52,890 bases of DNA from an uncultured Thermococci archaeon (GTDB taxonomy: Archaea; Methanobacteriota_B; Thermococci; Thermococcales; CAYNOZ01), in contig CAYNOZ010000001.1 in the NCBI GenBank assembly GCA_964398955.1, forward strand, positions 1 to 52,890, in the 5' to 3' direction. Each line of letters starts with the position of its first letter. The first letter of the stretch is position 1. This document shows, one piece after another, positions 1 to 52,890 of this stretch. The notes beneath the pieces are model-generated. The model was given only the letters and a program-made list of their open reading frames with translations. It was not told where the DNA came from and did not search any database. Both the position numbers and the translations under genes were made by a program.

Positions 1-89
1 CCCTCAGAACGGAGAGGATGTCACAAGATATAAAGACTATAAAATTTCAATAATCGTAATAGATTTAAATTGAGAAACTTTTAGATTAT

Positions 90-1442
90 TTGATGACGTT
101 GGAACTTAATTTTCATAAAGGAACTATCACTATAGATGGCGATTTTAAGGTTCCTAATTCTGTGTGGGATGATAGATCAGGTCGTTATAGAAGTGAAGCT
201 CTTAATTACCGTGATATTATTGAATATTTGGAAAGATCTGGTATTGATTTTTCGGATAATGTTTTGGATTTGTTGAATGATTCTTCTTCTTTTGAGGGGA
301 TGAATTGTGTTGAGCTTAGAGATTATCAGATTAATGCTTTAAATAGTTGGAAGAATGATCGGGAGGGAGTTGTAGTGCTTCCAACTGGTTCTGGTAAGAC
401 TTATGTTGCTTTGAAGGCTATTCAAGATCTTAAGTGTTCTACTTTTGTTGCGGTTCCTACTCTTGATCTGGTTGATCAGTGGAAAGAAGAAATACTTTCC
501 AAGATACCCAATGCTGATATAGGTATTTATACGGGGAATAAAAAGGAATTAGGAACTATAACAGTTTCTACGTATGATTCTGCATATATATTTGCTGAGA
601 ATATTGGTAATAGATTCGAATTTATTATTTTTGATGAAGTTCATCATTTACCGTCTGAAGGTTATAAGCAGATAGCTGAATCTTTTGCTTCCCCATATAG
701 AATGGGTTTGACAGCTACATACGAAAGACAGGATAATTTGCATAAAAAATTGCCTCGGTTATTAGGTGGTAAGGTTTATGAGATGAGTACAGATGAGCTT
801 TCAAGTGATTATTTAGCAGAGTTTGATATAGAAAGGATTAGGGTTGATCTGACTCCTGAGGAAAAAGAGAAGTATTTGAAGTATGATGAGAAATTTAAAA
901 ATTATTTGAAGAGGTCAAGTATTTCAATGAGTGGTCCTAGTGACTATAAGAAAATTGTTATGAGATCTGGTAATGATCCTAAGGCTTGGAAGGCTATTAA
1001 ATCTAAAGAAAAAGCTAGAAAAATTGCTTATAATTCTAAAAATAAGATTAAGGAACTTAATAATATTCTTAGAAATAATAAGGATGAAAGAATAATTATT
1101 TTCACAAGATATAATGATTTAGTCTATAAAATTTCTGAAAGATTTTTTATTCCAGCTTTAACTCATAAAACAAGTAAAAATGAGCGTCAAGACATTCTAA
1201 GAAAATTTAAGAACTCCGTTTATAATACTATAGTTAGTTCAAAAGTCTTAGATGAAGGTATAAATGTTCCTGATGCAAATATAGGAATAATAATGAGCGG
1301 TACAGGAAGTTCAAGAGAATTTATACAAAGATTAGGGAGAATATTAAGGCCAAAAGATAAAAAAGCCATTCTTTACGAATTAATCACGAATGAAACTACA
1401 GAAGAAAACACCTCAAAAAGGAGGAGACAAAATTCTAACTAA
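90..1442 (+). CDS. xpb: XPB/Rad25-type superfamily-2 DNA helicase
   Basis: 450-aa ORF with SF2 helicase motifs: Walker A 'LPTGSGKT', motif II 'FDEVHH', motif III 'GLTATY', motif VI 'QRLGRILR'. It is followed by a Bax1-type gene, the usual archaeal XPB partner. The track start at 90 is TTG; the in-frame ATG at 93 is the likelier start. Confidence 0.8.
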   Translation: MMTLELNFHKGTITIDGDFKVPNSVWDDRSGRYRSEALNYRDIIEYLERSGIDFSDNVLDLLNDSSSFEGMNCVELRDYQINALNSWKNDREGVVVLPTGSGKTYVALKAIQDLKCSTFVAVPTLDLVDQWKEEILSKIPNADIGIYTGNKKELGTITVSTYDSAYIFAENIGNRFEFIIFDEVHHLPSEGYKQIAESFASPYRMGLTATYERQDNLHKKLPRLLGGKVYEMSTDELSSDYLAEFDIERIRVDLTPEEKEKYLKYDEKFKNYLKRSSISMSGPSDYKKIVMRSGNDPKAWKAIKSKEKARKIAYNSKNKIKELNNILRNNKDERIIIFTRYNDLVYKISERFFIPALTHKTSKNERQDILRKFKNSVYNTIVSSKVLDEGINVPDANIGIIMSGTGSSREFIQRLGRILRPKDKKAILYELITNETTEENTSKRRRQNSN

Positions 1443-3018
1443 AGACCTGCTAATAACAAAAAAGAACCACCCTGAAATAGAACCTGAATTCGCTGACCTA
1501 AAAGAAGATATCAAAATAGCAAGAAAGATTCTAAGAATATACAAAAATAACAATGAAGAACCTTATCACAAAATTGAAAATTCAATTAAAAAACTAGAAA
1601 AACATTCAAACTTCAAAATGATAAGAGGATTAAATAAAATACTAAAAAGAAGAACAAATCTCCAACAAAAATTTAAAAATCCTAAAAAGCTTAGATCCTA
1701 TCTATATAAATCTGGACCAGTTTTAAACTCGAAAAAAAGGGACAAAATTCTAAAAACTGCTTTAAAAAAATTTGACATTAATTGTGAAGAGAATATATCA
1801 GAGATTATCTGGTCAGACAGAGAGAAAAACCAAATATTAAAGGAATTCGATTGGATCTCTCCTGTCGAATTACTTAAAGAATATAACCTCTCCCTACTAC
1901 AAACTCTAATTTTCCAGTCAATAGGACTAGAGTTCACAATAGAGGATAATCTTCAACAAGTGTTCAGAAAAATCAAATATTTAGGTTTAATGTATGAAAT
2001 AGAGTCAGAAAAACCTAAAATCTACGTAAATGGACCTACTTCTCTCTTTAAAAAAACCAGAAAATATGGAACATCATTAGCCAAACTAATTCCTACAATA
2101 ATGAAATCCTCCTCTTGGAAAATAAACGCAGATATCGATATAAACAGAAATAACTCTAATAAAACTTACAAATTTTCAATAGATTCTACAAAACAAAATT
2201 TATTTCCAGAGAAAAAATTAGAGATAGATAAAGAAACAAAATTTGACTCAAAGACTGAAAGAAAATTCTATAAAGAGTTTAAATTCCTTAAAAAAGATTG
2301 GAAAATCTCAAGAGAACCAAAAGTAGTTAAAAGTAACTCATACGCTTTCATACCGGATTTCGGATTCTCAAAATCTAACTTAAAATACTATTTGGAAATA
2401 GTTGGTTTCTGGACAGATGAATACCTAAAAAACAAAATCAATAAAATCAAAAACTCCGAAATTAATATGGCTATAGCCGTTAATCAAAATTTAAAATGTA
2501 CTAAAGAAGACTTTGGAGACAATAAAAAAGTATTTTTCTACAAAAAGAAAGTTCCAGTTAAACCCATCATTAAAAAATTGAATGAATTAGAGAAAAAATC
2601 TCAAAACAAAATAAAGAAATCCAAAAAAGATGAAATAAAAACAACTATCCAAAAACTGGAAAAAGAAGGTAAATCTAAAATAAATCTCAAAGAACTATCA
2701 AAGAAACTTGCCATTAAAGAATTCAAACTGGAAAAAATTAATTACAACAAATACAAATACCAAAAAATCGGTAATTACTTAATAAAGCAAAAAATATTAG
2801 ATGAAATAAAAGAGGAAATATTAAAATTAAATGGAATCAAAAATGAAGGGATTGAATATACCAAAGTAGAAAAAATTCTAAAAGAAAACGATCTGTATAG
2901 CATAGATGTAAAAATCCTCAACCAGATCGGATTTAAAATCAATTGGAAATCATTAGACAAAAAAGACTCTAAAGTCTACTACAACAAAAAAAGAAAAAAC
3001 AATAACAATTTAACTTAA
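1390..3018 (+). CDS. bax1: Bax1 (DUF790) XPB-associated nuclease, with Lys-rich C-terminal extension
   Basis: 542-aa ORF with the nuclease-core signature 'FIPDFGF...YLEIVGFWTDEYL' that I associate with DUF790/Bax1. It sits directly after xpb, and its first in-frame ATG overlaps the xpb 3' end by 53 nt. The last ~150 aa are a Lys/Glu-rich extension. Confidence 0.7.
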   Translation: MKLQKKTPQKGGDKILTKDLLITKKNHPEIEPEFADLKEDIKIARKILRIYKNNNEEPYHKIENSIKKLEKHSNFKMIRGLNKILKRRTNLQQKFKNPKKLRSYLYKSGPVLNSKKRDKILKTALKKFDINCEENISEIIWSDREKNQILKEFDWISPVELLKEYNLSLLQTLIFQSIGLEFTIEDNLQQVFRKIKYLGLMYEIESEKPKIYVNGPTSLFKKTRKYGTSLAKLIPTIMKSSSWKINADIDINRNNSNKTYKFSIDSTKQNLFPEKKLEIDKETKFDSKTERKFYKEFKFLKKDWKISREPKVVKSNSYAFIPDFGFSKSNLKYYLEIVGFWTDEYLKNKINKIKNSEINMAIAVNQNLKCTKEDFGDNKKVFFYKKKVPVKPIIKKLNELEKKSQNKIKKSKKDEIKTTIQKLEKEGKSKINLKELSKKLAIKEFKLEKINYNKYKYQKIGNYLIKQKILDEIKEEILKLNGIKNEGIEYTKVEKILKENDLYSIDVKILNQIGFKINWKSLDKKDSKVYYNKKRKNNNNLT

Positions 3019-3100
3019 AAAAAGTAAAAAGCAAACCAAATAACAAATAAACTTCAAATAAATAAAAACGGGATAAAAGATTTATTAAAAAGGTGTAAGA

Positions 3101-3517
3101 ATGAAAATTTACTTCAGCCATCCTACCTTTACTTACCATACAAAAACTGAAAAAAGATGTATTAGATTAATTCAAACAAAATTTGAAAATTTAACAAAAA
3201 TTATTAATCCAGCAAGCTTTGGTGCACTAAAAGACTCCAAATCACAAATAAAAGAATCAGACATAATAATTGGATTAGCAATAAACAACAAATATACATT
3301 CTTAGTTTGGAAAGAAATAGAATACAGTCAAAAAAACAATTCTAAAATATACTCTATAAACGCAGCAAATAAGAACCAAATAGGCGACATCAAAAAAGGC
3401 CTATTAGACGAACATGAGAAACTAGATAGAGATAAATCTGAAAAATTTAAGAAAAACATTCAGGCCAACGATAATACCATTAAATCCATACTATTAGGAA
3501 CAAAAAATAAATTCTGA
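3101..3517 (+). CDS. hypothetical protein (possibly nucleoside 2-deoxyribosyltransferase-like fold)
   Basis: 138-aa ORF with SD-like AGGTG about 5 nt upstream of the ATG and K/E-rich composition like genuine genes here. 'MKIYFSHPTF' and 'ESDIIIGL...WKEIEYS' loosely recall NDT-like Rossmann proteins. Function is not assignable by eye. Confidence 0.45.
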   Translation: MKIYFSHPTFTYHTKTEKRCIRLIQTKFENLTKIINPASFGALKDSKSQIKESDIIIGLAINNKYTFLVWKEIEYSQKNNSKIYSINAANKNQIGDIKKGLLDEHEKLDRDKSEKFKKNIQANDNTIKSILLGTKNKF

Positions 3518-3526
3518 ACAAAGCAT

Positions 3527-3925
3527 TCAATCCTTTTTAACCCACTTATTTTTTCCTTCCCACAATTTTACACTGGAAATATTTACATCCCTATCCTCAA
3601 ATGATTTCTTTAATCTATTATAAATCCAATTTGAGATACTTTCTGCCGTAGGATTATCCACTATATCATCTAATATCTGGTGATCTAACTTATTTATAAT
3701 ATTTTCATTTACAATTTCTTTTAATTCCCCAAAATCAATAACCATATCATTCTCAGCAAGATCTCCCTCAACAACGACCTCTAATCTGTAAGTGTGTCCA
3801 TGTATACGACCACATTTCTTCCTACCTTCTATTGAATGAGCTGAATCAAAATGAAATTCCCTACCAACCTTCATATTATCAATGTTATTAAAATAGCTCT
3901 TCTTAAGTAATTGTTCAAAACCCAC
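3527..3925 (-). CDS. queD: 6-carboxy-5,6,7,8-tetrahydropterin synthase / PTPS family
   Basis: 132 aa with 'FHFDSAHS' and 'CGRIHGHTYRLEVVVEG', the PTPS/QueD zinc-His and catalytic Cys signatures. Confidence 0.8.
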   Translation of the reverse strand: MGFEQLLKKSYFNNIDNMKVGREFHFDSAHSIEGRKKCGRIHGHTYRLEVVVEGDLAENDMVIDFGELKEIVNENIINKLDHQILDDIVDNPTAESISNWIYNRLKKSFEDRDVNISSVKLWEGKNKWVKKD

Positions 3926-3944
3926 ATTTTATAAATCAACAAAT

Positions 3945-4463
3945 ATGATTAATACATGTGATAAAATGGATGCCATAAAATGCTTGAAATCACGAAGAAC
4001 AATAAGAAAATTTAAAGATGAAGAAATTCCTGAAGAAGACCTTCTTGAAATGGTGGATTGCGGTAGATTAGCACCAACTGCTAACAATACTCAACCATGG
4101 GAGTTCATACTTGTTCAAGATGACGATACTTTAAATGAAATAGGAGAAATTTGTACTTACGGCGATTTTGTTAAGGAAGCAAGTGCTTGTATAATAGTTG
4201 CAGGAGATAATGAAAGAGGACATCTTATCGAAGATGGATCTGCTGCTACAGAAAACATTTTACTTGCTGCTAATGCCTTAGGATATGGTGGAGGATGGAT
4301 TGCTGGTTGGCAGAAATCCTATGCTAATGAACTTCTTGATCTAATTAGCGCTAATGAACTTGAATTAGTATCAGTTTTAGCCATTGGAATCCCTAAAGAA
4401 ACCCCTTCGCCTGAGAAAAGAGATCTTGATGACGTCTTACATAAAGAAGAATATAAAAAATAA
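3945..4463 (+). CDS. nitroreductase-family flavoprotein
   Basis: 172 aa with 'SRRTIRKF' and 'RLAPTANNTQPWEFILV', typical nitroreductase-fold signatures. The start could be the internal Met at codon 8. Confidence 0.8.
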   Translation: MINTCDKMDAIKCLKSRRTIRKFKDEEIPEEDLLEMVDCGRLAPTANNTQPWEFILVQDDDTLNEIGEICTYGDFVKEASACIIVAGDNERGHLIEDGSAATENILLAANALGYGGGWIAGWQKSYANELLDLISANELELVSVLAIGIPKETPSPEKRDLDDVLHKEEYKK

Positions 4464-4466
4464 ATC

Positions 4467-4482
4467 TTTATTTTATTTTTTT
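4467..4482 (+). terminator. oligo-T tract after the nitroreductase gene
   Basis: 'TTTATTTTATTTTTTT' begins 4 nt after the stop codon. Archaeal intrinsic termination typically uses oligo-T runs. It lies in a 20-nt convergent gap. Confidence 0.4.
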
Positions 4483-4483
4483 A

Positions 4484-4777
4484 TCAGAATTTCCTAAAAC
4501 CTATGTAGAAACCTGCTGCAAAGCCCCCTCCGAATGGTGCTAAAGATATAATTGTTTGGGCAGAACCAGATAAAGTTGACATCCAAGACCCCGCTGTACC
4601 CTTGAGGGCCTCTTCGTGGATCGTAATTATTCCCCTATGATGTAAGTAAACTAAGCTTGCAAAATAAACTCCTAAGAATGCTATAGCTATCTTAATAATA
4701 ATTTTAGCGGCAAATCCAATTACAAAACCGATTATCCCTCCCGCACCTAAGTCAGGTATTATATTACTTAACTCCAT
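4484..4777 (-). CDS. small membrane protein, FUN14-like
   Basis: 97 aa with Gly-rich hydrophobic segments ('GAGGIIGFVIGFAAKIII', 'APFGGGFAAGFYIGF'). The size and pattern resemble the FUN14 family. Confidence 0.5.
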   Translation of the reverse strand: MELSNIIPDLGAGGIIGFVIGFAAKIIIKIAIAFLGVYFASLVYLHHRGIITIHEEALKGTAGSWMSTLSGSAQTIISLAPFGGGFAAGFYIGFRKF

Positions 4778-4843
4778 TTTCTCACCAATTAAAATAACAC
4801 CTTAGTCTATTTGACTTTTATTGTTGTCAAAATATTTATTTGA

Positions 4844-5374
4844 TCATCGATAATCTTCCTTTAGTATAACTTCTTCCGTATCTAAATCAAAAATTGATAT
4901 AGTTTTATTTTCTGTGTCCAAAATACCAACAGATTTAGTATAATTAAGATAACCAGAGGTTTCTCCAGGATTTATTATAAACGAACCATTTTTCTTCTTA
5001 TCTATGGAAGGTTGATGAGTATGTCCTCTTACTACAAAATCATATTCTCCGGATAAAGCTAATGACTGGACTATAGAATTGGTTACTCCATGAAGAACAA
5101 ACATCTTCAACTTTCCATCAGATTCCTTAAATTCAAGATCTAAATAATTATCATTTATTCCAATTGATTCAGATAAACCATCTTTCTCACCATCATTGTT
5201 CCCTAGAACTCCTTTTAATTCACAATCCAATCTAGAAAACTTTCTTTCAACGAAAGGAGAAATGTAATCCCCTGTATGAATAACTAGATCGGTTCCCTTT
5301 CCATTAAAAAAATCTACTGCTTTACTAATGGCTGATAATTTGTCGTGTGAATCCCCCATTATACCAATCAACAT
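4844..5374 (-). CDS. metallophosphoesterase (YfcE/MJ0936 type)
   Basis: 176 aa with the ordered motifs 'GDSHD', 'HTGD', 'GNNDG', 'LHG', 'GHTH'. Confidence 0.8.
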   Translation of the reverse strand: MLIGIMGDSHDKLSAISKAVDFFNGKGTDLVIHTGDYISPFVERKFSRLDCELKGVLGNNDGEKDGLSESIGINDNYLDLEFKESDGKLKMFVLHGVTNSIVQSLALSGEYDFVVRGHTHQPSIDKKKNGSFIINPGETSGYLNYTKSVGILDTENKTISIFDLDTEEVILKEDYR

Positions 5375-5583
5375 ATTATCACTTTAATTAATCTTAATTT
5401 ACAAAATTATTAAATTTTATGACTAAAGTAATTTCTAATTAAATTATCTATACATTAAAAATATTATAGTCAAAAATAAGAATTTTAATTAATTTTTATC
5501 TTATTAATCCTAATTTTGATAACTAATCATTACGAGAGTATTTAGATCGGGTTAGTTGAGTTATTTGAAAAAATGTATTTTGA

Positions 5584-5672
5584 TGGCGCCAGGGCTGGGA
5601 TTTGAACCCAGGCGGGGCGGAAGCCCCACGGGCTCTCCAGGCCCGCGCCGTTCCGAGCTAGACTACCCTGGC
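5584..5672 (-). tRNA. tRNA-Ser (anticodon GGA)
   Basis: The reverse complement folds as a class II tRNA. Acceptor GCCAGGG/CCCTGGC; anticodon stem CGGGC/GCCCG with loop CTGGAGA; long variable arm GGGGC-TTCC-GCCCC; T-arm CTGGG-TTCAAAT-CCCAG. The 3' G-CCA is encoded. Confidence 0.9.
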
Positions 5673-5700
5673 TTTTGTATAAATTGATATTAAGAATAGA

Positions 5701-6009
5701 TTAAGAAAGTAATTCTATTTCTATGTTTACATCTTCCGGCATACTGATTCTCATTACTTGTCTCATGGTTCTTTCATCGGCTTCTAGTTCTATGAGCCTT
5801 TTGTGAACCCTTAGCTCCCAGTTGTCGAAGGTTGCTGTGCCTTCTCCGTCGGGAGATTTGCGAGTTGTTACCTCCAGTGTGTTGGTTGGTAGAGGTATTG
5901 GTCCTGAAAAGTTTACTCCAGTTCTTAGAGCAATTTTTTTAATCTCTCCTGCTACGTCATCGAGATCGTGTGGATCAGTTCCGGTTAATCTTATCTTCGC
6001 TTTCTGCAT
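5701..6009 (-). CDS. rps10: 30S ribosomal protein S10 (uS10)
   Basis: 102 aa starting '[17 protein letters not shown]', in the canonical position after EF-1alpha. Confidence 0.9.
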
Positions 6010-6051
6010 TTCTGAAACCCCTGATTATAAAATTAAAACAGAGAGAATTTA

Positions 6052-7353
<1,302 letters not shown>

Positions 7354-7445
7354 ATGAAATCCTCCTCTATTTTTTTACCTAATAAAGTTTTTTAAGCTTT
7401 TCTAATCTTTAGATCATATTTTTTCTAATTTTGGTTTGAAACTTC

Positions 7446-9644
7446 TTAGTCCATGAAATCTTCCATGGATGGTCTCTCTGGTTTCATACCTTTTCTCTCT
7501 CTTATTTCGATTATGATCTCATCTTCTAAATTGTTTGGTAGTTCTTCAAATCCGGCTTGTTCTGTACTCCATAATGCTTTACCTTCTGTTGCTGATCTTA
7601 TGTCTCCTGCGAATCCAAATGTTTCTGCAACGGGTGCTTTCCCTCTTACAGTCACCATTTCGTCTTCTTGTTCCATGCTTTCTATTTCTCCTCTCCTGGA
7701 CTGAATGTCTCTAGTTACAGATCCCATGTAACTGTTAGGTACTTCTATGTAGACGCTTTGCATTGGTTCATAGATGGATACGTCTCCATCAAGCATTGCT
7801 GAGTAAATTGCGTTTCTAGAAGCGGGTATTATTTGTGCCGGTCCTCTGTGTATTGCGTCTTCATGCAATTTTGCGTCGAGTATTTTTATTTTTGATTTTA
7901 TTAATGGTTCGTTGGCTAGTGGTCCTTCATCGGTTACTTCTTCAAAGGCTTGGTATAGAAGATCTTTTATTTCGTCTAAGTATTGTACTCCTCTTGATGA
8001 GTCTATAAATAGGTTGTTACCGTTTACGTATTCAACATTTTTGGCTTCGTCTTTATCCATTCCTAGTTCTCTCAGTTTTTGTGCTACTTCGTTTCCTTTG
8101 ATTTTGCCTTCATCTATTTCTCCTGTCTTTAATGCTTGATATACTTCTTCTTCATGTAGAGGTTCGACTTTGAAGTAAAGTTTATTGTGTTTATTAGGGG
8201 AGCGTCCTTCAAATTCTCCTGATTCTCTGTTTATTGCTTCTCTGTAAACAACTATTGGTTCAGATGTTTCGATGTCTACTCCTTTGTCTTCTCTAATTCT
8301 TCTGGCTACAACCTGTAAATGTAGTTCTCCCATACCTGAAAGTAGATGTTCTCCTGTTTCTTCGTTAATTTCCACATTTAATGTTGGATCTTCTTTTGCC
8401 ATCTCTCTTAAGACCTTAATTAGTTTCGGTAAATCATCAACGTCTCTAGCTTCTACTGCAACAGTCACAACTGGTTCTGAAGTGTACTTTATGCTTTCAA
8501 ATGGTTTAATAGCATCTCCTTTAACATCACATATAGTTTCTCCAGAAATAGCTTCAGATAAACCGGTGACAGCTACAATATTACCTGCAGGTACCTCCTC
8601 GACATTCACTCTTTGAGGTCCCATGTAAATGCTAACTTGCTGAGTTCTTCTTTCTACTTTCGCTCCAACAATATTCACATCCTGACCTGGTTTCAAACTT
8701 CCTGAAAAGACTCTTCCCGTAGCAACTTCTCCTGCATGTTCGTCCATTATTATTTTAGTAACAATCATCCCTAATCTACCGCCTTCATCAGTTTCAATCA
8801 TTGCAGTACCTATATCACTATTCACATCGCCTTTCCAAATCTTAGGTATTCTGTATTGTTGAGCTACTATAGGATCTGGTAAGTGTTTAATCACCATATT
8901 CAAAGTTACTTTATGAAGTGGTGATTCTTGGGCTAATTCATCTTGTTTATCCTCATTAACCATGTCTATTATATCAGCAAAGCTAATTCCTGTCTTTTCC
9001 ATAAATGGTAAACTAATAGCCCAATTGTAAAGAGCTGAACCAAAAGCCACGGATCCATCTTTTATTCCGACTTTCCAGTCATCTTTAAATTCATCTGGAG
9101 CCATTGATTCTATCATTTCATTAACTGCTCTGATGGTTTTCGCAAACCTTTGTTGCATTTCATCAGGAGTCAATTTTAGCTCTTTTATAAGTCTGTCCAC
9201 CTTATTTATGAAAAGAACAGGTTTCACATTCTCCTGAATAGCTTGACGAACAACAGTTTCTGTTTGAGGCATTACACCTTCTACCGCATCCACTACTATT
9301 ACTGCCCCGTCAATTGCTCTCATAGCTCTTGTTACATCACCACCAAAATCTACGTGGCCAGGAGTATCTATAAGATTAATTAAGTGATCTTCTCCTTCAA
9401 AATCATGAACCATAGAAACGTTAGCCGCATCAATTGTAATACCTCTTTCCTGTTCTTGCTCATCGAAATCAAGCCAAAGTTGTTCTCCGGCTAGATCTTC
9501 TGAAATTAGGCCTGCGCCTGCAAGAAGGTTATCAGAAAGAGTTGTCTTACCATGGTCAATATGAGCGGCTATTCCTATATTCCTAATATTTTCTCTAGTA
9601 TGCATTAATTCATTAATTTTATTCATTACTTTATCGCTGGGCAT
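7446..9644 (-). CDS. fusA: translation elongation factor EF-2
   Basis: 732 aa with 'AHIDHGKTT', 'DTPGHVDF', 'NKVDR' and the diphthamide-region 'HEDAIHRG'. The length is normal, so no intein. Confidence 0.95.
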
Positions 9645-9649
9645 TTAAA

Positions 9650-10303
9650 TCACCTAGAAGACTGAGCTACTCTTTCAACATCTTCTTTTTTCCTTATTGC
9701 GTAACTATCTCTATCCCCTCTGGAAGCAGCCATTAATTCTTCAGCAAGTGCATCTGCTAAAGAGGTATCGGATTGATAAGCCTGTACGCTAGCTCCCATA
9801 ACAATATTATTAAGGGCAAAATCTAATCTTCTACTTGGAGCAGAATCGACGGCTTCATGATATCTCACTGCCCCATAAACAACTTGATTTGTTTCTTCAC
9901 GAGGACCAGAATTTTCTAAAGCTCTCACTAATATTTCAACAGGATTCTCGCCAGTTTTATCATTAATTTTCTCAAAGGCTCTTTCTATTACCTTGTAAAC
10001 GCTATTCTTTTTTCCACTAAAGTTAGTCCTTCTTCTCATGAACTTTCCACCTGCTTTGGTGGAGGCAGAACCAGATCTCATCAATTTATTCATTAATCTC
10101 TCAACAATATTTACATCTGCCTTACCAAACCTCTTATTCCCATGATGGCCATGAGTATGTGGGACAACTTTTGGGGAAAGTTCTATATAGTTCTTAAGAC
10201 CGGAATCCCTAATCTCTACGTCCTCTACGGACCATTCTCCAAATATTTTAGTGTCATCTATATCTTTAAATCTGTTAAGATCTTTCTCATTTACTTCTAC
10301 CAT
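9650..10303 (-). CDS. rps7: 30S ribosomal protein S7 (uS7)
   Basis: 217 aa, positioned between S12 and EF-2, with the S7-like C-terminal 'AIRKKEDVERVA'. Confidence 0.9.
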   Translation of the reverse strand: MVEVNEKDLNRFKDIDDTKIFGEWSVEDVEIRDSGLKNYIELSPKVVPHTHGHHGNKRFGKADVNIVERLMNKLMRSGSASTKAGGKFMRRRTNFSGKKNSVYKVIERAFEKINDKTGENPVEILVRALENSGPREETNQVVYGAVRYHEAVDSAPSRRLDFALNNIVMGASVQAYQSDTSLADALAEELMAASRGDRDSYAIRKKEDVERVAQSSR

Positions 10304-10327
10304 CTAATCACAACTCTTGTTAATTTA

Positions 10328-10756
10328 TTATCTTCTTGGTTTTTCTTTATTACCAGCTATAATCTCTTCAAGAGAAACCTTATTTACCTTGATTACTTTA
10401 TATCGTACTCCAGGAATATCTCCTTTTGCTTTTCCTTTTGCTCCACCGATTCCTTCAATTAATACTTCATCGTGCTCATCAATATAGTCTATAGCTCCTT
10501 CTCCTGGTGTGAAAGCTGATACTACTTTACCATTCTTGATCAACTGAACTCTGACACATTTTCTTAGTGCAGAATTTGGCTGTTTTGCTTCTATTGCAAT
10601 TTTTTCAAGAACAATTCCTCTTCCTTGTGGTGCTCCCCCAAGGGGATCTGATTTAACATCAAGATTAAGTTCTCTCCTTTTATAACTAGGGTCACTCCAT
10701 CTATACTTTTTACGTTCTTTCTTAAGCTTTCTAGCTGCAAATTCTCCATTAGCCAT
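10328..10756 (-). CDS. rps12: 30S ribosomal protein S12 (uS12)
   Basis: 142 aa with the '[15 protein letters not shown]' signature. Confidence 0.95.
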
Positions 10757-10791
10757 AATTTCACCTCATGATAATTTTTTTCCTTGTAACT

Positions 10792-11226
10792 CTATATAAT
10801 ATTTACATCATCTATGTCATGGTGACGCTTTAATAGTCTTTTGACCATCCGAACATTTCTTCCTCCCCTTCCAATAGCACGGGGTCTTTGCTTTGATGGG
10901 ATTTTAATCATTGCAACATTCTCTTCCTCTTCTTCTTTAGTATAAACATCTTCTATTTTAACGTCAACTCCTTCATAAATGTTCTTTACGAATTCTTCTA
11001 TATCTTCTGAGTATTCAATTATATCAACGGATTTACCGGTAGAATTCATAAATTTCTTAACATTAGCTCCTCCTTTACCAATAGCTTTACCCATATCATC
11101 ACTCTTTACAACGAAAACTAACTCACCATCACCATCGGGTATCAAACAATCCAAGGGCATTGCTCCAGTTATGTTTTCAAAAAGTCCAACATATCTAATC
11201 TGTTCAGTGTCCAATTTCAAATTCAT
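10792..11226 (-). CDS. nusA: archaeal NusA-like transcription termination factor (two KH domains)
   Basis: 144 aa with two KH GXXG loops, 'GKGGANVKK' and 'GRGGRNVRM', in the canonical position between L30e and S12. Confidence 0.85.
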   Translation of the reverse strand: MNLKLDTEQIRYVGLFENITGAMPLDCLIPDGDGELVFVVKSDDMGKAIGKGGANVKKFMNSTGKSVDIIEYSEDIEEFVKNIYEGVDVKIEDVYTKEEEEENVAMIKIPSKQRPRAIGRGGRNVRMVKRLLKRHHDIDDVNII

Positions 11227-11531
11227 TTGTTTCCACCCTCTGCAAAGTTAATGATATTTGAGTCCCCTGGATCCTTAATCATAATTGTGGCGACTGAAAA
11301 CGGTTTACCTAGATTCTCTCCAAGTTCAGAATTCGTTCCTTCGTATTCATAAATTAAAGCATCTGATGAATTAATATTTTCAACTATGTCTTCATATATA
11401 CTTTCCGGGCAATTAGACGCTAATATTATCATTTTAGCTTCGTTATCTTGTAATCCCTTCAAAGCTCTATCAGAACCAAAGACTACATTTCCAGTATCCA
11501 TGGCCCTTCTTAGTTCTCTTATGAAGTCCAT
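11223..11531 (-). CDS. rpl30e: 50S ribosomal protein L30e
   Basis: 102 aa, positioned between rpoA2 and nusA, with 4-nt overlap to nusA. Confidence 0.85.
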   Translation of the reverse strand: MDFIRELRRAMDTGNVVFGSDRALKGLQDNEAKMIILASNCPESIYEDIVENINSSDALIYEYEGTNSELGENLGKPFSVATIMIKDPGDSNIINFAEGGNK

Positions 11532-12710
11532 TCACTCACCTCCTTGTCCTTTCATTTTAAGATCTACAGTTCCCGTTCCTACTGGGATAGGCTGACCCAC
11601 TAAAACGTTTTCAACTACTCCATTAAGTTCATCTACTTCACCTTTTTTCGCTGCTTTTAATAGATTTTTGGTTGTCTCTTCGAATGATGCTCTGGCCAGC
11701 ACACTTTGTTTTTCACCGGCAATACCATGTCTACCAATCTGTTTTAATTCTCCTTTGTGGGTCATTAAATCAGCAACAAGCATAATATGTCTCATATCTA
11801 CTTCAAGTCCTTGATCTTCCATCGTATCTACAATCTCGCTGATAATAGTGTTTCTTACTGCTTCTATTCCAAGTACCTTCTGTATCTCCCATAAATCGTT
11901 TGTTATAGTTCGACTATTATCAACTTCAGGAATCTTTAGAACTTGCTTAAGATTGGAACCTTCAGTCTGGATGATGTACTCATCCCCTTCTTTACGAACT
12001 AAAGTTCTGTTAATACCGCTAATACCTCTTATCCTCTTTTTATTAGCTCTCTTTATTAATCTTCTTAGATTTTCTAATTGACTCTTGTCATCAGGTTCCA
12101 TGTATATATTATAATCTTCATCCCAAATCTCTGCATTTTTTATCTTCGATTTAAGTTTTTTAACTACATCTTCCGGTACAAGATCCTTTTCCTCCATCTC
12201 ATACTCATCTAGCTCTACTTCATACCTAGTTTCAAGCCTATCAAAAGTTGTACTTTTTGCTAAATCCTCAATATTAGTAGATTCAATATCCTTAGTTACC
12301 TCTAATACATCTTCCCTATCCTTTGAATACTCTTCTTTAAGATAAATAGTCATTGTAGGTGTTTTTATGGACTTCCTAGCATCAACTATCTCAATTATTC
12401 TTGGCAGACCAAGTGTAACGTCAATCTCAGCAACTCCAGCAAAGTGGAAGGTATTTAAAGTCATCTGAGTACCTGGTTCTCCTATTGACTGGGCAGTTAC
12501 AATTCCAACAGGTTCTCCTTCCTGCACCTTATTTTGCTGATATCTCCGAGTTGATTCCTCAATTATCTTATCCAATTCATCTTCTTTCAGATCATACTTC
12601 TTATCTGCCTCTTTGATCTCTCCAATTAGATCTTCCTTCATCGAATCAGGTAATTCTGTTTCATGAACTTTTGTCTTAACATAATCTTCATCCATAATTA
12701 CACCTCTCAA
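11532..12710 (-). CDS. rpoA2: DNA-directed RNA polymerase subunit A''
   Basis: 392 aa with '[16 protein letters not shown]'. It overlaps the rpoA1 stop by 4 nt. Confidence 0.95.
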
Positions 12711-15388
12711 TTCTCACTCTCTTCTTTCCGACTATCTATAAGAACTGATTCTACTATTTCTCTCGAATTAATTGGATCTCCTGATCTTCCCTTGGAAGGA
12801 TCAGTTCCGTCTTCGCCAAATTCTAATTGGATAGCTCTTCCTGAAGAGTCTACTACATTTCTATTCTCATCAACTTTTAAATCTTGTAATGCATTTATCA
12901 ATCTTCTCTGTAAATATCCGCTTTCTGAAGTTCTAACTGCAGTATCAACCAAACCTTCTCTACCTCCCATAGAGTGGAAGAAGAATTCCTCCGGATCTAA
13001 GCCTTTTTTATAAGAACTTCTTACGAATCCTCTAGCTTTAGCGCTTAGGTTTTCTTTTTTGAAATGAGAAAGCACTCTCTTATTATAACCTCTTTCAGGT
13101 CTACCTCCTCTTATTGATTGTTGTCCTAAAGAAGCAGCCATCTGAGTTATATTAAGTAAACTTCCTCTAGCTCCTGTTCGGGCCATTATCACAGCATGGT
13201 TGTCCAATCCTAGATATTCTTCTGCTATTTTACCTGAATTATCTCTTGCTTCTGATAATTCTTTCATTATCTCAGCTTCTAAAGTCTCTCTTTCGGTTTT
13301 TCCTGGTAATGTCTGTATTTCTCCTCTTCTAAATGACTCAATTAGCTTATCCACTTTTTCTTCTTTTTTATCTAAAACTTCGTTAATTCTTTTCTTTCCT
13401 TCCTCAGGCAAGTCTTCTTCTATTACTCCTGTAGTAAATCCTCTATGAGTAATAGTCCATATAGCCATTTTAGTTATTTGATTTAAGAATTCTGAAGCCC
13501 TCTGTTTTCCATAATCCCTTGTTATCTTATCAAGTACTGAATCTGATTGGAAGGCACCGAATGAAGCTTCATCCATTACTCCTGTTATCATTTCTCCATC
13601 CCTTATGTAAACAAATGAATCGTAACCACATCTTTCCTTTATCTCATCTGGATCGGGATTAATATTTTCATCTAATAGTTCCTCAGGTCCACATTCATCA
13701 CAATTTACGCATGTACTACTTCTTCCATGGTAATCTAAATCATCAGGCAGGAGCTTTGATATTAAATCTCTTCCATCATATTTTCCATTTTCATTTGGTT
13801 CAGGTAATTCCGGGTCTTTACCTGAGAAATAAAGCATCTGTTCTGCTTCTCTTCTATTAAATTCAGCCTTGCTTAAAAGGTAAGCTCCAGTTATATGATC
13901 CTGTATTCCTCCTATTATAGGTCCCCCGAATCTTGGAGACAAAATATTTTCTTCTACTTCAAGTAACATCTTCGCTTCTGCTCTCGCTTCCTCAGATTGA
14001 GGAACGTGCATATTCATTTCATCGCCGTCGAAGTCTGCATTGTAAGGAGGGCAAACGGTCAAATTCAATCTAAAGGTTCTATAAGGCATTACTCTTACTC
14101 TATGAGCCATTATACTCATTTTATGAAGAGAAGGTTGTCTGTTAAATAATACTATATCCCCATCTCTTAGATGTCTTTCAACTTTGTAGCCAACTTCAAT
14201 TTCTTCTGCAATTTTTTCTTTATTCTTCTCAGTAATCTTTTTTCTCCGGCCGTTTGGCATTACTACATAATTAGCTCCGAATTTCTCTTCTGGACCATTA
14301 AGAATGGATTCTCTTAGTTTTTCAATATTGAAATCTCTTACAGATTCAGGGATAGTTAACTCTTTAGCTATTGAGGCCGGAACACCGATTTCATCAACAT
14401 CTATCATAGGATCTGGAGATATTACGGATCTAGAGGAGAAATCTACTCTTTTACCTGCTAAGTTTTTCCTGAATCTACCTTCTTTACCTTGTAATCTTTG
14501 TGATAACGTTTTTAGCGGTCTTCCAGATCTGTGTTTTGCAGGTGGGATGCCTGCTGTCTGATTATCTATTAATGTAGTCACATGATACTGTAAGAGGTCC
14601 CACATGTCTTCTACAATTAAATTAGGTGCTCCAGAATTAAGATTTTTCTTGAATCTTTCGTTAACACGTATTATATCAACATATTTATGGGTTAAATCAT
14701 CTTCTGACCTAACTCCAGTTTCTAAGGTAATTGAAGGTCTTGCTGTTACTGGTGGAACTGGTAAAACAGTTAAAACCATCCATTCTGGTCTAGAATCTTT
14801 TGATAAGCCTAATAATTTAAAATCCTGTTCATCAACTTTTTCAAATCTTTCTCTTATATCTGTGGGTTTTAATTCTATTACTTTGTCCCCTCTCTCTTCT
14901 TCATAAGTTGATGGTCTGTCGAAATTAATTTCATGCTGATCGGCACCACAATGGGGACATTGCCCTTCTTTTCCTTCTCTTGCCTTTTTATAAATTTCTT
15001 TTAGAAGATCTTCTTCTTCATCAGGGTCCTCAACCTGTTCGAGTTTATCTTTGTATTCTTCTATTTCTTCATCGGTAAGTAGAATTCTGGAACATTCTTT
15101 ACAGGTTGATTGTAGAATATTTCTTATATCCTTTGAGAATCCTGAGTGTAGTACGGGTCTTGCTAATTCTATATGTCCGAAATGTCCTTTACATTCTCCA
15201 GATCTTTTTCCACAAGTTTCACATTGAATTCCAGGATCTATGACTCCTAGATTCGGATCCATGAGTCCTCCTTCTTCAGGGTATCCATCTCTATCATATG
15301 TGTCGGGAACCACAATTTCAGCATGAGACATTTCTCGAATACTATCAGGTGAGAGTAAACCAAACTTAATGTTGTCAATTACTTTCAT
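12707..15388 (-). CDS. rpoA1: DNA-directed RNA polymerase subunit A'
   Basis: 893 aa with the catalytic '[10 protein letters not shown]' and the N-terminal Zn motif 'CETCGK...[10 protein letters not shown]'. Confidence 0.95.
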
Positions 15389-18300
15389 TAAATCATCTCC
15401 CTTATATCCAATTCAGTTGATATTCCAAGAGCCTTTAGTTCATCTAGTAATATTTTGAAGGCGTAAGATAATTCTATTTCAGATATTTTTTCTTCTTCTC
15501 CACATACTGGGCAGTAAACTCTTCCGTTTCTAGCATCTTCGGTTGCGATTGATCCGCAGCTCTCACAAACGTTGACTGATGTTTCGTCTGATTGTTCAAG
15601 TAATCTTTCTCTTAATAACATGGAGGCACCGTGTCCTCCGAGAACATCTTTCTCCATTTCTCCGAATCTTAGACCTCCTTCCCTTGGACGACCAGCTGTA
15701 GGTTGTTTAGTTAGTATTTGTCTTGGTCCTCTTGCTCTAGCGTGTATCTTATTTTTAACCATGTGATGTAGTTTCTGATAATAGATTGATCCTATAAAGA
15801 CATCTGTTTCCATTTTTTCTCCGGTTATTCCATCATACATTACTTCTGTTCCGTCGTGTTTGAAGTTATGTTCTTCTAATGCTTCTCTTAATTCTTCTTC
15901 TGTGGCTCCTTGGAATGGTGTTCCATCCACTCTTTCTCCTTTAAGGGAGGCTATTTTTCCTCCGATCATCTCTAGAAGTTGTCCAACTGTCATTCGGCTT
16001 GGAATGGCATGAGGATTTAGTATTAAATCAGGTACTACTCCGTCTTCAGTGAATGGCATATCTTCTTCAGGAACTAGTAATCCTACTACTCCTTTTTGAC
16101 CGTGCCTAGATGCAAATTTGTCTCCTAACTCAGTTACTCTTTGATCTCTTACCTTTACTTTAGCTATCTTGTTTCCTTCTGAGGATTCTGTAATGAAAAC
16201 TCTGTCTATCTTTTCTTCTCCTGGTCTAACTGTTATTGAATCATCTCTTCTTTTTTGTTCTTCTATTCGGAATTTGTTCAGTTGACCTAGAAATCTAGGT
16301 GGAGTTGTCCTTCCGATTATAACATCTCCTTCTTCCACTTCTGATTCAGGAATTGCTAGTCCGTCTTCGTCTAAGCTTTTATAGTACTCTTCTCCTTTGT
16401 ATCTGTCAATTCCTACTTCTGGTTTCTCAAATTTATCGTGTTGTCCACCTGGGTAAGATTTTTCTTCAGCGTCATAGGTACGCATAAAAGTTGATCTTGA
16501 TAATCCTCTCTCTATTGAAGATTTATTCATAATAATTGCGTCTTCTATGTTGTAACCTTGGTGTGATAGTATTCCTACTACGAAGTTTTGGCCTGCTGGT
16601 CTGTCATCGAATCCTATTTCTTTCATTGTTTTAGATTTTACCAAGGGGATTTCTGGGTAATGTAAGACATGGCCTCTGGTGTCTGTTCTTGATCTGTAAT
16701 TTACACTTGGTAATCCTAGTGATTGTTTAATCATTCCTGAACCGTAGGTGTTTCTTGGTGCTGCATTATGTTCAGAATATGGGATCATACTTGCTGAAAC
16801 TCCAAATATGGCTGGTGGATATATCTCCATATGGGTATGATCCTCTGTTAAGTCTTCTTTTCTCATAGCTACTAGGGAATTATCTTCTTCAGATGCATCT
16901 AAGTATTCTATAATTCCTTTATTAATTAAGTCATTCCAACTCCATTCTCCACTCTTTATTTTTTCTGCGTGTTCTTCTTTGAGTCTTGGTTCGCCGTCAT
17001 CTACTATTATTAAGGGCCTAGTAACTCTTCCGTAATCCCCATTTACGTAAATTTCTTTTACGTCTTCATCAAATGAAACGTTTAATTGCTTCCATCTGAT
17101 ATTATTATTTCTTCTATCTTCTTTTACTTTGTCAACAAATTCTTTACCTTCTCTAGTTGTTCCGGCAAATCCTCCATCTATGTAAATTTTCCATACTCCT
17201 TCTTCTGGCGCTAATTCGGATATTTTTTTCATTCCAATTTCTCTTAGATAATTTTTTACATCATCAACATTAATTGATGTTGTAATATCAGCCATTAACG
17301 CCAAATGTTTAACTAAACCACAGTTAGGTCCTTCCGGAGTCTGTGATGGGCATAATCTTCCCCAATGAGTTGCGTGAAGATCTCTTGCTTCGAAGTGAGG
17401 ATGGTTTCTACTTAAGGGAGATACTATCTTTCTCATATAAGTTAGAACAGCCATATAATTTGTCCTATCCAAAAGTTGACTTACTCCTGTTCGATTACCT
17501 GGCCAGGTTCCAGTAGCCATAGCATGCATTATTTTCTCTTTAAAAACATCTGATCTCACTGACTTTTCTATAAATGCATGAGGATCCTCTTTCAATCTTT
17601 CTTCTCCTTTCCTCTTATAGAACTTCACTAACTGATACTTCATATCTCTAACTAAAGAGGTTAAACCTGATCTTAACAAGTCACCTAAAAGATTTCCAGC
17701 TAATTTCAATCTCTTATTGGCATAATGGTCCTTGTCATCTTCTTCTCTTTGACCTAAGAATAATTCAATAACTCTTTGAGCCATCATTCCTAAGAAGTAT
17801 CCCTTTCTTAGTCTGGCGTCTTCATCTGGTTCTCTTGATATATGAGGGAACAAATATCTGTCAAGAGATTGCTCGGCTTTTTCAATTTTAAATTCTTCAG
17901 GTTGGTCTTTTGCTACTCTATTCCCAATTTTAAGAAGTGCTTCTTCTCTTGATTGTGGAGCCCCTTCTAAACTATCAAAAACTTCCTGTTGAATTTCAGT
18001 TTCGTGAGATATTGCTTCTACTATCTCTCTATCTTCTTCCAAGCCAAGTGATCTCATAACTGTAACTATACCGACCCTGCCTTGTACTCCTGGCATTGTC
18101 ACATATAATTTACCGTCCTTCCTTCTTTGTACTTGAATAAAACCTCTGTAACCATGTCTCTCTGAAAAAACCTTAGCTACATATTTATTTCTCTTATCAT
18201 CTTTTTCGATAAGTGCATAATTAGAAGCCAAATTCTCTAGAGCTATTATAACTCTTTCAGTTCCGTTTACTATGAAATATCCTCCAGGATCTTTTGGATC

Positions 18301-18750
18301 TTCATTATGTTTTATCAGTTCTTCATCGTCCTTACCCTCTAGAAGGCATTTATTAGACTTCAACATTATTGGTACTTCTCCAATTTTTAACTCAATCGAA
18401 GTCTTTTTTTGACCATCAAGAACAGGACTCATCTCAAGGTATATAGGAGCTGAATAAGTTAAATCTCGTATTCTAGCTTCATGTGGAGTAAGAGGCTTTT
18501 TAGCACCACTTGCTTCTTTAATCTTCGGCTCACCAAGCCTAAAATCACCTAACTCAATTTCAAACCCTTCTATATCAGGATCAATATTACCCTGCTGATC
18601 AATTATCTCCTGAATCCCATGATCAATGAAAGCATTATAAGAATTTATATGATGCTTCACAAGTCCTTTTTGCTCAAACATAGACTCCATTACTTTCCAA
18701 AGGTCATCTCCATCAAGATCTATTTCTTGATTCATATTATCTTTCCTCAA
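15388..18750 (-). CDS. rpoB: DNA-directed RNA polymerase subunit B (unsplit)
   Basis: Single 1120-aa ORF with 'GDKFASRHGQKGV' and the C-terminal Zn ribbon 'CESCG...CPVCG'. It is not split into B'/B''. Confidence 0.95.
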   Translation of the reverse strand: MRKDNMNQEIDLDGDDLWKVMESMFEQKGLVKHHINSYNAFIDHGIQEIIDQQGNIDPDIEGFEIELGDFRLGEPKIKEASGAKKPLTPHEARIRDLTYSAPIYLEMSPVLDGQKKTSIELKIGEVPIMLKSNKCLLEGKDDEELIKHNEDPKDPGGYFIVNGTERVIIALENLASNYALIEKDDKRNKYVAKVFSERHGYRGFIQVQRRKDGKLYVTMPGVQGRVGIVTVMRSLGLEEDREIVEAISHETEIQQEVFDSLEGAPQSREEALLKIGNRVAKDQPEEFKIEKAEQSLDRYLFPHISREPDEDARLRKGYFLGMMAQRVIELFLGQREEDDKDHYANKRLKLAGNLLGDLLRSGLTSLVRDMKYQLVKFYKRKGEERLKEDPHAFIEKSVRSDVFKEKIMHAMATGTWPGNRTGVSQLLDRTNYMAVLTYMRKIVSPLSRNHPHFEARDLHATHWGRLCPSQTPEGPNCGLVKHLALMADITTSINVDDVKNYLREIGMKKISELAPEEGVWKIYIDGGFAGTTREGKEFVDKVKEDRRNNNIRWKQLNVSFDEDVKEIYVNGDYGRVTRPLIIVDDGEPRLKEEHAEKIKSGEWSWNDLINKGIIEYLDASEEDNSLVAMRKEDLTEDHTHMEIYPPAIFGVSASMIPYSEHNAAPRNTYGSGMIKQSLGLPSVNYRSRTDTRGHVLHYPEIPLVKSKTMKEIGFDDRPAGQNFVVGILSHQGYNIEDAIIMNKSSIERGLSRSTFMRTYDAEEKSYPGGQHDKFEKPEVGIDRYKGEEYYKSLDEDGLAIPESEVEEGDVIIGRTTPPRFLGQLNKFRIEEQKRRDDSITVRPGEEKIDRVFITESSEGNKIAKVKVRDQRVTELGDKFASRHGQKGVVGLLVPEEDMPFTEDGVVPDLILNPHAIPSRMTVGQLLEMIGGKIASLKGERVDGTPFQGATEEELREALEEHNFKHDGTEVMYDGITGEKMETDVFIGSIYYQKLHHMVKNKIHARARGPRQILTKQPTAGRPREGGLRFGEMEKDVLGGHGASMLLRERLLEQSDETSVNVCESCGSIATEDARNGRVYCPVCGEEEKISEIELSYAFKILLDELKALGISTELDIREMI

Positions 18751-18767
18751 ATTTTATTAAAAACTAA

Positions 18768-19010
18768 TTAATCCTTTATTACTCTTCTATAATACTTATG
18801 AGTACCTGCAGTAGAACTGCTTCTCGTAATCTCAACTAAATCTCCTACTTCAGCTTCCAAACCATCTAAAGCCGGATCAGACTTTTTAATAGACGGTAAC
18901 TTTTTATCTACTAAACCTCGCTCCTTCAAAACCTTCTTCGCTTCTTCCTCATCCAAAACCTGATGATCCGGAACTCTATTATGTTCTAATGCATTAATTT
19001 TTTTAGACAT
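18768..19010 (-). CDS. rpoH: DNA-directed RNA polymerase subunit H
   Basis: 80 aa with 'HNRVPDHQVL', the first gene of the rpo block. SD-like GGTGGGGTG lies upstream. Confidence 0.85.
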   Translation of the reverse strand: MSKKINALEHNRVPDHQVLDEEEAKKVLKERGLVDKKLPSIKKSDPALDGLEAEVGDLVEITRSSSTAGTHKYYRRVIKD

Positions 19011-19170
19011 TCAGACACCCCACCCTAAAATAGAAATACATTCATCTTTTACATTGATAGTAAGAAAATCGTGACACGAACACATAATATCTCATTATTG
19101 ATTCAATCAAGTAAGGAACTACCTCCAATGTACTCTTTTCAATCCATTTTAAACCATGTAATTTCTTTAA

Positions 19171-19244
19171 TGGGCCCGACGGGATTTGAACCCGCGACTG
19201 CCTGGTTAAAAGCCAGGTGCTCTCCCGGACTGAGCTACGGGCCC
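19171..19244 (-). tRNA. tRNA-Lys (anticodon UUU)
   Basis: The reverse complement is GGGCCCG-TA-GCTCAGTCCGGGAGAGC-A-CCTGG-CTTTTAA-CCAGG-CAGTC-GCGGG-TTCAAAT-CCCGT-CGGGCCC-A. CCA is not encoded. Confidence 0.9.
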
Positions 19245-19283
19245 TTAATACTGAAGCAACTTTAATTACAATATAAGGTTCAA

Positions 19284-19361
19284 TGGCGCCCGGGTCGGGA
19301 TTTGAACCCGAGTCACCGGCTCGACAGGCCAGCATGATGGGCCGAACTACACTACCCGGGC
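19284..19361 (-). tRNA. tRNA-Asp (anticodon GUC)
   Basis: In the reverse complement: acceptor GCCCGGG/CCCGGGC, anticodon stem CTGGC/GCCGG with loop CTGTCGA, T-arm TCGGG-TTCAAAT-CCCGA. The 3' G-CCA is encoded. Confidence 0.9.
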
Positions 19362-19390
19362 ATCGTTCCAACAGAAAGGAAAATCCCCAC

Positions 19391-19398
19391 TATTTAAA
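19391..19398 (-). promoter_or_regulatory. putative TATA box for tRNA-Asp/tRNA-Lys (and possibly the rpo block)
   Basis: The minus strand reads TTTAAATA, 30-37 nt upstream of the tRNA-Asp 5' end. Confidence 0.35.
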
Positions 19399-19960
19399 CC
19401 TTTTGGTCAGATAGCTTCAGAACTACAAACTAAGTTACAAATTAATTATACTGAAATGCTTAAAAAGGTTATGGAGAAATTTCTCTAATCACATAAAATG
19501 TTCTGAATCCCAAAGGAGTTCTATAATTTATCCAAAAAAAATTTCAGATCCGATAATTCCTTTTCAAAACAGAACCAAAGATCAAAAAATTTTCTAACTC
19601 ATTTACAAAACTAAGACACGCTTACAATGTTAATTAGATCAAATAAAGATAACGGATGGTTTTCCAAAAAAAATTTAAGATAAAACTTAAAATAAATGTA
19701 ATACAAATGTAATTAACGAAACAAGTAGCAAGTTTCTACGAATTCTAACCTTATCTATGTCTAAAATAGGTAAATATTACATTAGCTTGTTATTGAAACT
19801 CCAAATGTAGTGTTTAATATAATCCTGTATTAACTGACTTACTCCCTCCTTGAAGGAAGAGATTCAATTAAAATCCACTAGATTAAATGCAGCAAGAAAT
19901 TTAATCTCAACACCCCTCATCTTCAGAAAGTTGCATCCTTAAATCAAATTAGGTGATTAA

Positions 19961-21220
19961 ATGAAAGCTTTTAAGGGGAAATATGTTCTTACTTCCCAAG
20001 GATTAGAAGAAAATAAAATGATTGTGACCTCCGACGGAATTATTAAAGATATCGGATCTAGAGAAAAGATGAAGAAAATATATAATTTTGAAGAAATTAT
20101 TGGCGATAATCACTTGATAATACCCGGTTTCGTTAATTTACATACCCATGTAGCAATGAGATCAATGTTAGGCTATGGAGAAGAAAAAAATATTTCAACT
20201 TGGCTGAACGATTATATATGGCCTCTTGAAAATAAAATTGATTCTGATGATATTTATTGGAGTTCATTACTTGGAATTCTTGAACTTTTAAAATCTGGAA
20301 CTACAACAATAGTTGATCATTATTTTCATGCTGATAAAGTAGCAGAAGCAGCTAAAGAAGCAGGAATTAGAGGAATTTTGGCTGAAACATTGATGGATCT
20401 TGGAAAGAGAGAGATCTCAATTAAAAAAGGAGAAGATTTTATTAAAAATTATGAAGATGAGAGCTTGATAGAACCATGGATTGGTCCTCATGCTACTGAT
20501 ACGTGTTCAAAAGAATTATTAAAAGAATCAAAAAAGGTATCTAATACGTATAATACTGGCATTCACATCCATTTATCCCAATCTAAGGATGAAGTTAGAG
20601 AGGTTAAGAATAGATACGGTAAAACTCCTACAGAATTTCTTAAAGATCAGAAAATCCTTGGACCTAATACGTTAGCTGCGCATGGGATTCACCTTACAGA
20701 AAAAGAAATAAAGATCCTTGGCAACACAAATTCTAGTATAGCCCATTGTGCAATTAGTTTATCAAAATTAGATGGGGAGGTAGCTCCAATCAAGAATTTA
20801 ATCAATGAAGGAGTTACAGTTGGAATAGGAAATGATTGTTTTACTTATGATATGTTTCCAGAACTACTATCGGTTGGAATTTTGAACAAAAATAGTGAAA
20901 ATGATCCAAAAGTCTTGCCAGCTAAAAGGATCTTTAAAATGGCCACAGTAAATGGGGCTAAAGCTGTGAAATTAAATTCAGGAGAGATTAAGGTCGGTAA
21001 TAAAGCTGATTTTGTTCTTCTAAACCCTAAAAAACATTTAAACAACATATATTCAGAGTTAGTATACCTCATAAATCAAAATGATGTCGAATACACAATT
21101 GTAAACGGAGAAGTCAGATATAGGAAAGGAGAATTCCCAGGAATTAATAAAGATAAGATTTATGATAAAGTAAAAAAAATAAATAAAAGATTAATCCCAA
21201 AAAAGAGAGAGGATCAGTAG
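19961..21220 (+). CDS. mtaD: amidohydrolase, MTA/SAH (5'-deoxyadenosine) deaminase-like
   Basis: 419 aa with the metal-binding 'NLHTHVAMR', 'HIHLSQS', 'AHGIHL' and 'GNDC' pattern of the ATZ/TRZ-like deaminase branch. SD AGGTGA is 5 nt upstream. Confidence 0.65.
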   Translation: MKAFKGKYVLTSQGLEENKMIVTSDGIIKDIGSREKMKKIYNFEEIIGDNHLIIPGFVNLHTHVAMRSMLGYGEEKNISTWLNDYIWPLENKIDSDDIYWSSLLGILELLKSGTTTIVDHYFHADKVAEAAKEAGIRGILAETLMDLGKREISIKKGEDFIKNYEDESLIEPWIGPHATDTCSKELLKESKKVSNTYNTGIHIHLSQSKDEVREVKNRYGKTPTEFLKDQKILGPNTLAAHGIHLTEKEIKILGNTNSSIAHCAISLSKLDGEVAPIKNLINEGVTVGIGNDCFTYDMFPELLSVGILNKNSENDPKVLPAKRIFKMATVNGAKAVKLNSGEIKVGNKADFVLLNPKKHLNNIYSELVYLINQNDVEYTIVNGEVRYRKGEFPGINKDKIYDKVKKINKRLIPKKREDQ

Positions 21221-21225
21221 ATAAA

Positions 21226-21783
21226 ATGCTTAACAGATATCGGGATAAATTAAAAAAATTAATAGAACCAGTTGCGAGAATACTAGTAAATACAGGAATT
21301 TCCCCGAATCTAATCACAATAATAGGTTTAATAATAACCATAATTTCAGGATATCAATTCTACGTAGGCAACCCATTATATGGGGGATTCATTTTACTAC
21401 TAGGAGCATTTAGCGATATTTTAGATGGTTCAGTAGCTAGAATATCTGGAAGAGAAAGTAAATTTGGAGCATTCCTTGATTCAACTATTGACAGAGCTTC
21501 TGATGGAATAGTAATATTTTCAATAGGTTTAGGAGGTCTATCCCCTTGGTATTTATGCTTTTTAGCTTTCATGGGAACTTACCTCGTTAGCTATACAAGA
21601 GGAAGAGCCGAATCCCTTGGAGCAAAAAATTTCACCATAGGAGTAGGCGAAAGAGCTGAAAGACTACTACTCATTGTAATATTCGCACTAATCAATAAAC
21701 TGTTATGGGGAATGATAGCTTTAAACATTCTAGCATGGTTCACAGTACTACAAAGAATAATAGCAGCAAATAAAAAACTCTAA
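21226..21783 (+). CDS. CDP-alcohol phosphatidyltransferase (archaeal lipid head-group synthase type)
   Basis: 185 aa, polytopic, with the complete signature 'DILDGSVARISGRESKFGAFLDSTIDRASD' (D-x2-DG-x2-AR...G-x3-D-x3-D). Confidence 0.85.
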   Translation: MLNRYRDKLKKLIEPVARILVNTGISPNLITIIGLIITIISGYQFYVGNPLYGGFILLLGAFSDILDGSVARISGRESKFGAFLDSTIDRASDGIVIFSIGLGGLSPWYLCFLAFMGTYLVSYTRGRAESLGAKNFTIGVGERAERLLLIVIFALINKLLWGMIALNILAWFTVLQRIIAANKKL

Positions 21784-21873
21784 AATCATTTTACCCAAAA
21801 AAATACAATCTTCTTCCTTACTAAGAACATAAAAAATTATTGAATATCTGGAAATCCCAATTCAAACTTAAAA

Positions 21874-22041
21874 TCATTTAGCAACAAAATCTAAATTTTT
21901 ATCAGATTCTCTTTTCCTATCTTCCCCTTTAATCCTACTATAAAAATCTTTAAGTTCTTCCTTTACTATATCTAATAGAATAGTATCACTACGACCTTTC
22001 TTAGCTTCTTCATTCTCCAAACTACATCCACACCCCGCCAT
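21874..22041 (-). CDS. unannotated small ORF (55 aa), MAGCGCSLENEEAKKGRSDTILLDIVKEELKDFYSRIKGEDRKRESDKNLDFVAK
   Basis: Hand translation gives ATG (22041-22039) to TGA (21876-21874), which is below the ORF-track cutoff. GGTG lies 5 nt upstream of the ATG, matching the GGTGA SD used by neighbouring genes. A palindromic TATA (ATATTTAAATAT) lies 30-41 nt upstream. The K/E/D-rich composition resembles real genes, not the S/L/F-rich antisense ORFs. Confidence 0.5.
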   Translation of the reverse strand: MAGCGCSLENEEAKKGRSDTILLDIVKEELKDFYSRIKGEDRKRESDKNLDFVAK

Positions 22042-22059
22042 CAAAACACCATTTAAACA

Positions 22060-22089
22060 TAAGGTTTAGAATATTTAAATATAACCTTA
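22060..22089. promoter_or_regulatory. inverted repeat TAAGGTT-N16-AACCTTA enclosing a palindromic TATA element
   Basis: The 7-bp arms lie at 22060-22066 and 22083-22089. The perfect 12-nt palindrome ATATTTAAATAT lies at 22071-22082. The element sits between the small minus-strand ORF and the plus-strand PRTase gene. Confidence 0.4.
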
Positions 22090-22169
22090 CCCTCCCATTA
22101 ATTCCAATTCAAAAACTATTATGAGAAATTTATCCTAAAAGTTATATATTAAGACTCAATTCCATCTTT

Positions 22170-22712
22170 ATGTCTAAAATACCAATAGATCCTAATAAGT
22201 TATATGAGGATTCTTTCTCTTTAGCAAAGAAAATTTACGAGAGTAGATACGCACCCGATCTGGTTGTGGGTATATGGAGAGGAGGAACGCCTCCAGCAAT
22301 TACGATTTCAGAATATTTAATTTATAAGGGAATAGACCTTTTTCATACTACAATGAAATCAGAGGCATACACAGATATAAAAGAAGTGGGGGAAGTAAAA
22401 TTGGATGCTGTTCAACACTTAATTGATAAAATTAACGAAGGTAATTATGAAAAAATGCTAATTGTTGATGATATTAATGACACTGGAAAAACATTAAAGA
22501 GAATAAAGAACAAAATAGTTCAAAATACAGAAAATACTCCAGAAATCAAGATTGCTGTCTTATACGAAAGGTCTGATAAAGATCATGAAATAGAGTCAGA
22601 TTACGTTGAAGAGTACATTCAAAATTGGATAGTTTTTCCACATGAACTAGAAGGACTAACAAAAAAGGAAATTAAAAAACTTAAACCTTGGATGTCAAAA
22701 TACACAGAGTAA
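22170..22712 (+). CDS. purine phosphoribosyltransferase (Gpt/XGPRT-like)
   Basis: 180 aa with the PRPP-binding motif 'MLIVDDINDTGKTL', 'GIWRGGTPPA' and the C-terminal 'NWIVFPHE', resembling xanthine-guanine PRTases. TATA-like TTATATATTA lies ~20-27 nt upstream of the ATG. Confidence 0.7.
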   Translation: MSKIPIDPNKLYEDSFSLAKKIYESRYAPDLVVGIWRGGTPPAITISEYLIYKGIDLFHTTMKSEAYTDIKEVGEVKLDAVQHLIDKINEGNYEKMLIVDDINDTGKTLKRIKNKIVQNTENTPEIKIAVLYERSDKDHEIESDYVEEYIQNWIVFPHELEGLTKKEIKKLKPWMSKYTE

Positions 22713-22716
22713 CATT

Positions 22717-22740
22717 TTCTTCGCCCTGAAGGACGAGGAA
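22717..22740 (+). other. stop-proximal hairpin with loop CCCTGAAGGA
   Basis: The 7-bp stem TTCTTCG/CGAGGAA (one G-U) starts 5 nt after the PRTase stop codon and encloses a 10-nt loop. Confidence 0.4.
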
Positions 22741-22870
22741 ACACTTAACTTAAGTTAATAAGAGTATCTAAACCCTTGAAAATAATTAAGAAAAGTTATT
22801 GAAACTTTAATTTAAGTCAAATACATGTTAAAAACTTAAAGTTAAACCAGAATGGTTTGAATGGTGGAAG

Positions 22871-22890
22871 CCTCTTTCGAGTCAGAGAGG
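22871..22890 (-). other. stop-proximal hairpin after fdhD
   Basis: The 5-bp stem CCTCT/AGAGG lies 8 nt downstream of the fdhD stop (minus sense). The loop on the minus strand reads CTGACTCGAA. Confidence 0.35.
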
Positions 22891-22897
22891 ATTCAAC

Positions 22898-23671
22898 TTA
22901 GTATTGGATCCTTTCTTCGTTGCTGTAGATGTTCATTTTCTTTCCTCTTACAAATCCTATGAGTGTAATATTCAGTATAGATGCTATTTTAATTGCTAGG
23001 TCTGTTGGGGCCGACATAGAAACTATGATAGGTATTTTGATTTTAGCGGTTTTAATTAGAATACTGGAGGAGATTCGTCCACTAATAACTAATATTTTGT
23101 TTTTTGGAGATATTTGATCTAGTATCATTTTTCCGATTATTTTATCTATGACATTATGTCTTCCTATATCTTCTCTAAATATGAGTTTATTTTGTTTTTT
23201 ATCTGCTAATAAAGCGTTATGTACTGCTCCTGTTTTTTTAAAAAGTTTTGAATTATCTTGTAGTTCAACTATCATTTCACGGATTTTATTATTCAAAATT
23301 TTAATATCACTCTCTATTTCACAAAGGTCTGTCTCAGCTAGATTCAATTCTTTTGTGTCCCTTTTACAAGCATCTGAAATTTTTTCTTCATCCAAATTGA
23401 TAGAATTAAGCTTATCAGGGCTTATTATTACTTTTATTGTATTTTTACATCTTTCTATTGTTTCAATATTCCTTACATTTTTAAAACCTTTTTCAGAATA
23501 CAAATATCCTGTTGCTAGTTCTTTTAGATGATTTGGAGTACAACTTAAGTTGGTTAATTTTTTTTCGTTGACTTTAATCGCTATACGTTGTTCTTTAACG
23601 ATTTGATCTTTTTTAATTTGAGATTCCTTTCCTTTTATTTGAACTAATTCAATTTCTTGAGTTAGGTCCAT
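22898..23671 (-). CDS. fdhD: formate dehydrogenase accessory sulfurtransferase FdhD
   Basis: 257 aa with 'LSCTPNHLKELATGYLYSEKG' and 'GRHNVIDKIIGK'. It abuts the mobA stop. Confidence 0.8.
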   Translation of the reverse strand: MDLTQEIELVQIKGKESQIKKDQIVKEQRIAIKVNEKKLTNLSCTPNHLKELATGYLYSEKGFKNVRNIETIERCKNTIKVIISPDKLNSINLDEEKISDACKRDTKELNLAETDLCEIESDIKILNNKIREMIVELQDNSKLFKKTGAVHNALLADKKQNKLIFREDIGRHNVIDKIIGKMILDQISPKNKILVISGRISSSILIKTAKIKIPIIVSMSAPTDLAIKIASILNITLIGFVRGKKMNIYSNEERIQY

Positions 23672-24259
23672 TTATTTCCCTCTAATCATTTTCTCTGCTT
23701 TTTTAAGATCCTCAGTGTAATTAATATTACAGAAAAGTCGGTCTGGATCATTAATCTCTCTGATGTCTTCTTCATTAATCACACTCAAGTTGGCTTGTTT
23801 GAAGAAACTCTTAAACTTTAAATTGTTATTCTTTATCTCTTTTAATATTAAATTATGACAATTTTTGCTGTAAATTCCAGCTAAAGGTTCTATAAAATTA
23901 TTATGCTTTGGTACTAGTATATCATATGACTTCTCAAATTTTTTTAGAAATTCAAGATATTCAACTGTAATTAAAGGCATATCACAAGCCATTAAAAAGT
24001 TATAATTTGAATCAGAATAATATAAGCCTGTATAAAGTCCTCCTAAAGGTCCTTTATTAATAATTATATCTTCAACTACTTGAATATTTCTTAAAAATGA
24101 ATACTTAGATTGACGATCTACAACTACATAAACTTTATCAGAGACTTGATCTAATGTATTAATTATCCTTTTTATTATAATCTGATTTCCTAAATTAGCA
24201 AGAGCCTTATTGCTTCCGAATCTAGTGCTCTGACCTCCGGCCAATAGTATGGAATTCAT
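23672..24259 (-). CDS. mobA: molybdenum cofactor guanylyltransferase MobA
   Basis: 195 aa starting 'ILLAGGQSTRFGSNKAL', with 4-nt overlap to fdhA. Confidence 0.8.
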   Translation of the reverse strand: MNSILLAGGQSTRFGSNKALANLGNQIIIKRIINTLDQVSDKVYVVVDRQSKYSFLRNIQVVEDIIINKGPLGGLYTGLYYSDSNYNFLMACDMPLITVEYLEFLKKFEKSYDILVPKHNNFIEPLAGIYSKNCHNLILKEIKNNNLKFKSFFKQANLSVINEEDIREINDPDRLFCNINYTEDLKKAEKMIRGK

Positions 24260-26946
24260 TCTAGACTCTCCATTTTCACAGTTGTTACTTTTAATTCAGG
24301 AATTTTAGCTTCAGGATCAAATTCTTTTGTTGTTAATCTGTTTACAGGACTTTCCTTGAAGTGAAATGGCATAAAAAGATTTCCTGGTTCAACTTTTTTA
24401 CTAATTCTAGCCTTAGATTGGATTTGACCCCTACGAGACGTTATTTTAACTTTTTCTCCTTCCTTGATGCCAAGCTTTTTAGCATCTTTTTCATTAATTT
24501 CAATATAAGAATCAGACTCGTATTCATCAATAGGTTCAGAACGTCTTGTCATAGTCCCAGTCTGGAAATGATATAGCATCCTCCCAGTCATTAAAACGTA
24601 ATTAAACTCTTCATTTAGTTCATCAACCGGATCTAAGTAATTAGAAATGTGAAATTTTCCTTTACCTTTGAAGAATTCATTTTCATGCAAGAATTTCGTT
24701 CCTGTATCCTCTTCATTGACACAAGGCCATTGTACTCCAGAATTTTCTATTTTATTATAACTAACACCTCTATATATAGGCGTAAGCTCGGTTATTTCAT
24801 TCATTACTTCCTTTGGAGAATCATAGCGCATAGGGAATCCTAATCTCTTAGAAAGCTCGCATATGATTTTCCAGTCAGGTTTCGATTCTCCCAAAGGATT
24901 TATAGCTTTCCTAATCTTTTGAATCCGTCTTTCAGTATTAGTATAAGTGCCTTGTTTCTCTGCAAAACTAGATGCCGGCAAAACTACATCTGCGTATTCA
25001 GCAGTTTCTGTTAAAAATATATCTTGAACAACTAAGAAATTTAATTCCCTTAAAGCCTTCTTAACATGGTTCTGATCTGGATCAGAAACAACAGGATTCT
25101 CTCCAATTATATAAAGAGATTTTAGATCATTTTCAGCAGCTTTTTTAAAGATCTCCACTACGGTTAATCCTTCTTTACTAGGTAACTCTGTATTCCAGGC
25201 TCCCTCAAATTTTCCTTTAATTTTGGAATCGATTACGGACTGATATCCAGGAAAAACCTCTGGTAGGGCTCCCAAATCACACGCCCCCTGAACATTGTTT
25301 TGTCCTCTTAATGGATTAACTCCTGTGCCTTCCTTACCCACATTTCCAGTCGCCATAGCCAGATTGGCTAAAGATATAACGTTATCAGTTCCATTTTTGT
25401 GCTGAGTTATACCCATACCATAGTATATAGAGCTTTTACCCATAGAAGCGTATAATCTAGCTGCTTTAGTTATATCTTCAGCAGGGACTCCAGTTATTTC
25501 CTCAACTTTATGTATATCATACTTTTTTATTGAACTAAGTATCCCTTCGAAATTCTCAGTTCTTTCTTCTATGTATTTAGTATCTTGAAGATTATCTTGT
25601 ACTATTACGTGTAGTAAACCATTCAATAAGGCCGTATCTGTTCCCGGCTTTTGTTGTAAGTGTATATCAGCTTTTTGAGAGAGTTCAATCTTTCTTGGAT
25701 CTGCCACGATTAATTTTGCCCCATTTTTCACTGCTTTTTTTATCTTACTACCTATTATAGGATGATTTTCCGTAGTATTAGATCCGATCACAAATATTAC
25801 ATCAGTGCTGCTAATTTCTTCTATTGAATTAGTCATAGCCGCAGATCCAAATGATTTCTTCAATCCAGCCACGGTAGAGGAATGACATAATCTAGCACAG
25901 TGATCAATATTATTAGTTCCTATAACGGCTCTCATGAATTTTTGCATTAAATAATTCTCTTCGTTAGTACATTTAGCAGAACTTAAACCAGCTATAGAAT
26001 CCGGTCCAGATTCTTTCTTGATACTTTTCAATTCTTCAACCACATAATTTAATGCTGCATCCCAGGATACTTCTTGAAATTCTCCATTCCTATTTATCAA
26101 AGGTTGAGTAATTCTATCAGAGTGATTTACAAAATCATATCCGAATCTACCTTTCACACAAATTCCTTTATTTGAATTAGGGGAATTCTCATTTGATCTG
26201 GATTCTACTTTAATTATCTCATTTTTTTTAACTTGAAGTTCTAATTGACAACCTACTCCACAATAAGGGCATGTAGTTTGGATTTTATCAATTTTATATT
26301 CTTTATCTTGACTAGTAGATGAATTGTATGATAATGTTTCATTTGAACAATCCTCAGCAAAGCTATCGCACGAAACGTAATTAGAATGATCTCCTCCTAA
26401 TTTTTGATCTATGACCGATGCTACTCTAGTTTCAAAAATTCCGTCAAGAAAATATATTGGTTCGAAATTTTTAAATTCTTGATAATTTCTTAAAAATTCT
26501 TTATATAACATATAATTATTATTTTTGAGTTTTAGTAATTTAATGTAATCTAAAATCTCTTTTTCTGTTTCTAAACTGAAATAAGGTTTCTTGATCCTAT
26601 ATCTATAACTTAGATCTTGGATTACGCAATTTTCACTGGATTTGCATATAATATTAGAATTATTCTTAGTAGGGGAAGGTTCCATAGCTGTTTTATCTAT
26701 CTTTTCATTAGTTTTCTTTTCTGTAAATGCTTTTATTCCTTTTTCAATTGATTTGGAGCATATATTAAACATTGATCTATTTCTTGATTCTATCAAGCAT
26801 AGTTTACAGGACCCCAAGATAGCTAATTGAGGATCATAACTTAACTTGGAAATATTTATTTCATCACTTTGTCTGACGTCTAATTCATTCTGATCTTTCT
26901 CTGCCCTGTAAAATTTATAATTCATCTTATCTTTCATTAGAAACAC
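24256..26946 (-). CDS. fdhA: formate dehydrogenase catalytic (alpha) subunit, Mo/W-bisPGD, Cys-type, with atypical N-terminal extension
   Basis: 896 aa with the proximal 4Fe-4S motif 'TTCPYCGVGC...GICVKGR', the active-site 'IDHCARLCHSS' (Cys-His, no in-frame TGA) and 'LRGQNNVQGACD'. The track start is GTG (26946); in-frame ATGs at codons 4 and 8 are alternatives. Confidence 0.85.
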   Translation of the reverse strand: MFLMKDKMNYKFYRAEKDQNELDVRQSDEINISKLSYDPQLAILGSCKLCLIESRNRSMFNICSKSIEKGIKAFTEKKTNEKIDKTAMEPSPTKNNSNIICKSSENCVIQDLSYRYRIKKPYFSLETEKEILDYIKLLKLKNNNYMLYKEFLRNYQEFKNFEPIYFLDGIFETRVASVIDQKLGGDHSNYVSCDSFAEDCSNETLSYNSSTSQDKEYKIDKIQTTCPYCGVGCQLELQVKKNEIIKVESRSNENSPNSNKGICVKGRFGYDFVNHSDRITQPLINRNGEFQEVSWDAALNYVVEELKSIKKESGPDSIAGLSSAKCTNEENYLMQKFMRAVIGTNNIDHCARLCHSSTVAGLKKSFGSAAMTNSIEEISSTDVIFVIGSNTTENHPIIGSKIKKAVKNGAKLIVADPRKIELSQKADIHLQQKPGTDTALLNGLLHVIVQDNLQDTKYIEERTENFEGILSSIKKYDIHKVEEITGVPAEDITKAARLYASMGKSSIYYGMGITQHKNGTDNVISLANLAMATGNVGKEGTGVNPLRGQNNVQGACDLGALPEVFPGYQSVIDSKIKGKFEGAWNTELPSKEGLTVVEIFKKAAENDLKSLYIIGENPVVSDPDQNHVKKALRELNFLVVQDIFLTETAEYADVVLPASSFAEKQGTYTNTERRIQKIRKAINPLGESKPDWKIICELSKRLGFPMRYDSPKEVMNEITELTPIYRGVSYNKIENSGVQWPCVNEEDTGTKFLHENEFFKGKGKFHISNYLDPVDELNEEFNYVLMTGRMLYHFQTGTMTRRSEPIDEYESDSYIEINEKDAKKLGIKEGEKVKITSRRGQIQSKARISKKVEPGNLFMPFHFKESPVNRLTTKEFDPEAKIPELKVTTVKMESLE

Positions 26947-26980
26947 TTTGAAATTGAAATAAGAAGAAATGTTTTAATTT

Positions 26981-28156
26981 TTAAGTCACTATTTTCCTTA
27001 AATTATTCTCTTGTGATGCTAATTTTATTTCTAGCATTGAAAGATCCAGTGGGTCTTCTATTTTCCAATTGGAGGGCATTGGGTTGTCTTGCTGAGAATA
27101 TTTCATGTTTATGTATCTTAAATATGGAGATGTTGGCCCCATAGCTGGGTCTCCTGGTACTCTGAAACTTAAGTCGAATACGACGAATTCTGGCCTTTTC
27201 TCTTTATCTATCGGTATAGCGCCTTGGATGCCAATTGGACCTATCATCCCAGGAGGTACCTTATTTTCAATGGTTTTTATCAATTTTTCAGCATTTTCAT
27301 ACATAATTTCAATTTTTGATTCTCTTAATGTTTTTCCAGTGTGGCATATTTCTTCATTAGTTCTTTCGAAGTTCTTTTTTGATAATTCTAGTTGTAAATC
27401 TGCCGGTAATTTTCTATAACCGGTTTCATTTGTTTGTTCTCTGTCACTGAATCCTAGTAATTCTATATTGTTATCGAAGTTTTTTAAGGTGTATGTATGG
27501 AAGTTAGAGTTTATCATTGGTCCTATTATAAATTCTTCTATGGTTGCTTTTTTCAATCCTTCTTCACTTATTTCTTCGTTTTCAATTTTCTTTTTAGATT
27601 TTTCATAGTATTCTTGAGGGGTACTTGGGTAGAAGTACGCTCTTTCTAGTGGGTTGTCTTTTTGTTGTACTTTTACGACGGAAAGCCTGTCTATTTCGTC
27701 TGGATCATCAAATATTTTAGGAGATCTTACTCCGGCCTGTTCTAAAAGATAATATTGGTTTCTAGGTGGGGATGCATTTCTTTCTTCAGCTCTGAGCAGG
27801 TTTCTAGAACCATACAAGGGTATTTTGAATTGTTCTTCTATTTGATCTAATCCAGTGTAGACGACGAAGGATCTGTTAGGAATGAAAATAGTATTTTCCT
27901 TTTTTAGCATTTCTTGATTTTTTGTGGATAGTATATCCTTCCATTCTTCTAATAGTACTATCTTATCATATAATTGGTTGTTGTATTTTTGGTAAGTTTT
28001 TTCTCTACCTTTTTTCGCGAATAGTATTGTGGAGAATCCAGCTCTCTTTGCTGAGTATCCGATCGGTAAAGCTGAATGAGATCCAAAGATTCCGATACTC
28101 AAATTTTCAGAGTTATAATTTGAAGTTAAATTCTGTATTTCTGATCTCTTAATCAT
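26981..28156 (-). CDS. PurP-family ATP-grasp protein, second paralogue (function unproven)
   Basis: 391 aa, collinear with the adjacent purP ('GIFGSHSALPIGYSAKRAGFST' vs 'GVLCSHSALQIIHGAKLEGFKT'; 'IPNRSFVVYTG' vs 'IPHGSLVEYVG'; 'PPGMIGPIGIQ') but clearly more divergent. Confidence 0.7.
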   Translation of the reverse strand: MIKRSEIQNLTSNYNSENLSIGIFGSHSALPIGYSAKRAGFSTILFAKKGREKTYQKYNNQLYDKIVLLEEWKDILSTKNQEMLKKENTIFIPNRSFVVYTGLDQIEEQFKIPLYGSRNLLRAEERNASPPRNQYYLLEQAGVRSPKIFDDPDEIDRLSVVKVQQKDNPLERAYFYPSTPQEYYEKSKKKIENEEISEEGLKKATIEEFIIGPMINSNFHTYTLKNFDNNIELLGFSDREQTNETGYRKLPADLQLELSKKNFERTNEEICHTGKTLRESKIEIMYENAEKLIKTIENKVPPGMIGPIGIQGAIPIDKEKRPEFVVFDLSFRVPGDPAMGPTSPYLRYINMKYSQQDNPMPSNWKIEDPLDLSMLEIKLASQENNLRKIVT

Positions 28157-28167
28157 TTAATCACCTT

Positions 28168-29265
28168 TTAGTAAATAACTTTACTAAGCTCATTTTTCTC
28201 GAATCCTTGTTTTATTTCCCGAGCTATTCTACGCCCAGTTGACATAGGTTCTTCGAATAAGTACGAAGAATAAGGAGATCCTTTTGGATACAAGTTAGTT
28301 CCCGCTACTATTCTTCCAGAAATTTCAAAGACTGTGAATCCTCTTTTAGGATGATATACAGTTTCAAGACAGAACGGACCGAAAATTCCTGGGTTAAATA
28401 GTTTTTTAGAACTTTTTATTACATTTTCTCCCATTTCAACTAAATCAACTAGTAATTTTTCTCTAATTACTAGTGGTTCATTTCCTGTTACAGTATAATC
28501 AAAGAATTCTGTTGGTATATCTGGCAATCCTCTGTAGCTCTCATCTATTGGTTCAATTCTTCTATCCATCCCTAGAATTTCTATCGCTCCTTTATTGAGT
28601 TCTGCTCCTCTTTGATCATATAGAGAGTAAAAGTAGTGCGGATAATATCTTATACCAGGTATAAATTCCTGTATAGTAACATTTTTTATATCTTTTTCTG
28701 TTACAGTTCCTTTCTCTAACCTTTGCTTTAATTTCTGTTCGTAATCTTTTTCGGATTCTGCGATAAAGAACCCTTCTCCTCCTTTCGCTCCATCAAATTT
28801 TACGAATACAGTATTATCAATATTGGAAGGACTCTCATATTTTTTAGGTGTTTTTATTCCTGCTTTCTCTAACCATTCCATTTGTTTGTCTCTGCTTCCT
28901 TCCCATTTTAATGAGTCTCTATTACCATATATTGGAACATAAAAGTTTTCAAGTAGATTATTTGGTCCTACATATTCAACAAGTGACCCATGTGGTATGA
29001 TAATAGTGTTTTCTTCTATTAATTTTTCCTGATAATTTTCTTTGATTATATCGGAGAATTTATCAAGTACTATGAATTCATCTGGTTTTGCTCTAGAGAA
29101 GGCACTGTAAGCCCTTTTCCTTTCCTTAGTACAGATTCCAATAGTTTTGAAGCCTTCTAATTTGGCGCCATGAATTATTTGAAGGGCTGAATGAGAGCAT
29201 AGGACACCGATAGTTATATCATCGTAATCTTCTAAGATTTTATGAATTTCTTCTTTTTTTATCAT
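28168..29265 (-). CDS. purP: 5-formaminoimidazole-4-carboxamide ribonucleotide (FAICAR) synthetase, formate/ATP-dependent
   Basis: 365 aa, closely collinear with what I recall of M. jannaschii PurP ('HSALQIIHGAKLEGFKT', 'PHGSLVEYVG', 'GNRDSLKWEGSR', 'VKFDGAKGGEGFFIA', 'GRRIAREIK'). Confidence 0.85.
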   Translation of the reverse strand: MIKKEEIHKILEDYDDITIGVLCSHSALQIIHGAKLEGFKTIGICTKERKRAYSAFSRAKPDEFIVLDKFSDIIKENYQEKLIEENTIIIPHGSLVEYVGPNNLLENFYVPIYGNRDSLKWEGSRDKQMEWLEKAGIKTPKKYESPSNIDNTVFVKFDGAKGGEGFFIAESEKDYEQKLKQRLEKGTVTEKDIKNVTIQEFIPGIRYYPHYFYSLYDQRGAELNKGAIEILGMDRRIEPIDESYRGLPDIPTEFFDYTVTGNEPLVIREKLLVDLVEMGENVIKSSKKLFNPGIFGPFCLETVYHPKRGFTVFEISGRIVAGTNLYPKGSPYSSYLFEEPMSTGRRIAREIKQGFEKNELSKVIY

Positions 29266-29277
29266 CTCATTCTACCT

Positions 29278-29751
29278 CTAAAGTGAAGAAACTTCCTTAT
29301 CAGATTCTTCTAATTTTTTTCGCTCTTCTTCAAAATAATTCTTCAAATTTTGTTTTAGTTCTTCATCTTTCATAGAAAGTATCTCAATGGCATGAAGTGC
29401 AGCATTCTTCGGTTCTAAAATTGTTGAACATGGTACGTTAGACGGCATCCTCAAAGAAGAATAGATGTCTTCTTTATAACTTGAAATTACTGGACAATTT
29501 ATAACCGGAAAATGAGAGTTACCAGAGATCATAGGACCTATAGCATTAGATCTACCCGCTACAACTATGAAAATTAAATCATCATATTCCTTTTCATACT
29601 TCTCTAATGATTCAAGAACTTTTTCTGACATCTTATGACCAGAAAGAGCTCTAACCTCGTATTCCACATTAAAATTGTTGAATAATTCCCTAATTCCGCT
29701 AATATGATCTTTATCTTTCTTTGAACCCATCCAAATGATAACTTTACCCAC
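29278..29751 (-). CDS. purE: class II PurE (AIR carboxylase type)
   Basis: 157 aa with 'VVAGRSNAIGPMISGNSHFPVINCP', which matches the class II 'AGRSNGLGP...SGN..YPVI.CP' signature rather than the class I 'AGGAAHLPG'. Confidence 0.8.
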   Translation of the reverse strand: MGKVIIWMGSKKDKDHISGIRELFNNFNVEYEVRALSGHKMSEKVLESLEKYEKEYDDLIFIVVAGRSNAIGPMISGNSHFPVINCPVISSYKEDIYSSLRMPSNVPCSTILEPKNAALHAIEILSMKDEELKQNLKNYFEEERKKLEESDKEVSSL

Positions 29752-29755
29752 TATA

Positions 29756-30781
29756 TCACCTCTTAATTTTTTCCATCTTATTAACTACGCTATCCAAGGA
29801 AGAAACATCAAAAAAGTTATTTTCAGTCCATTTATTAGCTCCAGATTTGTACAATAACTCTGCAATCTTTAAGATTTCTGAATCTAACGGTTTTGGATTC
29901 ATTCTACAAAGTGATTTCCAATCATCCGTACCTTTATCCTTTGCTTCTTTTTTAGCTCGATTAATTTCTTCATACCAAGCAGAGTTATTCTCTTTGTACC
30001 ATTTTCTTAAAAATTCTTTAGAAATTTGTTGACCAGAGTAGGAGAATCTGTTCTCATCAAAAGTTCCAACTACATCAGCTAGAATAACTTCTCCATCCGA
30101 ATAGATAAACTCAACTTTCCCATCTTCATGATTAAATCCATTCTCTTCAGCTTTTTCAGTAATTATTTCATTAATTTTCTTAGCCTTTAATTTCAAATCT
30201 TCGAATTCATTCTCTGATAAGTTAGAAATTTTGATAGCTTCTTCTGGATCAAGATATCTATCTTTTTCTTCTAATTTTGTAGAGAATTCTATAATTGGAT
30301 CTTCAACTTTTACTTTCTCATCCGGCCACTCATTTTGATCCAGTCCTACCTCTTTCGGTGAATTTCTTCTCCTAAAGGAACTACCTAAAGGGATTGTGTT
30401 CCTGAATATGACCTCTAAAGGAATTAGAAAATTATTTTTATCTTTCAAATCTTCGTATTCGTATTCACCTTTTCTGTATTCTACTTTAGGTTTATACGCC
30501 AAGTCAACCGTCATTTTATTTGAAGGCTTTTCAAGCTCTGAAACTTTTTTTACTTCATTATTCTTCATTAATCCATTATAATGAGTTTTAATGCCATTTT
30601 TTTGTAGAAATTCAAAATTATACGCTCCCATCACTGCTAAAGCCTTTCCTTTACCTGGTATTTTATTAGGCATTTCCCCCCAGTCAAAAACTGAGTACCT
30701 ATCAGAGAATTCAAAAACTGCTTTTCCAACTTCATCTTCAGTGGCTTCTTCATCAATTCTAATATCTTTAACAGATCCCAT
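29756..30781 (-). CDS. purC: SAICAR synthetase (long form)
   Basis: 341 aa with 'GSVKDIR' and 'FEFSDRYSVFDWG'. Confidence 0.85.
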   Translation of the reverse strand: MGSVKDIRIDEEATEDEVGKAVFEFSDRYSVFDWGEMPNKIPGKGKALAVMGAYNFEFLQKNGIKTHYNGLMKNNEVKKVSELEKPSNKMTVDLAYKPKVEYRKGEYEYEDLKDKNNFLIPLEVIFRNTIPLGSSFRRRNSPKEVGLDQNEWPDEKVKVEDPIIEFSTKLEEKDRYLDPEEAIKISNLSENEFEDLKLKAKKINEIITEKAEENGFNHEDGKVEFIYSDGEVILADVVGTFDENRFSYSGQQISKEFLRKWYKENNSAWYEEINRAKKEAKDKGTDDWKSLCRMNPKPLDSEILKIAELLYKSGANKWTENNFFDVSSLDSVVNKMEKIKR

Positions 30782-30785
30782 TAGA

Positions 30786-31877
30786 TCACCTTAACTCAAT
30801 TTTTTTATTTTCTAAGCCTTTACTTTGTATCTCAATTCTATTATTATTTTGAATTACTTCTCCAACAATTTTTGATTTTAAATTATGAGATTTAAGAATT
30901 TCAATAACATTTTCAGGTTCTGGAGTTGTAATAAAAAAGCATTGGCCCATATTCCAAGTTTTATAAGCTTCTTCTTCCGATACAGGACCTAATTCTTGAA
31001 GTTCTAAGAATTCTTTATGTGGTTCAAAAAGATCATCAATTTTTACTCCTAAATCATTCTTAAGAATTCTTTTAAAGTTTAGAATACCCCCACCAGTTAC
31101 ATGAACAATTCCTGTAACCTTGGCCTTACTTTTTTCCTTGTAACCTCCAAAAAGATCTACTAAACCTTTAGCACAAATAATTGAAGGCTTTAACAGTTTT
31201 TCTCCCCATGTCTCAGAATCAAGTTTTATTTCGTGCCAATTCTCACCAAAATTATCCTCACAGATTTTTCTAGCTAATGTAAGTCCATTACTTCTCATGC
31301 CATTACTCTTAATTGCAACAATTTTATCTTCTTTAGAGATTTCAGTCCCATCAATTTTTTTACCTTTTTCTAAAACTCCTAGAACATCTGCGTTCCAAAT
31401 ATATGGAGTTTTATATCCTTTAACTTGATCCACTAATTCAGCTATTTCCCCTCCTACCATAGCTATCCTTGCTTTTTTACAAGCTTTCGATAATCCTTCC
31501 ATGAGTTCCTTGATGACTTCGATATTCATCTTCTTAATATCTAAGGTGTTAGTTGCCACAAAAGGCTCTGCTCCAATCGAAACTGTATCTCCTACATTCA
31601 TTGCTATTAAATCATTAGCTATTGTATCATGTTTACCAATTCTCTGAGCTATTAAAGCTTTAGAACCTATTCCATCGGAATTTTTCACTAAATACGATTC
31701 TTCTAAATTATCAACTCGTATTGGTGCTGTAAAACCTTCTTCCCATTCTTCAGGTTTTCCAAATCTCCCATTCCTATTCTTATAGGTTTTCAAGCAAGTT
31801 TCATAAGCGATTTTAGAACATTTATCTCCTAATGAAACATCAACTCCTGAATCCTCATAACTGAATTCATCTTTCAT
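30786..31877 (-). CDS. purM: AIR synthetase
   Basis: 363 aa with 'YEDSGVDVSLGD', 'NSDGIGSKALIA' and 'HVTGGG'. Confidence 0.85.
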   Translation of the reverse strand: MKDEFSYEDSGVDVSLGDKCSKIAYETCLKTYKNRNGRFGKPEEWEEGFTAPIRVDNLEESYLVKNSDGIGSKALIAQRIGKHDTIANDLIAMNVGDTVSIGAEPFVATNTLDIKKMNIEVIKELMEGLSKACKKARIAMVGGEIAELVDQVKGYKTPYIWNADVLGVLEKGKKIDGTEISKEDKIVAIKSNGMRSNGLTLARKICEDNFGENWHEIKLDSETWGEKLLKPSIICAKGLVDLFGGYKEKSKAKVTGIVHVTGGGILNFKRILKNDLGVKIDDLFEPHKEFLELQELGPVSEEEAYKTWNMGQCFFITTPEPENVIEILKSHNLKSKIVGEVIQNNNRIEIQSKGLENKKIELR

Positions 31878-32689
31878 TTTAACTCCTCTTTAATGTATTC
31901 AACAGCATTTTCGAAGATTTTAACTCCTCTACCAGTTTCTGACCTATTTTGATCTTTTTTAAGGCGCCAGTTTGGTTCATTGAAAGAATAACGAAAAGCT
32001 TCAGGATGGGGCATTAACCCAAGTATTCTACCAGTCTCATCGCAAACTCCTGCAATATCTCTTATAGCCCCATTAGGATTATAAGGAAATTCTCTGTCAG
32101 CTTTTTCACCATTAGATTTCGAATATCTCAAAGGTGCTTGATTATTTCCCTCTAATTCATTCAATATTTGCTCTGAGGCTACGAACTTTCCTTCAGCATG
32201 TCTTATGGGTAAATGTATTTTATCGATATCTTTTAAGAAAATGCAATTAGAATCTTCGACTTTGAGATAAGTCCATTTATCTATAAATCTTCCAAGATCA
32301 TTATAAGTTAGTGAAATCTTTTGTTTTTGAGTATTACTAGAAGGTAAAAGAGGATACTTTGCAAGAACCTGAAATCCATTGCAAATTCCTAAAAGTAATT
32401 TACCATCTTTCACAAATTGTTCTATCTCCTCTGATAAATTTGTTCTTAATTTATTGGCTAAAATCTTTCCAGCAGAAATTGCATCGCCGTGAAGAAAACC
32501 TCCAGGAATAACAATTAATTCAGATTTCTGGAGAATTGAACTATCATTTATTAGATCATTAATATGATCTTTTTTTACTTTAATTTCGGTGTTGTCAATA
32601 TTCTTTTTTTTAATAGCTGTCTCCATAGTTGAAATTGTTTCCAAGTCACAATTAATTCCATAACCATGTAAGATCGATATTCTGATCAT
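31874..32689 (-). CDS. purQ: FGAM synthase, glutaminase subunit
   Basis: 271 aa with the catalytic 'GICNGFQ' and 'MPHPE'. Confidence 0.9.
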   Translation of the reverse strand: MIRISILHGYGINCDLETISTMETAIKKKNIDNTEIKVKKDHINDLINDSSILQKSELIVIPGGFLHGDAISAGKILANKLRTNLSEEIEQFVKDGKLLLGICNGFQVLAKYPLLPSSNTQKQKISLTYNDLGRFIDKWTYLKVEDSNCIFLKDIDKIHLPIRHAEGKFVASEQILNELEGNNQAPLRYSKSNGEKADREFPYNPNGAIRDIAGVCDETGRILGLMPHPEAFRYSFNEPNWRLKKDQNRSETGRGVKIFENAVEYIKEELK

Positions 32690-35661
32690 TAGAAATCACC
32701 GAAAGTTTTCTTATAAGATTTTTTTAATTCTTTTATATTTTCTTCTATTATTTGATCGCCTTTAATTCCTTTTACTGTTAAAATTTTTGAAGAACGTATA
32801 CTTCCTATCTTTGAATGAGGTATATCTTTCATTAATTTCTCAAAAGAACGTTTTTTCTCAGGTTTGATTGTTACAATGAATCTGGAAGGTGTTTCGGAGA
32901 ATAGTATCTTATCATCTCTTTCTAAAGTAGTTGGAACCTTTGAAAGATCTACTTTAAGACCTTTATCTCCTGCCATAGCTTTTTTAGCTAAAGAAATACC
33001 TAACCCACCTCTGTAACATCCAGTGCAACTCTCTAACAGTTCTTTTTCAGTAGCTTCTGATATTGCTTTGTATATGTCATAAGATTCTTCGGGATCCACT
33101 TTTGGAACATTTAATCCTATCTCATCCTTCATTTCATAATATTCAGAGGCTCCAAGTTCATCCTTAGTTTCTCCAATAACGTAAATCAAATCTCCACTAG
33201 AATTCGGAGTTAAACTAATAGATTTTGAAACATCTTTAACTTTTCCAAGTGCCGCAAACTGAAGAGCTGGAAGACCTGAAACCTTCTCAGTTTCTCCATC
33301 AGAGTTTTTTAGTTCTCCTCCTATGAACATTGAGTCTTTTCCAGAGATACAAGGGGTTTCAAATTTCTTAGTAAATTTGTAAAGGGCCTTATTCGCTCTT
33401 ACTAACTTTCCTAGATTTTCTTTTCCCTCTGGATTGTCTTCACTCTGAATGGAGTTAGGCCAGCAGAAATTATCATTTAAGGCAATATAGTCAATTGAAG
33501 CTCCTACAGATAAAATTCTTCTTATTGATTCATCTAGAGAAGATGCTGCCATCCAATATGGATCTATTTGAGAATACTTGAAGTTATTACCAAGTGACAA
33601 TGCTAAACCAGATTTATATTTTTTTAAAGGTTTTATAACGGATGCATCAGATTTTACATCATTTTTAATTCCTACATATGGTTTTATAACTGAAGTTCCT
33701 TGTACTTCATGGTCATATTGTCTTTGAATCCATTCCTTTGAGGCTATATTTTTTCTCGAAAGCATTTCTTTAAGAAAATTATTATAATTTTCTGGAGATT
33801 TTATTTCTGGTTCTTTTCCGTATTCAGGATTCCATTCAGCTTTTAATTCAAATCTTGGAAATTTTTTATGTAAGAATTCCATATCTAAGTAAGCAACTGT
33901 TTCTCCGCGGTATAGGACGTGGAATTTTCCAGTATTTTTATATTTTCCAATTGAGGTAATTTCAACATCATGTTTCTTCGCCAATTTTTCTAATTCTTTG
34001 ATTTTCCCTGGATCTACGCCTAGAATCATTCTTTCTTGTGATTCCGATATTATTATTTCCCAAGGGTCTAATCCTTTATACTTTAGAGGTACTTTATCAA
34101 GATGTAATTCACATCCGTTGCTGAATTCTGCAGTCTCTCCAACTGCTGATGATAGTCCTCCCCCTCCAATATCCCAAGTCAGCTTATATAATCCTAAATC
34201 TCTTGCTTCTATCATAAAATCATGGACTTTCTTCTGGGTGAATGGATCTCCTATTTGTACGTGACTAGCAGTTATATGCTCTCCAAATTCTAATGAAGAT
34301 TCTGTAACCCCATGAATACCATCTTTACCTACTCTTCCTCCTATCATTACTATTAGATCATCTTCTTCGACGTCTTTCTCCCAACTTTGTTCTTCATTTA
34401 TCTCTTTGGGCATTAAACCTACAGATCCAACGTATACCAAAGGTTTACCTAAGAAACTATTGTCATATTTAGAATAACCATAGATTGTTGGAACTCCAGA
34501 TTTGTTCCCTCCATCTCGTACACCTTCCACTACTCCTTCTAGCAATCTTCTTGGAGGTATTTCTGGATTTAAATTTCCATCATAAAATGGGTCTGGAGTA
34601 CAGAATCCATATGAACCTGCTATTAACTTTGATCCTTTTCCAGCTCCTAATATGTCCCTATACACTCCTACTATGCCTGTTTCAGCTCCACCATAAGGTT
34701 CTTTAGCAGATGGAGAGTTATGTGTCTCAAATTTCATCGAAACAGCCCAGTCATCATTAAACTCTATAACTCCTGCATTATCCCAAAAAACAGATAATAT
34801 CCAATCTTTATCGATTTCTTCAGTACTTCCTTTAATATAAGTGTTGAACAAGGAATTAATTGTAACTTTTTCCTCAGTAACCTTATTAACATAATTGATT
34901 TCGCTGTTGAAAATCTTGTGTTTACAATGCTCTGACTGCGTTTGGGCTATTATTTCAAGCTCTACATCAGTTATTTTACCAGATAAACCATAATCAGCTC
35001 TTTCATTCATAAACAAACTTTGGTCAAAATGATCTTTTATAGTTCTTATCTCATTAATATTCAAATCAAAATTTCTTTTTTCACAAATCTTTTCAAGTTT
35101 TTTAACACTCATATCTGAAATATTAAACTTCTTTAGATTTGTATTTTCATTTAATTTAACCTTAGGAACTTTATTTTTAATATCATCTTTTTCAAATTCC
35201 TCTTTAGTTAAAATCTCAGTTTTGTTAATAAGATCGTTCGATAATAAATCATTAGCTATCTCTTCAACGTCCTCCCTGTCTAAATTTCCTTTTACATAAT
35301 AATTTTTAGCTGTATATACATCTCCATCAATATCAGCATCTAAAAGTTCATTAATAGCATCTTCAGATCTCTCAGCCACATTATCTTTAACTCCGGGTAA
35401 GAACCCTACAAAAATAAGCCAATCAAAATCATCAAAAATAGGTGAAGAATAAGATCCCTTCTGAGTTACAGGATCAACAAAAATCTGATCCTTAATCTCA
35501 TTTAAATCCTTAGAATCTAAATCCATGTCAAATAAGTAAACATCGCTAATATTAATTGAGTTGATCTCAGTAAAATATTTATTGACTTTCTCTTCAAGAC
35601 TAGTAGCTCTTGCATCTTCAAATTCCTTCTTAAATACCACTTCTAATTCATGAACCATCAC
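32689..35661 (-). CDS. purL: FGAM synthase subunit PurL fused to two N-terminal PurS-like modules
   Basis: 990 aa. The PurL core begins with 'SEHCKHK' at residues 243-249, followed by 'FETHNSPS'. Residues ~1-70 and ~81-152 look like PurS repeats (the second ends 'DLLSNDLINKTEI', compare PurS 'LLANPVIE'). The track start is GTG (35661); the ATG at 35658 is likelier. Confidence 0.85.
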   Translation of the reverse strand: MMVHELEVVFKKEFEDARATSLEEKVNKYFTEINSINISDVYLFDMDLDSKDLNEIKDQIFVDPVTQKGSYSSPIFDDFDWLIFVGFLPGVKDNVAERSEDAINELLDADIDGDVYTAKNYYVKGNLDREDVEEIANDLLSNDLINKTEILTKEEFEKDDIKNKVPKVKLNENTNLKKFNISDMSVKKLEKICEKRNFDLNINEIRTIKDHFDQSLFMNERADYGLSGKITDVELEIIAQTQSEHCKHKIFNSEINYVNKVTEEKVTINSLFNTYIKGSTEEIDKDWILSVFWDNAGVIEFNDDWAVSMKFETHNSPSAKEPYGGAETGIVGVYRDILGAGKGSKLIAGSYGFCTPDPFYDGNLNPEIPPRRLLEGVVEGVRDGGNKSGVPTIYGYSKYDNSFLGKPLVYVGSVGLMPKEINEEQSWEKDVEEDDLIVMIGGRVGKDGIHGVTESSLEFGEHITASHVQIGDPFTQKKVHDFMIEARDLGLYKLTWDIGGGGLSSAVGETAEFSNGCELHLDKVPLKYKGLDPWEIIISESQERMILGVDPGKIKELEKLAKKHDVEITSIGKYKNTGKFHVLYRGETVAYLDMEFLHKKFPRFELKAEWNPEYGKEPEIKSPENYNNFLKEMLSRKNIASKEWIQRQYDHEVQGTSVIKPYVGIKNDVKSDASVIKPLKKYKSGLALSLGNNFKYSQIDPYWMAASSLDESIRRILSVGASIDYIALNDNFCWPNSIQSEDNPEGKENLGKLVRANKALYKFTKKFETPCISGKDSMFIGGELKNSDGETEKVSGLPALQFAALGKVKDVSKSISLTPNSSGDLIYVIGETKDELGASEYYEMKDEIGLNVPKVDPEESYDIYKAISEATEKELLESCTGCYRGGLGISLAKKAMAGDKGLKVDLSKVPTTLERDDKILFSETPSRFIVTIKPEKKRSFEKLMKDIPHSKIGSIRSSKILTVKGIKGDQIIEENIKELKKSYKKTFGDF

Positions 35662-36544
35662 AAATCAACTCCTCTGAAACATCTTTAATTTCAATAATAG
35701 CTCCATGACTTTTTATTGATGCTTTCGCCATTTTATTACCTAAATTCATACATTCAACTATATTTTCACCCTTTAGTAATCCTAAAATAAATCCTGAAAT
35801 GAAAGAATCACCTGCACCAGTTGTATCCACAGCAGAAGAACTTTCAATTGATATAAATTCACTAAATTTTTTATTCCTAATAAATGAACCATTTTTACCT
35901 CTGGTGACTATAACATTATCAGATCCTAAATCAACTAAATCTTCAGAAGCCTTCTCAAAACTTTTTCCAGTCAATAGCTCTGCCTCATCTTCATTCAAAA
36001 ATAGAAAATTAGCCCTTTCAATAAAATTTCTTAACTCAGATAATTCTCTCTTAGCGTATAAATGACCTGGAGAAAATATCAAACCAATCTGATCAGGTAT
36101 TTCATCAATCAATTGTCTTTGAATATGGAACTGTTTTTCATCGGCAAATGAACTTATTAGCACATATTTAGAATCAAAAAGATACTCTTTTGAAATATCT
36201 TTTAGTTTTAATTCATTATTGGCTCCAGAATCTATAAAAATCGTTCTTTCACCATTCCGATCTATAAAACAAATGGTTTTACCCGTTTCACTATCTTTAA
36301 CTTCTACTCCTTCCCTATCTATCCATTCAAAAGAATCTTCAAGAATTTTTGATTCATTACCGATAGCTCCAACATATCCTACATTATAACCAATTTTACC
36401 TAAATTAACACAGGTATTCAGGCCTGATCCACCTTGAAACTCGCCTATTTTTTTACATGTGGATTCTGTTCCTGATTCAGGAAATTTAGAAATTCTAAAA
36501 ATATGATCTATGTTAATAGCGCCGAAACCTGTTAGATCCTTCAA
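35648..36544 (-). CDS. PfkB/ribokinase-family sugar or nucleoside kinase
   Basis: 298 aa with 'GGSGLNT' and the C-terminal 'DTTGAGDSF' PfkB signatures. It is embedded in the pur operon, with 4-nt and 11-14-nt overlaps to its neighbours. Confidence 0.8.
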   Translation of the reverse strand: MKDLTGFGAINIDHIFRISKFPESGTESTCKKIGEFQGGSGLNTCVNLGKIGYNVGYVGAIGNESKILEDSFEWIDREGVEVKDSETGKTICFIDRNGERTIFIDSGANNELKLKDISKEYLFDSKYVLISSFADEKQFHIQRQLIDEIPDQIGLIFSPGHLYAKRELSELRNFIERANFLFLNEDEAELLTGKSFEKASEDLVDLGSDNVIVTRGKNGSFIRNKKFSEFISIESSSAVDTTGAGDSFISGFILGLLKGENIVECMNLGNKMAKASIKSHGAIIEIKDVSEELICDGS

Positions 36545-37497
36545 CCTAAGTCACCTGCCTTGCCTCTCAAATTTCTTCTGGTTTTTTCACTGAAAAATAC
36601 TATATTTTCAGGTTTTTTAATCCATTTAAAGTATGGAATTCTTTTTTCAATGTCATTACTATATTTCTGTTTTAGGTAGTTAATTCCATATTTGTCAAAT
36701 TCTTTTAAGATTTTCAGAATATCAGAGGATTTATTTGAAACTATAGCGAAATTTGCCGATTCAATAGCATATTTATTACCATTAAAGGAAATTGACAGTC
36801 CCATTTTCTCTTTGGTTTTTCTCAGCATTACAGAATCTGTGATACTATCCCCAATAACTTTAATCTCTGAGAGATCTTTATTTTCTTTAGAGATTATATC
36901 TAAAAGAGCTTCATATTTCCTTGATCCTCCGATAGGATCTACTTCATCTATTACTTTTCCGAAATTCGTTTTCGGTAAAATTTCCCAGAAAAATTTATCC
37001 AATTCACTTTTAATTTCTTCATTTACTTCCTTATAATTAACTATTTTTTTGCTCCAGTCTTTAACTATTTTTACATCTTTTTCTGGAATAGAATATTTTT
37101 CAATATCTAATTTAGTTGAGTATATGTATCTTTCATCCAGTTCTAAGTCTTCTGATATTTTCTTCAAAAGATGTTCGTAACTGGTGCTTATTATGTAAAC
37201 ATTCTCTTCTTCACGTAGATTTGAAATAGTTTCTTTTGCGCCTCTAAGATATTTAGCCCTATTTGATAGATCTTTTAAATCATCATTGGTTACTCCATGA
37301 GTTATTAAAAATGGTAATATTAGTTTTAATGTATTTCCAGCTTCATATCCATCCCTTTGTTCATCTAAAAACAATTTATCATCGTATTCTGATATTATTT
37401 CAAATATTTTACCGCCTTTAGGTACATATTCACTCATAGATAAGAATGCATGATCTATATCTACTAAAGGTCCTTCTAAATCAAAGATAGTTGTCAC
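36541..37497 (-). CDS. HAD-superfamily-like protein with D-x-E first motif (EhaR-like?), function unknown
   Basis: 318 aa. Motif I is 'FDLEGPL' (Asp6, with Glu8 in place of the second Asp). Motif II is 'VYIISTS', there is a Lys in 'GGSRKYE', and motif IV is 'IGDSITD'. It has 4-nt overlaps with purD and the PfkB gene. Confidence 0.6.
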   Translation of the reverse strand: MTTIFDLEGPLVDIDHAFLSMSEYVPKGGKIFEIISEYDDKLFLDEQRDGYEAGNTLKLILPFLITHGVTNDDLKDLSNRAKYLRGAKETISNLREEENVYIISTSYEHLLKKISEDLELDERYIYSTKLDIEKYSIPEKDVKIVKDWSKKIVNYKEVNEEIKSELDKFFWEILPKTNFGKVIDEVDPIGGSRKYEALLDIISKENKDLSEIKVIGDSITDSVMLRKTKEKMGLSISFNGNKYAIESANFAIVSNKSSDILKILKEFDKYGINYLKQKYSNDIEKRIPYFKWIKKPENIVFFSEKTRRNLRGKAGDLG

Positions 37498-38873
37498 TTA
37501 GTAAGCCTCCTAAGATTGTCAATACTTTTATTTATATGCTCTTCAGAAGCTATATCTTCCCTATACCTAAGTTCAGATCCTTTAATTTCACTAATGGCTT
37601 TTTGAGAAATTTTTCTAGCTTTTTCTATAGTATCTGCTATTCCTACAGCACAAACTGTTCTAGATGAGATAGAATAGGTCTCCTCGTCCTTCAATTCCAA
37701 ATCTGCAGGATATATCCTTAGTTGATTTCCATACTGTTCTTTCATTTTTAATGCATCGGTTAAGTCAACTTCCTTATCGCCCTTGTACTTTTCATCTCTA
37801 CCATAATCCCATGGAACCTTATATGTAACTACAGAAGCTTTATCCATAAAATCAAGAGCCTTCAAATTAGATTCTAAAATATCCAAGCAAATCTCAACGA
37901 AATCATTTTCTAGTAAGGGCATAATATTAATCATTTCAGGATCTCCAGGCCTGCTATTAATCTCCAATACTTTAAGACCATTAGAACCAATTATAAACCC
38001 TATATAGATAGATAAACCCTTTAAACCTGAATTAAAATCCCCATTCTTTAGCTTATTATGTAATTTCTTTCCTACTTCTAAGCTTTTCTCCCAGTCTTCC
38101 TCACTCATAAAAGGCAATATATTATTTTTAGATTTATAAGACCCCATTCCTCCAGTATTAGGTCCTTCATCGCCTTCAAACGCTCTTTTATAATCTCTAA
38201 CACTTGGAGTTTCTACTAAATGATCACCATCTGAGAAAAATTGAACACTAAATTCCTCACCATCTATTTTCCTCTCAATTATTACCATTCCATCTTCCAA
38301 ATTTGGATAAAAATAATTCTCAAATAATTCGTCCCTAGAATCGAAGTGATCACCCCATACTCCAACTCCTTTACCAGCGGCAGGAGTATCAGGTTTGACA
38401 GCTACCTCATCACCGATTTCATCTAAGTACTCAAATAGATCTTTTTTAGCTTCCATCTTAGAAGAATAATCATCAGGGTCAAAAACCTTAAACTCTGGAT
38501 TCATTTCAGGAAAAATTTCCTCTAACAATTCTCTTTGTCTAACCTTACTAGCTTCAATAGCAAACTCCGATGTAGGACATACCATCTGAATACCGGTATT
38601 CTTCTCTATTTTATCTCTCACACCATCAATGATGGGGCCTTCCGGACCTACCAAACCAAATCTTATATTATTTTCATGTTTTTTAGCGAATTCAACAATT
38701 TTATCAACATCTAAATCTGGTATAACCCTATGTTCTGTAGATTTTTCTAAATTAAATGGATTATTTTGCTTATCCACTACATAAAGATCTACATCATGCT
38801 TGCTTTTATCAAGAGCATCCACGATTGATGCTCCTCTTGCTCCATATGATATTACCAAAATTCCAATCTTCAT
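37494..38873 (-). CDS. purD: GAR synthetase
   Basis: 459 aa, ATP-grasp, with 'GPNTGGMGSY' and 'EINSRPGDPE'. Confidence 0.85.
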   Translation of the reverse strand: MKIGILVISYGARGASIVDALDKSKHDVDLYVVDKQNNPFNLEKSTEHRVIPDLDVDKIVEFAKKHENNIRFGLVGPEGPIIDGVRDKIEKNTGIQMVCPTSEFAIEASKVRQRELLEEIFPEMNPEFKVFDPDDYSSKMEAKKDLFEYLDEIGDEVAVKPDTPAAGKGVGVWGDHFDSRDELFENYFYPNLEDGMVIIERKIDGEEFSVQFFSDGDHLVETPSVRDYKRAFEGDEGPNTGGMGSYKSKNNILPFMSEEDWEKSLEVGKKLHNKLKNGDFNSGLKGLSIYIGFIIGSNGLKVLEINSRPGDPEMINIMPLLENDFVEICLDILESNLKALDFMDKASVVTYKVPWDYGRDEKYKGDKEVDLTDALKMKEQYGNQLRIYPADLELKDEETYSISSRTVCAVGIADTIEKARKISQKAISEIKGSELRYREDIASEEHINKSIDNLRRLTK

Positions 38874-40333
38874 AGATCCACCTCATCCTCTACTTCAAAA
38901 GGATAATTATCATTCAAACATCCTAAACAGAGATCATCAATTCCTATAGCTTTCTTTAAATTATCTATAGAATTATAGTATAAAGAATCAGATCCAAGTA
39001 CTTCATTCGCTTCTTTACTTATTTTTTTTACAGAAATTTTCCCTTTAACATACTCTTCATAGGATGGTAATTGACTAACGAATAATTCTTCTCTAGTAGG
39101 AATATCTAATCCAAAGAAACATGGCGAAACTAATGGAGGGCAAGAAATTCTTATATGAACCTCTTCAACTCCTAAATCTCTTACTTTCTTAATCATACTT
39201 CGTATACTGGTTCCACGAACTAATGAATCATCAAATAAAACTATTTTTTCCCCACTCATGAGATCATCTATGAAAGAAAGCTTTCTCTTAACAACGCTTT
39301 CTCTATCACTCTGATTACATTGTATAAAACTTCTTTCCGGAATAAATCGATCTCTCATAATTCCTTCAACATAAGGTAAGTTAGATTCTAGTGCAAATCC
39401 TTCTGCAGCGTATCTACCGCTATCCAGTATTGGTACTACCATTCCATCATTCACTTCATGATCCTTAGCAAGTTCTCTCCCAAGATCCATCCTTATCTTC
39501 CCAATATCCCGTCCATCTAGATGAGAATCAGGCCTTGAAAGATAAACATGTTCAAACATACAATGTTGATGTTCTTCAACAGGTATTCTAAATCTTTCAA
39601 TTCCACTAGAATTGATTCTTATTAGTTCTCCAGGTTTTACCTCCTCAAAAGTTTTATTTTTAAATATTTTATCGAAAGTAGAGGATTCAGAACTTAAAGC
39701 ATATGATTCACCAGAATTAGAAATACACAGAGGACGTATACCTAATGGGTCCCTGAATCCTATTAATTCTCCTTGTTCGGTTATTCCGAGAACTGCATAT
39801 CCTCCTTCTAGTTCATTAAATATTCTTTCAAAATTATTATCTTCTAAAGATTCTAGAAGTAAATACCCAATTATTTCAGCGTTAGTACCTATCTCGTCAT
39901 ATTGATTGAAATACTTTTCTTTTAAATACTCGAAATTACTTAGAGTTCCATTAAAAGCTATTGAAATTTTTTTACCATCTTTTTCAACTTCAATAGGTTG
40001 AGCATGTTTCCATTCATTCACTTCTTCAGTTGAATACCTGTTATGGCCAATTCCGGCTCCTGCACTTAACTTATCAACTATTATCCTCCCGTGATCCTCC
40101 CCTCTACTCTCTTTTTCTTGAACAAAATCTCTAGTTTCTGGAGCAAAAACATCTTTTACATACCCTATATCTTTATAGGTATTCATAGATCCATTATGAA
40201 TTGTCATTCCAGTAGATTCATGTCCTCTATGCTGTAAACTAAGTAAAGCTCTATAAATGAATAGAGGAATACTGGATTTATCTTCTTCTGAATTAGTGAA
40301 TATACCGAAAACTCCGCAGTGATCATTTACCAT
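38870..40333 (-). CDS. purF: amidophosphoribosyltransferase
   Basis: 487 aa with the Ntn catalytic Cys in 'MVNDH/CGVFGI' after a 5-aa propeptide, and the PRT motif 'IVLFDDSLVRGTS'. Confidence 0.9.
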   Translation of the reverse strand: MVNDHCGVFGIFTNSEEDKSSIPLFIYRALLSLQHRGHESTGMTIHNGSMNTYKDIGYVKDVFAPETRDFVQEKESRGEDHGRIIVDKLSAGAGIGHNRYSTEEVNEWKHAQPIEVEKDGKKISIAFNGTLSNFEYLKEKYFNQYDEIGTNAEIIGYLLLESLEDNNFERIFNELEGGYAVLGITEQGELIGFRDPLGIRPLCISNSGESYALSSESSTFDKIFKNKTFEEVKPGELIRINSSGIERFRIPVEEHQHCMFEHVYLSRPDSHLDGRDIGKIRMDLGRELAKDHEVNDGMVVPILDSGRYAAEGFALESNLPYVEGIMRDRFIPERSFIQCNQSDRESVVKRKLSFIDDLMSGEKIVLFDDSLVRGTSIRSMIKKVRDLGVEEVHIRISCPPLVSPCFFGLDIPTREELFVSQLPSYEEYVKGKISVKKISKEANEVLGSDSLYYNSIDNLKKAIGIDDLCLGCLNDNYPFEVEDEVDL

Positions 40334-40335
40334 AA

Positions 40336-41733
40336 TTAAACCTCTAAATGCTTTTTAACTGAATCTTGAGATTCCCATTTAGAATATTGATTACTTTTCA
40401 TAATTATACTATGAGCTGCTTTTTCAGAATTTTTCTTAGCTTCTAAAACATTTTCTCCACTACTTATAGCGATACCCATTCTTTCTTCTACTATCCTATG
40501 CGGATGTGGATCATGATAAGCGAAAGGCTTTCCAAAATGGTATATCTCCGCGTATTTCTCAGCTTTCTTAATTCCTTTATATTCAAGTCCATAACCCCTT
40601 ACATTTCTAGGAGATTTAAAAACATGAGTAGAAGCTGGTTTTATGCACTCTATCAACTTATAACCATTTTCTTCTTTATTAGGAATATTTCTTCCTGTAA
40701 TAGCTTTTAAATGAAGCCCTCCTTCACTAAAACCAGGCTCATGACTTCTATAGGTGACCATGCCAGTATCATGAGGTCTTGGAGAACATTCATTCCCATA
40801 GACCGTTACTTCTCCATTTTCTTCTTTAACAAACATTTCAACGCCGAAAATCCCCAATCCACCTAATTCATCAGTTATTTTCTTAGCAACATCATAAATC
40901 TTTTTTTCAGCTACTTTAGCAAGTCTTTTATCCTTTCTTTCATCCTCAGGAGACCAAGGCAAGTATTCTTCCACTTTGGGGCCTTGCCAAGAAGAGTGAT
41001 AATCAGAATCGATTTGATAATGTCCAACTGGTTTAGGAAAACTTGTCTTAATGTCCCCAGAACTATCCAAATGTCTAACCGCTAATTCTGTCACTTCAGT
41101 ATCAAAATCTATAAACTCTTCAATTATTGCCTCATCCCCTCTACCTCTTGCATCTTCTATAGCAAACTTTCTAGCTTTTTCTATATCGCTTTCATCTTCT
41201 ATTAAATATGAACCCTTACCAGAAGACGACATTATAGCCTTACTAATACACGGAAATCCTATATCCATTACAGTTTCTCTAAATTCCTCAGGAACTTCAG
41301 TAGTAGTGAATCTATAATCACTCGTTGGAACATCTGCATCCTCTGCTATAGTTTTTCTAATAAGTTTTCTATTCATGCAAATTTTAGTCGCATTAGCATT
41401 AGGAATTACATTCCATCCTTCCTCTTCAAGTTCTATCAGCATATCAGTATCAATGGCCTCAATTTCAGGGATTATTACATCAGGCTTTTCTTTTTCCACC
41501 ACTTGTCTCATTGCATTACCATCAATCATATCAAAAACATATTCTTTATCAGCAACTTTACTAGCGGGAGCCCCTTGATATCTGTCAACTGATATAAGTT
41601 CATAAGATCCAAATCTTCTAGCTTCTCTAAAAACTTCCTGACCGAGTTCCCCTGCACCAAACATGACGATTTTGTAGGATTCACCCTGTGATTCTCCTGC
41701 TACATCCATCATCTCAAACAATATTAACCCCAT
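40336..41733 (-). CDS. purT: formate-dependent GAR transformylase (ATP-grasp)
   Basis: 465 aa with 'FGAGELGQEV' and 'ECSPRPHDTGMVT' (compare E. coli PurT 'GSGELGKEV' and 'SPRPHDTG'). It is the first gene of the unit and has no SD upstream. Confidence 0.8.
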   Translation of the reverse strand: MGLILFEMMDVAGESQGESYKIVMFGAGELGQEVFREARRFGSYELISVDRYQGAPASKVADKEYVFDMIDGNAMRQVVEKEKPDVIIPEIEAIDTDMLIELEEEGWNVIPNANATKICMNRKLIRKTIAEDADVPTSDYRFTTTEVPEEFRETVMDIGFPCISKAIMSSSGKGSYLIEDESDIEKARKFAIEDARGRGDEAIIEEFIDFDTEVTELAVRHLDSSGDIKTSFPKPVGHYQIDSDYHSSWQGPKVEEYLPWSPEDERKDKRLAKVAEKKIYDVAKKITDELGGLGIFGVEMFVKEENGEVTVYGNECSPRPHDTGMVTYRSHEPGFSEGGLHLKAITGRNIPNKEENGYKLIECIKPASTHVFKSPRNVRGYGLEYKGIKKAEKYAEIYHFGKPFAYHDPHPHRIVEERMGIAISSGENVLEAKKNSEKAAHSIIMKSNQYSKWESQDSVKKHLEV

Positions 41734-41789
41734 TATGTTAAAAAATAGTTGTTTTTTAAATGTTTTTTAGCAAAAATATGTTAAAAAAT
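41734..41789 (-). promoter_or_regulatory. putative pur-operon promoter: TATA-like element flanked by two identical 13-nt direct repeats
   Basis: The minus strand reads CATTTAAAAAA (41762-41752), centred ~24 nt upstream of the purT ATG, with no SD, so a leaderless or very short-leader transcript is plausible. TATGTTAAAAAAT occurs at 41734-41746 and again at 41777-41789. Confidence 0.4.
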
Positions 41790-42275
41790 TATGATAAAAA
41801 ACTACCCCAACAAAAATCAAAAGTACACCCCCAAAATAATCAGGAACCCCCCCTATAAGACTCAACAGATCTAAAATTCCCATAATTTAATTAAAATAAT
41901 AAAAGAACTTTATCATACAAAAAATAACAAAACTTCAAAAAAAAACATGTTACTATCGAATTCAAACTAAGTTCCAAGTCACTAACCTAGAAGAAAAGCA
42001 CTATAATCTTACAATCTCAAATCTCTAATAAAAATAGTCAAGCCCTGCTATAAATGATTATTTATAAGGTAGAACTCTAAAGAACCTCCACCAATTATTA
42101 AACCTCTTCTCCGATAGTTTTTAGGTAAGTCGTAACCAATTTAGATAATTATGAAGAGAAAGTCTCTCTAAACCTAATTTCCATAAGTAAATATAAGCAA
42201 ATCAAGAGCAAACAGATAGAAGTTAAACTTCAGAACGGAAAGGATCTCAATGACCCCCAATAACTATAACTTAGA

Positions 42276-42974
42276 TTAATATTTCAAAAGAGTTTGTACT
42301 GGACAATCTACCAGATCTTTTATTTCTTCCAATCCCTCTTCAACACTAATCAAGGTAAAAACTCCTACTATCTCTGAATTAGTTTTTTTAGCCATTTTTA
42401 TAAGAGCCTTTTGGGTATCTCCAGTTCTTATAAGATCATCGATTATTAAAACCTTATCTTCATTCAAAGAACCTTTCGGTATAAAATAACTATCACTTCT
42501 ACCAGACCCCAATTTATACCTGACTTCAACAAAATTATCAATACCAATTTCCTTCCTACTCTTAGCAAAAATACAATTTACCCCAAGCTCTTTCCCTATA
42601 TGAACTCCCAAAGGAATTCCATCACTAGCAGCTGTTAAAACCTTTTCTGAATCATCAAATCTCTCAGATACCAAATCTGCTACAGTTTCCATAAAAGAGG
42701 TATTAAAAATCAATTCAGAATTATCTATATATCCATCCTCATCGAATCTAACGAGCTTTTCAGTTTCTTTTTCGAGAAAATCTTGGCCGAAAAGATCTAC
42801 TATTTCCTCAGCTCTTTTAATATCTGGCAACACTCTCCCCATTATGTATCTATTCAAAGTGACAGAAGAAAAACCAGTAAGGTCTGACAATTCTTCATAA
42901 GTATTTGTATTTTTAAGAAATTTCAAGAATTTTATAGCCTTTAATTGTTTCTTAACCTTTTCAACTCTTTTCAT
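42276..42974 (-). CDS. HTH + phosphoribosyltransferase-domain transcriptional regulator (PurR-like architecture; archaeal 'orotate PRT-like' family)
   Basis: 232 aa with the N-terminal HTH 'YEELSDLTGFSSVTLNRYIMG' and the C-terminal PRT fold with the PRPP loop 'VLIIDDLIRTGDT'. Confidence 0.75.
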   Translation of the reverse strand: MKRVEKVKKQLKAIKFLKFLKNTNTYEELSDLTGFSSVTLNRYIMGRVLPDIKRAEEIVDLFGQDFLEKETEKLVRFDEDGYIDNSELIFNTSFMETVADLVSERFDDSEKVLTAASDGIPLGVHIGKELGVNCIFAKSRKEIGIDNFVEVRYKLGSGRSDSYFIPKGSLNEDKVLIIDDLIRTGDTQKALIKMAKKTNSEIVGVFTLISVEEGLEEIKDLVDCPVQTLLKY

Positions 42975-43004
42975 TGTTTAACCTTAACAATATAATATTG
43001 TAGT

Positions 43005-43082
43005 TGGTGCGGTGACCGGGATTTGAACCCGGGTAACAAGCTTGGCAAGCTTGTGTCTTGGGCCAACCTGGACCATCACCGC
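43005..43082 (-). tRNA. tRNA-Gly (anticodon GCC)
   Basis: In the reverse complement: acceptor GCGGTGA/TCACCGC, anticodon stem CAAGC/GCTTG with loop TTGCCAA, T-arm CCGGG-TTCAAAT-CCCGG. The 3' A-CCA is encoded. Confidence 0.9.
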
Positions 43083-43099
43083 AGAAAATAGTATTCAAA

Positions 43100-43176
43100 T
43101 GGTGCCGCGACCCGGATTTGAACCGGGGACACCCAGATCTTCAGTCTGGTGCTCTCCCAGGCTAAGCTATCGCGGC
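43100..43176 (-). tRNA. tRNA-Phe (anticodon GAA)
   Basis: In the reverse complement: acceptor GCCGCGA/TCGCGGC, anticodon stem CCAGA/TCTGG with loop CTGAAGA, T-arm CCCGG-TTCAAAT-CCGGG. The 3' A-CCA is encoded. Confidence 0.9.
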
Positions 43177-43205
43177 CATAATTACTATAGTTTTGAGTGC
43201 AATGT

Positions 43206-43216
43206 TATATTTAAAA
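43206..43216 (-). promoter_or_regulatory. putative TATA box for tRNA-Phe/tRNA-Gly
   Basis: The minus strand reads TTTTAAATATA, 30-40 nt upstream of the tRNA-Phe 5' end. Confidence 0.35.
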
Positions 43217-43282
43217 TTTTCCCTTTTTTGTCCATTATAGTTTTAACTTGAGTTAATTATATATTTTTCTGGGGTAGTCTTT

Positions 43283-43792
43283 ATGGAGTTAGAAAAAAGG
43301 CATTTTATAAAGAGTAGTGAGGAGCGTAGAATTAGGAGGAAGCTTTCTGATTCTTTTGGGGATGAGGCTGCTGGCTTGTTACTTCCTGAGAGTTCTGATT
43401 TGGAGATAGCTGAGTTGGATGAGCAAGATGTTATTTTAATTGATGGAGATATATCTTTATTTAGTACTGAAAAAGGTTTTATGCCTTTAACAAACCGTTT
43501 AAAAAAGCTTGATAAAGATGTTAGGATCAATGCTGAAAGGAAGGTTGTTGTAGATGAAGGGGCTGTTGAATTTATTTTAGATGGTGCAGATATAATGTCT
43601 CCTGGTATAGTAGATGCTGATAAATCAATTGAAGAGGGTGAGATAGTCTTTGTTATTGATAAAGATTATGCAGAACCTTTAGCTATTGGTATCGCTTTAG
43701 TTTCCGGAGAGAAAATGGTTAAATCGAATAAAGGTAAGGCAATTAAATCAATCCATTATGCTGGAGATGAATTATGGAAAGAATCTAGATGA
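43283..43792 (+). CDS. PUA-domain RNA-binding protein (MCT-1/Tma20-like)
   Basis: 169 aa with the C-terminal PUA pattern 'KVVVDEGAVEFILDGADIMSPGIV...GEIVFVI...PLAIGIAL'. Confidence 0.75.
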   Translation: MELEKRHFIKSSEERRIRRKLSDSFGDEAAGLLLPESSDLEIAELDEQDVILIDGDISLFSTEKGFMPLTNRLKKLDKDVRINAERKVVVDEGAVEFILDGADIMSPGIVDADKSIEEGEIVFVIDKDYAEPLAIGIALVSGEKMVKSNKGKAIKSIHYAGDELWKESR

Positions 43793-43801
43793 GGTGTTTT
43801 A

Positions 43802-44620
43802 ATGAAATTTCTTATAGGAACACAAAAAGACATTGCTTCCGTTAACATGATTAATAATCTTCAAAGTTTAGGTTTTAATGAAATAGATGAGAAAAAAGAG
43901 AATTTTAATGTATATAAGAAGGATGATTTTATTTTATTAGAATCTGATAGAGAACTTATCTATTATGATGATTTATTGGATGTTATTAGGAAAGATTTTG
44001 AGACCGATATAGATTATGTAGTTTTTTTGTCGAAACATGCTAGTGAATCCGGTATACCTACTCTTACTACTCATGTAACTGGTAATCTTTCAGATGAAGC
44101 TAAATATGGTGGGAAACCGGAATCTTTGGCAATTCCTTTACCTAATAAGATGAAATTGATTTTGGAGAATTTGAAGAATAAGGTAGATGAAAATAATTTA
44201 GATTATGAAGTGTCTTATGAAGCTACTCATCATGGGCCGACTGAGATAGATGTCCCGTTATTGTTTGTTGAGATTGGGAGTTCTGAAAGTCGTTGGAAGG
44301 ATAAGATGGCTGGTAAAGTTATTGTAGAATCTTTGCTTAATTCTTTAAATTCAGTTAAAACTTTTAAACCTGTATTAGGGGTTGGAGGAGGACATTATGC
44401 TCCAAGACATACTGATGAAGCATTTGGAAGAGATATTGCATACGGACACATCATACCTGAATATATGAATCCTAAAGAGAAAGTTATCAAGGATGCTATT
44501 ATGAAAACATCAAAAAGTTTAAATGAAATGATAGTTCATTCTAATAGGACTCCTAAAACTCTAATGGAAAAGGTTCTTAACATTAGCGACGAACTTGGTA
44601 TAAAGGTTAAAGAGTTATAG
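43802..44620 (+). CDS. dtdA: archaeal D-aminoacyl-tRNA deacylase (DTD2)
   Basis: 272 aa with 'SKHASESGIPTLTTHVTGN', 'YEATHHGPTE', 'VEIGSSE' and 'GGGHYAPRHT', collinear with Pyrococcus Dtd2 as I recall it. Confidence 0.9.
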   Translation: MKFLIGTQKDIASVNMINNLQSLGFNEIDEKKENFNVYKKDDFILLESDRELIYYDDLLDVIRKDFETDIDYVVFLSKHASESGIPTLTTHVTGNLSDEAKYGGKPESLAIPLPNKMKLILENLKNKVDENNLDYEVSYEATHHGPTEIDVPLLFVEIGSSESRWKDKMAGKVIVESLLNSLNSVKTFKPVLGVGGGHYAPRHTDEAFGRDIAYGHIIPEYMNPKEKVIKDAIMKTSKSLNEMIVHSNRTPKTLMEKVLNISDELGIKVKEL

Positions 44621-44688
44621 TAAAATTTGGATATGATAATAGTAATATTTATATATTAATTTACTTGCTTATATAGGAGGGTTCATTT

Positions 44689-45864
44689 TTGAAAAAGATT
44701 GTTGAGGAGGCTGTGGATAGAGCCAAAGAAGAGGATCAGAATAATGAGAGCCAAACAGTTAAAAGAGTATCCGAATCTTCGGATAACTCGGTTAATGATA
44801 AGGATCCAAGAACAGAATACAATGAAAAAGCTAACGAAAAGATAAGAGAGTATACTGAAAAATCAAGAGCAAAGATACATGTAGTTGGAACCGGTGGGGC
44901 TGGATGTAATACTGTGGACAAACTAATGGAAAATAAGCCCGAAGGTTGTAATATAATAGCAGTTAATACTGATGCTCAGGATTTACTTCAAACTAAAGCT
45001 CATCAAAAAATTCTTATTGGTAAAGAAGTTACACAAGGTCTTGGAGCAGGTAATGACCCTAATAAAGGTGAAGAAGCTGCAGAAGAAGATGAAAGAGATA
45101 TAAGAGAAGCCTTAGATGGTGCCGATATGGTTTTCACAACTTGTGGTCTTGGTGGTGGAACTGGAACAGGATCTATTCCAGTAATCGCTAAGGTTGGTAA
45201 AAAGGTTGGTGCTCTTACTATTGGTGTAGTAACATTGCCTTTTACTGTAGAAGGAATTAAAAGACAAGAAAACGCTGAAAGAGGACTTGAAAAACTTAGA
45301 AAAGAAGCGGATACTGTAATTGTCATACCTAATGATAAACTCCTTGAAATTGCTCCTGATCTTTCTATTAACGAAGCTTTTGCAGTAGCTGATGAATTAC
45401 TTGTTAGGGCTGTAAAAGGTATAACTGAATTAATTACTAAAGAAGGATTAGTTAACCTTGATTTCGCAGATGTAAAATCCGTAATGAAAGACGGAGGAGT
45501 AGCTCTAATCGGAGTTGGTGAATCAAACACAGAAGGAAGAGCTGAAGAAGCTATAGAAGAAGCTCTAAACAGTCCCCTGATAGATGTAGATGTAACAGGA
45601 GCCAAAGGAGGGCTTATTAATATAATCGGTGGAGATATAAACCTAAGCGAAGCCGAACATATAGTAGAAGAAGTAGCAGAAAAACTCGATCCCTCTGCAG
45701 AAATTATATGGGGAGCAAGAGTTGAACCAGAACTAGATGAAACTTTAAGAGTTATGACAATAATTTCAGGCGTCTCATCGCCGTATATTATGGGTTCATC
45801 AGAAGAAGAAATTGAAGTAGAAGAAGGTGAAGGCGAAGTAGAACTAGATATCGAAAGAATCTAA
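44689..45864 (+). CDS. ftsZ: cell division protein FtsZ
   Basis: 391 aa with 'GTGGAGCN' and 'GLGGGTGTG'. The TTG start lies 6 nt after SD AGGAGGG, and no in-frame ATG occurs before the conserved core. There is a ~55-aa charged N-terminal extension. Confidence 0.9.
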
Positions 45865-45913
45865 TTTTCAAAACTATTTTTTAACCTTTCTTATTTATAT
45901 TCTGAGGGATAAC

Positions 45914-46099
45914 ATGGAATTAGATGATATAAGAGATTTCATTTCAAAATGTATAAGAGTACTAAAAATTACAAAAAAACCTAGTAAAAAGGAATACAAA
46001 CTCACAGCGAGAGTAGTTGCTCTAGGAGTAATAATCATAGGATCAGTAGGATTTGCAATTAGTCTTCTAGTACAGGTCATACAAATGCTCGCTGGATAA
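45914..46099 (+). CDS. secE: protein translocase subunit SecE/Sec61-gamma
   Basis: 61 aa with 'KKPSKKEY' followed by a single TM segment, in the canonical position before nusG. Confidence 0.8.
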   Translation: MELDDIRDFISKCIRVLKITKKPSKKEYKLTARVVALGVIIIGSVGFAISLLVQVIQMLAG

Positions 46100-46114
46100 A
46101 AAAGAGGTGATTAA

Positions 46115-46564
46115 ATGCCAAGCTACGGTGTAAGAACTACCGTAGGACAAGAGAGAAGCGTCGCTGACCAATTAAGCCAAAAAGCAAAAAAGAGAAAAGG
46201 CGGCATCTACTCTATCTTATCTCCTGCGGAAGTTAGAGGATATTTGTTTGTTGAAGCGAGAAATGACGGATTAGTAGAGGATTTGATATCTTCAATAAGA
46301 CATGCTAAAGGCGTTCTTGAAGGAGAAGTAGAATTTTCTGAATTAGAACATTATATTGAATCTAAACCATCAGTTACTGGTATTGAAAGAGGAGATGTTG
46401 TTGAATTAATATCCGGACCATTTAAACGAGAAGAAGCTAGAGTTAAGAGAGTTGATGAGAAGAAAGATGAAGTTGTAGTAGAACTTATCGAGTCAATGGT
46501 CCCTACCCCCGTTACAGTAAAGGGGGATCACGTTAAACTTATAAGTAAAGAAGGAAATGAGTAG
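46115..46564 (+). CDS. nusG: transcription elongation factor Spt5/NusG
   Basis: 149 aa with an NGN domain and the KOW motif 'GDVVELISGPFKREEARV'. Confidence 0.9.
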   Translation: MPSYGVRTTVGQERSVADQLSQKAKKRKGGIYSILSPAEVRGYLFVEARNDGLVEDLISSIRHAKGVLEGEVEFSELEHYIESKPSVTGIERGDVVELISGPFKREEARVKRVDEKKDEVVVELIESMVPTPVTVKGDHVKLISKEGNE

Positions 46565-46575
46565 GAGAGGATTAC

Positions 46576-47061
46576 ATGAGCAAAGAAACAATCGAATCGC
46601 TCGTGGAAGGAGGACAAGCATCCCCTGGACCTCCACTTGGACCTGCATTAGGTCCTCTTGGAGTTAATATAGGTAAAGTTGTTAATGCTGTAAATGAAAA
46701 GACAGAAGCCTATGATGGGATGCAAGTTCCTGTTAAAATCATAGTAGACACAGAAACCAACGAATTCGAAATAGAAGTTGGAACCCCGCCTACTTCACAG
46801 CTCATTAAAAACGAGCTAGGAATAGAAAGTGGGGCTTCAGATGTGGCCGATGAAGTAGCTGGAGACATTACAATAGAAGAAGCTAAATCAGTTGCAGAGA
46901 AGAAAAAACCTGATCTACTAGCTGCAGACATAAAAGCTGGAGTAAAAGAGGTATTAGGTGCCTGTGTCTCTATGGGAATAAATTGCGAAGGAAAAGATCC
47001 AAGAATAATACAAAAAGAAATAGATAAAGGAGAATGGAATAACGAACTAGGAGGTGAATGA
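46576..47061 (+). CDS. rpl11: 50S ribosomal protein L11 (uL11)
   Basis: 161 aa with 'PGPPLGPALGPLGVN'. Confidence 0.95.
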   Translation: MSKETIESLVEGGQASPGPPLGPALGPLGVNIGKVVNAVNEKTEAYDGMQVPVKIIVDTETNEFEIEVGTPPTSQLIKNELGIESGASDVADEVAGDITIEEAKSVAEKKKPDLLAADIKAGVKEVLGACVSMGINCEGKDPRIIQKEIDKGEWNNELGGE

Positions 47062-47704
47062 ATTGAAATATGAATTCGAGGAGGCAGTGAAGAAGGCAAT
47101 TGAAGAATCCAAGCCGCGCAACTTCACACAATCAATAGACGTTATTATCAACCTTAAGGATGTTGACCTTAAGAATCCTGATAATAGAATTAAAAAAGAA
47201 GTTGTACTTCCAAATGGTAGAGGTAAGGAAGTGAAAGTCGGTCTATTCGGTGGAGAATCTTTCAGAATGAAAGGAAAAGATGCAGGTATAGACAGAGTAT
47301 TCGACAAAGAAACAGCCGAAGACATGGATAATAGTGAAAAGAAAAGCGTTGCCGAAGAGATCGATCACTTTATAGCCCAAGCCGATATGATGCCTATGAT
47401 AGGAAGAGAATGGGGTAAAGTGCTTGGACCAAGAAGCAAAATGCCTGATCCAATGCCTCCAACAGTATCAGAATCAGAACTGGAAAAAACTATAAACGAT
47501 CTACGGGATACTATCAGATTAGATTCTGGGGAAGATCCAGTAGTTCATTCTGCTGTAGGTACTGAAGATATGGAGATAGAGGATATAGTGGGAAATACGG
47601 AAATCGTGCTTGAAAATGTTATGAATACTTATGAGATGGGAGAAACTAGAATAGGTAAAATCTACGTTAAGACCACTATGGGTCCGACAGTGGAGGTTAA
47701 ATAA
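47054..47704 (+). CDS. rpl1: 50S ribosomal protein L1 (uL1)
   Basis: 216 aa, positioned between L11 and L10. The track start GTG (47054) lies inside the SD GGAGGTGA, so the in-frame TTG at 47063 (5 nt after the SD) is an equally plausible start. Confidence 0.9.
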   Translation: MNELKYEFEEAVKKAIEESKPRNFTQSIDVIINLKDVDLKNPDNRIKKEVVLPNGRGKEVKVGLFGGESFRMKGKDAGIDRVFDKETAEDMDNSEKKSVAEEIDHFIAQADMMPMIGREWGKVLGPRSKMPDPMPPTVSESELEKTINDLRDTIRLDSGEDPVVHSAVGTEDMEIEDIVGNTEIVLENVMNTYEMGETRIGKIYVKTTMGPTVEVK

Positions 47705-48738
47705 TGACAACAGAAGAAGTTGCTCCGTGGAAAAGAGAAGAAGTTAAAGATCTGAAAGAGACTATCAAAAGTGGATCTGTAGTAGGAATAATTAATCTAG
47801 AGGGAGTGCCAGCAAAATCTTTACAAGAAATGAGATCAAAACTACGTGGAGATGCAAAGATAAGAGGATCCAGGAATAAACTAATTCAAATAGCGCTAGA
47901 AATGATTTCAGAGGAAGAAGATGATGAAGAAATCAAGAAACTGAAAGAATACATTAAAAGAAGCTCAGCTATTCTAGTATCTAATAAAAACCCATTTAAG
48001 CTCCATAAAATGTTAGAAGAAAGTAAAACATCTGCTCCAGCAAAACCAGGGGCTATAGCACCCAACGATATAATAGTTCCTGAAGGAGGTACTGATTTCG
48101 CACCTGGACCTATAGTCGGTGACCTACAAAGCGTTGGAATCGCTGCTCAGATAGAAGAAGGAGATGTAGTAATAACAGAAGATTCAACAGTAACTAAAGA
48201 AGGAGAAGAGATAACAGAAGAAGTAGCTAATATTTTAGGAAGACTAGGAATTGAACCTTTAGAAGTAGGACTAGACACTTTTGCAATGTACGAAGATGGA
48301 ACAATATACACACCAGACATCCTTGAAGTTGAAGAAGAAGAAACTCTCACCAAACTAGAAAACGGAGTGACAAGAGCAATGAATTTATCAGTAAACGCTT
48401 CATACCCAACAGACAAGAACATAGACCATTTGATACAAAAAGCATTTACAGAAATGAAGAATCTTTCAATAGAATCAGACTTCATAACTGATGCAACATT
48501 AGAAGAGATAATAAACAAATCAGTTAACAGCATGTACTCACTAGCTGAGAATTTAGACGAAGACTCTTTAGACAAAGAGTTAAAAGAGAGAATAAATTCA
48601 AATCAAAATAAATCTGAACAAACTGAGAAAGAAGTTGAGCCCGAAAAAGAAGAGAATAAAGAAGAAGTCGAAGAGAAAGAAACCGAAGAGGAAGAAGAGG
48701 AAGAAGATTCTCTAGATGGTATGGGCGCGATGTTTTAA
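47704..48738 (+). CDS. rpl10: 50S ribosomal protein L10/P0 (uL10)
   Basis: 344 aa with an acidic tail ending 'EEEEEEDSLDGMGAMF'. The ATG overlaps the L1 stop. Confidence 0.9.
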   Translation: MTTEEVAPWKREEVKDLKETIKSGSVVGIINLEGVPAKSLQEMRSKLRGDAKIRGSRNKLIQIALEMISEEEDDEEIKKLKEYIKRSSAILVSNKNPFKLHKMLEESKTSAPAKPGAIAPNDIIVPEGGTDFAPGPIVGDLQSVGIAAQIEEGDVVITEDSTVTKEGEEITEEVANILGRLGIEPLEVGLDTFAMYEDGTIYTPDILEVEEEETLTKLENGVTRAMNLSVNASYPTDKNIDHLIQKAFTEMKNLSIESDFITDATLEEIINKSVNSMYSLAENLDEDSLDKELKERINSNQNKSEQTEKEVEPEKEENKEEVEEKETEEEEEEEDSLDGMGAMF

Positions 48739-48770
48739 AATAAACAAACTAAATACAGGAGGTGAATCTA

Positions 48771-49100
48771 ATGGAATACGTATATGCAGCTTTGCTCTTA
48801 AATGCGGCTGATAAAGAAATTGATGAAGATGGAATTTCCAAAATCTTAGAATCTGCTGGTGTTGAAGTTGACGATGCCAGAGTAAAAGCTCTAGTAGCTT
48901 CACTAGAAGGTGTAGACATAGAAGAAGCCATAGAAAAGGCTTCAGTACCAGCTAGCACAGGAACCTCTTCCGAAGTCAGTGAAACAGAAGAAGTCGAAGA
49001 AGAAGAAGCCGAATCTAAAGAGGAAGAAGAAGAGGAAGAAGAAGAGGAAGAAGAAGAGGAAGAAGAAGAAATGGACGGATTAGGAGCAATGTTCGGTTAA
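48771..49100 (+). CDS. rpl12: 50S ribosomal protein L12/P1
   Basis: The canonical N-terminus '[10 protein letters not shown]' starts at ATG 48771, 5 nt after SD AGGAGGTGA. The track start GTG 48762 lies inside that SD and is rejected. The C-terminal tail ends 'MDGLGAMFG'. Confidence 0.9.
49020..49070 (+). repeat. coding tandem repeat (GAGGAAGAAGAA) x4.25 in the L12 acidic tail
   Basis: Four perfect 12-nt units at 49020-49067 plus GAA encode a poly-Glu run. Confidence 0.9.
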
Positions 49101-49160
49101 GAAAATATATTTAAATCTCTATTTCTTATTTCTGTTTAGTTTATAATTTTTATACTTCGA

Positions 49161-49234
49161 GGGCCCGTAGCCTAGCCCGGACAGGGCATTGGCCTTCGGA
49201 GCCAATGACGGGGGTTCAAATCCCTCCGGGCCCG
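49161..49234 (+). tRNA. tRNA-Arg (anticodon UCG)
   Basis: The sequence is GGGCCCG-TA-GCCTAGCCCGGACAGGGC-A-TTGGC-CTTCGGA-GCCAA-TGACG-GGGGG-TTCAAAT-CCCTC-CGGGCCC-G. CCA is not encoded. Confidence 0.9.
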
Positions 49235-49245
49235 CTTAGGCCGTG

Positions 49246-49321
49246 AGCCCGGTAGTGTAGCGGCCAATCATGCGAGGCTCTGGACCTCGTGACAGCGGTT
49301 CGAATCCGCTCCGGGCTACCA
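49246..49321 (+). tRNA. tRNA-Gln (anticodon CUG)
   Basis: Acceptor AGCCCGG/CCGGGCT (A1-U72), anticodon stem CGAGG/CCTCG with loop CTCTGGA, T-arm AGCGG-TTCGAAT-CCGCT. The 3' A-CCA is encoded. Confidence 0.85.
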
Positions 49322-49350
49322 CTTCTAAATATTAAGTCAAAGGTGATTTA

Positions 49351-50331
49351 ATGTCTGACCAAAAGCCAAAACTATTTTCAACTTTTGAACTTCGTGATGA
49401 CACTCAAGATTATCTATCAGATAAATTTGAATTTGATCATTGGGATGAAAAAGGGAATATACCCCAAGAAAAGCTAATAGAAAAAGCAAAAGACGTTGAA
49501 GTTTTATTATGCTTTGCTCTAGATGATATTAACAAGGAACTAATAGAAAATTCCAACAACTTAGAGGTTATTAGCACTAGAACAGCTGGATATGACCATA
49601 TAGATATTGATTCAGCTTATGAGAATAATATTAAAGTTACTAAAGTTTCTGAACCTATTACTGAAGGAGTAGCTGAGACAACATTAGGACTAATGTTAAG
49701 TTTAGGAAGAGGAATCCATCAAGCTAATAATTACATGATGGATGAAAAATGGGAAATGAAAGAAGTTTGGAAAAATCCATGGAAAATAAAGATCCTTAAG
49801 GATAAGGTAGCTGGAATTGCAGGGATGGGGGCTATTGGTAAAAGAATTACCGAACTACTAGATACTTTAGGGATGGAAATTCTTTATTACAATAGAAGCA
49901 GAAAAGAAGATATTGAAGAGAAGTACGGCGCTGAATACGTGGAATTAGAAGATTTAACGGTTCGATCAGATTATGTAATATCTGCCCTACCATTGACAGA
50001 AGAAACAAAGCATACTTTTAGTGAAGAAGTATTCCAGAAAATGAAGGAATTCTCAACATTTATAAACATATCACGTGGAGGTTTAGTAGATACTAAAGCA
50101 CTTTTAAAAGCTCTAGATGAGGGATGGATCAAGAATGCAGCGATTGATGTTTATGAAGAAGAACCTTTGCCTCAGGATTCAGAATTATTTGAAATAGAAG
50201 AAGATAAGCTACTTCTAACCCCACACATGGCCGGTTTATCTATAGAAACTGGAAAATACGCTGGATTAGAAGCTGCAAAGAATGCTTACAAAGTTTTAAA
50301 TGGGGAAGAGATAGAAAACTTAGTGAAATAG
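49351..50331 (+). CDS. D-isomer-specific 2-hydroxyacid dehydrogenase (glyoxylate/hydroxypyruvate reductase-like)
   Basis: 326 aa with the NAD-binding 'GIAGMGAIGKR', 'NISRGGLVD' and 'LLTPHMAG'. Confidence 0.85.
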   Translation: MSDQKPKLFSTFELRDDTQDYLSDKFEFDHWDEKGNIPQEKLIEKAKDVEVLLCFALDDINKELIENSNNLEVISTRTAGYDHIDIDSAYENNIKVTKVSEPITEGVAETTLGLMLSLGRGIHQANNYMMDEKWEMKEVWKNPWKIKILKDKVAGIAGMGAIGKRITELLDTLGMEILYYNRSRKEDIEEKYGAEYVELEDLTVRSDYVISALPLTEETKHTFSEEVFQKMKEFSTFINISRGGLVDTKALLKALDEGWIKNAAIDVYEEEPLPQDSELFEIEEDKLLLTPHMAGLSIETGKYAGLEAAKNAYKVLNGEEIENLVK

Positions 50332-50481
50332 AAGACAAAGATCTTAAAATTCTTTGAAATGGAAGATACTTCTTTAGGTTAAGTTAAAGTTAGAGATAAT
50401 TGATTTCTTTACCCTAAAGAAGGTTCTATTCATAATCTTAGACATCAATCTAAAGAGAATGATGATAAAATATTTTATTGT

Positions 50482-51591
50482 ATGATTGTAAGGTTTTTAA
50501 GGGTTTCAATGCAAAGGTTTCTAAGAAACGATTTTTTGTTTTCATTGTTTTTGACTATTTTTTTAGTTCTTGCCATTATTGGTAGATACTTGTACTTTAA
50601 ACCTCCTGAGTTAATACCTCTTTTGCTAGTTTTTGTTTTTTGGGCAAGTTTGGTTTTAGGTTATAGATCAAATATTGAAGTTCCTAAAGCTATTTATATG
50701 ATTATAGTTTTCTTTGCTTCATTATCATTTATTCAGTTTAGTTTGTTATCTTTTGGTTTCATCTTTATTTTATTGTTAATTCTTTTTTCTTTAACAGAAA
50801 CTGGCTATTTGCAGAAGTATGAAAAAAAGTTTGGTTATTTGTTCTTCATTGCAGGGTTTTCTATAATTATTTTTGGATTTTATAGATTAGGAATTCCTAT
50901 ATTAAGCCCTGAAAATCGTTATGGTAGTATGTGGATTTTCTCTACAGGAGCCATGGTTTTTTTCGTGTTTTCTATAGCTTTAGTTAAGGATTTAAAAATT
51001 TTTATAGGATCACTTTTTTTAATTCTTGTTTCAACATTCAGATCGAGTTCTTTTATTCTTCTTTTAACTTACTTCTTTTCAAAAAAATTGAATAAAAAAA
51101 GAGTTATTGGTTTAGTAATTGGAAGCTTTTTAATTCTTTTAGTAGGTAACTATGTAGCCCTTGAAACTAGAGGTTGGGATTTCACAGTCCTCAAACTAAT
51201 TTTAAATAGATCTGGGTTTACTTATAGTGTTTATCAGGATTTGGTTCAGACTTCTCTTCCATTCGGCAGATTTCATGGAGAACTAATTCTTTCAAATAAT
51301 CCTGGTATCTTAATTTCAAATTTGTATGATTATTTAAATCCTGGTCAGAGTTACACGAGCTTCTTTTTCGGTCAACCTGTGGCTGATTTCGGAATTTTCG
51401 GGTCCTTAGAATGTTTTCTATATGGTTTACTTTTGAAAAAAATTGAATATGTAAAAAGATTTAAAGCTATAGGTATTTCTTTTAGTATAGTAATAATTGA
51501 AATTGGAATTACTGGTTTGCCCCTTGGGGTATTGGCCTTTTGTTCATATTTAGTGAAAATTCAAAATGAAAAAAAGGAGGAAAATACATGA
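50482..51591 (+). CDS. polytopic membrane protein of unknown function (possibly Wzy-like/oligosaccharide polymerase-like)
   Basis: 369 aa, F/L/I-rich, with roughly 9-11 hydrophobic segments. No catalytic motif is recognisable. Its stop overlaps the apgM ATG by 4 nt (ATGA). The start is uncertain, with an alternative Met at codon 10. Confidence 0.55.
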   Translation: MIVRFLRVSMQRFLRNDFLFSLFLTIFLVLAIIGRYLYFKPPELIPLLLVFVFWASLVLGYRSNIEVPKAIYMIIVFFASLSFIQFSLLSFGFIFILLLILFSLTETGYLQKYEKKFGYLFFIAGFSIIIFGFYRLGIPILSPENRYGSMWIFSTGAMVFFVFSIALVKDLKIFIGSLFLILVSTFRSSSFILLLTYFFSKKLNKKRVIGLVIGSFLILLVGNYVALETRGWDFTVLKLILNRSGFTYSVYQDLVQTSLPFGRFHGELILSNNPGILISNLYDYLNPGQSYTSFFFGQPVADFGIFGSLECFLYGLLLKKIEYVKRFKAIGISFSIVIIEIGITGLPLGVLAFCSYLVKIQNEKKEENT

Positions 51592-52832
51592 AAAAATTTA
51601 GTGAACCCGTTAAAAGGAAGGGTTTGTTGATAGTACTAGATGGGGCTGGAGATCGTCCAATTAAGGATTTAGATGGTAAAACTCCTTATGAATATGCTAA
51701 AACATCTAATTTAGATAAACTAAGCGAAATTGGTATTAACGGGTTAATGGATCCGATAAAACCAGGCCAACCTGCTGGTAGTGATACATCGCATCTTTCA
51801 TTGCTTGGAAATAATCCTTATGAAACTTATAAAGGTAGAGGATATCTTGAAGCCTTAGGAGTTGGATTGGAACTGGATGAGAGTAATATTGCATTTAGAT
51901 GTAATTACGGGACTTTAAGAAATGGTAAGATAGTTGATAGGAGGGCTGGAAGAATAAAGGAAGGAACAGAAGAATTGGCAAAATCAATACAAGAGGAAGT
52001 AAATCTTCCAGTAAATTTTAAATTTAAAGACTCTACAGAACATCGTGCAGTTTTAGTGCTTGAAGAAGGTTCGACTAAGATTACAGACGGTGATCCTCAT
52101 GACATTAATAAGGAACCCTTGGAGATAACTCCTAAATCAGAGGAAGGTGAAAAAACAGCTAAACTTCTTAATGAATTCGTTAATCAGGCACATAATATTT
52201 TAAAAAACCATGAAGTTAATTTGAAAAGAGAAAAAGATAATAAGTTACCCGCAAACTATATCTTGGTTAGAGGAGCCGGAAAAAAACCTTCTACATTAGA
52301 TTTTAATAATAAATACGACGTCAAACCATCAGCTGTTGTTCCTACTGCCTTAGTAAGAGGAACACTGAGATCAATGGGATTCAAAATTTTAGATGTGAAA
52401 GGAGCAACCGGAGGATATGACACAAATGCAATAGCTAAGGCAAATAGAGTCATAGAAGAATTCAAGAATGATAGAGACTTCATATTCCTACATTTCAAGG
52501 CAACAGATCTTGCAGGACACGATGGAGACCCTGAAAAGAAAATAGAAATGATAGAAAAAGCTGACAAAATGGTTGGAAAACTACATGAAAAACTAGAACT
52601 ATCCAAATACGCAATAGCCTTAACCTCAGACCACTCCACACCCTGTGAAGTGATGAACCATAGTGGAGATCCAGTTCCAATAGTAATAGCAGGTGGTGGA
52701 GTAAGAACTGATAATGTAAACAAATTTGGAGAAAGACCCTGTTCTAAAGGTGGGCTAGGCAGAATTAACGGCAAAGACGTATTACTCACTATAATGGATC
52801 TAATGGGAAATACTAAAAAATATGGAGCTTAG
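51588..52832 (+). CDS. apgM: 2,3-bisphosphoglycerate-independent phosphoglycerate mutase, archaeal type
   Basis: 414 aa with 'LIVLDGAGDRP', 'GSDTSHLSL', 'DLAGHDGD' and 'LTSDHSTP'. Confidence 0.9.
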   Translation: MKKFSEPVKRKGLLIVLDGAGDRPIKDLDGKTPYEYAKTSNLDKLSEIGINGLMDPIKPGQPAGSDTSHLSLLGNNPYETYKGRGYLEALGVGLELDESNIAFRCNYGTLRNGKIVDRRAGRIKEGTEELAKSIQEEVNLPVNFKFKDSTEHRAVLVLEEGSTKITDGDPHDINKEPLEITPKSEEGEKTAKLLNEFVNQAHNILKNHEVNLKREKDNKLPANYILVRGAGKKPSTLDFNNKYDVKPSAVVPTALVRGTLRSMGFKILDVKGATGGYDTNAIAKANRVIEEFKNDRDFIFLHFKATDLAGHDGDPEKKIEMIEKADKMVGKLHEKLELSKYAIALTSDHSTPCEVMNHSGDPVPIVIAGGGVRTDNVNKFGERPCSKGGLGRINGKDVLLTIMDLMGNTKKYGA

Positions 52833-52843
52833 ACAGTCAACTA

Positions 52844-52864
52844 CCCCGCCCTAAAGGAAGGGGC
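52844..52864 (+). other. stop-proximal G+C-rich hairpin containing CCCTAAAGGA
   Basis: The stem is CCCC/GGGG (or GCCC/GGGC) around the motif, 12 nt after the apgM stop. A second hairpin ATGGT-N8-ACCAT follows at 52871-52888. Confidence 0.35.
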
Positions 52865-52890
52865 TTGTATATGGTACCGCCAGACCATAG

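Follow-up and report, generated by a model that had tools for sequence, protein, structure and literature searches.

A contig of 52.9 kb from an uncultured archaeon, analysed here over its whole length (the window), carries a bacterial formate dehydrogenase (FDH) cassette, fdhA–mobA–fdhD, directly behind a tight cluster of archaeal purine genes. The best explanation that we can offer, held at about even confidence, is that this acquired cassette supplies formate to PurT and PurP. Linkage of fdhA to purine genes is known from Thermococcus; new here is a tight, co-oriented version made of a bacterial fdhA–mobA–fdhD. The case is of moderate weight, drawing on one lineage and on inference from sequence.

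The cluster comprises 15 open reading frames (ORFs), all on the minus strand at 22898–41733 (the coordinates of its genes below are all on that strand), in the order purT–purF–purD–HAD–pfkB–purSL–purQ–purM–purC–purE–purP1–purP2 and then fdhA–mobA–fdhD. A coordinate recheck on the whole-contig window reproduced the initial annotation in gene number, strand and position, and its 14 junction values (+2, −4, −4, −4, −14, −1, −4, +4, +4, +12, +11, +34, −4 and 0 nt) came out the same when recomputed from its coordinates. Pfam and NCBIfam profiles also uphold its gene family assignments. The +34 nt at purP2/fdhA holds for a GTG start at 26946; public gene calls on same-species contigs place the fdhA start at ATG 26937 instead, which makes the gap 43 nt. 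The description of the whole as a 15-gene purine operon stands as far as the tight same-strand arrangement goes, but only 10 of the 15 are pur genes.

At the head of the cluster, purT (40336–41733) is predicted to encode an archaeal-type, ATP-grasp, formate-dependent GAR transformylase (NF006766, 395 bits, cutoff 339), with the P. horikoshii structure 2CZG as its best PDB match (409 bits, versus 261 bits to E. coli PurT). It is followed by purF (38870–40333; amidophosphoribosyltransferase; GATase_6/7 domains; TIGR01134, 329 bits, cutoff 350) and purD (37494–38873; GAR synthetase; GARS_N/A/C domains; TIGR00877, 264 bits), and then by a weakly SerB-like HAD-superfamily hydrolase (36541–37497; Pfam Hydrolase_3; TIGR00338, E = 3.6e-10) and a ribokinase-like, pfkB-family sugar/nucleoside kinase (35648–36544; PF00294, 160 bits; TIGR02152, 146 bits, below cutoff). 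Homologs of both occur in the MSBL1 single-cell genome L091, the hydrolase (32%) again directly after purD and the kinase (35%) within the pur cluster. The product of purL (32689–35661) appears to be a PurS–PurL fusion with an FGAR-AT linker, in which residues 231–987 match TIGR01736 (525 bits) and residues 4–68 give weak PurS matches (PF02700, 20 bits, cutoff 22.2; NF005019, 35 bits, cutoff 122). Next come purQ (31874–32689; FGAM synthase glutaminase subunit; GATase_5, 236 bits), purM (30786–31877; AIR synthetase; TIGR00878, 234 bits), purC (29756–30781; SAICAR synthetase; NF010566, 431 bits) and a class I-like purE (29278–29751; PF00731, 129 bits; TIGR01162, 127 bits).

Two purP genes end this part of the cluster, both encoding DUF1246 and DUF1297. 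PurP1 (28168–29265), with 307 bits to the M. jannaschii PurP structure 2R7K and an NCBIfam equivalog score of 390 bits against cutoffs of 556–603, is probably a formate-dependent FAICAR synthetase. PurP2 (26981–28156) is a divergent paralog and a putative enzyme only (175 bits to 2R7K); a PurP cluster II without demonstrated function has been described (Brown et al. 2011, PMC3261824). The host PurP proteins are 64–71% identical to MSBL1/Hadarchaeota PurP.

Enzymes of the PurT and PurP families take free formate and ATP as substrates. The initial annotation had assigned both one-carbon insertions to formate/ATP ligases, which agrees with the archaeal type of PurT and with the closeness of PurP1 to 2R7K, albeit at a score below the NCBIfam cutoffs; formate would thus be demanded in the cluster by PurT for purine C8 and by PurP for purine C2. 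It had also reported no PurN or PurH, and we find no gene of either type among the larger window ORFs scanned against Pfam. That scan covered the larger ORFs, and the block at 6052–18750 was typed by gene size and order alone, by which it is a conserved RNA-polymerase/elongation-factor block. No purB, purO/purH2 or purK occurs in the 52.9-kb window, and the Pfam scan of larger ORFs found no formate transporter on the contig.

By its homologs, fdhA–mobA–fdhD is a horizontally acquired bacterial cassette. After a strain at 98%, the relatives of FdhA drop to 55–57% identity, and the named ones are from Halanaerobiales, Petrotoga and other bacteria, with complete Fe–S domains. The nearest homologs of FdhD (22898–23671; FDH accessory sulfurtransferase; TIGR00129, 201 bits, cutoff 141), at 42–47%, are bacterial wherever named, and several lie beside the nearest FdhA homologs on the same contigs. 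The mobA gene (23672–24259; molybdenum cofactor guanylyltransferase; NF001457, 138 bits) is probably bacterial in origin as well; its nearest representative (50%) is on the bacteria-like contig L092, where the order fdhA–mobA–fdhD and the zero gap between mobA and fdhD are as in the window. The nearest FdhA relatives sit in nuoE-like/nuoF-like/fdhA(/fdhD) operons (L084–L086, L088 and L089), and one relative's operon adjoins a gene for a FocA-type transporter. In codon usage the cassette cannot be told apart from the pur genes and differs widely from its bacterial homologs, a full amelioration that points to long residence in the host. Having been acquired horizontally, the cassette is therefore no ancestral part of the archaeal operon.

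Four more contigs, from independent assemblies or runs, repeat the purP2–fdhA layout (five contigs with the window); one of them is from L087, the strain with the 98% identical FdhA. The initial annotation had made its reading depend on adjacency in relatives, and there it is missing: none of 80 GTDB loci with PurP2 relatives has fdhA, mobA or fdhD within 10 kb, and the two closest MSBL1/Hadarchaeota relatives lack the linkage. The linkage is confined to one species-level lineage and therefore reflects one lineage-specific event. The position of the cassette could be a chance landing site.

Signals for expression set fdhA apart from its neighbours. Duplex energies with the anti-Shine–Dalgarno (anti-SD) sequence, computed for gene starts, were −6.7 to −12.7 kcal/mol at purF through purP2, mobA and fdhD; an SD site is present at 13 of the 14 internal starts, and the sole exception is fdhA (+3.2, −1.9 and −1.1 kcal/mol at three candidate starts). 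Across the window, 26 genes have another gene on the same strand no more than 50 nt upstream, and 22 of these have an SD site. Of the other four, two fall just short of the threshold, which leaves fdhA and an ORF with a probably misplaced start as the only clear cases without a site. The cluster had been described as one translationally coupled unit, a description that breaks at purP2/fdhA, where there is no SD site and the gap is the largest (43 nt); if a single operon is taken to have an overlap or an SD site at each internal start, fdhA keeps this cluster from being one.

The purP2–fdhA gap (26938–26984, minus strand), identical in sequence in the second strain L087, contains no SD site, no run of five or more T and no visible oligo-T terminator signal. 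An A/T-rich, TATA-like stretch, TTAAAAATTAAAAC (26971–26984), overlaps the purP2 stop codon about 24–39 nt upstream of the fdhA GTG. Because the gap lacks a terminator signal, read-through from the pur promoter is the most likely means of expressing fdhA–mobA–fdhD; because fdhA, like the first gene, lacks an SD site, an internal second promoter before it is possible. The absence of an SD site at purT (+2.7 kcal/mol) points to a first gene whose transcript has a short leader or none, and a candidate TATA-like box recognized by consensus only, ACATTTAAAAAAC (41753–41766, minus strand), lies about 20–30 nt upstream of its ATG. At the other end, the transcription unit may finish at a CCTCT...AGAGG hairpin with a T5 run behind it (22830–22890, minus strand), as judged from the bases.

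A cassette could also have come to rest at the harmless 3′ end of an operon, with its own promoter and a part in general formate metabolism without any tie to purines. It might then oxidize formate for reducing power, for example, or dispose of electrons as formate during fermentation or syntrophy. We consider this reading less likely than formate supply to purine synthesis. Such a history would suit the lack of an SD site at fdhA, as at first genes, the TATA-like A/T stretch upstream and the restriction to one species-level lineage. The donor operons, moreover, encode FDHs of the NAD(P)/NuoEF type that serve catabolism or redox balance, one operon with a FocA-type transporter next to it, and the MSBL1 literature regards the FDHs of that group as catabolic (PMC4725937); a catabolic FDH, however, requires a high-flux electron outlet, and here the wire domain is destroyed and neither a partner nor a transporter is present in the window. 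The genes next to the cassette encode the only two formate-consuming enzymes of the window, a similar association arose independently in Thermococcus (PMC10025317) and the gap bears no terminator signal, all of which weigh against a mere passenger.

FdhA itself combines an intact catalytic part with a decayed N-terminus. The catalytic part (24256–26298) is that of a Cys-type Mo/W-bisPGD formate dehydrogenase (TIGR01591, 903 bits, cutoff 666). Alignments show no variation in its motifs, which are CPYCGVGC...C260 for the [4Fe–4S] cluster, the active-site CARLC351H352 and R544GQNNVQG; the catalytic part keeps 9/9 conserved Cys, is 58–65% identical to bacterial homologs and is modelled by AF2 with pLDDT mostly of 75–98 and short dips. 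On these features FdhA is predicted to be a catalytically intact formate dehydrogenase, and the motifs and profiles confirm what had been annotated, namely a Mo/W-bisPGD FDH with mobA and fdhD at the distal end of the cluster on the same strand.

Codons 1–213 (26299–26937) correspond in alignments to a vestigial NuoG-like Fe–S domain. Ligands remain at 3/4 positions of the [2Fe–2S] site, 2/4 of the His–Cys3 [4Fe–4S] site and 1/4 of each of two ferredoxin-type sites. Seven of the 14 conserved N-terminal Cys and the His ligand have been lost, all of them present in 41 of 44 bacterial homologs; by this ligand count, three of the four cluster sites are destroyed. Pfam detects no Fer2_4, NADH-G_4Fe-4S_3 or Fer4 domain in FdhA, N-terminal identity is 22–29% where 46% is expected at comparable catalytic divergence among bacteria, and AF2 pLDDT is 30–46 over residues 84–213. 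The reported lack of an fdhB-type partner is borne out, in that the ferredoxin motif CxxCxxCxxxC is absent from the window in six reading frames. Neither a NuoE-like nor a NuoF-like subunit gene occurs in the window and, with its N-terminal Fe–S sites broken as well, FdhA falls outside the NuoEF-coupled (FdsABG-like, NAD(P)-type) FDHs.

Could the cassette be a non-functional relic, its loss of Fe–S ligands an early stage of pseudogenisation after loss of the partner subunits? The missing Cys and His ligands, the depressed N-terminal identity, the low pLDDT and the absent SD site at fdhA would all agree with this, yet the frame runs unbroken through 893 codons in spite of the A/T-rich genome, and its N-terminal part is still open (P ~6e-10 by chance, with 19 and 34 stops in the other two frames). 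All catalytic motifs are kept, mobA and fdhD are likewise undamaged and each is preceded by an SD site, the ameliorated codon usage indicates long residence, and dN/dS between two strains is 0.39 (23 substitutions in all), so that we regard decay of the whole cassette as very improbable. The motifs, the retained Cys, the open frame, codon usage and dN/dS, the last from those 23 substitutions, suggest instead that the catalytic part is maintained by selection. Least probable of all is a repurposed enzyme or partner of the purine enzymes, in which the vestigial N-terminus would dock, say, onto PurT or PurP2 and so channel formate, or an enzyme that takes another substrate: the N-terminal 213 residues do stay in open frame despite the lost cofactor sites and fdhA does adjoin the divergent paralog purP2, a putative enzyme only, but the active-site Cys–His–Arg set is that of true FDHs, TIGR01591 scores far over its cutoff and FdhD serves FDH maturation specifically (PMC10609526).

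For the supply of formate to purine synthesis, we hypothesize that an archaeal same-strand pur cluster, SD-coupled from purT to purP2, was the recipient of a bacterial fdhA–mobA–fdhD that horizontal transfer inserted directly behind purP2, with the NuoE/NuoF-like electron-transfer subunits left behind. The electron-wire domain of FdhA would have decayed after the transfer, and the catalytic domain, the proximal [4Fe–4S] site, mobA and fdhD would have been preserved. FdhA would then act as a low-flux, stand-alone CO2 reductase/formate dehydrogenase that upholds the intracellular formate pool for PurT and PurP, with electrons probably delivered straight to the remaining [4Fe–4S] cluster by ferredoxin or another soluble carrier of low potential. 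Against formate supply stand the three destroyed cluster sites and the lack of a partner gene in the window, so that a full route for the electrons cannot be drawn; genes such as purN/purH, purU, pfl, a formate transporter or other fdh may also lie elsewhere in the genome. The initial annotation had gone further, to a formate-supply or formate-handling module hard-wired to purine synthesis; PurT, PurP1 and an intact, co-oriented FdhA speak for the module, whereas the uncoupled junction, the bacterial origin and the absence from relatives speak against the hard-wiring. In a more specific form, which we hold more tentatively, FdhA may be the domesticated alpha subunit of an NAD(P)-type FDH, turned into a ferredoxin-fed CO2 reductase whose formate goes into purine C2 and C8 and whose expression accompanies that of PurT and PurP, and the fdhA–pur linkage would have been invented a second time, independently of Thermococcus.

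The linkage had been thought uncharacterised, but solo fdhA genes near pur genes have already been described in several Thermococcus species, with the same formate-supply role proposed (Holden & Sistu 2023, PMC10025317); in T. sibiricus the genes are TSIB_0067 (fdhA), TSIB_0063 (purT) and TSIB_0049 (purP) (PMC10025317). The window fits this Thermococci Group 5 arrangement. Both have a solo fdhA, with no other FDH structural genes, close to formate-dependent purT/purP, neither has a known redox partner and neither has a formate transporter (for the window, within the 52.9-kb contig). In Thermococcus, however, the genes are on both strands and several genes apart, whereas here all 15 point the same way and 43 nt separate purP2 from fdhA. 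The window FdhA is of the bacterial NuoG-fused type, with a decayed Fe–S domain and with mobA and fdhD, unlike that of Group 5 as described, and the host is read as an MSBL1/Hadarchaeota-related lineage rather than Thermococcus. That the nearest FdhA relatives are bacterial or without names argues for an origin of this linkage independent of Group 5.

The bacterial NuoE/NuoF-coupled FDH operons, for example those of Halanaerobium, hold the closest FdhA and FdhD and share with the window the domain order of FdhA and the order fdhA–fdhD (fdhA–mobA–fdhD on L092); unlike them, the window has no nuoE/nuoF-like genes, has lost three of four N-terminal Fe–S sites and has the cassette downstream of an archaeal pur operon. 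E. coli FDH-H (FdhF, PDB 1AA6) matches FdhA residues 217–891 with 610 bits and is likewise a catalytic subunit with a single [4Fe–4S] cluster and Mo-bisPGD that docks to an external Fe–S protein. FDH-H differs in having no N-terminal extension, in its selenocysteine and in its place in the formate hydrogenlyase complex, whereas FdhA has Cys and a 213-residue vestigial domain.

For FDH-made formate feeding purines in a folate-independent archaeon there is a precedent in the anabolic Fdh of Methanothermobacter marburgensis, which without Fdh activity is a formate auxotroph (Tanner 1989, as cited in PMC10579436). The enzyme is an F420-dependent FdhAB, unlinked to pur genes and backed by genetics and physiology, unlike the window. 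In M. maripaludis, FDH is dispensable for purine prototrophy (Wood 2003, as cited in PMC10025317). Halobacteria have purU-like genes within pur clusters, likewise a formate-producing gene among purine genes, but the product is a folate-dependent formyl-THF hydrolase and the hosts lack PurP (PMC3261824).

Where folate-independent archaea obtain the formate for PurT and PurP is of practical interest: one methanogen needs FDH and another can do without it. A second, independent case of fdhA beside formate-consuming pur genes would strengthen the view of FDH-made formate as a selected anabolic supply, here in a compact unit of three cassette genes and two ligases. If the proposal is right, FdhA would be a minimal FDH with a single Fe–S cluster that retains a cofactor-less scaffold domain. 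Its decayed wire domain would be a natural experiment on the least Fe–S machinery that a Mo/W FDH can have, which bears on the engineering of CO2 reduction.

Upstream of purT, across a 542-nt gap and outside the tight cluster, lies a gene for a phosphoribosyltransferase (PRTase) of family PRK08558 (42276–42974, minus strand; NF006328, 258 bits; PurR_Bsub, 66 bits). The protein carries an extra N-terminal region of about 75–95 residues and may function as an adenine PRTase or else as a PurR-like regulator.

The 15 successive minus-strand genes between 41733 and 22898, borne out by the ORF table, were assigned by Pfam and NCBIfam to PurT, PurF, PurD, a HAD hydrolase, PfkB, PurL, PurQ, PurM, PurC, PurE, two PurP paralogues, FdhA, MobA and FdhD. 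This confirms the identities proposed in the initial annotation, including the terminal formate dehydrogenase module, and the spacings proposed for the junctions were all reproduced exactly when recomputed from the ORF coordinates. PurT exceeds its family cutoff (NCBIfam NF006766, 395 versus 339 bits), as does FdhA (TIGR01591, 903 versus 666 bits). By its scores PurT is of archaeal type, because the P. horikoshii enzyme (2CZG, 409 bits) outscores that of E. coli (261 bits); a PurK identity for this gene was ruled out, as PurT models give about 400 bits and PurK models about 125 bits. Against the characterised M. jannaschii FAICAR synthetase (2R7K), PurP1 (28168-29265) scores 307 bits and PurP2 (26981-28156) 175 bits; the PurP ‘cluster II’ group has no demonstrated function in the literature (PMC3261824), which is not to imply that PurP2 belongs there. 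Tandem purP paralogues are common in Hadarchaeota, Bathyarchaeia and others; purP1 precedes purP2 in the window and in Hadarchaeota, a purP2-like gene precedes a purP1-like one in Bathyarchaeia, and Nitrososphaerota loci mostly have a single copy within the flanks examined.

The cluster encodes less than the whole purine pathway. PurE (29278-29751, minus strand) is class I-like, yet the contig has no purK; it also lacks purB and an IMP cyclohydrolase gene (purO/purH2). PurN, PurH, PurB, PurO, PurK, Fhs and FolD were all absent among the other window ORFs scanned, in agreement with the earlier claim that the window has no PurN or PurH. PurL (32689-35661, minus strand; 990 amino acids) has a weak PurS-like match at residues 4-68, followed by an FGAR-AT linker and the PurL core, and therefore looks like a PurS-PurL fusion; the cluster has no separate purS ORF. 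In Hadarchaeota relatives, tblastn matches are confined to the PurL core.

The three distal genes point to a bacterial source. A search of 5.8 billion proteins for relatives of FdhA returned one 98%-identical cluster, with the next matches only at 55-57% identity. From there down, the named matches are all bacterial (Halanaerobiales, Petrotoga, other Bacillota, Bipolaricaulota and Planctomycetes), and all listed matches except one partial sequence (P0038) have the full N-terminal Fe-S Pfam domain set. These relatives carry fdhA at the end, or one gene before the end, of nuoE-like/nuoF-like/fdhA(/fdhD) operons. The best FdhD matches (42-47%) carry, where given, bacterial names only; two that we looked up each directly adjoin a close FdhA homologue, on contigs whose lengths equal those of listed FdhA top-match contigs. 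The nearest MobA representative (50%) lies on a bacteria-like contig (L092) that also carries a sigma-54 activator and has fdhA (C-terminal end 62% identical), mobA and fdhD in that order, with a zero-nucleotide mobA/fdhD junction, as in the window. From these nearest relatives and shared layouts, fdhA-mobA-fdhD is a cassette of bacterial origin whose three genes arrived together, with the NuoE/F-like genes left behind. The transfer is not recent: in codon usage, cassette and pur genes are as close (L1 distance 0.23) as pur and housekeeping genes are (0.32), and the bacterial homologues are far from the cassette (0.44-0.55). On one of the bacterial contigs (L088), a gene for a formate channel of FocA/NirC type (10266-11138) comes after the nuoE/nuoF/fdhA/fdhD operon; no gene of this type came along with the cassette on the archaeal contig.

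The first 213 residues of FdhA can be aligned to the NuoG-like domain of the bacterial proteins, but ligands have gone. The [2Fe-2S] site keeps three of its four ligands (Cys to Ser at residue 33), the His-Cys3 [4Fe-4S] site two of four (His to Asn and one Cys deleted), and the two ferredoxin-type [4Fe-4S] sites one of four each. Half of the conserved N-terminal cysteines (7/14) are gone, whereas all 14 are kept in 41 of 44 bacterial homologues and 12 in the other three. Identity is 22-29% in the N-terminal region and 58-65% over the catalytic part; pairs of bacterial proteins with similar catalytic divergence retain about 46% N-terminal identity. An AlphaFold2 model, built from a 46-sequence alignment and used only for per-residue confidence, gives pLDDT values of 75-98 for most of the catalytic part and only 30-46 for residues 84-213. 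A start near residue 215, which would yield an FdhF-like protein, was ruled out: there is no Met or Shine–Dalgarno sequence there, and the 213 upstream codons are stop-free. The catalytic part retains the proximal [4Fe-4S] motif, the active-site Cys-His pair, the conserved Arg and all nine of its conserved cysteines. dN/dS between two strains is 0.39, from only 23 substitutions, and its split into 0.66 for the N-terminal part (four substitutions) and 0.36 for the catalytic part is an underpowered difference. FdhA looks functional, but pared down to an FdhF-like core that carries an appendage poor in cofactors.

Public gene calls on the same-species contigs start fdhA at ATG 26937, which leaves a 43-nt gap after purP2. 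Exact-sequence queries returned a record for PurP1 but none for PurP2 or for FdhA read from the GTG. Anti-Shine–Dalgarno duplex energies, computed over the 20 nt before each start codon, are all between -6.7 and -12.7 kcal/mol for purF through purP2, mobA and fdhD; purT gives +2.7 kcal/mol and the three possible fdhA starts +3.2, -1.9 and -1.1 kcal/mol. A Shine–Dalgarno site is present in 22 of the 26 window genes that have a same-strand neighbour within 50 nt upstream, and two of the other four reach -5.8 and -5.9 kcal/mol, so that fdhA and one ORF with a probably mis-set start are the only clear exceptions. The ‘one translationally coupled unit’ of the initial annotation therefore holds for purF-purP2 and for fdhA-fdhD but breaks at purP2/fdhA, where the gap is 43 nt and the site is missing. 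Archaeal transcription usually terminates at stretches of at least five T, and since the gap has none, transcriptional read-through is likely. An A/T-rich, TATA-like stretch lies 24-39 nt upstream of the fdhA GTG, which is weak evidence for an internal promoter because the genome is 67% A+T. A bacterial-type scan, unsuited to archaea, returned 76 promoter-like sites against a shuffled expectation of 84, and 4 terminator-like sites against 8.4. The 9-mer AAAACATTT, shared upstream of purT and fdhA, was rejected as a common signal (5 matches against 2.85 expected, not significant; 16 of 100 shuffles do as well). Throughout the window, operon-internal genes have strong GGTGA/GAGG Shine–Dalgarno sites; several first genes (purT, a 180-amino-acid phosphoribosyltransferase, a nitroreductase and rpoB) are without one and have TATA-like A/T boxes 20-35 nt before the start codon, which suggests that their mRNAs are leaderless.

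Within the same species-level lineage, the purP2-fdhA arrangement recurs on four more contigs: one in each of two NCBI assemblies, one in a Logan run and one in a 98% strain from a different run. L003, a fifth contig of this species, stops at purP2. The nearest relatives of PurP2 (64-71%) are from MSBL1 single-cell genomes and Hadarchaeota MAGs. The initial annotation held that absence of the adjacency in relatives would refute its reading, and fdhA, mobA and fdhD were found in 0 of 80 GTDB loci with PurP2 relatives (10-kb flanks). Hadarchaeota loci have a purL-purQ/purD-purF-purE-purC/purP1-purP2 cluster without fdh, the closest relative (L090) has the same, and the MSBL1 single-cell genome SCGC-AAA261D19 (L091) also has a pur cluster without fdh, with a different gene set and order. 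Taken together, these loci indicate that the fdhA-pur linkage is one lineage-specific event. The HAD hydrolase (weakly SerB-like) and the ribokinase-like PfkB kinase, between purD and purL (35648-37497, minus strand), have homologues in the L091 cluster (16811-17920, 19804-20718; HAD 32%, immediately 3′ of purD; pfkB 35%), so their association with pur genes is older than the fdh insertion; supply of ribose-5-P/PRPP, or of serine/glycine, are possible roles. In L091 a different C1/formyl gene is linked to pur genes: ftr, for formylmethanofuran:H4MPT formyltransferase (PF01913), abuts pfkB inside the cluster (18902-20718). No ftr was found in the window or in any of 92 other loci, which rules it out as a general feature of relatives’ pur clusters.

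The linkage, put forward as not known to have been characterised, has precedents. Holden and Sistu (2023, PMC10025317) report that solo fdhA genes of the Thermococci ‘Group 5’ often lie close to purine genes, as in T. sibiricus, where fdhA adjoins purFCMTEDPSQL on mixed strands; they describe the redox partner of these genes as unknown and suggested formate supply for purine synthesis. Fdh activity is missing from a formate-auxotrophic M. marburgensis (Tanner 1989, as cited in PMC10579436); by contrast, an M. maripaludis fdhA1 fdhA2 double mutant still grows without added purines (PMC10025317). Formate-producing purU occurs inside halobacterial pur clusters (Brown et al. 2011, PMC3261824). From the Thermococci report and the older physiology, the formate-supply idea is an existing, untested hypothesis, of which the present locus is an independent instance. 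Unlike the Group 5 loci, it is tighter (all on one strand, with the 43-nt gap), has an FdhA of different, bacterial origin and brings its own maturation genes.

Most of the initial observations thus stand, and the interpretation does so in part only. We give roughly even chances to a domesticated bacterial formate dehydrogenase core that would make, or buffer, formate for PurT and PurP; a soluble low-potential carrier would probably feed its one remaining [4Fe-4S] cluster, and its expression would rely on transcription continuing from the pur promoter, possibly together with an internal one. The main rival, in which the cassette is a passenger that has a promoter of its own and serves general formate metabolism, is possible but clearly less probable. 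A high-flux catabolic role is disfavoured by the missing electron wire, partner and transporter: no formate transporter or NuoE/F-like gene was found among the other window ORFs scanned, and the CxxCxxCxxxC motif is absent from every reading frame of the window, so that no FdhB-like Fe-S partner of this motif type is encoded there, in agreement with the claim that an fdhB-type partner is absent. That the cassette is a decaying relic is improbable, being contradicted by its retained motifs, ameliorated codon usage and intact frames; for a sequence of its composition, the N-terminal frame of FdhA would stay open by chance with a probability of about 6e-10, and stops number 19 and 34 in the two alternative frames. 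Slightly less probable still is repurposing of the vestigial FdhA domain for docking or channelling, which has no direct support.

The window, which spans the whole of a public contig of 52,890 bp (G+C about 33%), also contains a putative archaeal rpoB-rpoA′-rpoA″/EF-2/EF-1alpha block, judged by gene size and order only; no flank synteny with Hadarchaeota relatives was found. An XPB-type helicase gene is followed by one for a DUF790 protein (90-3018, plus strand), whose start as listed gives a 53-nt overlap with the helicase; the true start is probably further downstream. Genes of purine-salvage type flank the cluster on both sides: a hypoxanthine/xanthine phosphoribosyltransferase-like gene (22170-22712, plus strand; 180 amino acids), an amidohydrolase of the nucleoside/base deaminase group (19961-21220, plus strand) and, 542 nt upstream of purT, a PRK08558 ‘adenine phosphoribosyltransferase’ (42276-42974, minus strand). 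The last is extended at its N terminus by about 75-95 residues and may be a regulator, as it scores 66 bits against B. subtilis PurR.
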